Shown in pieces: positions 1-64,000 of a stretch of DNA of 64,000 nucleotides. Position numbers and translations under genes: made by a program. This DNA comes from Ginglymostoma cirratum (Eukaryota): the NCBI GenBank assembly GCA_024137785.1, contig JAHRHZ010000249.1, positions 75,036,630 to 75,100,629 of the forward strand, written 5' to 3'. Below the pieces are notes generated by a model. The model had not been told where the DNA came from, searched no databases, and saw only the letters and a list, made by a program, of their open reading frames with translations. Each line of letters opens with the position of its first letter. Position 1 is the first letter of the stretch.

Positions 1-101
1 TCAAGCTTTCCTGCTCCTATGATGCTGCTTGGCCTGCTGTGTTCATCCAGCTCCACACCTTGTTATCTCGGATTCTCCAGCATCTGCAGTACCTATTATC
101 T
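1..101 (+). mobile_element. 3' terminus (pseudo-LTR end) of a Penelope-like element, inserted into a CR1 copy
   Basis: ctttcctgctcct..gatgctgcttggcctgctgtgttcatccagc..ccttgttatctc.gattctccagcatctgcag closely matches the ends of the GIY-YIG-bearing copies at 51775-51840 and 63056-63150 (reverse strand). Confidence 0.8.
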
Positions 102-798
102 CTGATCCAGTTTTTTATCCATCTTGCAAGCTCACCTCTAACCCTTTGTGACTTTACCTTCTGTATCAACCTGTCAAAGACCTTACTGAAGTCCATGTAG
201 AGCACATCCCCTGCCCTACCCTCATCGGTCATCTTCGTCACTTCCTTGAAAAACTCAACCAAGTTAGTGAACCATGACGCCCCCTTCATAAAACCATGTT
301 GCCCCTCGCTAATATGCACCTTAAAGCTGTGGCCTCTGGTGACTGACTCTTCCACCCTGGGAAAAGCTTCTGACTGTCCACTCTGTCCATCTCTGTCTCA
401 CTCTCAAGTGGGAGTAAATCCTGTCTCAAAGACTCCTCTCCAATAATTTCGCTACCACTGACGTAAGGCTCACCGGCCTGCAATTAGCTGGATTATCCCT
501 GCCACCCGTCTTAAACAAAGGAACAACGTTGGTTATTTTCCAATCCTCTGGGACCTCCCCTGTAGCCAGTGAGTATACAAACATTTCTTTCAAGGCCTCA
601 GTAATTTCCTCCCTTGCCTCTCTCAGTATTCAGGGCTATATCCCATCAGGCCCTGGGGACTTGTCTACTGTAATGTTTATCAAGACCCCTAATACCTCCT
701 CCCTTTTGATTTCAATATGACCTAAACTATCTACACACCCTTCCCCAGACTCATCATCCACCAAGTCCTTCTCTACGTCGAATACTGACGCAAAGTAC
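102..798 (-). mobile_element. CR1 LINE fragment (RT region, rearranged)
   Basis: Translation gives QHGFMKG..TNLVEFFKEVTKMTDEGRAGDVLYMDFSKVFD (ORF 17..355), and the upstream part has the KSPGPDGIYP motif; frameshifts and stops are present. Confidence 0.9.
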
Positions 799-2767
799 AA
801 CATAATGAAAGGATTTTTTAATTAAAATATAAACAAACTTACATTTGATAACCGAACCAGACAACTGCTTCTCCAAAAGTTACATCGACAATCACTTCCC
901 TGTTTTGAGCCTTACTGCTTCAATTCACAATTGATCCCCAACAAATCGAATTCACAGTAAATCTGTGACCTAACCAAACACCACAATATAAAACAGAAAA
1001 AGAATGAATTAGTTGAGTTTGCTGTTTTTTGATATTATAACGTTGATGCAGTCCTCAAGGAAATGAGTTTCATTAACAGCAACTTATTAAAGAAGTTGTC
1101 AAAGAGTAGAAACAGCCTAATGTTCTTGTTCACTGCCGCGTTATAGATTTTGTATTTGTTGGTTTAAAAAGGGCAAGATTTCCTTGAAAATAATGTGAGC
1201 TTTCCTTCATTTCCGTAGGTCATATCAGACTAAATAATATTTGAATACATCATCATGTTAACATTGCATTATAAGCAGCTCTTCCCTAACCGCTAAACAA
1301 AGTGTGAAGTATTTTTTGATAAAAAATATTACTCCTTTAAATTACAAAAAAGTCAGAGAAAGCAGCAATATTTTTAAATTAATTTTACTTTCCTGACTAA
1401 TTTTAGACAACCCATACGACTATAGAAACTACAAATTTGAACATTGTGGATGCAATTGCCCTGAAAACTCATGAGAAAAAAAAAGTTTCTTCAAGAGTGG
1501 GATTGACTTTGTCATTATTGTTTCAAACAACAGAAGAAAAGAGCCCCTAAAGAAATGTATTAATGTTCCAGTAACAGATGTTATATGCTTTTGGTTGTCT
1601 GATATTGTGTAATATATATATATACAAACACTCACCTCTTTAAGCAAGGTAGATTTAATTGTTTTTTTTTCTCCTTGAATGTTCATTGTGAAAGATAGCG
1701 TTGAGAAATTGTGGTACATGTCTGGACTACATCAAGGCCATCGTTTACACCCTGTCTGGAGCTCAAATCCTCGGTTTAATTTTTATTTGGCTCAAATCCA
1801 GCTGAGATAAAAAGATGATTGCTAATGATGAATTTGAGCTGGGCTGCCAAAGAGCAAGCACCCCATTCTTCAGGGAACCACAAGCAACAAATGACAGACC
1901 AAAGATGAATGATCAACCACTCAAATTAATTTTTTTAATATCTATTTTAAGGGCATTCAAATGATTGCTCAATAAATGCATAACTGGAGCTGCAGAACAA
2001 ACTGTTGATAACAGTTAATACTTAAGTACATTATCATTTACTATCTAAAATAAGGATTAGTAGTTAGACTGCACACCACAGAGTTCACTGACCATATACA
2101 CCATTAGTTTCTCTTTTGCAGATGAGCTATTTCTGGTTTTACATTTTATTTCATTTTTCTTTTGAATGTTCATATCAACCAGTGCTGCTGCAACTTATTG
2201 CTCATCTGGAAGTTTTTCTATAGTTGTAGCTTGCTGAGGTATTTACGATTCAAATCCATGCGAATGAGTGAAGTGCTGGTACCCTGTGATAGACATACCC
2301 AAAATAAATTAGCACTTGTCCCTTCCAGTATAAGTGCATTTTAACTAAAACCTTGGACAGAATCTTCTAAGGATTTGAGCGATGTGAGATACGGGGGGTG
2401 AGGGAGGTGGGGGGGTGCAGGGTGCGCAGTGGGTGGAGATGTGTGGGAGAATCGGGACTGAAGCCCAATGAAGCCCATCTTGATGTTGGAATCATTTCTC
2501 TCCATGTGATATGGTGAGATTCTCACCAGGCACTGGTGAGTTGCCAATTGTCAAGGATTAACACTTACTAAGCTGCTTGCTGATGGCCCAACTAGCCTCA
2601 TTAATATTCCCATTACCAAACATGCCAAACAAACCAACCACTGGGGAAAGCCTGATAAGAAAACCAGAGCAGGAATTTGTTGTCTTTAAGCTGCCTGCTC
2701 CTTCAAACAACCTCCATCTTGCCCATGACCAATCTACAGAGCAGGGCAAGATCAATGAGCCCCATCA

Positions 2768-3070
2768 GGGCACAGTGGCTCAGTGGTTAGCACTGCTGCC
2801 TCACAGTGCCAGCAACCTGGGTTCGATTCCACCCTCGGGCAACTGTCGGTGAGGAGTTTGCACATTCTCCCTGTGTCTGTGTGGGTTTTCCCCGGGTGCT
2901 CCCACAGTCCAAAGATGTGCAGGTTAGGTGTATTAGCCATGCTAAATTGCCTGTAGTATTCAGGGATGTGTAGATTAAGTGGGTTATAGTGGGGTGGGTC
3001 TGAATGGGATGCTTGGTGTGGACCTGTTGGGCTGAAGGGCTTGTTTCTACACTGTAGGGATTCTATGATT
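2768..3070 (+). mobile_element. HE1-type (V-SINE) tRNA-derived SINE
   Basis: A-box tggctcagtggttagc, B-box ggttcgattcc, V-domain gagtttgcacattctccctgtgtctg..cccacagtccaaagatgtgcagg, and a CR1-like tail ending ttctatgatt. Confidence 0.9.
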
Positions 3071-5600
3071 CACCAACATGTTCCCTTCCACCACAAACAC
3101 TGCCAGGCAACTGTCAGGAGGCCATCACCACCATGCTGGTATCTCTCCAAAGCAATAGCAGGGCACCCTGCAAGTCCAGGCCTGTCCAGTGGACAAACTG
3201 GCAACCAGGAGTACATGGTTGCACTGGGTATAGTTACCATACAGGGAGAAGCATGTAGTCCACAGTGTAGGTCAGGCTGCCTTCCAGGGCTGCTCCCTTC
3301 TCTGCATGGCATGTTAGTAACATATGAATGTCTTTCCTACCCTTGCCTGGTTCTGCCATGCCTTGCAGTAGCAATTGGCACAGTCACACATCCAGGCAGG
3401 TGACAGTGCTGTGCATCAATCCCGGATCAAGGATGTTTATATGTGTTTAGTACCTGACCATGTGGCACTAGTGTTCATGCCAAGCACTTTGCATCTGCAG
3501 GAGGCAGTGGGAAACTTCTGAAAGTCATAGGGGACTTGTCCGCAATGAAGTTTATAGGAGTAGCAGTCAGTCAGGGAGGCTCGGCACAGTTAGTCAAGGG
3601 GAGCCTCCTAAACCAGTCCCAGGCTTCGACTATGGTCAGGCGCCCAGTGGGTTTCTTTGTGCAGATGTCCATGTCTACATGCTGCAGGGAGCAGGTCACT
3701 GTCAGTCCTTTGCCTCCATATGGACCAGTCCAAGGAGCATGTCTGCAGTTGGGGACATAAGACACCACCAGTCTGGACCAGTGCTGCACATCAGCAGACT
3801 TGAGGGGGTGGGCCATTATCATCTGTCACCTCCATTACACTAAGATTAAGGAAACATGGTGTGAAGTTTGGAGGTGGGGTTGGGACTGGTAGGCAGATAT
3901 AGTCAAATATACACAACTTAGGTGATATTCTGGGGAAGCGTGAAACCATCCTGCAGCATTGACCATGTCTGTGTGTTGCACCTCCCTGGCACTGTCACTG
4001 CTGGGGAAATGCCTGAGACACACACCCTCATGCACACATACAGCTGAACAATGGACAATGTTGAGAATGCCATGTACACATATTGCTACCCCTGCGGCCA
4101 CATGATGTAATTGGTGCCCATTGTAAACTCTTAACCATTGTGTCACGTTCCTGTCCACACAGCGATGCCACACAGAACAATGACAGGTCTAGGCCCAACA
4201 CTGAGACATGGATAACTGCATGAACAGTGAAAAATATGTCTTTCTGAGTCAAACAGTACAATTTTCTTCTTTTCTCCCTCCACTGTGACACTGAGTTCCT
4301 CTGTTCTGCAGTGGGGTGAAGGGTGCCTGCTACTTGCTGGAGGCTATTGGCCCTGAAGGTTTGGTCAGACAGGGGCGTTTGGGTTTCAGTTGGCCAAACA
4401 TGCTGAGGTAATTTAACTCTTCTTGGCCTGAACTTCCAAGGGTTGGAGGTGGGGTAGGCAGGGTGGAGGAAAGGTCCTGGCTAGCTCCTGATCTGAATCT
4501 ACTGAGGGGCCTGCACCTCGTGTCACCACCCTGTCTCTTTCTGGGGAGGAGCAGCTGGACTGGCTTTGCACCCCTCTCTTGTCCTGCCTTTAGTCCTGAG
4601 ATGAGCAAGGAATGCAATATGGGTATTTGCAACCCTCCAGTTGCCTGAGGGAACTGGGCCTGTCTCTCCCTGATAGCCACCAACCTGGCCACGTTGTTGC
4701 AGTACGTGCTGCATCGCTCCAGCTTTTCCCCGATGAGGACCAGTGAGTCCTGTACATCTGTCTGCTGCTGCTCCCTTTGCATTTGTGTGGGAGTCCCTGA
4801 TAGCTCCTCTGAGCTAGTGACCTCGGACAGTTCTCCCTCAACCATCTGGGGGACAGTCACTGAGAGGTCCTCAGCAGCCTTTAATCCCACACTCTGGTCA
4901 CCTATTGACGCTGATTGACATTTCACTATCAGAGCTCGTCCAGGTCCAGGAGGCAGCTTCCCTCCCGACCCTGGACACTGTTATCAGCAGAGCTTAGAGA
5001 CATGTCCTCTCAGGGAGATGGGTCTCTCTCTGCAGATGGATCTGGGATACTGACTGTAAGACACAAGAGACAGAAGACCTCGTGCGCACAGGTGGGGGTG
5101 GTCAGCAAGACAGTCCATCTCTCTGCATCACAAGTGAGCGATGGGGAGCCAATTCAGCTTGTAAGGGCCACCTAAGGTCTACTGTAGGAGAGCGACCAGC
5201 ATTATCCAACCAGCCTCCAAGTATCTACAGGTACCAAGGGACAGTTGAGTCCAGTGGCAGTGCTAACTATCGCTTAGAGTCCCTTCCCATCTGGCTGAGC
5301 ATAGCAGGCCATCTGCTGCAGGTCACACTGCCAACACAATCCCCAACCCATGGTAACAGTTTCCCGGCAGCAAAAGTCATTTTTAATTTGAAATCTGGAG
5401 AGGTTGGAGTACCGTTGATCTATTTTTGGGTGTCCTCCCCCAACACTTACCTGTCACAGCATCTTTCTGCTCTTTTCAAGCGGAAAAGCCACCCTGTAGA
5501 CCCTATACGTTCGAGAGACCAGTATAGCTACCATTTGACCAACTCAGGAAATTCAGTGAGGAACTGTTTCCCAGAGTATACAGGCTGCTGACCTCCTGTG
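3071..5600 (-). mobile_element. Probable decayed Harbinger-type DNA transposon segment (accessory ORF region)
   Basis: GC-richer block. ORF 4330..4926 (acidic/Gln-rich, then a Pro/Arg-rich tail) resembles the C-terminal part of Harbinger Myb/SANT accessory proteins as I recall them; a minus-strand acceptor tcttgtgtcttacag lies near 5064-5078. No catalytic motif seen. Confidence 0.3.
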
Positions 5601-5622
5601 GAGAATTCTTTCAGAGTTTGAA

Positions 5623-6068
5623 GTCGTAGATTCATACAGCACGGACGCAGACCCTTCAGTCCAACTCATCCTCGCACATCCCAATCTGACCTAATCCCAT
5701 TTGTTAGCATTTGGCCCATTTCCCTCTAAACCTTTACTATTAATACACCCATCCAGATGCCTTTTAAATGTTGTCTTTTTACCTGCCACCATCACTTCCT
5801 CTGGCAGCTTGTACCATGCACACACCACCCTCTACATGAAAAAGTTGCCCCTCAGATCTATTGTAAATCTTTCCCCTCTCACCTTAAACTTATGCTCTCT
5901 AGTTTTGGACTCCCTAAGTGGGAAAAAGACATTGGCTATTCATCCTATTCATACCCATCAATATTTCATAAACATTTATAAGGTCACCCTTCAGCATCCA
6001 ACGCTCCAGGGAAAGATACCCCATCCTATTCAGCCTCTCCGTATAATTCAAACTTTCTAATCCTCTGC
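5623..6068 (-). mobile_element. CR1/HER1 LINE 3' end
   Basis: ORF 5914..6120 contains LESLNYTERLNRMGYLSLERWMLKGDLINVYEILMGM (CR1 ORF2 C-terminus), followed by the 3' UTR. Confidence 0.9.
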
Positions 6069-7691
6069 AGGAAAACTCTAACTGACCTGTCTGCTTCTGA
6101 AAATTAATGTGGAGTCTCATGTCTTGGGACTTTAATTGTAACTGAAGATTCAGAAAATATTTATTTTTGTGTTTTTTTTAACCTCTCTTTGACTTAATCC
6201 AGTTTTTCTATTTTAACGTCTCCCTATGATTTGGCATTTAATAAATGTTTGAATTGACACATCTTAATTCAGGTTTTTTCCATTCTTCAATGTAATAAAG
6301 AGGTAGTTGATTGCCCTGTTATCTCTCCTAGGTTCCCTTTAGGAGTTGCCGCAATGAAATGGATTTTTAATCACTACAATTTCCACAGTAAAAGGCATCC
6401 ATGAGCAAGTATAAGTATAATGAATAGCTAATGCCATACATCTGTCCACTGATTACAGGCCAATAATTATTCAGCTCAAATACATAGAATTGTCTTTAGC
6501 ATAGACTGATGAGCTGAAATTGTCCTTTATCTGTTAGCTTTCGATCATGTGAAAAAACCCTTGAGCATACTCAGTGTGCACAATGTCCTTCATTTCATGT
6601 TGACCATCTTAGAGGTCATTGACATTGCTACTTTACAGTTGAGGTTTAAGCATTTTATTGAACTGAGTAGCTGGTCCTTTAAGAGAACACTTTTACAATT
6701 GTGCCCTATGAGGCATGGAGGGTGAGGTGTGAAACAGGACTGTGCTTCTCATCCTACAGTTACGCATACTAATGTATATTAGTACTTTTTTTAAATGTTA
6801 GTTTTGGCTCAAGCGTATCGCTTCTTTAGGTCAATAGATGATGCTTCCAAATTCCACTCTAGGAGATGAATACATAATCTAGGCTGGTTTTACTGTACTG
6901 AGAGTGCACTGCAATACCAGAGGTTCTCTCTTTTTGAAAATGATACAAACTATATCCCCATCTGTCCCATGCAATGATTTGAAACCAAGTAAAATAGTAA
7001 TTTGAGACATGCTATGTGATAAGTGCAGTAGGAGAAATAGATGACTTTGGATCAATGGTTCACAGTGTTTTTCATCACTCATTAATGTACGGTCTCTGAG
7101 CTTGGCTTTCCATTGGAAACTTGCACTCGGCACCTGGACTGAGGTGGTTAAAAGTCCACTATGTTTATCATAACAAACAAGATCAATACTCACATAATAT
7201 ATACCATCTGAATTAAAATATCTATTGCAATGATGGCAGAGATCCCAAAAGGCACTTTAACAAAAATGTAAGGTGCCTGAATAAGAATTTACAAGAAAAA
7301 TCTAGATGAATGATTTTGTCGCAAAGGCAAGTTTGTACAATAAATTTAGTCTAGACTTTGTTTCTTAAGATCAATGTCTTACAAATATGAAGTCAAATGC
7401 CATCCATTAGCTGTGGATTATAACTTATCCTAAACACATCGTGCATCCAGAGATAATGAAGGGAGCAAGATGAAGTCACAGCTGTTTTATGTACATTATT
7501 ATTTAAACAGAAGCCATTAAAGGGTTATCCATCACTTCAAAAGTGCTGGTTTAATCTATGACCATATATTGTTTTGCAATTCCATTGCAATGAAAATGTT
7601 GTTGTTTATGTTCTGCATCTGAGAAACTAGATGAAATCCCTATCTGTGTTGAAGTTGATGATCCATCAGAAAACTCTTTCTCCTCCACTAG

Positions 7692-7990
7692 GGGATTTCT
7701 CAAGGCTCTGTTCTAATCCCCATTATATTACATTGTTAATAACAAGGCTTCCTCCACTCATCATCAAAATTACTTTGCATTTTGCTGAAAATTCCACTCT
7801 GTATTTATCTATGTCCTCCCAACTACGTGCTTTCAGTGTGCATAATCCTCTAATCCTCTTGCACTATAATCATGAAATCGCAATCGTTTTCATGGTCTAT
7901 GCAAGGGCACACAAAAACCTAGCACTTTCAGATATCTATTTCTTGATGTCTGTCACCTACCGAACTAACAGCTTCCACCTGTTGTTGGGT
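7692..7990 (+). mobile_element. Ancient L2-type RT remnant
   Basis: GISQGSVLIP (cf. GVPQGSVLGP) at ~7692 and FAENSTLYLS (cf. YADDTQLYLS) at ~7781, in different frames. Confidence 0.55.
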
Positions 7991-8804
7991 CTATCCTTGG
8001 TCTGTCAACATTGTGCGTCTCAAAACCTCCAATGAACTAAAGGGCAACTCCCCTATTTCCTTTATTGCTAGAACTATCCCAAGAGCCCTGTTTATTCTTG
8101 CATGCCAAACACATCTCTCTTTTCAACAACTTAATAAAGTTTGAGTCCTTACTAAGACAATGTTCGGATATTTGGAAGGCTCATTCAACACATCTCAGCA
8201 TTGGTCCAACAAGTGTTTGTCATATGATAGGCAATCTCTCCATCATACACACACTCTTCTGATTTTAAAATATAGTGAGGAAAAGGATCTCCTTGTGTTG
8301 TACCGGGTGATACTTCCTGAAGTTCAATTCGGTTATTGCTAATGAGAAAGACTAAACAGGAGTGGATAAAAATGACAGCATCACATTATATAAAAGAACA
8401 GTGTCTTTTGCTAGCATTTGTTGAGATCAACATTCAATATTTATGACTCAGGTATATTTGATTCAGCTACTGAGGATGCTATTCCATTTTGAGGTACAGT
8501 GGCAGTGTGCCCACCATTGAGCTAGGAGCTCTGGGCTTAAGACCTACCACATGCAGAGGTGTGTAATAAGATTGCTGAATGGGTTGATTAGGAAAGTATC
8601 TACTATTCAAATTAACTTTTGTCAGGCAACTGGCACATGTTTTAGGAGACCTGGCAAGTTCTTTTATAATAAAAGCAGGAAGTGCTGGACAAGCTCAACA
8701 AGATCTAACAGCATTTGTGAAAAGAGAAGCAGAGTTAGTGCTTCAAATAAATGACCAACTTTAACTCTGTTACTCTCTCAGGATGTTGCTGAGCTGGATC
8801 AATT

Positions 8805-9810
8805 CAAAGGTCCTACATAGGCTGGGTTGGTTTACCTGAGAGCAGACAATGTTGTGGGGGTTATGATTGGGGAGTACAAAATTCTGAGGGGCATAGACAG
8901 GTTAGGTAGGGAGAAATTTTTCCCCTTAATAGATGGGTCAGTAAGCAAGGACACAGTTGATTTAATTTGCTTTATTATTGTCACATGTATCAAAATACAG
9001 TGAAAAATATTGTTTGTAAAGTTTTGAGGAGAGACACAGGAAGTTTAGAGGAGATTTGAAGAAACAATTTTCATCGAGAGGATATTGAGCATTTGGAATT
9101 CACTGCCTAAGAGGAGTTACAGGAGCAAGACCTCTCTTTTTTTCATTCATTCACGGGATGAGGGCATCACTGGCTAGGCAGCATTTATTGCCCATCACTA
9201 ATTGCCCAGAGGGCAGTTGAGAGTCAACCACATTGCTGTGAGTCTGGAGTCACATGTAGGCCAGACCAGGTAAGGATGGCAGTTTCCTTCCCTAAAGGAC
9301 ATTAGTGAACCAGATGGGCTTTTTCCTGACAATCAGCAATGGCTTCATGGTCATCATTAGACTCTTAATTCCAGATATTTTATTGAATTCAAATTCCACC
9401 ATCTGCCATGGTAGGATTCGAACCGGATCCCCAGAACATTATCTGGATCTCTGAATTAACAGTCCAGAGATAATACCACTACACCATCGTCTCCCTGACT
9501 TTTAAGAACTATCTGGATCAACTCTTAAATACCATAGCTTACAAGGCTATGGGTCCAGTGCTGGAGAATGGGATTAAAATAGATGGGTCAAATACTACAG
9601 AAACTCAGCAGAGTCATAACCAACTTGAAACATTAACTCTGCGCAGATGTTTTCAGACCCTCTGAGTTTCTCCGGTACTCACTGTGTTTGTTTCAGATTT
9701 CCATAATCCGCAGTATCTTGTTTACATTAGAATATATGGAAGTTTAGTGACTGGCATGGACACAATGGGACAAAGAGCCTCTTTCTTTGTTGTAAAATCT
9801 TTATGACTCT
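8805..9810 (+). mobile_element. CR1 3' end interrupted by a SINE, a Rex-type tail and PLE scraps
   Basis: tacaaaattctgaggggcatagacagg (YKILRGIDR), tggaattcactgcct (WNSLP), 3' UTR ggctatgggtccagtgctgg and tail ttatgactct. Confidence 0.75.
9135..9497 (-). mobile_element. tRNA-derived SINE, family B (tail ...tgaatgaa-polyA)
   Basis: Reverse complement aligns by eye along its length with the copy at 42721-43078; B-box ggttcgaatcc. Confidence 0.85.
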
Positions 9811-10264
9811 CCACAGATGCTGCCAGATACTTTCCGTCTTTATTTCAGATTTCCAGCATCTGTAGTATTATACTTTTATTTGGCAAATTCATTTGAGTCT
9901 GACATGAGAGCAGAATAGGACCATCAGTTTTGTAACATTTCTGGGTTCCCAAAATCTATAGTCTGATAAAGTTTACAGGCACATAGAATAGCAAATTCCA
10001 ACCATTATTACCATCAACTTTCTTAAGTTAGGGGCAGCCAGCTGTCACCCCCCATGCATCACTACGTAAAGCTCTGAAATTTGAAGTTAGATGCTTGGAA
10101 ATGACAGTACAATTGGTGGAATAACTTAGCAGTAAAGGTAAAACAACAGTGGAATGCCCCTACAATCTTATTTTCTTTTTGTGAATCGGCATTACATTTA
10201 GCTCTGTGTATTGTTCAGTTTTCCCAAGTAGTCTACCCTTTTCTGCAAGTTTTTGGTGCTTGAA

Positions 10265-10643
10265 CTTTTTTTTCTTATTCACTCTGGGACATGGGCATCG
10301 CTAGTTGGCCTGCATTTATTGCCTATCCCTAGTTTCCCTTAAACTGAGCGGCTTCCTAGGCCATTTCAGAGGGTAGTTAAGAGTCAACCACATTGCTGTG
10401 GCTCTGGAGTCATATATTGGCCAGACCAGGTGGGATGGCAGATTTCCTTCCCTGAAAGCCATTTTTCTGACAATTGGCAATGGTTTTATGGACAACAGTA
10501 GATTCTTAATTCCAGAAATTTTTAACGTTGAATTCACATTCCACCATCTGCCATGGCAGGATTTGAACCTGTCTCCCCAGGATTATTATTGAGATCTCTG
10601 GATTAATAATCTAGCATTAGTGCCATTAGGCCATTATCTCCCC
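10265..10643 (-). mobile_element. tRNA-derived SINE, family B
   Basis: Same blocks as 9135-9497: gagtcaaccacattgctgtg, ccagaccagg, ttccttccct, attccaccatctgccatgg. Confidence 0.85.
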
Positions 10644-11482
10644 ACTTACATCAATATTCTTGGCTGTTCCTGTCCTAGGAATTGCATCAATAGAAGCGGT
10701 GAAAAATAGAATACCTATATGGGTTTCAAATGGTATATAAGAAGAAGAGGAACTCATGAAGTGTTCAAAATGCAGCATCAATACCTGAGTAGTTTTCCCC
10801 ATGCCTGTCACTGTTCTAGGATTCCTAGTAGTGGGTGTCTCACCACTTTCCTGAGCACAACAGCTTTCTGAGTCACAGCATTGTGCAAATTGGTATGGGA
10901 TGGCGTACAGAAACTGGGAAGTGGAATGGTTTCATGGAAGGTAGGATATCTGCAGCATGAAACTTTTATCGATCAGGCATTTCTAAGCCATCCCCTGCCA
11001 CATTGAAGACGTTTATGCATTGATCAAGTAGAAGAAAACGCTTGAGTGTAGCTCCATAACTTTCCCTGAGGGGAGGGAATAACAGCCAGGCCCAACATCT
11101 ACTGACAGTTTCCCTCAAGAGAGAAATGAAAAACATTTCAGTTCCCACGCATGGAGCGTCTTCATGTTAATCTTATGGGCATCATGAATGGGAAGAGTTC
11201 ATATTGAATTATTATTCATGTAGTATCTGACCACAGAAACTTATTCATACCTCATAATTGATGACCACTGCCCAGGAAACAGTGACAATGGCAGAATTTT
11301 CCTTGCCTTAGAGCAGCGAGGGCAATGGGAAGAAAGTTGAGAAAATACAATGAGAATGAGAATATCAGAATTTCAACTCTGAGAAAAGAATTTTTGATTT
11401 TCCTTGGAGACTTTAAATGGTGACTTCAGAATCTTGCTATTGAGAGGCAAATATTTTATTTCCATGCTTTTGTATCTCACTG

Positions 11483-14015
11483 TAGACCATAAGACATAGG
11501 AGCAGGATTAGGGCATTCAGCCCATTGAGTCTGTTCTGCTTTTCAATCATGACTGACATTTTTCTCAACCCCATTCTTCTGCCTCTCCCATAACCCTTGA
11601 TCCAATTACCGATCAAGAAACTGTCTATCTCTGTCTTAAATACACACAATGATTAGACCTCCAAAGCCCCCTACAGCCACAAGTTCCACAGATTCAACAT
11701 GCTCTGCTGAAGAAATTCATCCTCACCTCAGATCGAAAGGGTAGTCTCTTTACTCTGAAGCCGTGCTCTCGGGTTCTAGGTTCTCCCATTGGCGGAAACA
11801 TTTTCTCCACGTCCACTCTATCCAGGCCTCTCAGTATTCCGTAGGTTTCAAGGAGATAGCCTCTCATCCTTCTACACTCCATAAGGTACAGACTGCTGCT
11901 CAACTACTCCTCATATGAGAAACCCTTCATTCCTGGGATCATTCTTGGAAATCTCTCTGGAACCCTCCAAGGTCAGTACATACTTCCTTAGATACGGGAC
12001 CCAAAACAATTCACAATATTTTGAATGTGGTCTGACGAGAACCTTATTCAATCTCAGCAATACGCCTCTTGTATTCTAGCCCTCTTGAAATTAATGCTAA
12101 TATTGTATTTGCCTTCCTAACCACAACTGAACCTATGTTAACCTTGAGAGAATCCTGAACTAGGACTACTAAATCCCTCTGATCTTCAGATTTCTGAAGC
12201 ATTTCCCCATTTAGAAAATAATTTACAGCTTTGTTCTTCCTACCAATGTGCATAACCTCACACTCTCCCACATTGTATTCCATCTTCCAATTCTTTGTCC
12301 ACTCTTCTAGACAGCTAGGTCCTCTGCAGCCTCTGTTCCTGCTCAACACTACCGGTCCCGCCAACTACCTTTGTGTCATCTGCAAAAATAGCAACAATGC
12401 CCTCAGTTCCTTTGTGCTGTGTGATGTAAATAGTTGTGGTACTAATGCTGAGCCCTAAGGAACTCCATTAGCCATTGGCAGCCATCCTGCAAAAGACCCC
12501 TTTACCCCCACTCACTGCCTTCTGCTAGTCAACCAATCCTCTATCCATGCCAGTACCTTTTCCCTAATGCCATGGCATCTTACCTTATTTAGCAGCCTCT
12601 TGTATGGCACCTGTCAAAACCTTTGGAAATCCAAATATATCACATCTGTTGGGTCTTCTTTGTCCAACTTGGTCATTACCTCCTCAAAGAATTCTCTGAA
12701 ATTTGACAGGCATGATCTCTTCTTGATGAAGCCATGTTGTCTCTGCCCTATTTTAACATGTACTTCCAAGCACTCAGCAATCTCATCCTTAGTAATGGAC
12801 TCTAAAATCTTACCAATGACCAAGGTCAGGCTAACTGGCCTATAATTCCCGTCTTCTGCCTACTTAAACAGGGGTGTTACATTAGCTTTATTCCAGTCCT
12901 CTGGGACCCTCCCTGACTCCAGTAATTCCTAAAAGATCACCACCAATGGCCTCACAATCTCCTCAGAAATCTCCCTCAGAACTCCGGGGTGTAGTCAATC
13001 TGGTCCAGGTGATGTATCCACCTTCAGACATTTCAGCTTTCCCAGCACCTTCTCCTTAGTGATGGCCATTACACACACTCACTGACTCTCTTGAAGCTTT
13101 GGTACGCTGCTAATGGCTTCCACTGTGAAGACTGATGCAAAGTCCCTATCAGTTCCTCCACCATTTCTTTGTTCCCACTACTAATTTTCCAGTCTCATTT
13201 TTCAGTAGGATTCCAATGTCCACTCATGCCCCGCCCTTACCTTTCAAATGTCTTATAGAAAAAAGACTGTTGCAGCCTTCTTTTATTTACTAGGTAGCTT
13301 ACTCTCATATTTCATCTTCTCCCCTCACCAAAAATCCTCCCCACCCCACATCCTCCCTCCCCCTCGTTGCTTTTTTGTTTTCCTCTGTTGGTTTTTAAAG
13401 GCTTCCTTTAGCTTTGTACTAATCTTCACCACATTGTATGTCTTTTGCTTTTATGCTGTTCCTGACTAACCCTTGTCAGCTATGGTTGTCTTGTCCTCTC
13501 CTGTGTATGTTCCTTCTTCCTTGGGATGAATTTCTGCTCTACCCCTCCCGAATTAATGCCAGAAATTCCTGCCATTGCTGTTCCACTGTCTTCCCTGCTT
13601 GGCTCTTCTTTCAATAAACTCTGGCCGGCAACTCCTTATGTCTTTGTAGTTGTCTTTACTCAATTGTAATATACTTCCATCTGATTCAGTCTTCTCCCTC
13701 TCAAGCTGCAGGGTTAAACTTATCATGTTATGGTCACTGCCCTCCAGGTGCTCCTTCATCTTAAGCTCCTTAATCAAGTCTGCCCCCATAACACATCACC
13801 AAATCCAGAATTGCCTGTTCCCTAGTGAGTTCTACCACAAGCTGCTCCAAACACCTTTTCGTAGACATTCCACAAATTCCTTTTATTGACATTCATCACT
13901 AACCTGATTTTACCATTCCACCTGTATGTTGAAATTCCCCAGGCTTATTATAATAGTATCTGTCTTACATGTCTCTTCTATCTTCTGATTTATTTTTCCC
14001 CAATTCTGACTACTG
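11483..14015 (-). mobile_element. Long CR1 LINE fragment (end of endonuclease, RT, 3' UTR)
   Basis: EHLEGSDHNMI (APE GSDH motif), GKILESITKDEIAECLE..QHGFIKKRSCLSN..DVIYLDFQ, WKMEYNVGECEVMHIG, RRMRGYLLETYGILRGLDRVD; many frameshifts. Confidence 0.92.
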
Positions 14016-14035
14016 TAATGAGTAACTGTTGTAAT

Positions 14036-14598
14036 TTGTAATGAGTAACTCATCTCCCAAATCCGCAAAGACTTTCACCATCTACAAGGCACAAGTCAGG
14101 AGTGTGATGAAATACTCCCCACTTGCTTGGATAAATGCAGCTCCAAAAACACTCAAGAAATTTGGCACCATTCAAGACGAAGCAGCCTACTTGATTGGCA
14201 CCACATCCATTCTCTCCACCACAAACAATCAGTAGCAGTATTGTGCACTAGATGCAAAATACACTGCTAAAGTTCACCAAAGATCCTCAGACAGCAATTT
14301 CCAAACCCACAACCACTTCCATCTCAAAGGACAAGGCCAGCAGATACAAGGGCACACGACCACCTGCAAGTTCCCCTCCAAGCCACTTTCCATCCCAACT
14401 TGGAAATACATTGCCATTCATTCACTGTTGTTGGGTCAGAATCCTGAAATTCCCTCCCTAATGGCATTGTGGATCAACCCATAACTAGTACACTGTGACA
14501 GTTGAAGAAAACAGCTCACCAACACCTTCTCATGGTGACTAGGGTAATGTAAGTTGGCCAACCAGCAATGCCCATATCCCATGAATGAATAAAAAAAA
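14036..14598 (+). mobile_element. 3' end of an L2/CR1-group LINE (putative partner of SINE family B)
   Basis: TIYKAQVRSVMKYSPLAW..IQDEAA (RT C-terminal region); ends cccatatcccatgaatgaat-polyA like SINE B. Confidence 0.8.
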
Positions 14599-15143
14599 TT
14601 TTGTTAGAAGATGTAATGAGTTGCTTCCAACATTGAGATATGCCACATTTCTCACTATAGCCACATTGTTAGTCCACCATAATATTCTGCCTTTATTTAC
14701 TAATCCTGAGGACAAAAAAAAATGCACCAAATACAATGGTTTAGAAAGGAGTGTCTGTCTAATACAAATAGACAGAAAGTCAGACTGTCTCCATTATAGG
14801 CACACAGTTGACTCCACCCTACTTTCCTTTACGTGGTTTGTCCAGGCAATTATTTTATTACCAAATACAAAAGAGGAAAATCTGCCTGTTCGTACATCAA
14901 CTAATATAAATTTAGGCTCGGCCACTTTTCCTGTTGGTTTCCTTGATCATGTCATTGTCACCATTCAAACAAGAATATTCAAAAATTCAGCAAAATATAA
15001 ATAAGCTAAAATACATTAAACAAAATCATAGTTCTACACAATTACCAGAAAGCTAATCTGATGAAAATGCTTCTTTAAAACAAAAACAACCCTTTATAGA
15101 ACTAGCTCCCATATCTTGAGGCTTTATTAAAGTGATTCCTGTG

Positions 15144-15350
15144 ACAACAACAGCAATAAAAATATGCATTCATATGGCATTTTCAAAGAACATTATCAAA
15201 CAAAATTTGACACGGAATCACTTGAGAAAATAAGGCAAGTAACAAATCTTAGTCAAAGCGGCAGGTTTTGAAGAAGCATCATTGAGATAAGGAGAGGTGC
15301 AGAAAAGTGGAGAGTTTTAAGGAGGGAATTTCAGGTTTTAGGCAGCTGAA
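15144..15350 (-). mobile_element. Old L2 3' end remnant
   Basis: caacaacagcaat..tgcattcatatggc..ggagggaatttcag pattern typical of reversed L2 3' ends; degenerate. Confidence 0.5.
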
Positions 15351-17224
15351 AGCCAAAAGTGGCACCACAAAACTTAAATGCTAATCTTTAATAAGATTTT
15401 TTTATTATGTGGCTATTTTAACAATTTAACAACTATAATCAAAACCTCCCAAATATGTCATTCTTTTTGGTCACCACTGCAGTATTACTCATCATAACTG
15501 TCTTAAATGGCTGGAAATTTTTTTCATAACTATTGCACATTAAAAAAAACTCAAAATTAAAACAATAAAAGTGACTACTCCGTGAGTGTTTCACATAATT
15601 ACTGTGGAAAGGAAAACATGCAATTCATTTGCAATTGATTTACTCATCTCTGAGACATTCAAACATATATAATTTTGAGCAAAAGCATTAAAAAGTAACT
15701 GACACCATAAAAATTTAAATAGGTTAGATTATTGGAACAAATTAATATACAGGATTAGAAAAAACATTTATCTGGCTGGCAGAGATCATATCACACAATA
15801 TATATCATATGCTTGAATCATTTTATTTCTCCAGACACCTATTCAACTCCTTCTAAAATTTGTTTCTTTCTCACTGCCTTCACAACCAGTCCCTCCCATA
15901 CATTCACCGATCCCAATATAAAGTAAATTTAAGCTTCCTTTTCCCCCCTCCTATTCTGTTTTTTTTTGTCTCTTGCAGAATCTGAGCTTCTGATGTACAT
16001 AAAAGGGCAGATTTTTCTTGTCCCTCTGCCTAGGAAATGCTCAATTCTCAGGTGAAATAAAGAGGAAAAAGGATGGAGAACCCATAACATTGTCTCAGAA
16101 AATAACAAGTAAAATACAAAACTGGCTGCATATTTTGAAAATAAGCAAATGGTGATATCGTGCATGTGCTATAAAAAATTATAGTTATACATTGAATGTG
16201 CTCTAATTTTCAAAGTGTTTTCATTTGCTCATTTATTGGGTATGAATTTATCAAGAGACAAAATAATCTCAGGTCTCAACATTTGTGGATAAATTGTACA
16301 TTTGTTGTAATGTTTTAAATACAGAAATGGAATTTGAATTAAAGCATTAAATTCTGAATAGATCAATAATCACAAATGACAAAGACATTTTCAATATCAT
16401 CAAGATTACATTGGGAAAGTTTCGTATTAATTACTAAGAAGTATAAACACATGCTTAAAAGTTAAAAAAAAATTGAAAAAGTAAAAGAAACGAAGTGCAG
16501 ACCAGGACTGAAGACAGGATGCTTTGTGTAATGCTCCTGTATCCTGTCAGAGGAAGCTTGACCTTGTTTCCTTTAATGAGAACAGCCCATCACCAACATT
16601 GAACTTCATCCAGTTCACTTCAAGGGTAGTTATTTGATGCCCTTTTGTCGGTCAAGCATTTTTGTAATTTTAATTTTTTTTGCATGTTTGTGCAGCCATT
16701 CCTGTTTTACTTGGCAGCCCAGTTTCTCCTGTCCTGTAAATTGCTCTGGTTCATCAAGTAGATGAGGTGAATATTTCAGGTGATCGGAGGTCAGCTGGTG
16801 AATAAATATAGATTTTATTCTTATTAAAGATTATACAATAGAAGGACAATAACTATAAAAGGAAACGAATTGAAGTTTTTCCAAGATCTACAGTGTAAAG
16901 ATATTTGAATAATGAATTATTTGAAAATTATGAATGGTTAAACTTGGTGTTTTAAGGACTTCTTAAAAATTAGTGTTTCTTGAATTCATAACTCCACATG
17001 TAGAATTGTGTTATTCCTTCAGTTTTGCTCTGTTCTTCATTTCCTTGCCATGGTAGCTTCTGTTGTACTGTGATGTGTTGGGAGAGGGGACCCTACACAA
17101 TGTTCTTAAAACATTGTCAGTGGGCTATAAGCATTACTACAAAACTAGCATTTATTTCATTTCAAACTGTCCCAGAATTGAATTGCCTTTTTGATTGATT
17201 GCAGCTAACATTGTGTAGGTAAAC

Positions 17225-18240
17225 CCAATTTTATGAGGGAAAGAGTTGCAGGATTTTAACTCGGTGACAGGGAAAGAATAGAATATAATTCCAAGTTAGA
17301 ATGCTATGTGATTTTGAAGGAAATGCAGGTGATAGCATCTCCAAATGTCTGTTGCCATGGTCTCCTGAATGTTGAGGTTTCAGATTTTGGTAGGTCTATG
17401 AAGGCATGAGGCACCAGCTGGCTGACATGAATTGGGAAATACATTAAAAGGCATGACTTATTTTTATTCACTTGTGACATTACAGGTTTGCCAGCATTTT
17501 ATTATCCATCGCTGGTCACCCTTGAGAAGGTGATGGTGAGCTGGGTAGAGTCACACCTGGCACACAGGAAGATTGCTGTGGGTATTGGAGGTCAGTCATC
17601 TCAGTTCCAGGAAATCTCTGCAGGACATTCAGTGGTTTTAGCATCATTGAATCATCCACTCTCAACATCCTGGGGAGATACCATTGACCAGAAAATGAAC
17701 CGGACTTGCAAAAAAAGACCTGTTACTGCATTAAATGTCAAGAGGTTGTGATGAGATTGTCTCTTATTAAAGATGGTCATTGCCTGAAATTTTGTGGCAT
17801 GCACATTACTAACCATTTGTCAGCCCAAGCCTGGATATTATCCAGATCTTGCTGAATTTTAACATGAACTGCTTCAGTATCTTAGGATTCATGGGATCTG
17901 TATGCAATCATCAGCGAGCATTCCCATTTCTGACCTTATGATGGAGGATGAAACAGCGGAAGATGGTTGGGCCTAGGACACTACCCTTAGGAACTCCTGC
18001 AGAGATGCCCTCGAGCTGACTAGATTAACCTCCAACAACTACAACCATCTTCCTAAGTGCCATCTTTGACTCAAACCGGTAGAAATTTGTCCACTGACAC
18101 CCATTGATTCCAGTTTTGTTAGGAGTCCTTGATGCTACACTTGGTTGAGTGTGACCTTGATGTCAAGGGTTGTCACTCTCACCTCACCTCTGGAATTCAG
18201 CTCTTTTGTCCATGTTTGAACTAAAGCTGTAATGGAGCAA
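17225..18240 (-). mobile_element. L2/CR1-group LINE fragment with an internal inverted piece (same family as 14036-14598)
   Basis: ITALVQTWTKELNSRGEVRVTTLDIK (ORF 18135..18326) and reversed GVPKGSVLGPTIF at ~17960-17998; plus-strand piece WVESHLAHRKIAVGIGGQSS at ~17540-17625. Confidence 0.8.
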
Positions 18241-18822
18241 TGGATAGATTTTAAATAATTAGTGCTTGATTTACAACTAATATATTCTTCTTGAAGGAGC
18301 AAAAACATAAAAAAGTGATCAGTCATCTATGTCTATCAGGATTTTAGAAGACAAAGTGTTTGTACCGTAAGTTGCTGGCAAGTGCTGAAGGTGTGGTATG
18401 ATGTAGCTTGGTTGCATGCAGCAACATGTCCATCTTCTCAACTGTTGTGTATTCTGATCTGTGACAAGCTGCCTACCTCCCTCTCTGCTTTAAAGGATAA
18501 TGTAGGCAAGACAGCCTGAGAGCCTTCAAAGCAGTGCAAAGTGCTTGAGCACTTAGAAAGTAATCCAAGAGGTATACAACATATTATTTGTAGATATGTG
18601 TACTATATGTAATAGTGTGGGTGTTCCTGTGCTCAAGGTGACCTGGCAGTAGAAGCTGAGATGGTATGTGAGTTGGTCTGAAAGTAGCCATGATGATGTG
18701 GTGGGGTTGGTGATTTGATGTGTGGATGAAGCGTGGGAGCAAACAGTGTCTATGGAGCAGATAAAGAGACATGTAGGTGCCAATGGTGGAGTTGGATGAA
18801 GCTGGAGCTGTGCCATCTCCCA

Positions 18823-19365
18823 GTTGGCTTCTCCCATGTTCAAGGCACCATAGAGTGAACACATATTGCATTGGGAAGGCTATACCATAGTGTGATTAAA
18901 TTTATCAAGAGAAAAGGCTTCCATTTCATCAGCATATAATTCACCTGTGATCAGATTTAGAAATCTGCACCAGGTATCATGGGAGATCCATGATGCCTAT
19001 ATCCTTGAGAGCTCCATTCCTGCTTTACTTGAAGGGCAAGATGCCTTGCAAGGATTGTTACTTGGAGATAAGGACTACTCTTGATAACAATGGCTCATGA
19101 CTTTGTTACTCAACCCCATGACTGAGACCAGGTGTAGTTATAATGTAGCCTATTCTTCCACCAGGCCAGTTGTGGAGCAAACTATTGGCCTCTGGGAGAT
19201 GTGGTTCTGAATCTGAGGGGTCCTTGCAGTGCAGGCCTAAGTAAGCTGCATAATCATTGCATGTGCAACTAGAGTAAGCACCAAGGGGGTGTAGTGGACA
19301 CACTGGACGATTAGCAGCAGTCTTCAGAGGAGGATGATGAGGCCATCAAGGAGGAGGAATAGCAC
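18823..19365 (+). pseudogene. Harbinger/PIF (HARBI1-like) DDE transposase fossil
   Basis: Manual translation across stops and frameshifts: GFSHVQGTIE*THIAL..FIKRKGFHFISI*FTCD..HDAYILESS..LLLGDKDYS**QWLMTLLLNP..YNVAYSSTRPVVEQTIGLWEMWF, then an acidic tail. Matches the GAIDCTH / NRKGFHS / HDA / LLGDKGY / VEQTIG motifs. Confidence 0.9.
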
Positions 19366-20151
19366 CCTCATTATGACAGAGTGGTGCACATAACAGGCAT
19401 AACAAGGGACACCCCTTCCAAAAAGATGTGAATTGAGTAAAACAATGATTCATTGACTATAAATTTATTGTTGCTCAAAAGGTAAGCTATCCCTTTTATT
19501 CCCAGAAACAAATGAAAGTTTTTTTTTTGTTTTTCCTGTTGTTCTCTAAAAGTGAGTATTTTCAGCTGTTTAAAGACTTTCCACCATGTCATGTTCTCAC
19601 ATTGAACAATGGCATGATGTTATGCTGGGCTCAGAGTTAGGGAAAGCGTAGACAGGATTCTAGCATGGTTTGTCATTGAGGTTGGGTAACCTCTGTAGTT
19701 TCAATCTTATAGAGAAAACAGCAGTTTGATCAGACAGACGATGAGGTAAGGTAGCAATACATTTACAAATCTGAGCTTCTATTACCACTGAAGAATCATC
19801 TGTCTTACATATGTGCCCTCAGAAACTGTTCCTTTTCATTTGCCTCCCATATGTGCTCTGTGGAGGGCTATTGATGGTGACCTAGTGCACAGCTGATGGA
19901 AACCTGGAATGTCTCAGAAACAGCAAGTACTTCTGCTGCTGATAGGATCACGATAGCACAAGGGCAGTGCCATAGAGCATGATGTGTACACAGTCAGGTG
20001 AGCAGCGGAGATATCATTCCAGAGCTCACAGAGGATCCCTCCATGAAATTCCTTGAAATTAACACTTAGCTGCTTCTCAGTAAACCCCATCCCTGCGTAT
20101 ACATTCCAGGTTTGCAAACTTTCATCAGAATATGATGGTTTATATTATTGA

Positions 20152-20358
20152 GTCTACGTGTGTGAGGGTGGAAAAGCACATCAGGTCAGGCAGCATCCGA
20201 GGAGCAGGAAAGTTAACATTTTCGGCCAAAACCCTTCCTTAGTCCAGACTGAAACATTGACTTTCTGGGTCCTCAGACGTTGTCTGACCTGCTGTGCTTT
20301 TCCAGCCTCAAACCTATAGACTCTGTGTCCCAGCATCTGCAGTCCTTATTGTCGCCAA
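20152..20358. mobile_element. Short fold-back PLE-terminus element with perfect 15-bp TSD
   Basis: Inverted arms tggaaaagcacatcaggtcaggcagcatccgagga / tcctcagacgttgtctgacctgctgtgcttttcca; ggtttatattattga at 20137-20151 and 20359-20373. Confidence 0.85.
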
Positions 20359-23082
20359 GGTTTATATTATTGATACGGGCAGTGCATGTTTTACATTATT
20401 ATGCCAACCAAGCATAATATTGCTGGTTTGGGCATATGGGCAGGAGTGGCAAGGCTGATTTTATTGCCAAGGATGGAAGGAAGAAGTGTACACTTCAGTC
20501 GGGTGTAGTGGTGGGGTATTCTCCGTGTGCATTGGGGGCATACAACTCAAGATTTCAACCACCAGCCCCTCCCACCCCACTTCCTTCTGTGCCATCTACC
20601 CTTCTCTTCTTCTCTCTCTGTGCTCTTAGATCCTAACCTAAAACATGGGACTTAGCTTGCTAGGCAGCCATGATCTACTTCATGCTCCTTCTTACATTCC
20701 CTGCACTGCCCACCGCTGCGCTCTGGCACTGCCGGTATTGGTGGAACTTCCAGCTAGTCTTATTGGCCAACAAGCCTTGAGAGAGGGGATTAGTCTGATT
20801 TAACAGTGAAAGTCCTTCTTACAGCCACTTTAGCCTTGCCTCATATTTGCTGCAGGATGGGCTCTCTCCAAATGTGTCAGCTTCTAGTTGATTTTTCTTC
20901 CAGGGGAATAAGTAATCTGCTTTCTCTAAACACAGCCTTATGTATTTAAGGGACAATAGCCCAGTTGTACCTTGGTGGAGTTGGGAGCAATTAGCAGTGA
21001 AAGAAATTATATCAGAAGCATTGATTTTCCTTTTTGCAAGTTTTCTGGTCAGCACATTTACCTGATTATCATATATTTGCCATACAGCTTTGACTTTATT
21101 ATTCACCAGAGCAGAATTCCATTTGGCTACAGGGTAATCAATACCAAAACCTTACATACTGGTGATTGTGGATTTAACAAGAACTCTCAAAGATTCTCTC
21201 AATGTGACTTATTAATTACCTGGAAATTTAAGTTGCTGCACTTATTTAAAGGTAAACAGCCAGGCAAGTGAGGTAGACATTTTTGAATTCTTTCGAAAGG
21301 ATAAAATGGATTTGATTTCAGAAATCTGAAAGAAGGGTTGGTTGAAGGGGAAGTGAGATGGGAGATGTACCAGGTAGGAATGAAGTGAAGGGAAGCAAAC
21401 TGTGGAAATAGGAAATAAAGTTTATAGGCAAACAATGTGACATTTGATACAGTAACCTCTGCACCATCACCACTGCTGTTCCATGCCTGAACATACTGAA
21501 AAATAAGACAATTGCTGGAGAACTGTCCTGTCTCATGCTCCAGGGAACACCATCACAAGCAGTCTTACAATTAAACTAGGATCATATAAATGTTGATACA
21601 CCAGCTGATTTGGATACTTTGGCTGTCTTGCTAGTTGCCATATTGAAATGGTTTCTAATATAATGGAGCCAAAGATCTGCTGCCATTTCCACATTCTGCT
21701 GTTCTGCTGAAATGGCTGTTATTTATGCCAGGATCTGTTGAATATCTGGACTGCTATTGGAATTTCTCAGGAGCAAAGATTCCCAGCAGAGATACTTTAA
21801 TCTCAATGTTCTGAGAAAATTGCTGCAAGCTTTCAATTTACGTAACACTGAGCAGTTATATTCTACACCTGTAATTTTCTTCCAAATAGAATAGCAGTCT
21901 TTGCAGCTAGAAACCAACTTGAACAATCATGCAAAACTGGCAATAACAAATCATCAGCTAATTTAATACCTCTCCCAAACTCCTTAATTGAAATAGGTGC
22001 AAACCCATGTTACACTATTTGCAAAGAGTATTTTCAACCCATTGTGTTTTATACAGTGTATATATGTCTATTCTTATCACCTGCAGTATAAGTGTACATA
22101 CAGTTGTTTGAAGAAATTAATCAATGTAGCATTATCTGCTTTCCTGACTTTTCACTCATGCACTACTGTGTGGAAAAAGATCTAATCTCTATTTTTGTTA
22201 GTGTGCTGCTTATCTTGCCTTCATGCTCCCAAGGTCTTTAATCACAGCTGAAAGTTAAATTGCCTACTTATATCTTTAATATACATGCTTTCCATCATTT
22301 TAAAGACCTTAATCATGTCGCTGTTCTAATCTCAATTCTCTGAATCTCTTCAAAACATGAGGCACTGGAATCTGCTCCATGTGTCTCCACAAACTTTCCT
22401 CACTATTTTAAAGTCCTTTTGAGTATACAATATTACACCTGATATTCCAAATGTGAGATTCTGTGCTAATTCACTAATTATGTTACATCCACATGGATAT
22501 GTATCTAAGAAGTAGCCTGAGACTACATTATACATTCAAGGTAGTGAGAAAGAAAGAAATGAAAACAAGAAAGGACAAGGTTTTATCTCTATCCAGTATT
22601 CAGCATTGGGCGGTGGAGATTGTTTGTCTAAACACATTATTTTATATTATATTCAATTTTTTTCCAGAAGTTTTGGCTAAGCAACTAACTCTAAGGGTAA
22701 ACAGAACTGTTTGAATGCAATTGCTCATTAGAGAGTAAGGCAGATGCATTACCATTGGAAGTTATATTCACACAGACACCAACACTCCCTGCTTTAATGA
22801 TTGTACCTTCATAAGACCTAGCTAACTTATCAAACCAACATTTCCTATTACTTCAGTGACACTAAATGCTGTAGAAGAAAGAATGTGAACTGGTATCGAA
22901 TCTTTCACTTCAGTATGTCTGAGAGTGAAATAAGTTAGGTAATGAAATATTTTTCGAAGTGAAGTTACTGTTGTAATATACATATAGAATACAGAACAGT
23001 ACAGCACAGTAACGTAAGAAGAACACAGCTAATTTGCAAGTAACATGATCCAACATACAACAAATGAAATGTGTTAGCTAGT

Positions 23083-23310
23083 CAGGAGATAAATACTGAC
23101 AAGGACCCAAGGGAGAACATCTTTATATGATGCCATATGATATTTTTCAACAGATAGGAGCATGGTATAAAGCTTCAGTTGGTAACACACCCAATAATGT
23201 GTCATCCTTAGTGCAATATTGTTGAAATTTTGCGCTCAAGAGCTTGGAGCAGGACCTGAACCCACAATCTTCTGATTAAAGGTTAAATGTGAACAGAGGT
23301 TGAGCCCATA
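23083..23310 (-). mobile_element. Degenerate Deu-type (SacSINE1/AmnSINE1-like) SINE
   Basis: Reversed head gggttcaggtcctgctccaagctcttgagcgcaaaat and central gttctcccttgggtccttgtcagtatttatctcc resemble Deu-domain SINEs. Confidence 0.55.
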
Positions 23311-23599
23311 ATTTCAATGTAGTTTTTATTGTTATTTCTAAGTGAAGAATGTGTATGGTGCTCTAGAAGTTACCATAAACAAATTAACTGAAATTTTGCC
23401 AGCTTTACCTGAGCACAGTTTATATTCTAACTGTTTGTATCTTTCATCTTAAGCGACAAAAGTGATGGAGAGTTTCTGACGTCCGTAACCAAACTGCAAA
23501 AGTGAAACCCAAATATAAGTAGTAAGCAATGCACAGTCACAATCTGCTCAATTCACCAAATGAGAATCTGCGACAGTCTCAGCTGTGTCATTACAGTTA

Positions 23600-23645
23600 A
23601 GTGTCTTGGGATATTTTGCAGTGTCTTGGGATATTTTGCAGTGTC
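23600..23645. repeat. 20-bp tandem duplication inside a SINE-tail remnant
   Basis: agtgtcttgggatattttgc x2 plus agtgtc, exact. Confidence 0.95.
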
Positions 23646-23974
23646 AAAGGTGGTCTATAAACATAAGTTGCACTTTTGTTGGGATTGATTCCATACACAG
23701 ATGGTCTGGAAAAAAATATTTTTAGTTAGGAAAATTTAGATACAACTCTAATTAATTCTAGACTGACAAATGCAAACTAAAATATTTTTCAAGAAATATT
23801 TCAAAAAATGCAAGGGACAAAAATTACAATAGTGTATCAACTATCAAATGATGTGGATTTTAAAATATATGAAATACCTAATTTATGGACAATGAGATTA
23901 TCTACTTCTCATATTTTGGAAATTTTTTGTTATTTGTCACAGTTCAATTCATGGAAGTTAAGTTCAATTAAGAT

Positions 23975-24212
23975 GTAGTGATTATACTTGAGTAGCTATA
24001 CAGAACCCTAGGCTTACATTCTGGAACATGTGATCTAATTCTACCATGGCCAGTGGTAAAATTTGAATCGAACATAATGGCAACAATTTAACCGCTGTCA
24101 ATTGCTGCAAAGACAAAGTAGTTAGTTCGTTAATGTCCTACATGGTAGGAAATCTGCCATCCTTACCTATGTGACTCCAGACTCACCAGCAACACCCATA
24201 TCACTTCAAAAA
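23975..24212 (+). mobile_element. Degenerate SINE family B
   Basis: ccatggccagtggtaaaatttgaat..taatgtcc..ggaaatctgccatccttacctatgtgactccagactcaccagcaa. Confidence 0.7.
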
Positions 24213-27019
24213 AAATTTTAAAAAGTTCTGTTTTCTTAAATGCAGTAACAAATTTTGAAAAGTATGCATCATGTACCACGAACAATTCCTGCAGAGGGAG
24301 TACAAAATAAACAACTGAATCCAGACAGAGTGCACAATTGTAATGTGTTGTACAGACAACATAGCACATCAGCACAGTCACTGTGCCTGCGGCTAGATTT
24401 GAGAAATGTACTTGGAGGAAGCAGTTAATCAGGTAAATTGCAAGAGCCAAGGAAATCTGATAGCTATAATGTTTCTTGTGTGCCTCCTGGCTAAATGACA
24501 CAAGTAATTTCATAACCAGCAGTCACCTTTGGGAGAATGTCTCACCACTTTATCACTGTGTTTCTTATTCAAGGTTGCTTGCTCTATGGATGCAAAATTC
24601 ATACAAAGCAACAGAACATACTTGGTCTGTAATTATGATTAAACTTTACCAAGAGAACTGAAAACACAACTCACCATTTATTCAAATAGAATTGGAAGAG
24701 GCTGGGATATGCGGAAGAATCTGATTGTAAAAGTTAATTTTTTTGGTTTTGAATGTGTAAAGGTCTTGAAAAATTACAGTTTTGCAAAAAAAATGTTTAT
24801 CACACTCTTAAGAACTACATTTCATTAAATCTGCATGAAATTATTTGACATCAGTTGCCTGATGTGGAAAGAAACCGATTTATGTAGCTGGGGAGATACA
24901 GGAATGTTTTGTACAATTTAGCACATACATTTCAAACTGTTTTGGATAATGTATGCATTGTATGGTGGAACACTGAATACTAGATGCATGTCTACAACAC
25001 ATAACAATATTCATACACCTAACGAGACAAATGTAATGTATAATAGGAGATGCATTGATAGACAAAGTACATAGCCATGACAATGTAGTTTACTGAGATG
25101 GAGAGTAGGGATAGATTGGTACTAACATTGGGATTAACAATAATTCAACATTTGGCTTAATAGTATATGGAAGTTATTCAGTTTGCCAGGAATTAAAGGT
25201 GACAATGAGACTGATCTGACACAATATGAAATGCATTATTCTTGTATGTACACCATCTCAATACTGCAGGTTGCTCAACTGGCAAGGAAGAAGAAAGATT
25301 CAGCATCAAGGTGAATGCTGTTTTTGACTCTAGACTGGACAGTACCATCTATACCCAAGTAGTTGTCAACTTTGAGTAAAAATTGACCTGAACTTTGGTA
25401 AAAGATTCCATAATTTTTCATATTTTGTGCTTATCTCAATAACTAACTTTTGGTCAAAAAGATCCAAACACTTCCTGCTTGACACCTGTTCACCACTGAA
25501 GTTGAACACACCTTAGTGCAAACCAATTGATTTATACGCGGCTATTCAGTTCCCTTTTCCTACTCAGAATAAATATTTCTTCCTACCTTTTTTGCCGGGT
25601 TTGGGGGACAGGGCTGGCAGAATGATTTGTAATCAGCTGATGTACCATCATAAACAATTCGGTAGTGAGATGAGGGAGAGAGTGGAATTCAAGCCCTCAG
25701 AGATACCACTCATGTATAATTTGATTCCTATATTTTTACTGAAAGGTTAGTCTCAGAACCTCCACTTTTACATGAGTAAATGTAATATTTATTTAGCAAG
25801 CTTAATTTAATAGCCTTGGACAATTCAACAATCTATTGCTGGCTGCTATATACGCTGAAAATTTCAGTTGAAATAGCTTTGTTCGAAGGACACACTTCAT
25901 TCAACTCATGAACAATTGGTAGAAATATACATTTATAGACAAGTCAACTTGATCACCTCCTGGGTAGATCATTATTGTTTCTCTTGCACGGTCACCTCCA
26001 ATTAAATTGAATTCACCCAAATGCTCCAACTTCTACTTCCTTCTCCATAGCTTCAATGACCTTTGCACTGACATCTAGCTACTAATTGATAGATCATCCC
26101 AACATGGACACATCCCATTCCTTGAGAGGTCAATCGTCTAATGGTTTAGACTTCCATAAACAACAACAGGAAACAAAACAGCTAAAATGCTCCTGTTCCT
26201 TGACATATCACAAATAAGTCAACATAAAAACAGAGATGACTTTAATTTAAACTTTCCAGTGCGGAGAGCCTGCTGACTGTACATGTCCTAATTTATGAAT
26301 AGTCGTACAATGACTGGCACGATATTGCTGCCGTTCGCTTGTTTTTTTTAATTTTGTTCCAAGTGTCGGGGGACTGCATTTTTGACACTGGGGAAGTATA
26401 TCACTTTCCATGAGGATTATAATAAAGAGGGTTTCATTTATATAATGGATAACATTGTTTGTGCTTTTAAAACTTAGCTTTAAAATTGGGATCATATTTA
26501 ATTGTTTTTTGTTTGTTATTTTTTAATCTGTTGTGAACTTGTCATACGATGGCATTCTTTAAAGCAGTTTGACAAGTGTTCAGCCAAACACAGTGTTGAA
26601 TTCGTCAGACATTTGATTGAATAAACTTGAACAAAATTAGCACTTTGTCAACAAACAGATTGCATTCTTTTCTTTTTTAAAGCATATGAAGTGTTAAGAA
26701 AGTTCACTATATTTTATATTTTGAGAACCTATATTTTAAAGTGGAGAAAAAAATTGATTTTTTTTAATTCTGAGAAAATCGGACTTTTTTTAAGATCAGA
26801 AAGTCATTTTGAATAGCATTTACATGAAGTCATGTGGTTTCAGCAAAACGACCAGCAAACTACCTGGTGAGATAATTTACTGACTTGTGTTTTGCAAACC
26901 AGAACGCATGAAATTGGCCAGAAGCAGCTTCATTTGGAGAGATAGTGTCCTTAACAGCAGAGCTGTTGTTATTTTGGCTCTCCCAGCAAAAGAAGAGCAA
27001 CTTTAGGTCAGATTTGGTT

Positions 27020-27328
27020 AGAGACAAAGAAACTGCAGATGCTGGAATCCAAGGTAGACAAACAGGATGCTGGAAGAACACAGCAAGCGTGGTAGCATCT
27101 GGAGGAAAGGAGAAGTCAATGTTTCAGGTATTTCCCTTCTTCAGGTTTGGATGTGGGAGTAGGGGGAGCTGCAGGTAAAGAGGACGTTGTGGGGGGTAGC
27201 AGAATGGTTGTGATAGGTGGGCACTGATAGTAAATACGACCTGGTTGGTTGACGGGAGGGATGAATCCAGTTGGTGGCTGAAAGGGAGTGTCAGAAAGTG
27301 GAATGGAAGGGAGGAAGTGGGCCTGGAT
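27020..27328 (-). mobile_element. PLE 3' terminal fragment with degenerate hammerhead motif
   Basis: actgcagatgctgga..; reverse strand ctgaagaagggaaatacctgaaacatt at ~27118-27144. Confidence 0.7.
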
Positions 27329-27714
27329 GTAATGTTATTACCATGGTGAGCTTGCAACACAAGGCATTGCTCCAGAAGTGAAATCCAGGGCCATGGAAAT
27401 AATTTAAAAACACATCTAGCCTGTGTTGCTGTTCAGTTAGATTCTATCCAACCTATATCTTAATTGTACCACACACTGTGGGCCCTTAATTATCTTATCT
27501 AAGTAAAATCTGTCAGTCTCAGATTTTAAATTATTAATTAATTAGCATCTATTAACTATTGTTAGAGACATTACAACACTTTCTTTTGCATGAAACAATG
27601 TTCTCTCCAAAATAACCAAATGATGTCTTGCATGATAAGTTCTCCCATCATTGGAAAGGAACATCTTTCATCTGCCTCATTAGTCCCTTTCAAAACCCCC
27701 AATTCATCTATAAA

Positions 27715-28170
27715 GGATGTTGCCAGGAACGGAGGATTTGAGATATAAAATTAAATTGGAAAGACTGGGACTTTTTTCACTGGAGAGTAGAGGGTTGAGG
27801 GGTGACGTTTTTGAGGTTTATAAAATCGTCAGGGCCATAGAAAAGGTGAATGACAAGGGTCTTTTCCCTAGGGTGGGAAGTCCAAAACTAGTGGACATAT
27901 GTTTTGTTGAAAGGAAAAAGATTTATAAAGGGCATGAGGAGTAACTTTTTTAACACAGAGAGCATTTTGTGTGTGGAATGAACTGCCAGAGAAGGTGATG
28001 TATGTAGGTGTAGTTATAGCATTTAAAAGACTTTTGGATAAATACATGAACAGGAAAGTTTTTTGGAGGGATAGAGGCCAGGAGCAGGCAGGTGGGACTA
28101 GTTTAGTTTGGGATTATGTTAGGTTGGACCTAAGGGTCTATTTCCATACTGCGTGGTTCTATGACTCTAA
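27715..28170 (+). mobile_element. CR1/HER1 LINE 3' end
   Basis: MLPGTEDLRYKIKLERLGLFSLESRGLRGDVFEVYKIV and WNELPEKV..FKRLLDKYM; tail ttctatgactcta. Confidence 0.92.
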
Positions 28171-28745
28171 GGTCACAACACTAGGAATGTCATAAAGCCA
28201 GAATTAAAGTGAAACTAGAACAATTTTGAAGTCTACGCAAATGGATTCCAATGAAGAAAAAAGTAAGAGGACTGTTGAAGCTGCAGTAAGGGCAGGAAAT
28301 CCATAATTGAAGCCATAATAAAAGTGGGAAGAATGTATCAGGGCCACACACACGAAGGTTAATTCAATCTTGAATGATAATATTTTTTAAAACCTTAAAA
28401 CAATTGGATTATTAGCAGCACTGAAGAAAATGTAGATTGCCTGGGGAAAGTTGGTAAAAGCACAGGTTCCAGCTTTAAAACTGTAGACTGTGGAATTCAT
28501 TCCGTAAAGCACAGGAAATCTCTTTAATGTAGTATTACAGAGAAGAAGTATTACTACAGCGTTAAGAGTCTTTATTGCAAGTAGAGTAATGTTGCATAAA
28601 TATTCTGCATGATTGAAATTATTTAAGAAAAATAAATAATCATATTAGATAGAATTAGCAGCAGAAACAATATTGCCTGGAAGATTTAATTTCAGGGATG
28701 GACACAGCACAGAATTTTACTTGGTGATGTAGTTCTCAAGATACA

Positions 28746-29376
28746 GAGATAACAAGGTGTATGGCTGGATGAACACAGCAGGCCAAGCAGCATCGTAGGA
28801 GCAGGAAAGCTTAACGTTTCGGGCCTAGACCCTTCATCAGAAATGGGGGAGGGGAAGAGGGTTCTGAAATAAATAGGGAGAGAGGGGGAGGCGGATAGAG
28901 GATGGATAGAGGAGAGGATAGGTGGAGAGGAGGCAGGCAAGTCAAAGAGGCGAGGATGGAGCCAGTAAAGGTAAGTGTAGGTGAGGGGGTAGGGAGGAGA
29001 TAGGTCAGTCCAGGGAGGACGGACAGGTCAAGGGGGCGGGATGAGGTTAGTAGATAGGAGGTAGGGGTGGGGCTTGAGGTGGGGGAGGGTATAGGTGAGA
29101 GGAAGGACAGGTTAGGGAGGCGGGGACGAGCTGGCCTGGTTTTGGGATGCAGTAGGGGGAGGGGAGATTTTGAAGCTTGTGAAATCCATATTGATACCAT
29201 TGGGCTGCAGGGTTCTCAGGCTGGATATGATTTGCTGTTCCTGCAGCCTTCGGGTGGCATCATTGTGGCACTGCAGGAGGCCCAGGATGGACATGTCATC
29301 TGAGGAATGGGAGGGGGAGTTGAAATGGTTCGCGACTGGGAGGTGCAGTTGTTTGGTGCGAACTGAGCGTAGGTGT
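28746..29376 (-). mobile_element. Penelope-like element (Neptune-type GIY-YIG C-terminus plus pseudo-LTR)
   Basis: HLRSVRTKQLHLPVANHFNSPSHSSDDMSILGLLQCHNDATRRLQEQQII..LQPNGIN on the minus strand, a C-rich 3' UTR and a hammerhead motif. Confidence 0.9.
28810..28843 (-). ncRNA. Minimal type I hammerhead ribozyme motif (PLE-associated)
   Basis: ttt CTGATGA a gggtc-ta-ggccc GAAA CG TT aag: core intact, palindromic AACGTT in place of stem III, weak stem I. Confidence 0.7.
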
Positions 29377-30449
29377 TAATTACTTTCAATTAGGCACTAC
29401 ATGTAAAACTGAACAGGATAAAAACAGTTATGTATTCAGTTGGGAACTATCATTGTTAATGTTGTAGCTGCCCAAGGCTAATGGAAGACTCACACACTTA
29501 TGATGAAACTGTGCAAGTTTTAATATTTACATTAACCCAAGAAGAAGTAAAATTCTTGAAAAGCAAGTTTTGTTAAAGGCATTCAACATTGAGGGATTCC
29601 ATAAATGATATAATTAATGATCTTTAGATGGGTGGTTTTAAATCAGAATTCACAAGACACATACTTACTTTTTGGAATTATGTGAATCATTGTCAGATTT
29701 ATTATAGTTCAAAGAAGATTTGACTTTAAAGACCCATTCAGCTGGTGCTGAAAGTAGAAATAGAAAGACCACAGAGAAATCTTAGAGAAAGGACAACTTT
29801 ATCGCAGAATCCATTCATTTCATAAGGTACCAAATCCACATGTAAAGGCAAAACAAGGAGTAGGTCAAACAGCAGATATGAAGAGTTAATTTCAGTGCTG
29901 TAGACCAATGAATGTTCAGTAGCATAAGCAATGCCCAGCCATTTTAAAAAGTATTATATCTGTAAAATAAATATTACTTACAGAAGATATATGGAAGTAG
30001 GACTCAGAAAAGGAGCAGCAAATGGTCGAATGGCTACTCAAATAAAAATGTTAATTAGGTAGAATAGTAGAAGAGAAATCAATTATTGGGGAAATTGATG
30101 CTCAAAAGCAAGTGCTTTGGCAAGAAGATTTTCTGTCAATGGACATCTTTTTCATTTTAAGCTTGATATTACGGTGAGTGTCACAATATTGTCAAATCAT
30201 CACATCCTGTAAATGAATCAAAATAATAAGAGAAATGTTTCATCCTGTCATGGGATGAAAACCAGTGACTATACAGAGTTGGAAGAAATGATTTCCACTC
30301 ATATCAATACTTGAAGACAATTCAGATGCCAAAAGTCTGCAGTGTTTGCAAGAAGACTCAATGATGAGAAGGATAGTGAACAATATGATCTCAATGAAGA
30401 ATATTTACCTGACTTTGTTCTGACACAGATAAGTGAAAAAAATCATTGT

Positions 30450-31170
30450 AGAAATATAGAAACTGGGAGCAGAAGTAGGCTATTCAGCCTTTCAAGTCTG
30501 CTCCACCATTCAATCAGGTCATGGCTGATCATCTATCTCAATGCCAAATTCTCACTTTCTGTCAAACTCCTTCATGTTCTTCAAACTCCTTCATGGTCTT
30601 TAACATTAAAAAAATTATCTACTTCTGGCATATATTCAGTGTCTTGGCCTTTATGCCCTAATGTGGCAGAAAATTCCCTCAGATCAGTAATGAAGAAACT
30701 TTTCCTCATCTCAGTTCTAAATGGTCTATCCCATTTCCAGAGACAGTGTTCCTTGGTTCTCAATACCCTAACCAGGAAAATATCCTTCCTGCATCTAGTT
30801 TATCCAGCCATGTTACAATTTTAAATATTTCAATCAGATCTCCTGTCAATATTCTAAACTTTAATGAATGCGAGCCCATTTGAACTAATTTCTCCTCATG
30901 CGACAGTCCTGCAATCCCTGGTATGAGCCTTGTGAATCTTTGCTACACTCCCTCTATGACAGGTGTATCCTTCCTTAGGTAGGGAGACCAAAACCGCACA
31001 CAATTCTCAAGCTGTAGCCTCATAAAGGTCCTGTGTAACGATACAAAAGACATCCCTACTTCTGAACTCAAATCATCTTGTAATGAAGGCCAACAAACCA
31101 TTTGCCTTCCTAATTGCTTTTTGCACCTGCCTGAATACTTCCATTGACTTGCATTGAAGAACACCAAGAT
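30450..31170 (-). mobile_element. CR1 LINE 3' fragment
   Basis: LHRTFMRLQLENCVRFWSPYLRKD and RPFRTEMRKSFF; includes a 19-bp tandem duplication at 30562-30599. Confidence 0.85.
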
Positions 31171-31171
31171 C

Positions 31172-31305
31172 TTGAACTGGACTGTGGGAGGAAACCCATG
31201 CAGAATGTACAAACCCCACACTGGCAGTCACTCAAGGCTGGAATCAAACCTTGGTCCCTGGTGCTGTGTGGCAGCAATGTTAACTACTGAGCCACCATGC
31301 CCCAC
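31172..31305 (-). mobile_element. HE1-type SINE 5' fragment
   Basis: Reverse strand gcatggtggctcagtagttaacattgctgcc..ggtttgattccagccttgagtgactg. Confidence 0.8.
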
Positions 31306-31862
31306 AGTCAGTAAGAACAAGTGCAATATGAGGGGATATCTTGCTGTACAGCTCACCAAGACGTCAGTTTAACACCTCCAGGATGAGCAGTTCGAAGAGT
31401 GAGTCTTGTTGAGCCAGTAGCAGCAGTCAGGGGAATCACGTAACATCAGTTGGGAGCTACAAACATAACAGTTGGCATCTTGTCAATAATGATTAGAGGC
31501 TACCTTTCAAATTGGCCAGACGTCTGGGATGAATACAGTCCTTGCTATCCACCTGTCAATCATTAAGTAGGGGCATGGGTCTCCTAGAGGGGTAGAGAGA
31601 GGTGATCACTACCAAAAAGAGACAGGGGAGTCAAGAGGCTGGAAGGTAGTAAAAAGCAGTGACATTTGTGGAGGTGGGAATTAGGATGGTGATGGGAGGG
31701 AATTTAAATGGTACATAGAGGGGTTTTTACAGAATCTATTCTGCAAAGGGGCCTGGTAGACAAATAGAGGGTTTTGGTGGGGGTGAGGGAGTAATTGGCA
31801 GTGACCACCTCAATGGCCTCCACAAGGGGTCCATAGAGGAGGAGGGAAAGAGTCATTAGGGT

Positions 31863-32290
31863 GCAATGTCAGGTTTGAAAAGCAGAGGGGACAATTAAAG
31901 TTCAATATGGTGGGTTTCCACCCTGCATCATCTATCACATGACAATAAAGTTTAATGCATGTACTGGAAAGTGGAATGGTTGAGGAGGATACGGGTTGGA
32001 AAAGGGGGTTAGAGCACATCAAGTGCTCCCTTTTGGATGTAATGTGTTGGTCACTCAGCCACTGTGACACCTTCACCAAGACCTTCACCATGCACCAACC
32101 AAGGCTGTGGTGGGCCAGATGGCAGAGCTGTTGAAGATATGGTTCCACAGCTTAGACCTGTCAGGATGTAGGGGGTGTACTCTAATATAGTTTGGACACG
32201 ATGTGCGGCATCATCCTGGTGTGTTGAGTTCTGCACAGTTGGAGCAGTCAGTGAGGGGATGAGTTAGATGTTGAGCAGCAGGAACAGTCA
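31863..32290 (+). pseudogene. Second Harbinger/PIF transposase fossil (C-terminal half)
   Basis: From 32086: HHAPTKAVVGQMAELLKIWFHSLDLSG, frameshift, L*YSLDTMCGIILVC*VLHSWSSQ*GDEL (cf. HxxTRxVVEQTIGLLKMRFRCLDxSG..LQY..IIxxCCxLHN); FNMVGFH at 31901. Confidence 0.75.
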
Positions 32291-32299
32291 TCAGAGGAT

Positions 32300-32582
32300 A
32301 AGGATTCACTTCAGAAGCAAAAACAAGAAGGCAGATTACTACCTGAATGGCTGTAAATTGGGAGAAGGGAGTGTGCAGGGCGACCTGGGTGTCCTTGTGC
32401 ACCAGTTGCAGAAGGTAAACATGCAGGTGCAGCAGGCAGTAAAGAAGACAAATGGGATGCTGGTCTTCATTGTGAGAGGTTTCAAGTACAGGAGCTGGGA
32501 TGTGTTGTTGCAGTTGTACAGGGCCTTGATCGGGCCACACCCAGAATATTGTGTGCAGTTTTGGTCTCCTTTACTCAAGGGA
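32300..32582 (+). mobile_element. CR1 fragment inserted in the Harbinger fossil
   Basis: YYLNGCKLGEGSVQGDLGVLVHQLQKVNMQVQQAVKK..LQLYRALIGPHPEYCVQFWSP. Confidence 0.92.
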
Positions 32583-33057
32583 TGCTGTGAGCATCCAGAT
32601 AGGCTGAAAATGAGTAAGCTATCAAACAGGCTGGAGATCCAGTCCATGAGCTGAGAGTGTGTGTCCCTAAGTGCACAGGTTCCTTGCTGCTGCATTACAA
32701 TGATAGTTGCCAGGGCAGCACAAGGTGCAGCTTTGAAATATAGAAGAGATTCGTCAGTGGATCAGAGATGTGCCATGACGATTCTTAAAGACTAATACAT
32801 GTTGGGTATAATGTTTGTGGACATGGGGTTCATGCAGAAGGTATGTATAAAACATTCCTGAATTGTTGATGCCCGGTGTCCAATACGGAGGTCCTTTGGA
32901 GCAAGCAGTGAGCTGAAATGAGCTGGTATTCTCTCTGACCAGTAAGATGAGTAGAAACAAGAAGAGAACGAAAAGACTCTGTCTCACCTTGAGTTGGAAT
33001 TCAACCAAGGTCGAAAGAAATCAGAACTACAGAATCCCAACCAACCTGCAAAACTAA

Positions 33058-33110
33058 AGTGTGGAGGTGCTGGTGTTGGTCTCTTGGACAATAACCTGGT
33101 GTCATGACTT
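33058..33110. mobile_element. 53-bp micro-insertion with 11-bp TSD (probable inverted PLE terminus)
   Basis: tgcaaaactaa at 33047-33057 and 33111-33121. The insert (tggaggtgctggtgttgg + ttggacaataacctggtgtc) resembles two opposite-orientation pieces of a shark repeat terminus as I recall it. Confidence 0.55.
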
Positions 33111-34294
33111 TGCAAAACTAAGGATCACGAAACCAACTGTTTAACTCCCAATGTCAAAGTTACAGTAAACTCCACTGTAACTATCCGTTCCTCACAAACA
33201 ATTTAAAGATCAATCCATGTATCTTTTGTTTATATTTTACTAATAACTCTCTTTTTGTTAATCCAAGGAAGTCTGATCAAATTGGCTTCTTTTAAAACGT
33301 AAGCTCATTTGGGTCTGGGAGAAAGATATCCACAACAGAACGGTTCCTTTTTAAAATTATTCTTGTTCCAACCAACTGAAGAGGTAGAAGAATGAAGAAG
33401 GGCGCAACTTTGTCCTTCATTACCTGGGAGCTTAAGTGTTTAAGGTATCCCATCTGACAACGTAATGAATTTGGGACCTCTCCCTGGTTCTGCATATAAC
33501 ATCACCAAGAAATTTTGATCCTACAGTGTTCTTTTTTAGTTAACATGTAAAAAGTACATCAAAAATGACTATAAAAATCAGACCAATGCCTGCAAAAAGA
33601 AGGAACTATGAGATTAAATCTCAATTCTTTACAAACGTCTGAACCTAGAGTTGAAATTACAACCATAAAACCATTCATTATTTCTCAATGATACAAGCTT
33701 TAGGGTTTTGGTTCTTTTTTGCTGACAGAAATGGTTGTTTGGATTAGAAACAACGTTCGGTTTGAGTATGGAGAACTGGTGATGACAGACACACTAAAGG
33801 ATTGACTGCTGGGCTGTTGCTGCAAATTTATCAGGTGATATTTGCAAGATAAGAGTTCATTTTGAGCCATTCAGGTGATGTAATGGACAATCAACTGAAG
33901 CTGGTGTAAAATCCTAAGATAAGACAGTTCCTGGACAAACAGCTGGTATTTGCATTATCAACTCAGCTGTCTCCTGTTAGTCTCCCACAGTGTGAAATTG
34001 GCAGTATGTTCTGTGGAATAAGGACACAAAGAATATTTCATTTTTGACATGCAATGTAACAAGATTGTCAATAAATGCTAGCCTAGCCAGAGATGCCCAT
34101 GTCTCATGAGTGAATAAGGAAAATAATCTTTTATTCTGACACATCTTATGGAGTCACATGTTACCTTCTGTTCATCCATCTTTCCTCAGCCGTCAGCCAC
34201 TAATTTAATCTACAATTCCTATCTGAATTTTGCTTTCACTCTGTCTGATATGTAAAACACTGTGCTTAGGCTGTTGCTACATGATCTTTGGCAG

Positions 34295-34465
34295 AGTTGG
34301 CTCAGTGGTAGCATTCTAGTCTCTGAGTTTGAAAGTCAATGATTTAAGTTTCACTCCAGGGACTTGAACACATAATCAAAACTGACACTTCAGGTTACTG
34401 TCAAGTGGGTGATGCACTGTCAGAGGTGCTGACTTCCAAATGGCTTTCAAACCTAGGTCCCCAGA
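34295..34465 (+). mobile_element. Deu-type SINE 5' part
   Basis: tggctcagtggtagcattct..cactccagggacttgaacacataatc..tgcactgtcagaggtgc. Confidence 0.6.
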
Positions 34466-34539
34466 ACATTAGCTGATGTTGGGATTAATAGTCTAGCGGT
34501 TATGCCACTACACAATTGTGTCCTGAGCTGCAAAGGAAT

Positions 34540-35310
34540 TTCTTCTCCTGGTGGGTAATGAATATCTGGCTAAATCACAGAAGGTATTTAAAGAGGTGGT
34601 AGAAAGAGTTTTAAAATATCGTGAGGAGTTTACAGCCTTGGGGAGGTGAGAGGAATGAGAGGTTGTGGGCAGATGGAACATAATCTTACTGAATGGCGGG
34701 GCAGGCTTGAAGTGCTGAATTGCGCACTCCTACTCCTAGTTCTCACATGTTATTTCAACCTCCCTTGATTAGGGGATGGTCCCATTAGTTTGGAACATGG
34801 CAAATATCGCACCTTTATTTAAAAAGAGAAGTAGATAGAACGTAGGAAACAACAGGCCAGCCGGTTTAGCATTTACTGTGGGCCAAAGGACCCGTTCCCG
34901 TGCTGTACAGTTCTATGATCTATACTCGGGAAAATGGTAGAAACTATCACTGAAGAATTTATAGCAGGGCAGTTGGATAAGTTGAATGAAATCAGGCACA
35001 ATCAACATGGTTTTGTGTAAAGGAAATCATGTTTGACCAATCTATTGGAGTTCTTTGAGATGGTAGCATGCTGTGGAGAAAGGAGAACTGGTGGATGTAC
35101 TGTCCATAGATTTTGAGAAGCTATTTAGATAATGTCAAAGGTAGGAGACAGAGGGTGGAGGTGGAGGGTTGTTTTTTGGACTTGAGGCCAGTGGCCAGCA
35201 GTGTTCTGCAGGGATCGGTGCTGGGTCCACTGCTTTTTGTCATTTATATAAATGATTTGGATGTGAATTTAGGAGGAATGGCTAGTAAATTTGCAGATGA
35301 CACCAGAACT
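34540..35310 (+). mobile_element. Cluster of CR1 fragments
   Basis: GRRQRVEVEGCFLDLRPVASSVLQGSVLGPLLFVIYINDLD..SKFADDT (RT catalytic motif), QHGFV*RKSCLTNLLEFFE, and 3' UTR pieces. Confidence 0.9.
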
Positions 35311-35829
35311 TCAGATTTAATGTGGAATTTTTAACTACTGTTTGGACATTTTAACAGCCGCCGAAATTTTTTAGGATTAAAGTTGCTCTGAATGCAGTTC
35401 TTTTGATGGCCACTCCTTTAGCTTGTCATATAATATTGATTAATTGCAATGGTGGTGCTGTTGAGCCATCCACAAAACAGGAATTTGGACACAAAAAAAA
35501 AACTCGCTGTTTTAAAGGGTAAGTGAAATAGTGAGAGAAGCTTTTTTTATAACCATCTTTTAGCTATTAGATTATGTTCATGGATAGATTCTTCTTCCCA
35601 GCCCAGTCTCCAGTATTTAGCTTCAGCAGTGATGAATTCTTCCAACTCTGGAGGTTTGCTTAATGAGACCTGACAAATATGGTTTAATCTCTGTTGCTTC
35701 ATAAATATTGTAGAAAATAGATTTTACTTTTTACGCGCTTCAAAATTTGAACAGAATTACCATAACCTGACTGCTTGGAATGAGGCGCAATCAATACTAT
35801 TAAAGCATGTATTTAGGATTCCTGTAAAT

Positions 35830-35985
35830 GGGGTGGCATGGTAGTGCACTGGTTGGTACTGTGGCTTCATATTGCCAGGGACCCAGATTCAATTCCAGCC
35901 TTGGGCAGTCTGTGGAGGGTGTGGAAGCCTTTAGGGGGTTGTTGCAAACTCAATGCTGTCTTAATGAACTGTAGAAATTCTATGA
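35830..35985 (+). mobile_element. Internally deleted HE1-type SINE
   Basis: ggtggcatggtagtgcactggttgg..gccagggacccagattcaattccagccttggg..ctgtagaaattctatga. Confidence 0.65.
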
Positions 35986-36072
35986 GAATTAATTACAAAC
36001 TTTTAACACTTCTTTTAATTCCCCACCAGCTCTGTTTTTCTTGTATGTGAAGGATTTAAATTCTCACATTCT

Positions 36073-37050
36073 GGAGTTGTTGGTTGGCTCCCCAAGCAGA
36101 CTGGTTTACGTGCAAATGTTTTGTCTTCCTTTTAGGTGACATCATCAGTGTTGTGTAGCCTCCGTTGAAGTGCAGTTGTTCTGTTCCACTCTGAATTTCT
36201 AGGGTCTGGTCTGTCAAGGTGGGCAGTCTTGTTTCTGGTTTTGTACCGTAGTGATATGTAGATGGAGCCTGTTTCAACATGTTTGTTTATCACATCGGTA
36301 GTTGAAAAACAGGCCTCCAGAAATCCTTGTGCTTGTCTTTGTTTTGCTTGTCCAAGTACTTTGTCCCAATTAAACCGATGCCCTTCTATGTCGGAGTGCA
36401 ATGAAATGATGGAAAGCTGGTTATGTCGTTTTGCTGTGAATTGGTGTTCATGTATCCTGGTGGTGAATTTCTTGCCCAGCTGTCTTATTTAGTGTTTCTC
36501 GCAGTTGCTGCATGGTATTTTATATATCACATTTGTCCTGCTCATTGTGGCTATGGGGCCTTTCGTTTTTGAGAGTAACTGGTGAAGTATGGCTGTTGTT
36601 TGTGTGCTACCCTTACTCCAAGAGGTCGTAGGAGTCTTGTAGTCGGTTCTGATGTGTTTCTAATATTGGGTAGAGTGGTCAGTGTGTTGGGGCATACAGT
36701 GTCTTCTTGGTGTTGTTTATTTTCCAGGCATTGGCAAAGAAGCTGTTGGGATACCCATTGCTTGCAAAGACTTTGTATATGTGTTTCTCTTCGTTTTTGC
36801 ACAGCTCCGGGGTGTTGCAGTGAGTTATCGCTCGTTTGAACAGATTCTTGACACAGCTCTGTTTGTGGATGCTAGAGTGCTCACCATGACAGACCGGGCC
36901 ATATAAATTCAGAGCGGGACAGAACAACAGCGCTTCAATGGAGGCTACACAGCACTGATGATATCACCTAAAGGGAGATGAAACATTTGCACGAAAACCA
37001 GTCTGCTTGGGGAACCAACCAACAACTCCAACCACAACCCGAGCTACAGA
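36073..37050 (-). mobile_element. Penelope/Poseidon-type PLE fragment with inverted terminal copies
   Basis: Minus strand: HKQSCVKNLFKRAITHCNTPEL..VFASNGYP and NVIYKIPCSNCEKH*IRQLGKKFTTRIHEHQ (GIY-YIG). 36073-36200 is an inverted copy of 36905-37030. Confidence 0.88.
36952..36990 (+). ncRNA. Type I hammerhead motif, partly decayed
   Basis: gca CTGATGA t atcacct-aa-agggagat GAAA CA TT tgc; stem I gca/tgc; the inverted partner at ~36110-36150 has GAAA mutated to AAAA. Confidence 0.6.
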
Positions 37051-39682
37051 TCTTCACTAAAACATTAAAGTTCTTAAGTTCTGCTCAGTGAAATCTGTAA
37101 AATTTTGTGGCCAGCATGCTATAGATATTGTACTTTAAAAAGAATCAAAAATCAAAGGTGTATGGCATCATATCACAACAGGGAACAAGGACAGTCAGTG
37201 TTCCTGCTCTGGTTATTATTCAGTGATGTTTACTGGAACATTTCTACAGTGCATGCCTATGACCCCCACCCCTCCCCCGTGGTTAAACAGTTTATACATT
37301 TCACCATATAGATTGACATAGGGATAATTGCTGTTGTGATGAAGTACTCAAGAGCTGCCAATGACTGAGGAAATTTAGCCCTATATGAGTCACCTCTTTC
37401 TAAGGAGAGAAAATTGGAAAATAAAACTCGTCTAACTGAATTAGACAGTGATAAGCAGTGGCCACCCCTGAACCTATGCCCTGTTTAAGTACTGTACAGA
37501 TTAGACTACTGGATTTGCAGCAATTTCTAATGGAGGGTGTGTGTGTGGTGGTGGCTTGCTGGCTTTCATACAGATGTTGTTATTCCGGATGCTGCAATTT
37601 CCTCGTTCTAATTACGGATGTGAATAGCCTTGATCAAATCTAAGGCAGGACCGTAGTAAATCCACAATCTGGGTTGGCTCCAAGTTACTACCATTTACTA
37701 TCTGCATCTCAGTAGTCAATTGAAAGACAAGATTTTGCTAAGCTACTGGACAGCCCTGATGACTCTTCACTTAGCAGACCACATCTTTGATTCACTTTCT
37801 TGATTCACACTTTCAGAAATCCTGCGCTGAATTTTAGATGCAGGGTCCTGTTCTAGGCTAAATTGCAAACTGGGAACTTAGGAGTTGTTGTGATGGAAGT
37901 CAGGATGAGATTTTCATGGAGGTAGCCAATTCCCAGGCCATTTCCAGCAGTGCTGTCTAATGATATACATTGTGTCCCTTGGTTTAGTGAGCTTAAGCCC
38001 TGTCGTATAAACTGCAAATCCCAAGTTTGGATCTCAGCAGTTGGGGAAAGGGGAGAAGGCTCTTGTGGGAGAGTGATAATGTCCCTGCTTCTAGGCCATG
38101 AGGCCAGGGTTCAAGCCCCAAAGCAGGTTGATTAAGAATAATTGCAGCTGCACAGCTTCAAAGATAAATGGGACCTACAGGTAGCTGACAGACACAGATG
38201 GACACTACTGCTGTTGTTTGCGAACATTGTGAGCATCTCAACAAGTAGGCACTTTCTGAATACTTTGAATACTTGTAAATGATACAAACCATGCCTTGAC
38301 CAACCTTCCAAAGGGAAACTCCTTCACACGGTGACTGGTGAATTTAGCTCTCACAGCCTAGTGCCTTTGAACTAGGCTGTCTTCTGGCTGTGCCTGTGAC
38401 ATCCCGTTCCAATCCCCAGTCAAATAGCAGGGAAGGAGAGTCTGGATAGTGCCAATGGTGTGTGAAAAATGCCCACAGTCAACACTTACAAACACATTGC
38501 TCACAACACGTCTCTCCCTACAGATAAAAATTATGCTTCTTTCTTCTTAAAAGATGTTTCAGAGCTTGAGAGCTCATTCAAAACCACAGATCCACCTGAT
38601 GCAGCATAACACTATAAAGGAAACATTGGACTTGTGCAGATAAAGCAATTAGCCAACCTATTGTAGCAAAATTGAAAGTTAAAATATCCACAGGGACTTA
38701 CTGTTAACTTTTCTGCTGGTGATGAATGAATTTATTAACTTCAAATAATTTAATCATTTATTAGGTCAGAAGAAATGTAATTGTTTGAAAATTATTGTTG
38801 CTCAAGTAAATGAGATCCTTTTCCTTTGAGTCGTTTATCGGAATTTGTATTCTGTTCAGAAGATGCTTCCTGCATTTTAAGAGAAATATTTTTTGAGGTA
38901 AAGCTTTTGGCATTATTTGATAACAAATCTTTGCATTAAAGGCGCTACGCTGAACAGAAAATGTTGTTATTGGCATTTCTTGGCTGAAAACATTTAAGAT
39001 ATGAATTGTAAATGTTTTGAGTATCCCGGGAGAATAGGAACACAGTTCCTGTTTTCCTGACCTAGAAGTGAAGTGCCGTCCCTACTACCTACTGTGTGAG
39101 TTTACCTCCACTATCCTGACGGCAGTCTACATGTGGAAGTGAAGAGTTCACTTGGTGAAATATACATCACTGCAAACAGTCTGGAGACAGAATACCACAA
39201 GGTCTAGTTCATCATAGCCAGTAACTTCAACCAGGCTAACCTCAGGAGTATGCTACCAAAATTCCACCAACATGTCTCCTGTCCCAACAAAGGTCCGAAC
39301 ATCCTTGACCATTGTTACACAACCATCAAAGATGCCTACCGCTCCATATCTCGTCCACATTTTGGAAAATCAGATGACATCGTTGTGCTCCTCCCCCGGT
39401 CTTATTAGCAGAAATTGAAGTGTGAGGACCCAGCACAGAAAGTAGTATAATGCTAGTCTGAGGCAACAGAGGAGCTTCTACTGGACTGCTTGGAATTGGT
39501 GTACTCATCCATATTCAAGAACTCGGTTGCCAACCTAAACGAGTAAGCCACTAACGTTACAGACTTCATTACGAAGTGTGTACAAGACTGTGCGTACCAA
39601 AGAAGTTAATCTTAATGTTCCCCAACTGGAAACCATGGATGAACCAGGAGACCCATTGCCTACTGAAGCCCAGGTCTGAGGT

Positions 39683-41232
39683 AGGAGCAAATTACTGCAG
39701 ATGCTGGAACCTGTACTGAAAACAAAAAATATTGGAGATCACACCGGGTCAGGCAACATCCATGGAGAGAAAGCAAGCTAATGTTTTGCGTCTAGATAAC
39801 TCTTCATCAGAGTTGACATGAAGTGTGGAGAATTAACCATTGATGTAATAGTGGGGTAGTAGGAGAGGTGTTCGAGTACTGGGGAAGAAAGGATGTTGAT
39901 AGTTCAAATTAAGTGATCAGATTGTGAGAAAGGCAGAACCACAGTGTGTCTGACTGCCAGACTGGAAAGAAAAGACAGTACCATTGGAGTAGGGGAGGGG
40001 AAGGAGGATATGATGACAGAGAATATAACAGTGCTGCTAACATGGTTTCCTTCTTCCATAACCATGGTTTCCTGACCACTTTGGTTGACACGGCTTTCAA
40101 CTACAGGTGGCATGGTGGCTCAGTTGTTAGCACTGCTGCCTCACAGTGACCTGGGTTCGATTCCACCCTTGGGTGACTGTCTGTAGAGTTTGCACATTCT
40201 CCCTGTGTCTGTGAGGGTTTCCTCTGGGTGCTCTGGTTTCCTCCCACAGTCCAAAGATGTGCAGGCTAGGTGGACTGGCTATGCTAAATTGCCCATAGTG
40301 TTCAGGAATGTGTAGATCAGGTGGGTTATAGGGGAATGGGTCTGGGTGGGATGCACTGAGGGTCAATGTGGATTTGTTAGGCTAAAGGGCCTGTTTCCAC
40401 ATTGTAGGCACTCTATGATCTGACCTATTAACCATGCTTCCTTCCCATCACTCACTACAGTGTATTGGGTCCCCTTGTTCTCATTTCTCATCCCACCAAC
40501 CTATACATTCAAAGGATTATTCTCCACCATTTCAGAAAACTCCAGCAGAATGCCACCATCAATCACATCTTCCCCTCATTCCCCCGTCTGTGTTTTGCGG
40601 GGACTGTTCCCCCCAGGGCACCCCAGTTCATTCCTCCACCACCAACACCACTGCCCCTCTCCACAGCACCTTCCCATGTAACTGCAGAAGGTGCAACACC
40701 CGCCCCTTCACCTCCTCCCTGTTCACCATCCAAGAGCCTAAACAGTCTTTCCAGGTGAAGCAGCACTTCACCTGTACCTCCTCCAATCTTGTTTATTGTA
40801 TTCACTGCATCCAATGTGGCCTACTGTACGTTGCAGAAGCCAAAGGCAGACTGGGTGACTGCTTTGCAGAACACCTCCAGTCCGTGCATGAGCAGGACCC
40901 CGACCTTCCCATAGCTGGTCATTTTAACACAATGTCCTGCTCACATGCCCCACTTGTCTGTCCTCATTTGCATTATCCAGCGAATTACAATGAAAACTGA
41001 AGGAACATCTCATCTTCAGACTGGAATATTGAGCTCAAAACCGTCAGATTGTGAACCCATTTCTTCCACTGCACCCCCCACCACTGCCCCCACCACCCTA
41101 CTATTGATAAATGCTGTCTCCTCCACACTTCACATCAGCTCTGATGAAGAGTCATCGGGACTCGAGACATTAGCTTGTTTTCTCTCCATGGATATTGCCT
41201 GACCCTCTGTGATCTCCAGCATTTTTGTTTCC
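39683..41232 (+). mobile_element. Neptune-type PLE with inverted 5' copy of its terminus, nested in the Rex LINE
   Basis: ORF 40434..41000: FPCNCRRCNT..FQVKQHFTCTSSNLVYCIHCIQCGLLYVAEAKGRLGDCFAEHL (Cys linker plus GIY-YIG). 39715-39830 is inverted relative to 41120-41235; degenerate TSD agcccaggtctgaggt / agtccaggcgtgaagt (12/16). Confidence 0.85.
40105..40420 (+). mobile_element. HE1-type SINE nested in the PLE
   Basis: Head, V-domain and tail all present, as at 2768-3070. Confidence 0.9.
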
Positions 41233-42720
41233 AGTCCAGGCGTGAAGTGTTCAAGTAAGATGACCCTGACCTTTACAGGAAATCCAGGCTCCACAAAGCT
41301 ATTAGAGATGCCAAGATGTAATACCAAGATGTAATAGTTAGGAGACCCTAACTAACCACACAGATGTCTGCCATTTGTAGCAAGGCTACAAAGCAAAGCT
41401 GATCAGAATGGCAGACAAAAATACATTCCTCCCTGATGCATTTTACACTCGTTTCGAACAGAAGGTCAGTGAAACGGTGTCACCTTCCTCGAGAGCCTCA
41501 GCTGCATCTTTTCCCCCAGTCACCATTGCAGACATCAGATCCACCTTTTTAAGAGTGAACCCAGGGAAAGCAACTGGCCCAGATGGAGTCCCTGGCCATA
41601 CACTCAGATCCTGCACATACCAGCTGGTGGGAGTATTCGCTGACACCTTTAACCTCTCCTCACTACGATCTGAAGTCTGCACTTGTTCCAAGAAGACCAC
41701 CATGATCCTGATGCCAAACAAAACTAATGCAGGGTCCCTAAATGATTACCACCCGGTGGTTCTAGCCTCCATAATTATGAAGTGCTTTGAGAGGTTAAGT
41801 ATGGCTCACATCAACTCTAGCCTCCCAGCCTGCCTTGATCCACTGCAATTCACCTACCGTTGTAACAGGTCCATGGCAGATGCTATCTCCCTGGTCCTAT
41901 TCTCAACCCTGGAAAATCTAGATAACAAGAAAAACTTCGTCAGGCTCCTACTTATTAACTACAATGCTGAATTCAATACCATAATTCCAACCAAACTAAT
42001 CTCCAAACTCTGAGAGCTAGGTCTCTGCTCTGCCCTCTGCAACTGGATCCTCAAATTCTTGACCTACAGACCACAATTGGTAAGGATAGGTGACAGCACT
42101 TCCTCTACAATAATCCTTAACACCGCACCCCCACAAGGGTGCATACCCAGCCCCTTACTATATTTCCTTTATACTCATGACTGTGTAGCCAAATTCTGTT
42201 GGAACTCCATCTACAAATTCACTGATGATGCCACCATTATGGGGCAGATATCAAACAATGACAAGACAGAATACAGGGAAGAAATAGAGTGCTTGCTAGC
42301 GTGGTGTAAAGATAACAATCTCTCCCTCAACATCAGCAAAATGAAAGAGCTGGTCATTAACTTCAGGAAGCAAGGGGTAGAGTATGCCCCTGCCTGCATA
42401 AACGGTGCTGAGATGGAAAATGATTGACAGCGTCAAGTTCCTGGGAGTGATGATCACTAACAATCTGTCCTGGTCCATCCACATTGACATTATGTCAAGA
42501 AAGCACAGCAAAGTCTGTATTTCCTCAGGAGGCTATGGAAATTCAGCAAGTCCATTAAATCGCTTACATATTTTTATAGATGCACCATTGAAAGGATTCT
42601 ACCAGGATGCAACACAGCTTGGTATGGCAACTGCTCTACCTAGGTAAGAAACTACAGAGAGTTGTAAACACAGCCCAAACCATGATGCAAGCCAACCTCC
42701 CAACCATTGACTCCAACAGT

Positions 42721-43078
42721 GGGGAGGTGATGGCCCAGTGGTATTATCGCTGGACTGTTAATCCAGAGACCCAGATAATGTTCTGGGGACCCAGGACCGA
42801 AGCCTGCCACGGCAGATGGTAGAATTTGAATTCAGTAAAGATCTGGAATTAAGAATCTAATGATGACCGTGAATCCATTGTCGATTGTCGGAAAAACCCA
42901 TCTGGTTCACTAACGTCCTTTAGGGAAGGAAACTGCCATCCTTACCTGGTCTGGCCTACATGTGACTCCAGACCCACAGCAATGTGTTGACTCTTAACTG
43001 TCCTCTGGGCAATTAGGGATGGGCAATAAATGCTGTTTAGTCAGCGACGCCCTCATCCCCTGAATGAATTAAAAAAAA
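42721..43078 (+). mobile_element. tRNA-derived SINE family B, full length, nested in the Rex LINE
   Basis: ggggaggtgatggcccagtggtattatcgctggactg...catcccctgaatgaattaaaaaaaa. Confidence 0.88.
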
Positions 43079-43184
43079 CTATATCTTGGGAAGGCAGCTA
43101 ACATAATCAAAGACCCCTCTGACTCCAGTTTTAATCTCTTCCAACCTCTTCTATTGGCCAGATACAAAACCTTAAACATACATC

Positions 43185-43500
43185 ACACACTCAGTGATTA
43201 GCATTGCTTCCTCCTAGCACCAGGTTCGATTCCAGTCTTGAGTGACTGTCTGTGTCCAGTTTTCCCATGTCTACATGGGTTTCCTCCAGATGCTTCGGTT
43301 TCCTCCAACAGTTCAAAGATGTGCAAGTTAAATGGACCGGCCATGCTAAATTGCCTGTAGTGTCTAGGGTGCGCACGCTTGGGAGATTAGCCTTGAGAAA
43401 AGTAGGATGGAGGTGGGTCTGGTTGGGATACTCTTCAGAGGCTCAGTGTGGACTCAATGGGCCAAATAGTCTGGTCTCACGCTGTCGGGCTTCTACGATT
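43185..43500 (+). mobile_element. HE1-type SINE nested in the Rex LINE
   Basis: ctcagtgattagcattgct..ggttcgattccagtcttgagtgactgtctgtg..gggtttcctccagatgcttcggtttcctcc..ccatgctaaattgcc. Confidence 0.85.
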
Positions 43501-43717
43501 CATTTCCACCAACAGATTGAAGAACAGCTTCTTCCCAGCTGTTATTAGAGTTCTGAAAAAACCTGTCAAAAATTTAATGTTGATCTCGCTCTTTGCGCAT
43601 CTTCTCTGCAGCTGTAATATTGTATTCTTTGCTCTTGTTCTATTATCCAAATAAATTTTGTGTGGTATGATCTGTCTGAACTGCACAAAAAACAAAACCT
43701 TTCACTGTACTTAGGTA

Positions 43718-43848
43718 ACAAGGTGTAGAGCTGGATGAACACAGCAGGCCAAACAGCATCAGAGGAGCAGGAAAGCTGATGTTTCGGGCCTAGACCCTTC
43801 TTCAGAAAATCATTTTCTCAGATTCTCCAGCATCTGCAGTTCCTACTA
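43718..43848. mobile_element. Short PLE terminus insert with an inversion and ~16-bp TSD
   Basis: Minus piece 43718-43810 joined to a plus 3' end 43816-43850; tcactgtacttaggta (43702-43717) / tcactgtacctgggta (43849-43864). Confidence 0.8.
43776..43808 (-). ncRNA. Minimal hammerhead motif (CG to CA in stem III)
   Basis: ttt CTGAAGA a gggtc-ta-ggccc GAAA CA TC ag. Confidence 0.55.
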
Positions 43849-44276
43849 TCACTGTACCTGGGTACGTGTCAATAATAAATCAAATCAAATCAAACATAGG
43901 AACAGGAGTTGGCCATTCAGCCCCTCAAGCCTATTCCACCATTCAGAAGATCATGGCTGCCCTTTGACCTAGGTCCCTTACCTTCACCTAACAAAGACTT
44001 GGCTATCTCAGATTGAAAATTACAACTGATCTGGCATCCATTGCTGTTTGTGGAAAAGAGTTCCAAACATCTACCACCCTCTGTGTGTAGAGGTGCTTTC
44101 TAACATCTCTCCTGAACGGTCTGGCCCTAATTCACACACAATGCCTCAGTGGGAAATGGCTTATCTTTAGCTACCCTGTCTTTTCCTCTTAATATCATGA
44201 AGACTTCAACCAGATCTCCTTTTAAACCTTTCTTAACCTTCTAAATTGTAGAGAAAACAGGTCTAATTAATATAAA

Positions 44277-44513
44277 AACCAAGACAACTGTGGATGCTGT
44301 AAATCAGAAACAAGAACAGAAATTGCTGGAAAAGCTTAGAAGCTCTGGCAGCTTCTGTAGAGAAATATCAGCTTTAATGTTTCAGGCCAAGTGACACTTC
44401 CTTGGAACTGCGGTTCTGAGGAAGGGTGACTGAACCTGAAACACTAATTGTGATCTCTCTCCAAAGATGCTGCCAGAGCTTCTAAGCTTTTCTAGTAATT
44501 TCTGTTTTTGTTC
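44277..44513. mobile_element. Fold-back PLE-terminus element with 14-bp TSD
   Basis: ~100-bp inverted arms around gaactgcggttc; ctaattaatataaa (44263-44276) / ctaatttatataaa (44514-44527). Confidence 0.85.
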
Positions 44514-44772
44514 CTAATTTATATAAACTTGACCCCTGAAGACCAGGTATCATTTTTGTAAACCTATGTTACGCTCCCTCCAAGGCCAATATATCCTTTC
44601 CAAGGTGTTGGTGCCCCAATCTGTTTACGGTATTCCAAATGGGGTCTAACCAGAGTTTTGTATAACTGTAGCATAACTTCTGCATCCTTGTACTCCAGTC
44701 CTCTAGATATAAAGGCTAGCATTTCAGTAGCTTTCTTGATTATTTTCTGTACCTGCTTGTGACATTTTAAAG

Positions 44773-45090
44773 ATCATAGAATCCCTACAGTGTGGAAACA
44801 GGCCCTTCAGCCCAACAAGTCCAACCCGAACCTCAGACCATCCCACCCAGACCCATTCCCCTGTAACTGTTCTACACATCCCTGAACACTATTGGCAATT
44901 TAGCATGGCCAATCCACCCAGCCTACACATCTTTTGACTGTGGGAGGAAACCGGAGCACCTGGAGGAAACCCATGCCGATACAGGGAGAATGTGCAAACT
45001 CCACACAGACAGTCACCCAAGGGCAGAATTGAACCTGGGGTGCTGGCGCTGTGAGGCAACAGTGCTAACCACCGAGCCACCGTGCCACCA
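44773..45090 (-). mobile_element. HE1-type SINE, full length, nested in CR1
   Basis: Reverse strand ggtggcacggtggctcggtggttagcactgttgcctcacagcgccag..ctgtagggattctatga; CpGs retained, so probably young. Confidence 0.92.
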
Positions 45091-46229
45091 CAAATGTCTA
45101 TGAACCTGAACTCCCAAATCTTTTTGGACAATCACTGTATTTAACTTCATATCATCCACTGTTGTTCACTCCAAAATGGATACCTCACACTTACATTGAA
45201 CTCCATCAGCCAGAGTTTTGCTCATTCACTTAGTCTATCAATATCCCTTTATAATTTTGTGCTTTCATCTACACTGCCTACAATGCCTAATTTTGTGTCA
45301 TCGGCAAATTTGAATATATAATTTTCTATATCATTATCCAAGTCATTAACAAATAATGTGAATAATTGAGGCCCTCACACAGATTCTTACAGGACACCAC
45401 TGGTCCTGCCAATTTGAGTACCTACCCATCATCCTTACTTTCTGCTGTCTACCACTCAACCGATTTCCTGGCCATGACAGTTAGTCATCCTCACTTCTAT
45501 GGGATTCTACCTTAGTTCACAGTTTCTTATGCGGGACTTTATTGAATGCCTTCTAGAAGTCCATACAAACAACAACCATAGACATTCCCCTGTTCACTAC
45601 CTTGATCACTTCATAAAATTCAATGATATTTGTCAGGCATGGCCTACCCTTCATGAATCCACACTGGATCTCACTGATTAACTGAAAATTTTTGAGGTGT
45701 TCAGTTGCCCCATCCTTGGTTATAGACTCCAATAATTTTTCCACCACAGGTGTTAGGCTAACCGATCTGTAATTCCCTAGTCTGCCTTTTTTTATCCTTC
45801 TTAAAAAGAGGGTGGTACGTGCAATTTTCCAATTCAGAAGGATGGCTCCAGTATCTAGGCAAATCTGAAAGATTATGTTTTGGGCATTTACAATGTGCTC
45901 ACTTTCTTCCTTTAACATCCTCGGATAAAAACTGTCAGGGCCCAGGGATTTGTCACTCTTTAATTCCATTAATTTCCTCATTACCAATGTTTTAATTAGG
46001 TTAATTTTATTCAGTCCATGCTCCTGATCCACTATACATTCCCTTGGACACTGAGGTAAAGTAATTATTCAACATATCTGCCATTTCACCACAATCATTG
46101 ACAATATCCTCACTTTCAGTCTTTCATGGGCCCACATTGTTCCCGGCTACCTGCTTCATCAGAACACAAGTAAGCGCTTTGTTCATTTGATCACATTCGG
46201 AAGCTATAGCCCATGTTCATCTCCTCTAA

Positions 46230-46397
46230 CTTGGAGACAGTAAGGACTGCAGATGCTGGAAGTTACAGTCGATAAATGTGGAGCTGGAAAGGCACAGCAG
46301 GTCAGACAGCATCCGAGGAGCAGGGAAGTCAATGTTACGGCCAACTCCTCAGATGCTGTCTGACCTGCTGTTCTTTTCCAGCTCCACATTCATTGAC
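46230..46397. mobile_element. Fold-back PLE-terminus element with 14-bp TSD (hammerheads deleted)
   Basis: aatgtggagctggaaaggcacagcaggtcagacagcatccgaggag / ctcctcagatgctgtctgacctgctgttcttttccagctccacatt; ttcatctcctctaa (46216-46229) / ttcacctcctctaa (46398-46411). Confidence 0.85.
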
Positions 46398-47439
46398 TTC
46401 ACCTCCTCTAATGCTGGGCATAACTTTATCAGCAACCTATCATTTTATTTTGAACTCTTTAACCCAGTTAGCAGCAGCTTTAGTCAATAACAATCTATTT
46501 CATATTTTAGTCCTGAGTTTGACAGAATTAATGCTCATTGCAGGCCCTCATTTCCTCTTTCTTTCCAACAACCCATTTAAATGCCAGTCTCTCGCAGTCT
46601 ACGATCACTCGACTCCATCAGTGCTTCTGCTTTCAAGGTTTTAAACTGTTTTGAAAACTTTGAAGCCAAAATAACCAGAACACAATGCCTTAAAGGGGCA
46701 TCTTTCTCTCTTCATACTCTTTTGAAATAACCAGTTTAAACAATGAAACCAAATCAAATCAACTTGGCCCAAAGACAAACAGGCAAGCCATTTCTCTCAA
46801 CTACCCATAAGAGGTTTCTAAGCAGATATTTTACACTTTACAATACATGCAGCAAATCCCTCCAGAACTAAATTGGAAGAAACAAACATTAAGTAAAATG
46901 TATGTATTCGAAATGAAAAATTACAAACCAGCTTTATACACCTAAATTACAATAAATGAATGTGTAAACATGTCAAATTAAGTTTATTTTTCATGTAGAT
47001 ACTACCATATAATGAACTAAATAGTAATAGATTTTCCATGATGTTGTATGTGTAACTTGTGAAACATGGCCTGAGGTACTTTAGAAATGCAGATAAAAAG
47101 GAAAGGGAGAAAGTCGAAGGCTGTGGATGCATACTTTATGTTAGAAATTAGTCGTTAAAAGTTGAAAAACATGTCCAAGAGTGTAAGACCTTACAGAAAC
47201 TTCAAAAAGGTAGGTTGTGGCAGGACTAAATGGATTCCCAGGTAAGTGTGCTAAAACCAGAGATTCTGGAAGATGGAAATTAAGAACAGCCACAAGGCAT
47301 CTCTTGGCCTGAGTCATGATGGCTTGATTGCTGACTGAGGCAAATTGAGAACTTGCATTATGTTGTCGAGAAAAGTTTATATGAAAGCATGACACAAAAC
47401 ATGTGACGATGGAACTCACTAGCTGCAAGGGTGATAGAA

Positions 47440-47615
47440 ACAGAGAGAGATCAATGATTTAAAAAAAATTAAATGCACATTTGAAGGAAATCTATTTTCA
47501 GGGCTATTGGCATAGATTGGAGAAATGGGACTAAGTGGCTTGTTCTACAGAGAGCTGCATAGACTCATTCAGCCAAGTCATTTCCTTCTGCGCCATGAAT
47601 TACTCCATGACTCCA
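47440..47615 (+). mobile_element. Degenerate CR1 3' UTR
   Basis: tttcagggctattgg..gagaaatgggactaagtgg..tacagagagctgcatagactc..ttccttctgcgc. Confidence 0.6.
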
Positions 47616-47874
47616 GAAAGTTAAGATTTTAGGACAAAACTGAGAGCTAATAGAGATAGTGAGCTCTTCCTGAAAGCACTCCTATTGTAACTCCAGTTGG
47701 AGTATACCAGAGTGCCAGAAATGTACTGAAAAGGAGGTGCATTGAGCTTCCATACAAAGGCCAACGGCACATATGGGGGCAGGACTGTAGGAAGAAATTC
47801 CTCATGAGGGGAGTTACATTTTCCCAGAGTCATGGAAGATCGTAGCTTGTCACTAGTACCTCCTTCAAACTGGT

Positions 47875-48655
47875 AGGATTATGCAGTAGGTCAGGATCAA
47901 TATGAAGCAGGACTGGAGGAGTGAGAAGCAATTTGGTATCTCTGAAGCAGGTGACGTCACTGGGGAGCAGACCAGGAGGAATGCAAAGCAGATCAGGGTT
48001 AATGTAAACAGACCAAGAGGAGGGAGCAGGCCAGAGTCAGTGCGAAGCAGATCAGGAACAGAGTAAAACAGGTTGGGGTCACAGTGAAGCAGAAAAAGGA
48101 GAAGTATCAAACAGGTCAGGATCGTTATGAAACAGACTAGCAGCAGTGTGAAGCAGGTCAGGATCATTGTGAAGCAGAAATAAAAACAGAAATCACTGGA
48201 AAAGCTCAGCAGGTTTGGCAGAATCTGCAGAGGGAAAGTAGAATTATCATTTCAGGTCCAGTGACTCTTCTTCAGAACACCTTTTTTTTTAACAAAAGTG
48301 TTATTGCACATCTCTGGAGTAAGTACGCCTTGAACCCACATCTCCTGACTCTGAGTTAGGGACACTATAACTGCCCCACAAGGGCCCCCATTCTGAAGAA
48401 GGGTCACATTAATTATCCTTTCTCTCACAGTAGCTACCAGATGTGCTAAGCTTTCCCAGCGATTCGTGATTTGTTTCTGATTTCCAGCGTCTGCAGTTCA
48501 TTAGTTTTTTTGTTTGGGGTTTTTCAATGTGAGGCAGACTGGGGGCAGTATGAAGCAAAGGAGGATCTCTGTGAAACAGACCGGGAACGATGTGAAAAGG
48601 GGTCAAGATTGCTATGAAGCAGACCAGGAGCAGCGTGATATAGTTAGGGATCAAT
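47875..48655. repeat. Degenerate 21-bp minisatellite with alternating A/B units, split by a fold-back insert
   Basis: tgaaacagactagcagcagtg | tgaagcaggtcaggatcattg | tgaagcaga..; the period resumes after 48524. Confidence 0.8.
48179..48523. mobile_element. Fold-back PLE-terminus element with a SINE head in its loop
   Basis: Arms 48179-48278 and 48391-48500 (ctggaaaagctcagcagg.. / ..gctaagctttcccag); the loop 48290-48390 reads as a tRNA-like head on the minus strand; flanks tcattgtgaagcaga / tcaatgtgaggcaga. Confidence 0.7.
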
Positions 48656-49994
48656 AAAGTAAGAAAGAAAAAGTACTATGACATGACAGGAAAGACATAA
48701 GCTGGTTGGCTAATGAACTTGGACATTTTATATCTCTCTCCCCAAAACAAGGAAATTAGTCTAAAGAGCTGAGAAATTTATATGTCGCTATACTTAAGGG
48801 ACAATGGAAGAAAAGAAATAAGTACCTGGTGAGTTTTCAATTTTTAAGCAGTTAATTTTGTTATCTAATCGGTAGAAGAATGGCAGGACAGCTCACACTC
48901 CTGAAATGCATGCACATCCTGTTCCATCTGGGAACTGTAGGATATTTCATACAGAGATAACCAGGTACTCTGGCATGGTTATCTCTGACTCCAAGTTCTC
49001 CAGCACTTTCTGCTTTTATTCGACACTAGATCATTCTTGGGTTATAAAAGGTTCCAGCAATTTCTTTCACATTGTTAGCTAAGCAATTATTAACAGTCTT
49101 CATGAACAACAATCCTATAATATTTCCAATTACTTTACTAAGTCTTTACATGGGACTATCTGATTAGATTAGAACAATTAGAATTTGCCAAATTCTACCT
49201 GCAAAAGTATTTTATTCATGTATTGTTCTCTCAAGCCCTCCTTCCCCAATCAATAATGTATTATTTACCAAATACTTAGCAATAACGCAGTCTCAAAAAT
49301 TACATTTTCTTGAGTCTCCTATTTGCACTTAGTGAAAAGAAACAACCTTAATTTTAGGTCATCATTGCTTGCTGCTTTAAAATCTACATAAGCCAAAGAC
49401 AAAAGTTCCTTTCTTTGCTGCAATCAGAAGTCCAGACTGGTGGGGGTGCATTTAATAGACAGACTGGAGGATTGCTGTTACAAAGTGTGCCAAATCCATC
49501 TGCATCAACCCTTTCAAACCACTCTACAGTTGTTGTTTATTTGAAGAGAGTTTCACTTAACAGTAGAAATTGCTGATGTCATTTCAATTTCTTTCTGACA
49601 GGAAGCAAATGCAATTCATTTCTCATGGCTGTTTTCCTGTTGGTTTCAGTGGCCTCCTCCTTATCATGACCTTCTAGCTGACATGTTTTTAATCACTAAA
49701 ATTGCAAATAAGCAAAAAAGAACTTTATCTGAATTACCTATAGATGTGTTTTACTTTAATATGTGCTGGAGTAAATAACGGTCCTAGCCACAGGTAAATC
49801 GTGATAATATGGAAATGTTAAACTTTGAAAACACAATGATTTTACTAGTGCAGACTCCTAAATTTAATTAAGACTGGGATTTTATGAAACTGCTGAAAAG
49901 AAAGTACTTTTTTTTCCCATATACACTTAACGATATTCATGACAGATTCTAATTCTAATTTTATTGATTCAAACAACCCAACAACTCAAGAGGA

Positions 49995-50352
49995 AATTAT
50001 TTAGCTCCATTTGACTCTCTCAGCTCTTTTGAAGGCTCATAGTCTCACTCTTATATTCTTTAACACAAGATTTGCATGTTCCTCTTTCAAGTATGTCTCC
50101 AATTTCCTTTTGAAAGCTACTCCTGAATCTTCTTCCAGCACCCTTTCAGACAGTGCATCAGAGGCCATAACAACTCATTGTATAAAAATATATCTGCATC
50201 TTGGATAGCACGGATCTTCTAGAATGTTGTTGAGGTGCAGTCATTCAGGCAAATTGAAAATATTCCATCATACACCTGACTCGTTCCTTGTAGATGGTAG
50301 AAAGGCTTTAAGGAATTAGGAAGTGAGTCACTTAGCACAGGATACCCAACCT
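49995..50352 (-). mobile_element. Adjacent CR1 3' and L2/CR1-group fragments
   Basis: ttcaagtatgtctccaatttccttttgaaag..ccctttcagacagtgc (CR1 3'); tattccatcatacacctgactcgttccttgtagatggt (reverse of the 14077-14115 motif). Confidence 0.65.
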
Positions 50353-50789
50353 TGTACTTATAGAATTTAAATGCGCTGTAACTCCTGTGCCCAGGCTGGA
50401 ATAGGAAGTTGGTGCCGCTGATGGCATCATTGTGCACCCACAGCAGACTGAAACTAACATTGGTGCTGCTGGCCTTATTGTCATGCACCTATTTTTGCCG
50501 TGTCCTACTTGCAACCCTGTCCTCTGTTTTCCTTCCCACCCTGCTCTTCACTCCCCTTACCACTCTGGTCGCTGGTCCACTTGTGACCTCAATCTGTGCT
50601 TCATTTGCTGCTCCCCTCACTGCCCAGCTCAATGACTGGCTCAGTGTTTTACAGTGGGATAAGGGCAATGAGTGAGATAGCAGGAGAAGCAACAAAGGCT
50701 CAGGAATTGCAACTGGGGCACTGAAAGAGTTGAAAAGATGGGCAGTGAGTGGGAGAAATATAGAGTATAGTGTGTCCAGTGTGAGATGG

Positions 50790-50990
50790 AGGAGGTGATG
50801 GCCCAGTGGTATTATTGCTAGGCTATCAATCTAGAGAGCCAGGTGATGTTGTGGGGACACAAGTTCAAATCCTGCCATGACAGAACAAAAATGGAAATCT
50901 GGAATTAAGAATCTAATGATGACCCTGAAACTGTTGGGGAAAACCCATCTGGCTCACAAATGCCCTTTAGGGAAGGAAACTGTCATCCTC
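50790..50990 (+). mobile_element. SINE family B, 3'-truncated
   Basis: gaggtgatggcccagtggtattattgctagg..tctggaattaagaatctaatgatgacc..aaacccatctgg..ctttagggaaggaaactg. Confidence 0.85.
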
Positions 50991-50994
50991 AACC

Positions 50995-51840
50995 ATGCTC
51001 AAGGGCCTGAGCACCTTTTCCCATGTCCTCACCCTGAACCCTCACACACCAGGCCTTGTCATCACATGGACTGCTACCACAAACAACCCATTGTCAGCCA
51101 ATAATGGTCCTATTGACTATCCCAGTCAGACGTTTACCCTTTTCTTTGTCTGCCTAACTGTTGTTCTATGTCTCTGCCCCCAAGGCTTGGGGACCACTTT
51201 GCAGAACACCTACACTCGGTTCGCACTAAACAACTGCACCTCCCAGTCGTGAACCATTTCAACTCCCCCTCCCATTCCTCAGATGACATGTCCATCCTGG
51301 GCCTCCTGCAGTGCCACAATGATGCTACCCGAAGGTTGCAGGAACAGCACCTCATAATCCGCTTGGGAACCCTGCAGCCCAATGGTATCATTGTTGACTT
51401 CACAAGTTTCAATATCTCCCCTCCCCCTACCGCATCCCAAAACCAGCCCAGCTTGTCCCTGCCTCTCTAACATGTCCTTCTTCCCACCTATCCCCTCCTC
51501 CCACCTCAAGACCCACCCCCATCTCCTATCTACTAACCTCATCCCACCCCCTTGACCTGTCCGTCCTCCCTGGTCTGAGCTATCTCCTCCCTACCTCCCC
51601 ACCTACACTCACCTTTACTGGCTCCATCCCCACATCTTTGACCTGTCTGTCTCCTCTCCACCTAGCTTCTCCTCTATCCATCTTCTATTCGCCTCCTCCC
51701 TCTCTTCCTATTTATTTCAGAATCCCCTTCCCCTCCCCCATTTCTGAAGAATGGTCTAGGCCCGAAACGTCAGCCTTCCTGCTCCTCTGATGCTGCTTGG
51801 CCTGCTGTGTTCATCCAGGTCTACACCTTGTTAATCTCAG
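50995..51840 (+). mobile_element. Neptune-type PLE 3' part (51175-51840) joined to the 3' UTR of another repeat family
   Basis: ORF 51168..51470 RLGDHFAEHLHSVRTKQLHLPVVNHFNSPSHS..LQEQHLIIRLGTLQPNGI, a C-rich UTR and a hammerhead motif. Confidence 0.88.
51741..51773 (+). ncRNA. Minimal hammerhead motif with GUC triplet
   Basis: ttt CTGAAGA a tggtc-ta-ggccc GAAA CG TC ag; the base of stem II is mismatched. Confidence 0.55.
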
Positions 51841-53714
51841 CTTCCAGAAATGCTGCTTCTTGAATCTTTGATACTTGATGCTCTTCCAAATAACTATTAA
51901 GTTTATTGGGATACTATCTGAGAATCCTTCCATAATATTGATTTCTGGACTCAATTCAAATCACTAATGCCCCTTGGTCTGTTTTCTATGTTGTTTTAAA
52001 AGTTAACATTGTAAACATTTTGTCAAATAACATCTAGGTATCCTGCTAGGCAATTCACTGAAGTCATACACCTTCTTAAAAATTACGTAATTAGTTCAAT
52101 GCCCTAAATGACTTTCAGACCTCTTAAAAGAAAGATTGTTACTTTCATAGACTAAAACCTTCTGAAATTTATCGAGCTTTAATGACCCACTGTGTCATTA
52201 ATATCTGGGGAAATTACTGAGATTTCCATGCGATGTGTCTTGATCACTGCACAGAATGTAGTGTTCAATCACAGCATGTTACCCATTTATCGCACATCAA
52301 TTCTGGATGTCAGAATATGTTAGGTAAATGTGTATTGTGGATAATATTATTGTTCCAACATTATGTAGTAAACTTAAGTGCCGTTTGTTCAAAACCTTTT
52401 ATGGCTTAATTCTCTTAGGTAAATACCCTGAATATCACACTTTGCCTAGTTCAACAAAAAGATTATTGGCTCCTAGCCAGATTGTAAAATAATTTGGTCG
52501 TCTGGTCTAAGATCATTTCATGAGGGATTAGGAAAGCAAGCCAAAAAGCGGAGTTCACAGCCATGATTTTATTGAAATCTGGTGGGTTGAATGGCCTACA
52601 TCTGCTCCTAATTTTTATTTTGTTGTGTTCTTATCAAATACAACAGTAAGGAAGTCTTACTACAATAATCCATCATATTGGTGAGGCCATACCTGGAGTA
52701 TGTGCAGCTTTATCTCCTGACCATTTTTGAGACACATACCTGATCACAGCAGCAGTTATCTGGGCAGTTATCTGAGGTTATCTGTGCAGTGTTTCTGACA
52801 GTAACTGACAAAGACAGTGCGTCTGGATTAATCACCGAAAACACACAGGTTGAGAAGGCAGGAAGGTGATTCTACATCCGGGATGGCAAGGGCAGCTGGC
52901 ATTGTGTCTGCCGTGGAAATGTTGCTCACTGAGGTGAATGGGATTAAGGTGGGACAAAATTGAGGAGCAAAGGGTGGGAGAAAACAACAGCCATTTCTTC
53001 AATACGAGCGCGTTCTGTGACATCAGTCTCCAGGAGATCATGATCTAATGACAAGCCTTTTCTGCATGGATGACCTCAGGTTTATCAGCTTACAGGTTTA
53101 GTGTGAGGTTGCATACTCTTCCTGAAGGTCCAACCTCCTGTAGCCCACTCACATTCTGTGAGATGACAAGGTAAATTCACTGCGGGTCTGCTGGTAAAAT
53201 GCCCTTGGATTTTTGAGATTCCTGTGCTAATTGAATTAAAGTACAGATCAGCCAGGATCTCACAGAATGGCGCAATAAACTCAAGATACAACCTGACTTA
53301 TTCATGTTCCTATATACAAGCATGAAATCAATAGTGCTGTCAAATCCTGTGATGAAAACTGGTCAGCAAGAGGACCAAACAAATTGGTCCTCTCATGGTA
53401 TCAGAACACAACAATGTTTTGGGCTCACCTAATGTCAGAACCGGAAAGAGACAGGGAGAGAGTCTAATGATGGCTGAAAGTGGTCCTTTGTTTTAATGTA
53501 GAGCTGAAGTGAAGAAAAGCCTTTCTGATAGCAGCTTCCAATAGTTCCTTTTTCTCAAATGATCCATTTTCTTTTATACATTAATTGAGGTTATATGTTG
53601 AACACACAATCTATTTCATTTTAGATTTTCACTTGTGAAGCTATACATAAATGTACAAGAAAACTAATTGTTATACCTACTATAAAAATGTACGCAGCTA
53701 AAAAGTATTCTTTT

Positions 53715-53830
53715 CTTCTGAAAACGGGTCATAGTGGACTTGAAACGTTAACTCTTTCCACTAATGCTGCCAGTGCTTTCTGTGTTTGTTTAAGATACCC
53801 AGACCCTGCAGTATTTTGTTTTTATTTTAA
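53715..53830 (+). mobile_element. Decayed PLE terminus
   Basis: ctgaaaacgggtcatagtggacttgaaacgttaactct..tgctgccag..ctgcagtattttgtttttatt. Confidence 0.55.
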
Positions 53831-54104
53831 AGGCTATCTTCCCTGTGTTCTAAAGCTATCTTCCCTTGAAACAGCTGGAGTTCATGGATTAAATAGAATC
53901 AAAACTTTCATTTAAAGTTGGCATAGTTTATGGTGATGAAGGTTTAGAGCTGTGAGAGATCCATTGAACTATGTGCCCTGCAGGTGAGGATACATGTCAA
54001 AAAAAGCAATTTCATAAGCAAAAGAACATTTGGGAGCACAGAAGACAGAAGAAGATCATTCATGCCATCATGACACCCCAGCCCTTTTCTCGTATGCAGT
54101 AACT

Positions 54105-55735
54105 CTCAGGTTGTGGGTATCACTGGCAAAACCAAAACTTGTCACTCACCCCTATTTATCTTTAAGAAGGAGGTGCTAAACCTTTTCCTCAAACCACTGT
54201 ACACCGGATGATAATGGGGCTTCTACAGCATTTTAAAATAAGAAGTTTCAAGAAATTAGGCCCACCCATGATAAAAGGAAGAGAGCATAGGTCTAAGTCA
54301 GGAAGCCCATGTGACTTAGAGGGCAAATTTCCCATTCTCCTGCTCCCTTGTCTTTCCAAGTGGTCGAGTTTGCAACTTTGGGAGATGCTGCTAAAGAATC
54401 TTTGATGCACTTCATCCTGATGCAAGTATTTCTGTGTTGGAATGGTATGCCTGTGATGGAGAGAATGGATGTTTAGATAGTGGATGATGTGCCAATCAAG
54501 CTGACTGCTTTGTCCTGTGTTGTGTCAAGCTTCTTGAGTGTTGTTTCAGCTGCACTCATTTAGGCAAGTGGTGAGAGTTTTATTGCATTCCTGACTTGCA
54601 AAGGTGAGATACTTACTGCAGAATACACAGCCTCTGACCTGATCTAGCAGCGATGTTATTTCCTTGGCTGTTTCAGTAAGGCCTCTGATCTATGGTAACA
54701 GCAGGATGTGATGGTAGGGTCCTCAATGATGATAATATCAAAACAAGTGGCTATATTCCATCTTGTTAGAGATGGTTCATTGCTGAAAACCATAAAGTGC
54801 AAAGATTACTTGTCACATAGCAGACTTAAGGGCTATGTGTGGGCTGCTTAGCCCAGGGCTTGTCCGCTCCCATCTGCTTTCTTTCTTTTCTCTTTTTGCT
54901 TTTTAATTTTGATGTTTTTCTTTTTGTTTCACCTTTTTTTTTGTTTTTCTTTTCCTTAAAGACTTTTGCAGCGAGTTATTCGGTGACTTTGGCACAGTAG
55001 TGAGAGCGGGCTGTGTGTGGAATTGTGACAGTCTCCTGGTGGTCAGAGACAGCACCTCCCAGCCTTTGGGACCGGTGGCAACAGCAGTGGTGGCAACACA
55101 CCTCCAGCATCAGGGCAGCAAGAAAAAAGTTCCTCCCAGCGATTGATGCGAGACTCGTAGGCTAACTGAGACCTCAGGCCACAGCCAGGCCCAAGTGCCT
55201 GCATCAGTCATCCCAAACACTTTTATGGAGATTAAACTTCAACTTTAAAATCTGGATGCTTTTCTTACCTTTTGAATTTTTTACTTCTGCTATTTGTTTT
55301 TTAAATTCTGGTTTTGTAACCAAGCTGGCGCCAAAGAACGGCGACTTTGTACAGTTTTCATTGTACTCACGTATTTCTACATTTAAGTACACATGACAAT
55401 AAAATCTAATTCTAATTCTAATTTTTGCAGATCACAAGCGCAGATCGTTACATTACCTGAAGAATTGCGAATAGCGCTAAGCACTGTGCAATTATCAGCA
55501 AATAATTAACTTCAGGTCTATGATGGAGGAGTGGAAACATCTCAACCACTTTCCCCTGGGCCACTGTAACCAGTCACATTCACAAGTAGTCCTGTTGGCG
55601 TCAATTTTACTGAATATGCTTTCTGCTATGCTTTATCAAATGCCACCTTGACATCATGGGCAGTCTTTTTCACATTCTCTCTTGAGTATAGTTCTTGTCA
55701 CCATGTTTGGACCAAGGCTGTGATGAGATGTGGCC
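54105..55735 (-). mobile_element. L2/CR1-group LINE fragments (family of 14036-14598) with a nested insert
   Basis: gtgccaatcaagctgactgctttgtcctg..gtcaagcttcttgagtgttgtttcagctgcactcat is the reverse of 14118-14200; catgtttggaccaaggctgtgatgag at ~55702 matches 18211-18236. Confidence 0.75.
54830..55423 (+). mobile_element. Non-coding element ending in a Rex/Babar-type 3' tail
   Basis: Ends ttttcattgtac..gtacacatgacaataaaatctaattctaattctaatt, resembling the Rex tail at 43700-43893; CpG-containing interior and no ORF. Confidence 0.5.
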
Positions 55736-55990
55736 AATGAATGCCTTGATCAATCAAAGTCAAACTGCTTAGTTTAGACTTTACACAAACCTGGCAGTTA
55801 ACTGTCAGTCATCGTTTAGCTCATGCATTCTCCATGGCAATGCCTGTATCAATCAGAGTCTAACTGCCAATCAATCAGCACTCTCCTCTCTTACAGTATA
55901 AAAAGATTGTTTTCTCTTTGCTGTAATATTTCTAGTGAATTGCCCTGATGTGTACAAGGCAACAGATTTTAACAAAATGCATTTTTAGCA
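55735..55990 (+). mobile_element. Probable solo pseudo-LTR: CCAAT-like boxes, TATA and a decayed hammerhead
   Basis: Repeated (c/t)caatca motifs, cagtataaaaag at ~55894, then ttgccCTGATGTgtacaaggcaacagattttaacaa. Confidence 0.4.
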
Positions 55991-56417
55991 ATGCTTTCTA
56001 AATCTCTTTGCAGTCTCCTCATATTCTCTTTATAATTATTTCCTACTGATGTTTGTATAATTATCAAATTTTAACAATCATTCCTTTAATCCAAGTAATT
56101 TATACAAATCATACATACTTGAGATGCCAGCACTGGTTCCTGTAACACATCACTTATCACATTTTTCCTCTGTTGCTTATTATAACTTAAGAACTAAATT
56201 AATAATGGAATAATTTCTAATTTCCCTTCTGCTAGTGTCTATTGATTAATTAAGGGAGATACTGCAGAGTTGCTTTCTAAAAAAAAATTGTTTTCAAAAT
56301 TAAGGTAAAGTTGCCTTGGTTCCAAAATTTCAGCACTTTAGACAGACTCTCCTATGGCAGTTACTCACCAACTAATCAATGCTATAATCTTTTCTATAAA
56401 CCCAATATTCTTCGCAA

Positions 56418-56536
56418 TCTGGTCTCTGCATGGTATTCTGGATAGTTGTGTTTCCCAGTCTGGTCTCTGCATGGTATTCTGGATAGTTGTGTTTCCCAGT
56501 CTGGTCTCTGCATGGTATTCTGGATAGTTGTGTTTC
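56418..56536. repeat. 41-bp perfect tandem repeat, 2.9 copies
   Basis: tctggtctctgcatggtattctggatagttgtgtttcccag at 56418, 56459 and 56500 (partial), no mismatches. Confidence 0.97.
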
Positions 56537-57562
56537 GTGATGCATGGAAGAAGATGATGCTCAAGTTGCTCCTGGTTTCTGATTGGTGCTTCCACCCACC
56601 TGCTCCATGTAAACAAAGTATCCTTCAATTTACCCTGAAAATTTCATCTGAGATCATAGCCCTGTGGATTTAGGATTTCTATTATGTAGTGTTTCACATT
56701 AATGTTTTCACATACATTTTTGAGCTTTCCTGAGTACATGCCAGGGCATAACATTAATGTAAGATTAGTCTTTCCTACTTGTTTTGCGAGAAGACATTAG
56801 TTCTAAGCCTTCTTTTGCTTAGAATTAAAGTTCTTAAGATATGCCATGTGATCGGAAAACTACAATTAACAACATTTTTGTCAGCAGAACTGTTGCAGCA
56901 GTTTCCTGCTTTCACCATAACTGCAACAGAAAATAAGTAGAAACACTGGCAAAAGATGTAAGCAGTCATTTTTAGCTATTTTTCTCTTTTCTATTTTTCT
57001 GAGTGTCACCTCAGCTAATTTCCCTTAATCATAAATTTTGTGGCCCCAACAGCTGTATTAATACATAAAAGGACCAATTACTTGTGACAAGGAACAAACT
57101 CCTATCAAATACAAATTACCACAAGTGGTTAAGTGATTCATGTTGTTGAACCATTAAATATATGTCCTTAACCCATCCTTGATCATCATGAAGTGTTGTA
57201 CATTAATTACCCAGTAAGCTTACGGCAGAAACATAAATATCGTATAAATCTAATAACTGTTCAATGTTTTGAGCCTTCTTAATCATCTATAATCAACCTC
57301 TTTGGCCTAGAAAGTGATTAATTTAAAATGTGGCGTCTCATTCCTTCAGAAGATTTGAAGAGATTTTGAAGATGTTTTAAAAAATGACAATTTTTAAAAT
57401 ATTATTTATTTCTGTTTTCTCCTTATTGCTGTCTCTTTTCTCATGCCCACAATCCAATCTTTCTTTTCGTCTCCTTATTATTTTGTTTACCTGATCTGAC
57501 ACTAAATCCACCGAATCCTTAAATTCACCCTCCTTCTCATTCATTATGCTGTTTGAAAGATC

Positions 57563-57667
57563 AAGAAGATTTGCATTTATATCACACGTTTCATGACCTT
57601 AGGATGTCTCTAAGTACCTTTCAGAGAATTAAGTACTTTTGAAACATAGTCATTGTTGTATAGCAGG
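57563..57667 (-). mobile_element. Deu-SINE/L2-type 3' tail
   Basis: ttgcatttatatcacacgtttcatgaccttaggatgtctctaagtacctttcag..gtacttttgaaacatagtcattgttgta. Confidence 0.6.
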
Positions 57668-59449
57668 ATCCAAATATAGTGTTAATCTCTAACCCTCTTC
57701 GGTGGACCTACACACTCAATTAATCCAACAGAGCACACAGTCAGAAGTCCCATTCTAACAAGTTCAAAGCCAGGGTATTTTCCTGGCTTAGGCCAATGCT
57801 TATTCTATCTTAACCTATTTACATATATCAGATTGGTGTCAACGACATAGAGTTTGATTCCTGCTTCAGCTGGGATGGATTCAACCCTACCCATGGTGCA
57901 GATTGTTGTACAATAGATGCGTGCTGCCTTTGGGCAGAGAACTCAAGAAAAGGATCTCTCCACATCTCACAGCCTCTCTTCAGTCAAAACTAATCAGACC
58001 GAGTTCTGTAATTGCTACATCCTTTGAGACATAGACATTACTAATTCCGTACTTAATGAGGAACTGTGCCTTTCAAATGAACACTTGATTGTTAAAGCTG
58101 TCTGCTGAGGGGACCAGCAGGATGTCATAATGTTAATGGGACTAAAGTGCAGGTGGCAACTCTCCTAACAAGAGGATGCCAGGGTCAGGAAACATGTGGA
58201 GAGGGAGGCTATGATCATGCAATTCTTTCTGAAATTAAGATCAGACAAAGGAAAATTAAAAGCTGTCTAAACTCACTTTTGTGAATTTCAATTGCAGAAT
58301 AAATCTACACTACCTTATCTACATTCTGCAGGGATAACGGCCACAATTATAGGCTGTGAGTTCAGGGCACAGCTTGTTGTAGAAGAAAATACTGATGAGG
58401 GGAATGTTACTTGTGGGGCTTAAAAGGAAGAATTTGAGTTCAGATGAAATGATTCTAGCACTTAACCTAAGAGCATTTGCTTCTGTGAAGTCGTAAATTA
58501 AATTATAATTTACATTTATTCCCCTTAGCTCATTTAACTTAAAGGTGCCAAAAATCAAATCCATATCAAACCTTTCGGTTGCAATTTAATCATGAAACAA
58601 AGGTGACTTAACCCTGAACAAGTCATAGACACTGGACATGTTACAGTTCATTGTATTGGCCATGCATTGTTTACAATCATTTGCACATGTCTCATACCTA
58701 TATTGCTAAGTTAAAGGTTAGTAAATATTCACCGAATGGTCTGAGCAATTTTACAAAGCTCCAGTGCCAGCGGTAATTTTACAAACAACAGAGAGCCCGG
58801 AATGTATAGTAAATGCATACAATGCTGCATCTTATTTAAGGAATTGCCAAAGTTTCTTGAAGTTGCATGGTCGGTGATCAAAAGCTTTGTGAGTCTCAAA
58901 ATTAATATTGATAAAATCGACCAATGTTTGTGGCTATTTTAAACAGCAGTACTGAGTTCAGTTTAACTCGATCACAATCTTTGCACTCTTTTATTCACTT
59001 GGCATGGCCTCTTGATTTTGAAAAAAATACTCCCAGAATTTGTTTCTGTCACGGTGTAGTTCAATATCTTTGTATTTTTCCTCTGCAAACCAACCCCCCC
59101 ACCCCCCATATTCTCCTTCACGACTGTTGCCAATTTAATCTGCAATAAACAAAATGGCAAACATGGGAAATGTTCTGGAGGCTAAGACAACTCTTGTACC
59201 TCATGAGAAACATTAGGGATAAACAGTTGCAAGTTTAACATGCCTGATGCATTATGTCCTTATTTTGCTTACGTCGGGTGGGAGATTGGGATGGAGTGGA
59301 TGGTGGTGCAGTCAGAACACTGTCTTCCATTTTGATTATGTAGTCCAGCAGATATTGCATTGAATGTTAAAGGTTTTCAACACAGCGAGTACCAAACACT
59401 AGTAAACCTACAAGTACTCCACAACTTAGAAGTTTCATTCCTACCTATA

Positions 59450-60750
59450 AGAGATTCATTTCAATCAAAAAATGGAAAAGGTTAAACGACAAAAGATCAA
59501 GAAAAAAAAAGAGGAAATTTTGCCACATTCTGTATTTGCTCATGGTGAACCAAAATAAGTAGTGGAATTTCCTGAAGTTAGTTATTGCAGAGTGAAAAAA
59601 TTGTTCCACACCATCAAACAGATGGAAAAGGATGATGGAAAAGTAATTTGCCTGCAATGTTTTCCATTGTTATGAAAACTGAACAGAGTTTGGGATACAA
59701 GGGGCAACAAAGTACGAAGTGAAATGCAAAGAAAGAATCAACAATTACACCATCTAAATGAATGCTGAGGTAATATATTGATAGACAGATAATTGAAGCA
59801 CCCACATTTAGATTCCATCTGGTTGAAACCCGACAAAGAGAACATTTATTTATGATAAAATTAAGACTGACATTAGGTGCTGAGGTGATTAAGAAGAGAC
59901 AAGTTCAGTGAAAATATGCATTCCAAAGAAGAAATACTCCACCTCAATAAAAAGTATCACACCAAGACAGAACTAATCTCCAGTTAGCCCATTTGAGAAA
60001 GTCAACAAATTGTTTTCACCAGTAATTCAATCACTGACAGGGAAGGAGAAAGTTCAAAATATTCAATGTGTCGATGTAACAAGTGTAGTAATCAGCACTG
60101 ATGGACGATGTCATGCATACACATCCACGGAAGGCACCACTGAGAGGACACAAACACCAGGTAAAGTTCCAAGGTGCTATAAAGAAAAATATTACCTTTT
60201 AAAGTAGGGACCACACCAACAGCTAAAAAGAACAGACATATGTTACCAAAGTCCTCTGCAAAATGAGTATGAGGTTAAAGACCCTCCAGATCAAGGGAGA
60301 ACTACAGACATCAGATCATCAGGAAGAAAGTCCAAGTCAACTGCTTCCTACCTAACAAACAACTATTCTTCAAAGTCCAAATTGAGAAGACCTTTGGAGA
60401 GAATAAAGAAATTTTTGGATCATCTGAATTTATAAAGTGGTAGATTTAGGATGAGATGCGAAATGAAAACGTAAATATAAACATGAATGAGCAATGATAT
60501 AATAACTACGAAGGAAGAAAACACTGAGGGCAATGTTATATTTCAGTCTGAAATAATCAATACTTGATAAATTGTAGTAGGCATCATATACTGTGATGCT
60601 GCTGATGCAATAAATGTCATGTCAATTAACGAACAAAACTGCAAGTTGGATCAGAAAGGTAGACATAGAAATCCAAGTAGAACACTTGAAGAAACTAGGA
60701 CACCAACCAGGCAATACAGTCTATTCCCTTGAGGCTATTAAAATTTTAGC
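59450..60750 (+). pseudogene. Possible highly decayed Gypsy gag-pol remnant
   Basis: 1.3 kb of A/purine-skewed sequence; aagactgacattaggtgctgaggtg (KTDI, frameshift, GAEV; cf. KLDTGAEV) at ~59863; VMHTHPRKAPL (cf. PVxxxPRRVP at the RT start) at ~60110. Confidence 0.4.
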
Positions 60751-62048
60751 CAAGTATAGACAATCTCAAAAACACGAATAATTGGACTGCAGCTAGAATA
60801 AATAATTTAATAATTAATATCTAAGTACTTAATAAACCCTTTAAATAGTGGTGCTGTGAGGTGAACTCTGTGAAATGTGTTGAATTGTATAAGGTGAAGG
60901 CAGAACCTTGGCTGAAGTACAGTGCTTGAAAATAGTAACACTAGAATCAAATTAGCTTTACACCCTGATTGGATTGCATGCTGCTGTTAGCTGCACAGAT
61001 ACAAACTGCTTTAGCATGTTAGACTGTGGAGCTCTTCCTACAGAATTGTGCATACTTATCTCAGAACCCAGTTTTGAACGTTAGTTTCCTGTGTAGTATC
61101 TCAACAAAAAGAGATGTTAAATTGCCCAGTAAAGCTGATGTTGTATCTTAGGTACAAATCAATTTCCAGCCCGTCAAATGCTACTTCCATTTCGGTGCAC
61201 TCTCAGTTTTGCCAATTATATTTTGTGTGGCATCTTGTGAACGTCAATAAATTAAATTTGATCTAAATTTAGCCAGGTTTAAAGCAGAAATGAGCCACTT
61301 GACCTTTGGTGAACTGCACATGAATAGCTTCCTGTAGGAATGAAGAGAAGTGTCATGTAAAGAAGTAAAATAAAAGTTTCATGAAAGAATAATTTAACTA
61401 GTCATGTGGCTTTAAACATTGCAAGAGTTTAGAAAGTAAGGCTGAAATTTTTCCAGGCCCTGAACGATGTGAGCTATGGCAAGAAATTTGGAAGAATCAC
61501 GAGAGGAGTTGAGTGATAATTTCTCTACATTGAGACCGACAAGTTACGTTTTCAAACTAAGTTCTGGACATCAAGGAGAAATTCTCACAAGTAAAACTAC
61601 CGCTCAGCAATACATCATTATAATTCAATTTTATTTCACTGATATGCATTGTCCTACTCTACTTCCCATTGGATAGAAATTAACCACAAAGAATTCCTGA
61701 AATGAAAGTCAGAGTGAATGTCTCATAACTACAGCTCACCACTCACGCCTCCAGAACTCCACATTGGGCATAGGGCACCAATATTTCACCAGCCTTTTTG
61801 TATTACCATGGTATAGTCTTGATCCACTTACAGTGCACTTCTGCACTGCCAAGTTGCACTTAACAGCTGGCACCTATCATTTCAATGCTGCTGCAAGTTA
61901 CTTAGTGTGCAGGGATTGGTATCCAGTTTACAGATTGGATCAGGCTGCATCCCAGGAGTTGCTTGATCTCTTAGAGTTCACTAATTTTGAACCTACCTGG
62001 ATGTTCCCAGAATTAGTGCTGACAAAGCCTATCAAGTTTAACATGCTT

Positions 62049-62396
62049 AAATCAAAAAACGAAAGAACTGTGGATGCTGTAAATCAGGGACAAAGACAAA
62101 GTTGCTGGAAAAGCTCAGCAGGACTGGCAGTATCTGTGAAGGAAATATACAGAGTTAATGTTTCAGAGATAACAAGCGTGGGGCTGGATGAACACAGCAG
62201 GTCAAGCAGCATCATAGGAGCAGGAAAACTTGACGTTTCAGGCCTAGACCCTTCATCAAGCCCAGTGACCCTTCCTCAGAACTGCCTCCCTAGTTCTGAG
62301 GAAGGGTCAATGGACCCGAAATGTTAACTCTGCTTTGTCCTTCACAGATACTGCCAGACCTGCTGAGCTTTTCCAGCAACTTTGTTTTTGTTCCTG
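62049..62396. mobile_element. Fold-back PLE-terminus element with perfect 14-bp TSD and a nested PLE piece
   Basis: Arms acaaagttgctggaaaagctcagcaggactggcagtatctgtgaagga / tccttcacagatactgccagacctgctgagcttttccagcaactttgt; agtttaacatgctt at 62035-62048 and 62397-62410; foreign piece at ~62167-62260. Confidence 0.88.
62292..62329 (+). ncRNA. Type I hammerhead motif, best-formed stems in the window
   Basis: AGTT CTGAGGA a GGGTC-aatg-GACCC GAAA tg TT AACT: 4-bp stem I, 5-bp stem II, intact core; stem III CG changed to TG. Confidence 0.7.
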
Positions 62397-62419
62397 AGTT
62401 TAACATGCTTGTCAGCAGT

Positions 62420-63047
62420 GATTAGTTGAGGGGATGTGCTAGAAATTTTGAAAAGCATGAGGATAGGGAAATCCCCTGGGATATACCGAAGATTACTACA
62501 GGAAGTGAGGGAAGAGATTGCTGTGCCTTTGGCGATGATCTTTGCGTTGTCACTGTCCACTGGAGCATTACCAGATGATTGGAGGGTGGCAAATGTTATT
62601 CCCTTGTTCAAGAATGGGAAAAGGGATAATCCTGGGAATTTCAGACCAGTTCGTCTTACTTCTGCAGTGGTAAATTATTGGAGAGGATTCTCAGAAATAA
62701 TATTTATGATTATGTGGAAAAGCAGTTTGATTAGAAATAGTCAGCATGGGTTTGCAAGGGACAGGTCATGCCTCACAAGCCTTATTGGATTCTTTGAGGA
62801 TATAACAAAACACATCAATGAAGGTAGAGCAGTGGATGTGGAGTATGTGGATTTTAGCAAGGCATTTGATAAGGTTCCCTCTGGTAGGCTCATTCAGAAA
62901 GTAAAGAGGCATGGGATTCAGGGAAATTTGGCTGTCTAGATACAGAATTGGCTGTCCAACAGAAGACAGAGGGTGGTAGTAGATGGAAAGTATTCAGCCT
63001 GGAGCTCGGTAACCAGTGGTGTTCCACAGGGATCCGTTCGGGAACTT
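62420..63047 (+). mobile_element. CR1 RT fragment
   Basis: ORF 62436..62939 GALPDDWRVANVIPLFKNGKRDNPGNFRPVRLTS..SQHGFARDRSCLTSLIGFFE..DFSKAFDKVP. Confidence 0.93.
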
Positions 63048-63055
63048 CGTTACAG

Positions 63056-64000
63056 AAATAGTAGGAACTGCTGATGCTGGAGAATCTGAGATAACAAGGT
63101 GTAGAACTGGATGAACACAGCAGACCAAGCAGCATCAGAGGAGCAGGAAAGCTGACGTTTCGGGTCTAGACCCTTCTTCAGAAATAGGGGAGGGGAAGGG
63201 GATTCTGAAATAAATAGGGAGAGAGGGGGAGGTAGATAGAAGATGGATAAAGGAGAAGATAGGTGGAGAGGAGACAGACAGGTCAAAGAGGCAGGGTTGG
63301 AAGCAGTAAAGGTGAGTGTAGGTGGGGAGTTAGGGAGGGAATATTTCAGTCCAGGGAGGATAGACAGGTCAACGAGGCAGGGAAACCAAGATCTACATCT
63401 CCTTTACATCGGGGAAACCAAGCGGAGGCTTGGGGACCGCTTTGCGGAACGCCTACGCTCGGTTCGCAACAAACAAGTACACCTCCCGGTCGCGAACCAT
63501 TTCAAATCCCCCTCTCACTCCTTGGACGGCATATCCAGTCTGGGCCTCCTGCAGTGCCACAACAATGCCACCCGAAGGTTGCAGGAACAGTATCTCATAT
63601 TTCACTTGGGAACCCTGCAGCCCAATGGTATCAATGTGGACTTCACAAGCTTCAAAATCACCCCTCTCCCAACCACATCCCAAAACCAGCCCAGCTTGTC
63701 CCCGCCTCCCTAGCCTGTCCTTCCTCCCAGCTATCCCCTCCTCCCACCTCAAGCCCCACCCCCACCTCCTACCTACTAATCTCCTTGACCTGTCTGTCCT
63801 CCCTGGACTGACTTATCTCCTCCCTAACTCCCCACCTACACTCACCTTTACTGGCTCCAACCCCACCTCTTTGACCTGTCTGTCCCCTCTCCACCTATCT
63901 TCTCCTTTATCCATCTTCTATCTGCATCCCCCTCTCTCCCTATTTATTTCAGGGTCCCTTTCCCCTCCCCCATTTCTGAAGAAGGGTCTAGACCCGAAAC
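63056..64000. mobile_element. Neptune-type PLE: inverted terminus (63056-63385, minus) joined to GIY-YIG and 3' UTR (63395-64000, plus); runs off the window
   Basis: LLYIGETKRRLGDRFAERLRSVRNKQVHLPVANHF..LQPNGINVDF; 63157-63370 is the inverted copy of 63785-64000. Confidence 0.9.
63152..63184 (-). ncRNA. Minimal hammerhead motif with GUC triplet (mirror copy at 63973-64000, plus, cut by the window end)
   Basis: ttt CTGAAGA a gggtc-ta-gaccc GAAA CG TC ag; core and stem II intact, stem I only ~2 bp. Confidence 0.7.

Follow-up and report, generated by a model that had tools for sequence, protein, structure and literature searches.

Head-to-head termini of Penelope-like elements with a one-sided tail in a 64-kb region of Ginglymostoma cirratum

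The inserts and their source elements

The window, the whole 64,000-nucleotide stretch of Ginglymostoma cirratum DNA analysed here, contains nine complete two-armed inserts in which termini of Penelope-like elements (PLEs) stand head to head, and one more that runs off the window end. The total lengths of the two-armed inserts range from 131 to 1550 nt. All seven inserts named in an earlier note on this DNA are real and lie where it placed them, but its inventory had overlooked further ones (8666-9880, 36072-37064 and 63051 to the window end at 64000).

Three subfamilies (A, B and C) are represented among the short inserts. The fold-back insert at 20152-20358 (20137-20373 with its target site duplication, TSD; subfamily C) has a tailless arm on the minus strand, the inner end of which is hammerhead position C3 (20242), and a tailed arm on the plus strand. 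In the subfamily A insert at 43718-43848 (43702-43864 with TSD), the tailless minus arm stops 4-5 nt upstream of C3 (43805) and is followed by a 7 bp mini-hairpin at about 43805-43820, and the plus arm hardly extends beyond the tail. The fold-back insert at 44277-44513 (44263-44527 with TSD; subfamily B) has a tailed minus arm and a tailless plus arm, both of which end 5 nt upstream of C3 (44405 and 44416). The same arrangement of strands is found in the fold-back insert at 46230-46397 (46216-46411 with TSD; subfamily C), where the tailed arm ends within helix II; since the tailless arm begins about 45 nt downstream of C3, this insert has no hammerhead core. The subfamily B insert at 48179-48523 (48164-48538 with TSD) consists of a tailless minus arm (C3 at 48275) and a tailed plus arm (C3 at 48393) with a deleted GAAA box. 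Its spacer of about 110 nt (48282-48390) resembles the head of a SINE with an A-run on the minus strand, and no tRNA match to this spacer was found in Rfam. The subfamily B insert at 62049-62396 (62035-62410 with TSD) has a tailed minus arm (C3 at 62279) and a tailless plus arm (C3 at 62296), and is common to relatives A and B, because their contigs span the left flank into the tail. Its left hammerhead is interrupted by a nested subfamily A terminus of 95 nt (62164-62258, minus strand), which runs from the tailless start to hammerhead C3 and has no TSD; paralogues lacking this piece were seen in the relatives as the joint 62145->62265.

The longer members have the same layout. The element at 39683-41232 (39667-41248 with TSD) has a tailed minus arm and a long tailless plus arm; the latter includes a degraded remnant of the endonuclease at about 40650-41000, and a SINE lies within the element (40106-40421). 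The element at 36072-37064 (possible TSD included, 36056-37081) belongs to an unrelated PLE family, with a GIY-YIG remnant in its long tailless minus arm and a hammerhead (C3 at 36955) in its short tailed plus arm. The subfamily A member from 63051 onwards has a tailed minus arm (63051-63376) and, from about 63381, a plus arm that contains a GIY-YIG remnant, the 3' UTR and a hammerhead (C3 at 63976) and is cut by the window end. The old insert at 8666-9880 (8652-9894 with TSD; tailless minus arm, tailed plus arm) contains a SINE and an additional PLE arm (about 9604-9725). A single-armed subfamily A fragment at 28746-29377 (minus strand) comprises the EN end, UTR and hammerhead and is tailless, and no TSD was found for it; comparable single arms lie at 51183-51844 (plus), 27020 to about 27330 (minus), 53716-53830 (plus) and 1-104 (plus). 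An interpretation of 28746/51844 as one giant inverted pair was set aside, as no TSD partner was found.

The identification of the arms as PLE termini, proposed in the earlier note, is supported. Long members of the same layout, from unrelated PLE families, carry GIY-YIG-like ORF remnants. The first Atlas matches of the long members were GIY-YIG clusters (0.96 and 0.95), and the motifs are visible in the translation. Against this, Pfam returned neither the GIY-YIG family in any of eight queries nor any other relevant family, and when longer proteins were searched for homologues of the 40.4 kb ORF, none of 95 candidates passed. Identity to the 63 kb member is 85-94% for the short subfamily A pieces, and no long member of subfamilies B and C was found within the window. 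No PLE copy in the window reaches the RT core, and no partial tandem (direct pLTR) was found there, although truncated copies are not expected to show one. The copies are old and inactive.

Flanking repeats and the one-sided tail

A flanking repeat of 14-16 nt with at most two mismatches adjoins seven of the nine two-armed inserts, and the repeats of the other two are degenerate. The repeats at 20137-51/20359-73 (15 nt) and 62035-48/62397-410 (14 nt), previously described as perfect, indeed have no mismatches. Those at 44263-76/44514-27 and 46216-29/46398-411 (14 nt each) have one mismatch, and that at 48164-78/48524-38 (15 nt) and the 14 nt repeat of the 8666-9880 insert have two. The repeats of about 16 bp that had been reported at 43.7 and 39.7 kb are both present, the former (43702-17/43849-64; 16 nt, with ambiguous edges that allow 14-16) with two mismatches, but the latter (39667-82/41233-48; 16 nt) is degenerate, with four. 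When 20,000 random position pairs were searched for a repeat of 14-16 nt adjoining the two ends, at most two mismatches occurred in 0.015%, at most four in 1.1% and at most five in 5.4%; the repeat at 36072-37064, with five mismatches in 16, is thus weak and within chance expectation.

The earlier description of each insert as two inverted copies of a terminus holds in that each has two arms, but the arms are not symmetrical: exactly one bears a tail, and the TSD adjoins both outer ends. By alignment, the tail is 37, 32, 38, 36, 37 and 34 nt long in six of the nine inserts (20.1, 44.3, 46.2, 62.0, 39.7 and 36.1 kb, respectively); that of the 48.2 kb insert is about 47 nt with a T-rich end, and those at 8.7 and 43.7 kb were judged by eye. 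MITE-like DNA transposons with long terminal inverted repeats would also have inverted arms and a TSD and lack an ORF. Such transposons have symmetric terminal inverted repeats and a uniform length. The one-sided tail of 32-38 nt contradicts this reading, the inserts are uniform in neither length nor centre, and their arms are PLE termini that run on into GIY-YIG remnants; we regard it as extremely improbable.

The tailless arm extends further inward than the tailed arm in four inserts (20.1, 36.1, 39.7 and 43.7 kb) and is therefore not a plain copy of the tailed cDNA. Moreover, the tailless arms from different subfamilies terminate at about one internal site. Both observations bear on the possibility that a single cDNA snaps back and copies itself anew at each insertion, since a tailless cDNA cannot template a tailed arm, and a common internal end across subfamilies is as expected for a priming site. 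Such self-priming has been proposed for palindromic junctions of rotifer PLEs (PMC3846280), and agrees with the palindrome without a loop at 44410/44411, with the mini-hairpin of the 43.7 kb insert, and with joints in relatives that have four fold-back letters before the jump (62282->62351, in 8 and 6 contigs, and 62283->62369). On balance we consider it unlikely.

Comparison of arms within and between inserts

Arm identity within an insert was higher than between inserts at 62 kb (90% against 70-78%), 44 kb (80% against 65-77%) and 46 kb (89% against 74-78%), which favours separate construction of each insert. Later gene conversion between arms could also yield such similarity; pairing in the 44.3 kb hairpin is better in its outer than in its inner half. 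For the 48 and 20 kb inserts, identity between the two arms (65% and 71%) was no higher than with certain other arms, which does not favour separate construction. In the four pairs of inserts tested, the informative columns divided into within-insert and role-shared variants as 8/0, 5/3, 3/2 and 3/1, the 8/0 pair being the best-preserved inserts (44 and 62 kb). The arm tree was used for subfamily grouping only, because only 3 of its 18 branches were well supported.

In the contigs of relatives, 630 different joints were found, and each of the best 15 of these occurred in at most eight contigs per run. The depth over the centre was 0.5-1.7% of the arm depth. No empty site was seen among the best 15 of the 630 joints, which likewise counts against construction at each insertion. 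The earlier note had taken a unique junction at every locus as the sign of an integration by-product. The result is mixed: many different joints exist, but many loci share one centre, at which both arms stop 3-5 nt upstream of the core.

This recurrence fits the reading preferred in the earlier note, in which a non-autonomous hairpin unit, a rod-like RNA with a hammerhead in each polarity, propagates itself by means of PLE protein. The inner ends of the 44 and 62 kb inserts agree within 1 nt, and a similar centre is crossed by 6 of 8 pieces in X1 and 5 of 8 in X12 among those listed. The depth at 62285 is 6,396 (X1) and 4,542 (X12), compared with about 10-12 for a single locus. In addition, young identical units would be under-counted, because assemblers break at perfect palindromes. 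However, the 44 and 62 kb pair has no role-shared variants against eight within-insert ones, the pieces spanning the recurrent centre differ by 1-10 gaps, and hundreds of other joints exist. The short inserts derive from three subfamilies and have differing centres in the window, and the tailless end carries no flank along.

Centres, predicted folds and hammerheads

The arms had been described as meeting just past the hammerhead at 44.3, 48.2 and 62.0 kb. They do so directly only at 44.3 kb, a palindrome with no loop; they are separated by a loop of 6-7 nt at 62.0 kb and by the unrelated spacer at 48.2 kb. The z-score of the predicted fold is -15.0 at 44.3 kb, with none of 200 shuffles as stable, and -18.3 at 62.0 kb, with none of 100.

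Hammerheads or their remnants had been reported on each strand of these three inserts. By pattern scan, remnants are present on both strands in all three, but intact cores on both strands in none: among their six arms, only that with C3 at 62296 combines CUGANGA, GAAA, UH and the 15.2-16.2 pair, and both cores are mutated at 44.3 kb. Rfam gave no hammerhead match anywhere in the window, and the pattern scans gave no matches in contigs from viruses, metagenomes and prokaryote genomes. In the predicted hairpin the core pairs with the antisense arm and the CUGANGA box is base-paired (mean unpaired probability 0-0.29). Viroid-like RNAs with ribozymes in both polarities have an intact self-cleaving motif on each strand and a conserved unit sequence and junction. 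Tandem Repeats Finder showed no head-to-tail hammerhead array among its 12 rows, and minimal hammerheads reportedly require a dimer of the same polarity (PMC4209133). Non-autonomous PLE derivatives are known (PMC8557442; bioRxiv 10.64898/2026.07.22.740005), yet with several subfamilies, the 8/0 variants, many joints, cores dead on at least one strand and no tandem arrays, we find a self-propagating viroid-like rod quite unlikely.

Ten of 26 arm inner ends lie 0-5 nt upstream of the hammerhead core. Random loss would neither cluster them within such a 6 nt window nor yield a palindrome without a loop, and we therefore think it very unlikely that deletion reduced long inverted PLE insertions to the short hairpins, although long members are present and microhomology jumps occur at 43.7 kb and in the relatives' joints. 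Splicing may be raised as a cause of the stop, as in subfamily B a CAG ends 3 nt ahead of the core and the D. virilis intron terminates at helix I; it remains only a lead, because subfamily A has no AG at that position.

A model of integration and its relation to known systems

We consider it probable that the inserts are 5'-truncated PLE 3' ends paired head to head, with the tail on one side and a TSD of 14-16 nt, likely built anew at each insertion. This was the second alternative of the earlier note, and it is supported by the TSDs, the several subfamilies and the many joints; the recurrence in relatives of a centre of the 44 and 62 kb type is a point against it. We infer a course of nicking, priming and joining. 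The PLE RT/GIY-YIG protein would cut the target strands 14-16 nt apart, giving 3' overhangs, and each 3'-OH would prime cDNA with PLE RNA as the template, from the tail end in one case and from a second start site 32-38 nt inside in the other, which would leave the tail on one side. Both cDNAs would proceed towards the RNA 5' end, their tips would be joined through microhomology of a few bases or a short snap-back, and fill-in would yield the target duplication. Short inserts would reflect an early stop of both cDNAs. A frequent stopping point at the 5' edge of helix I, 0-5 nt upstream of the core, would account for the recurrence of a similar centre with no master hairpin.

A further, tentative suggestion is that PLEs here use, in addition to the full-length RNA, a template of about 140 nt, with a 5' end set by hammerhead helix I and a 3' end at the tail. 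Such a non-autonomous RNA, bounded by the ribozyme through protein protection, splicing or a start at that point, would occur in several families at once and might insert singly or head-to-head via the fixed 14-16 nt double nick, and some palindromes without a loop may have re-amplified. If so, the PLE hammerhead would be an RNA boundary, not a cutter.

The case for an undescribed system, as a new class of mobile element, is weak: PLEs have already been reported with an inverted copy, a tail on one side, a TSD and minimal hammerheads on opposite strands. The inverted-plus-tail layout is in print (PMC3846280, PMC8557442). In the available text of these reports and PMC2377424, the complex insertions of EN+ PLEs likewise have head-to-head termini, a tail of 30-40 nt at one end, a TSD, palindromes at the inverted junction and variable arm lengths. 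The shark inserts differ from them in the very short ORF-less forms and the clustering of inner ends at the hammerhead 5' edge, and their TSD of 14-16 nt contrasts with the 8-10 bp given for rotifer PLEs. Our literature search found no report of a narrow 14-16 nt PLE stagger, of shark fold-back PLE units, or of inner arm ends placed 0-5 nt upstream of the hammerhead core.

The available part of PMC4209133 describes metazoan PLE hammerheads in pairs, on opposite strands at a distance of 100-700 bp, as well as numerous solo motifs left by truncated PLEs; it names no shark and contains no TSD, tail or end-point analysis. By pattern, the minimal type-I hammerhead in the pLTR is present here with the architecture given there (long helix II, an extra base, helix I of 4-5 bp and no helix III). 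Non-LTR retrozymes, as outlined in bioRxiv 10.64898/2026.07.22.740005, are likewise short, ORF-less and pLTR-derived, with a type-I hammerhead, and occur in the one cartilaginous fish sampled; they form head-to-tail tandem arrays of at least two hammerhead units, unlike the shark inserts, which are head-to-head single units with a TSD.

PLE integration is poorly understood, and the reports consulted leave the origin of the inverted structures and the role of the hammerhead open. The present inserts supply two measurable constraints. One is that the stagger is narrow (14-16 nt) and that each insertion combines a tailed with a tailless priming event; the other is the preference for stopping at the hammerhead 5' edge. 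Both can be tested in the existing in vitro system. In favour of the model, the Anolis Poseidon PLE protein cleaves and extends both strands in vitro, and two RT start sites bound the tail (PMC11167929); the text consulted gives no stagger length or inverted product, and start-site use did not differ between strands. The AT-rich targets of Poseidon agree with the TSDs here, the AT content of which is 67%, compared with 59% for the window.

Structure of the fold-back inserts

All seven inserts described in an earlier note were present where it had placed them, namely six short ones (20152-20358, 43718-43848, 44277-44513, 46230-46397, 48179-48523 and 62049-62396, designated 20.1, 43.7, 44.3, 46.2, 48.2 and 62.0 kb) and a long one (39683-41232, 39.7 kb). 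The target-site duplications (TSDs) of 14-15 bp that it reported were recovered as 15, 14, 14, 15 and 14 nt with 0, 1, 1, 2 and 0 mismatches (20.1, 44.3, 46.2, 48.2 and 62.0 kb, respectively), and its repeats of about 16 bp as 16 nt at both 43.7 kb (2 mismatches) and 39.7 kb (4 mismatches). Among 20,000 random position pairs, used to estimate the chance level, 0.015% had two or fewer mismatches and 1.1% four or fewer. An arm-profile search of the window recovered additional termini of Penelope-like elements (PLEs), including those of a two-armed insert (8666-9880) flanked by a 14 nt repeat; an insert of another PLE family (36072-37064) has a weak flanking repeat, and a long insert starting at 63051 continues past the window end.

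Each arm is a PLE 3' end, in which a minimal hammerhead (CUGANGA, a long helix II and GAAA, without helix III) is followed by a terminus of about 65 nt. The arms are oriented outward, head to head, the TSD adjoins both outer ends, and a 32-38 nt tail is confined to one of the two arms. Long hairpins were predicted for the 44.3 and 62.0 kb inserts (z = -15.0 and -18.3). The short inserts divide among subfamilies A (43.7 kb), B (44.3, 48.2 and 62.0 kb) and C (20.1 and 46.2 kb), with about 50-75% identity between these groups. Two single-armed subfamily-A fragments, 28746-29377 (-) and 51183-51844 (+), have near-equal lengths and are 90% identical; no TSD was found at either. The long members contain endonuclease remnants, which had no match in Pfam or in a homologue search; Atlas grouped the 63.4 kb remnant (0.96) and the 36.3 kb remnant (0.95) with GIY-YIG clusters. 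By motif pattern, the members at 39.7 and 63 kb are presumably Neptune-like and that at 36 kb Poseidon-like.

The fold-back inserts are a real feature and a fresh instance of an already known type of PLE insertion. Published work describes inverted pLTRs with a 31 bp tail on one side, an 8-10 bp TSD and junction palindromes (PMC3846280), the generality of the inverted-pLTR layout with a one-sided tail (PMC8557442, PMC2377424, PMC8969392), minimal hammerheads on opposite strands 100-700 bp apart (PMC4209133), PLE hammerheads as dimers (PMC6765202) and non-LTR retrozymes as tandem arrays of pLTR origin (bioRxiv 10.64898/2026.07.22.740005). The short inserts show those features of PLE integration products that are open to testing, and failed the tests for retrozyme, viroid-like and MITE identities; a MITE origin is extremely improbable. 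That the inserts are deletion remnants is very unlikely. No paper on fold-back units in sharks, on a PLE stagger of 14-16 nt or on a stop at helix I turned up in the literature searched, which leaves out most subscription papers and the PLE papers of 2002-2006.

Origin of the inserts

The inserts were probably produced by a double nick and two primed cDNAs. The target would be nicked twice, 14-16 nt apart, two cDNAs would be primed from two sites that bound the tail, and their tips would be joined to each other; we infer this joining step and likewise the polarity of the overhangs. An in vitro study describes a PLE protein that cuts and extends both strands, with two start sites bounding the tail (PMC11167929). 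One option of the earlier note, that inserts are made anew at integration from a staggered nick, is part of this reading, the flanking repeats being 14-16 nt. It is unlikely that a single cDNA primed itself by snap-back: short snap-backs are discernible at the tip in the 43.7 and 44.3 kb inserts and in the joints (junctions between non-adjacent positions) of relatives, but in four inserts the tailless arm is the longer one, an outcome that the tailed cDNA could not yield by simply snapping back.

The other option of the earlier note, a self-propagating hairpin amplified as such, is improbable to a slightly greater degree. Spread of a single master hairpin would be expected to leave variants shared among the tailed arms. 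In four insert pairs, columns shared within the insert versus by role (tailed or tailless) numbered 8/0 (44 versus 62 kb), 5/3, 3/2 and 3/1, a pattern that favours independent origins, although arm-to-arm gene conversion could mimic it; the arms of the 48 and 20 kb inserts are too decayed for this test to discriminate. The centres also differ, with a zero loop at 44.3 kb, a loop of 6-7 nt and a nested piece at 62.0 kb, a foreign spacer of about 110 nt at 48.2 kb and unequal truncations at 20.1, 43.7 and 46.2 kb. None of three inserts (44.3, 48.2 and 62.0 kb) had intact hammerhead cores on both strands, the CUGANGA box was mostly paired in predicted whole-insert folds, and none of the 12 tandem-repeat rows of the window was a hammerhead array. 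In the 44.3 kb hairpin, the outer half (44309-44355 / 44470-44513) pairs near-perfectly, with private variants common to both arms, and divergence is greater in the inner half; gene conversion between the arms is possible.

Evidence from related organisms

Up to 0.24 of sampled words were present in public runs of related organisms. Contigs from four runs were aligned to 61850-62440 at 80% likeness (61,632, 86,735, 19,458 and 1,831 placed). One contig each from two organisms extended across the left flank into the tail of the 62.0 kb insert, indicating that both share this insert. The junction comparison proposed earlier gave a divided result: there were 630 joints, none of the 15 listed exceeding 8 contigs in any run, yet among the listed pieces the same centre was crossed by 6 of 8, 5 of 8 and 1 of 8 in three runs (X1, X12 and X19), with 1-10 gaps each, which speaks against a purely random picture. 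Depth across the centre was 0.9%, 1.7%, 1.5% and 0.5% of that of the adjacent arm, an approximate ratio since depth does not equal copy number and perfect palindromes assemble poorly.

Recurring stop at the hammerhead edge

Read by eye, the inner end lay 0-5 nt upstream of the hammerhead core position C3 in 10 of 26 arms, and all three subfamilies (A, B and C) are represented among these. The count omits the 1-104 arm, whose inner end is outside the window. If each arm is given a generous 6% chance, 10 of 25 has a binomial tail of about 1e-6, with the two arms of an insert not being independent. In relatives, 1,130, 1,365 and 767 loose contig ends fell directly upstream of position 62292, itself 4 nt before C3. 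Their agreement of 0.36-0.37 resembles that of the true flank junction at the tail (0.39-0.41) and differs from that of rows in which family sequence continues (0.52-0.76). Because the reference carries private letters near 62292, every alignment is forced to break there, and only the low agreement and the joints with 2-4 intervening letters favour a real end; the agreement could also be lowered by the presence of many families whose UTRs differ. This stop at the edge of the hammerhead and the narrow stagger are the aspects worth following up.

Spacer, nested piece and other repeats

In the 48.2 kb insert, the spacer (48282-48390, -) ends in an A-run adjoining the hammerhead arm and has a second, weak copy at 38058-38086 (E = 0.005). 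Rfam and ARAGORN made no call in it, and we take it to resemble a tRNA-derived SINE head with an A/B-box-like motif. It may have been captured as a template or inserted later, or be a SINE-PLE chimera. At 62164-62258, a subfamily-A terminus, covering the stretch between its own tailless start and C3, lies within a subfamily-B hammerhead without TSD or deletion; a template switch between PLE families may account for it.

ARAGORN called a tRNA-Asn at 9404-9490 (-), probably a SINE head, within a repeat family (9137-9495, 10367-10646, 42718-43077, 50791-50989). A second SINE family, presumably HE1-like, occurs at 2769-3069, 31187-31306, 40106-40421, 43190-43369 and 44771-45092, with one copy interrupting the PLE ORF remnant in the 39.7 kb insert. 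Translations revealed degraded LINE reverse-transcriptase fragments, which we take to be L2-like and CR1-like, at 41381-42427 (+), 45553-46068 (-), 62430-62939 (+), 17-397 (-) and 32268-32654 (+). A 216 aa open frame at 4330-4980 (-), with no Pfam match, may be a LINE ORF1-like remnant. An 83 nt inverted repeat (75%; 17543-17625 and 17995-18077) is unrelated to the PLE termini.
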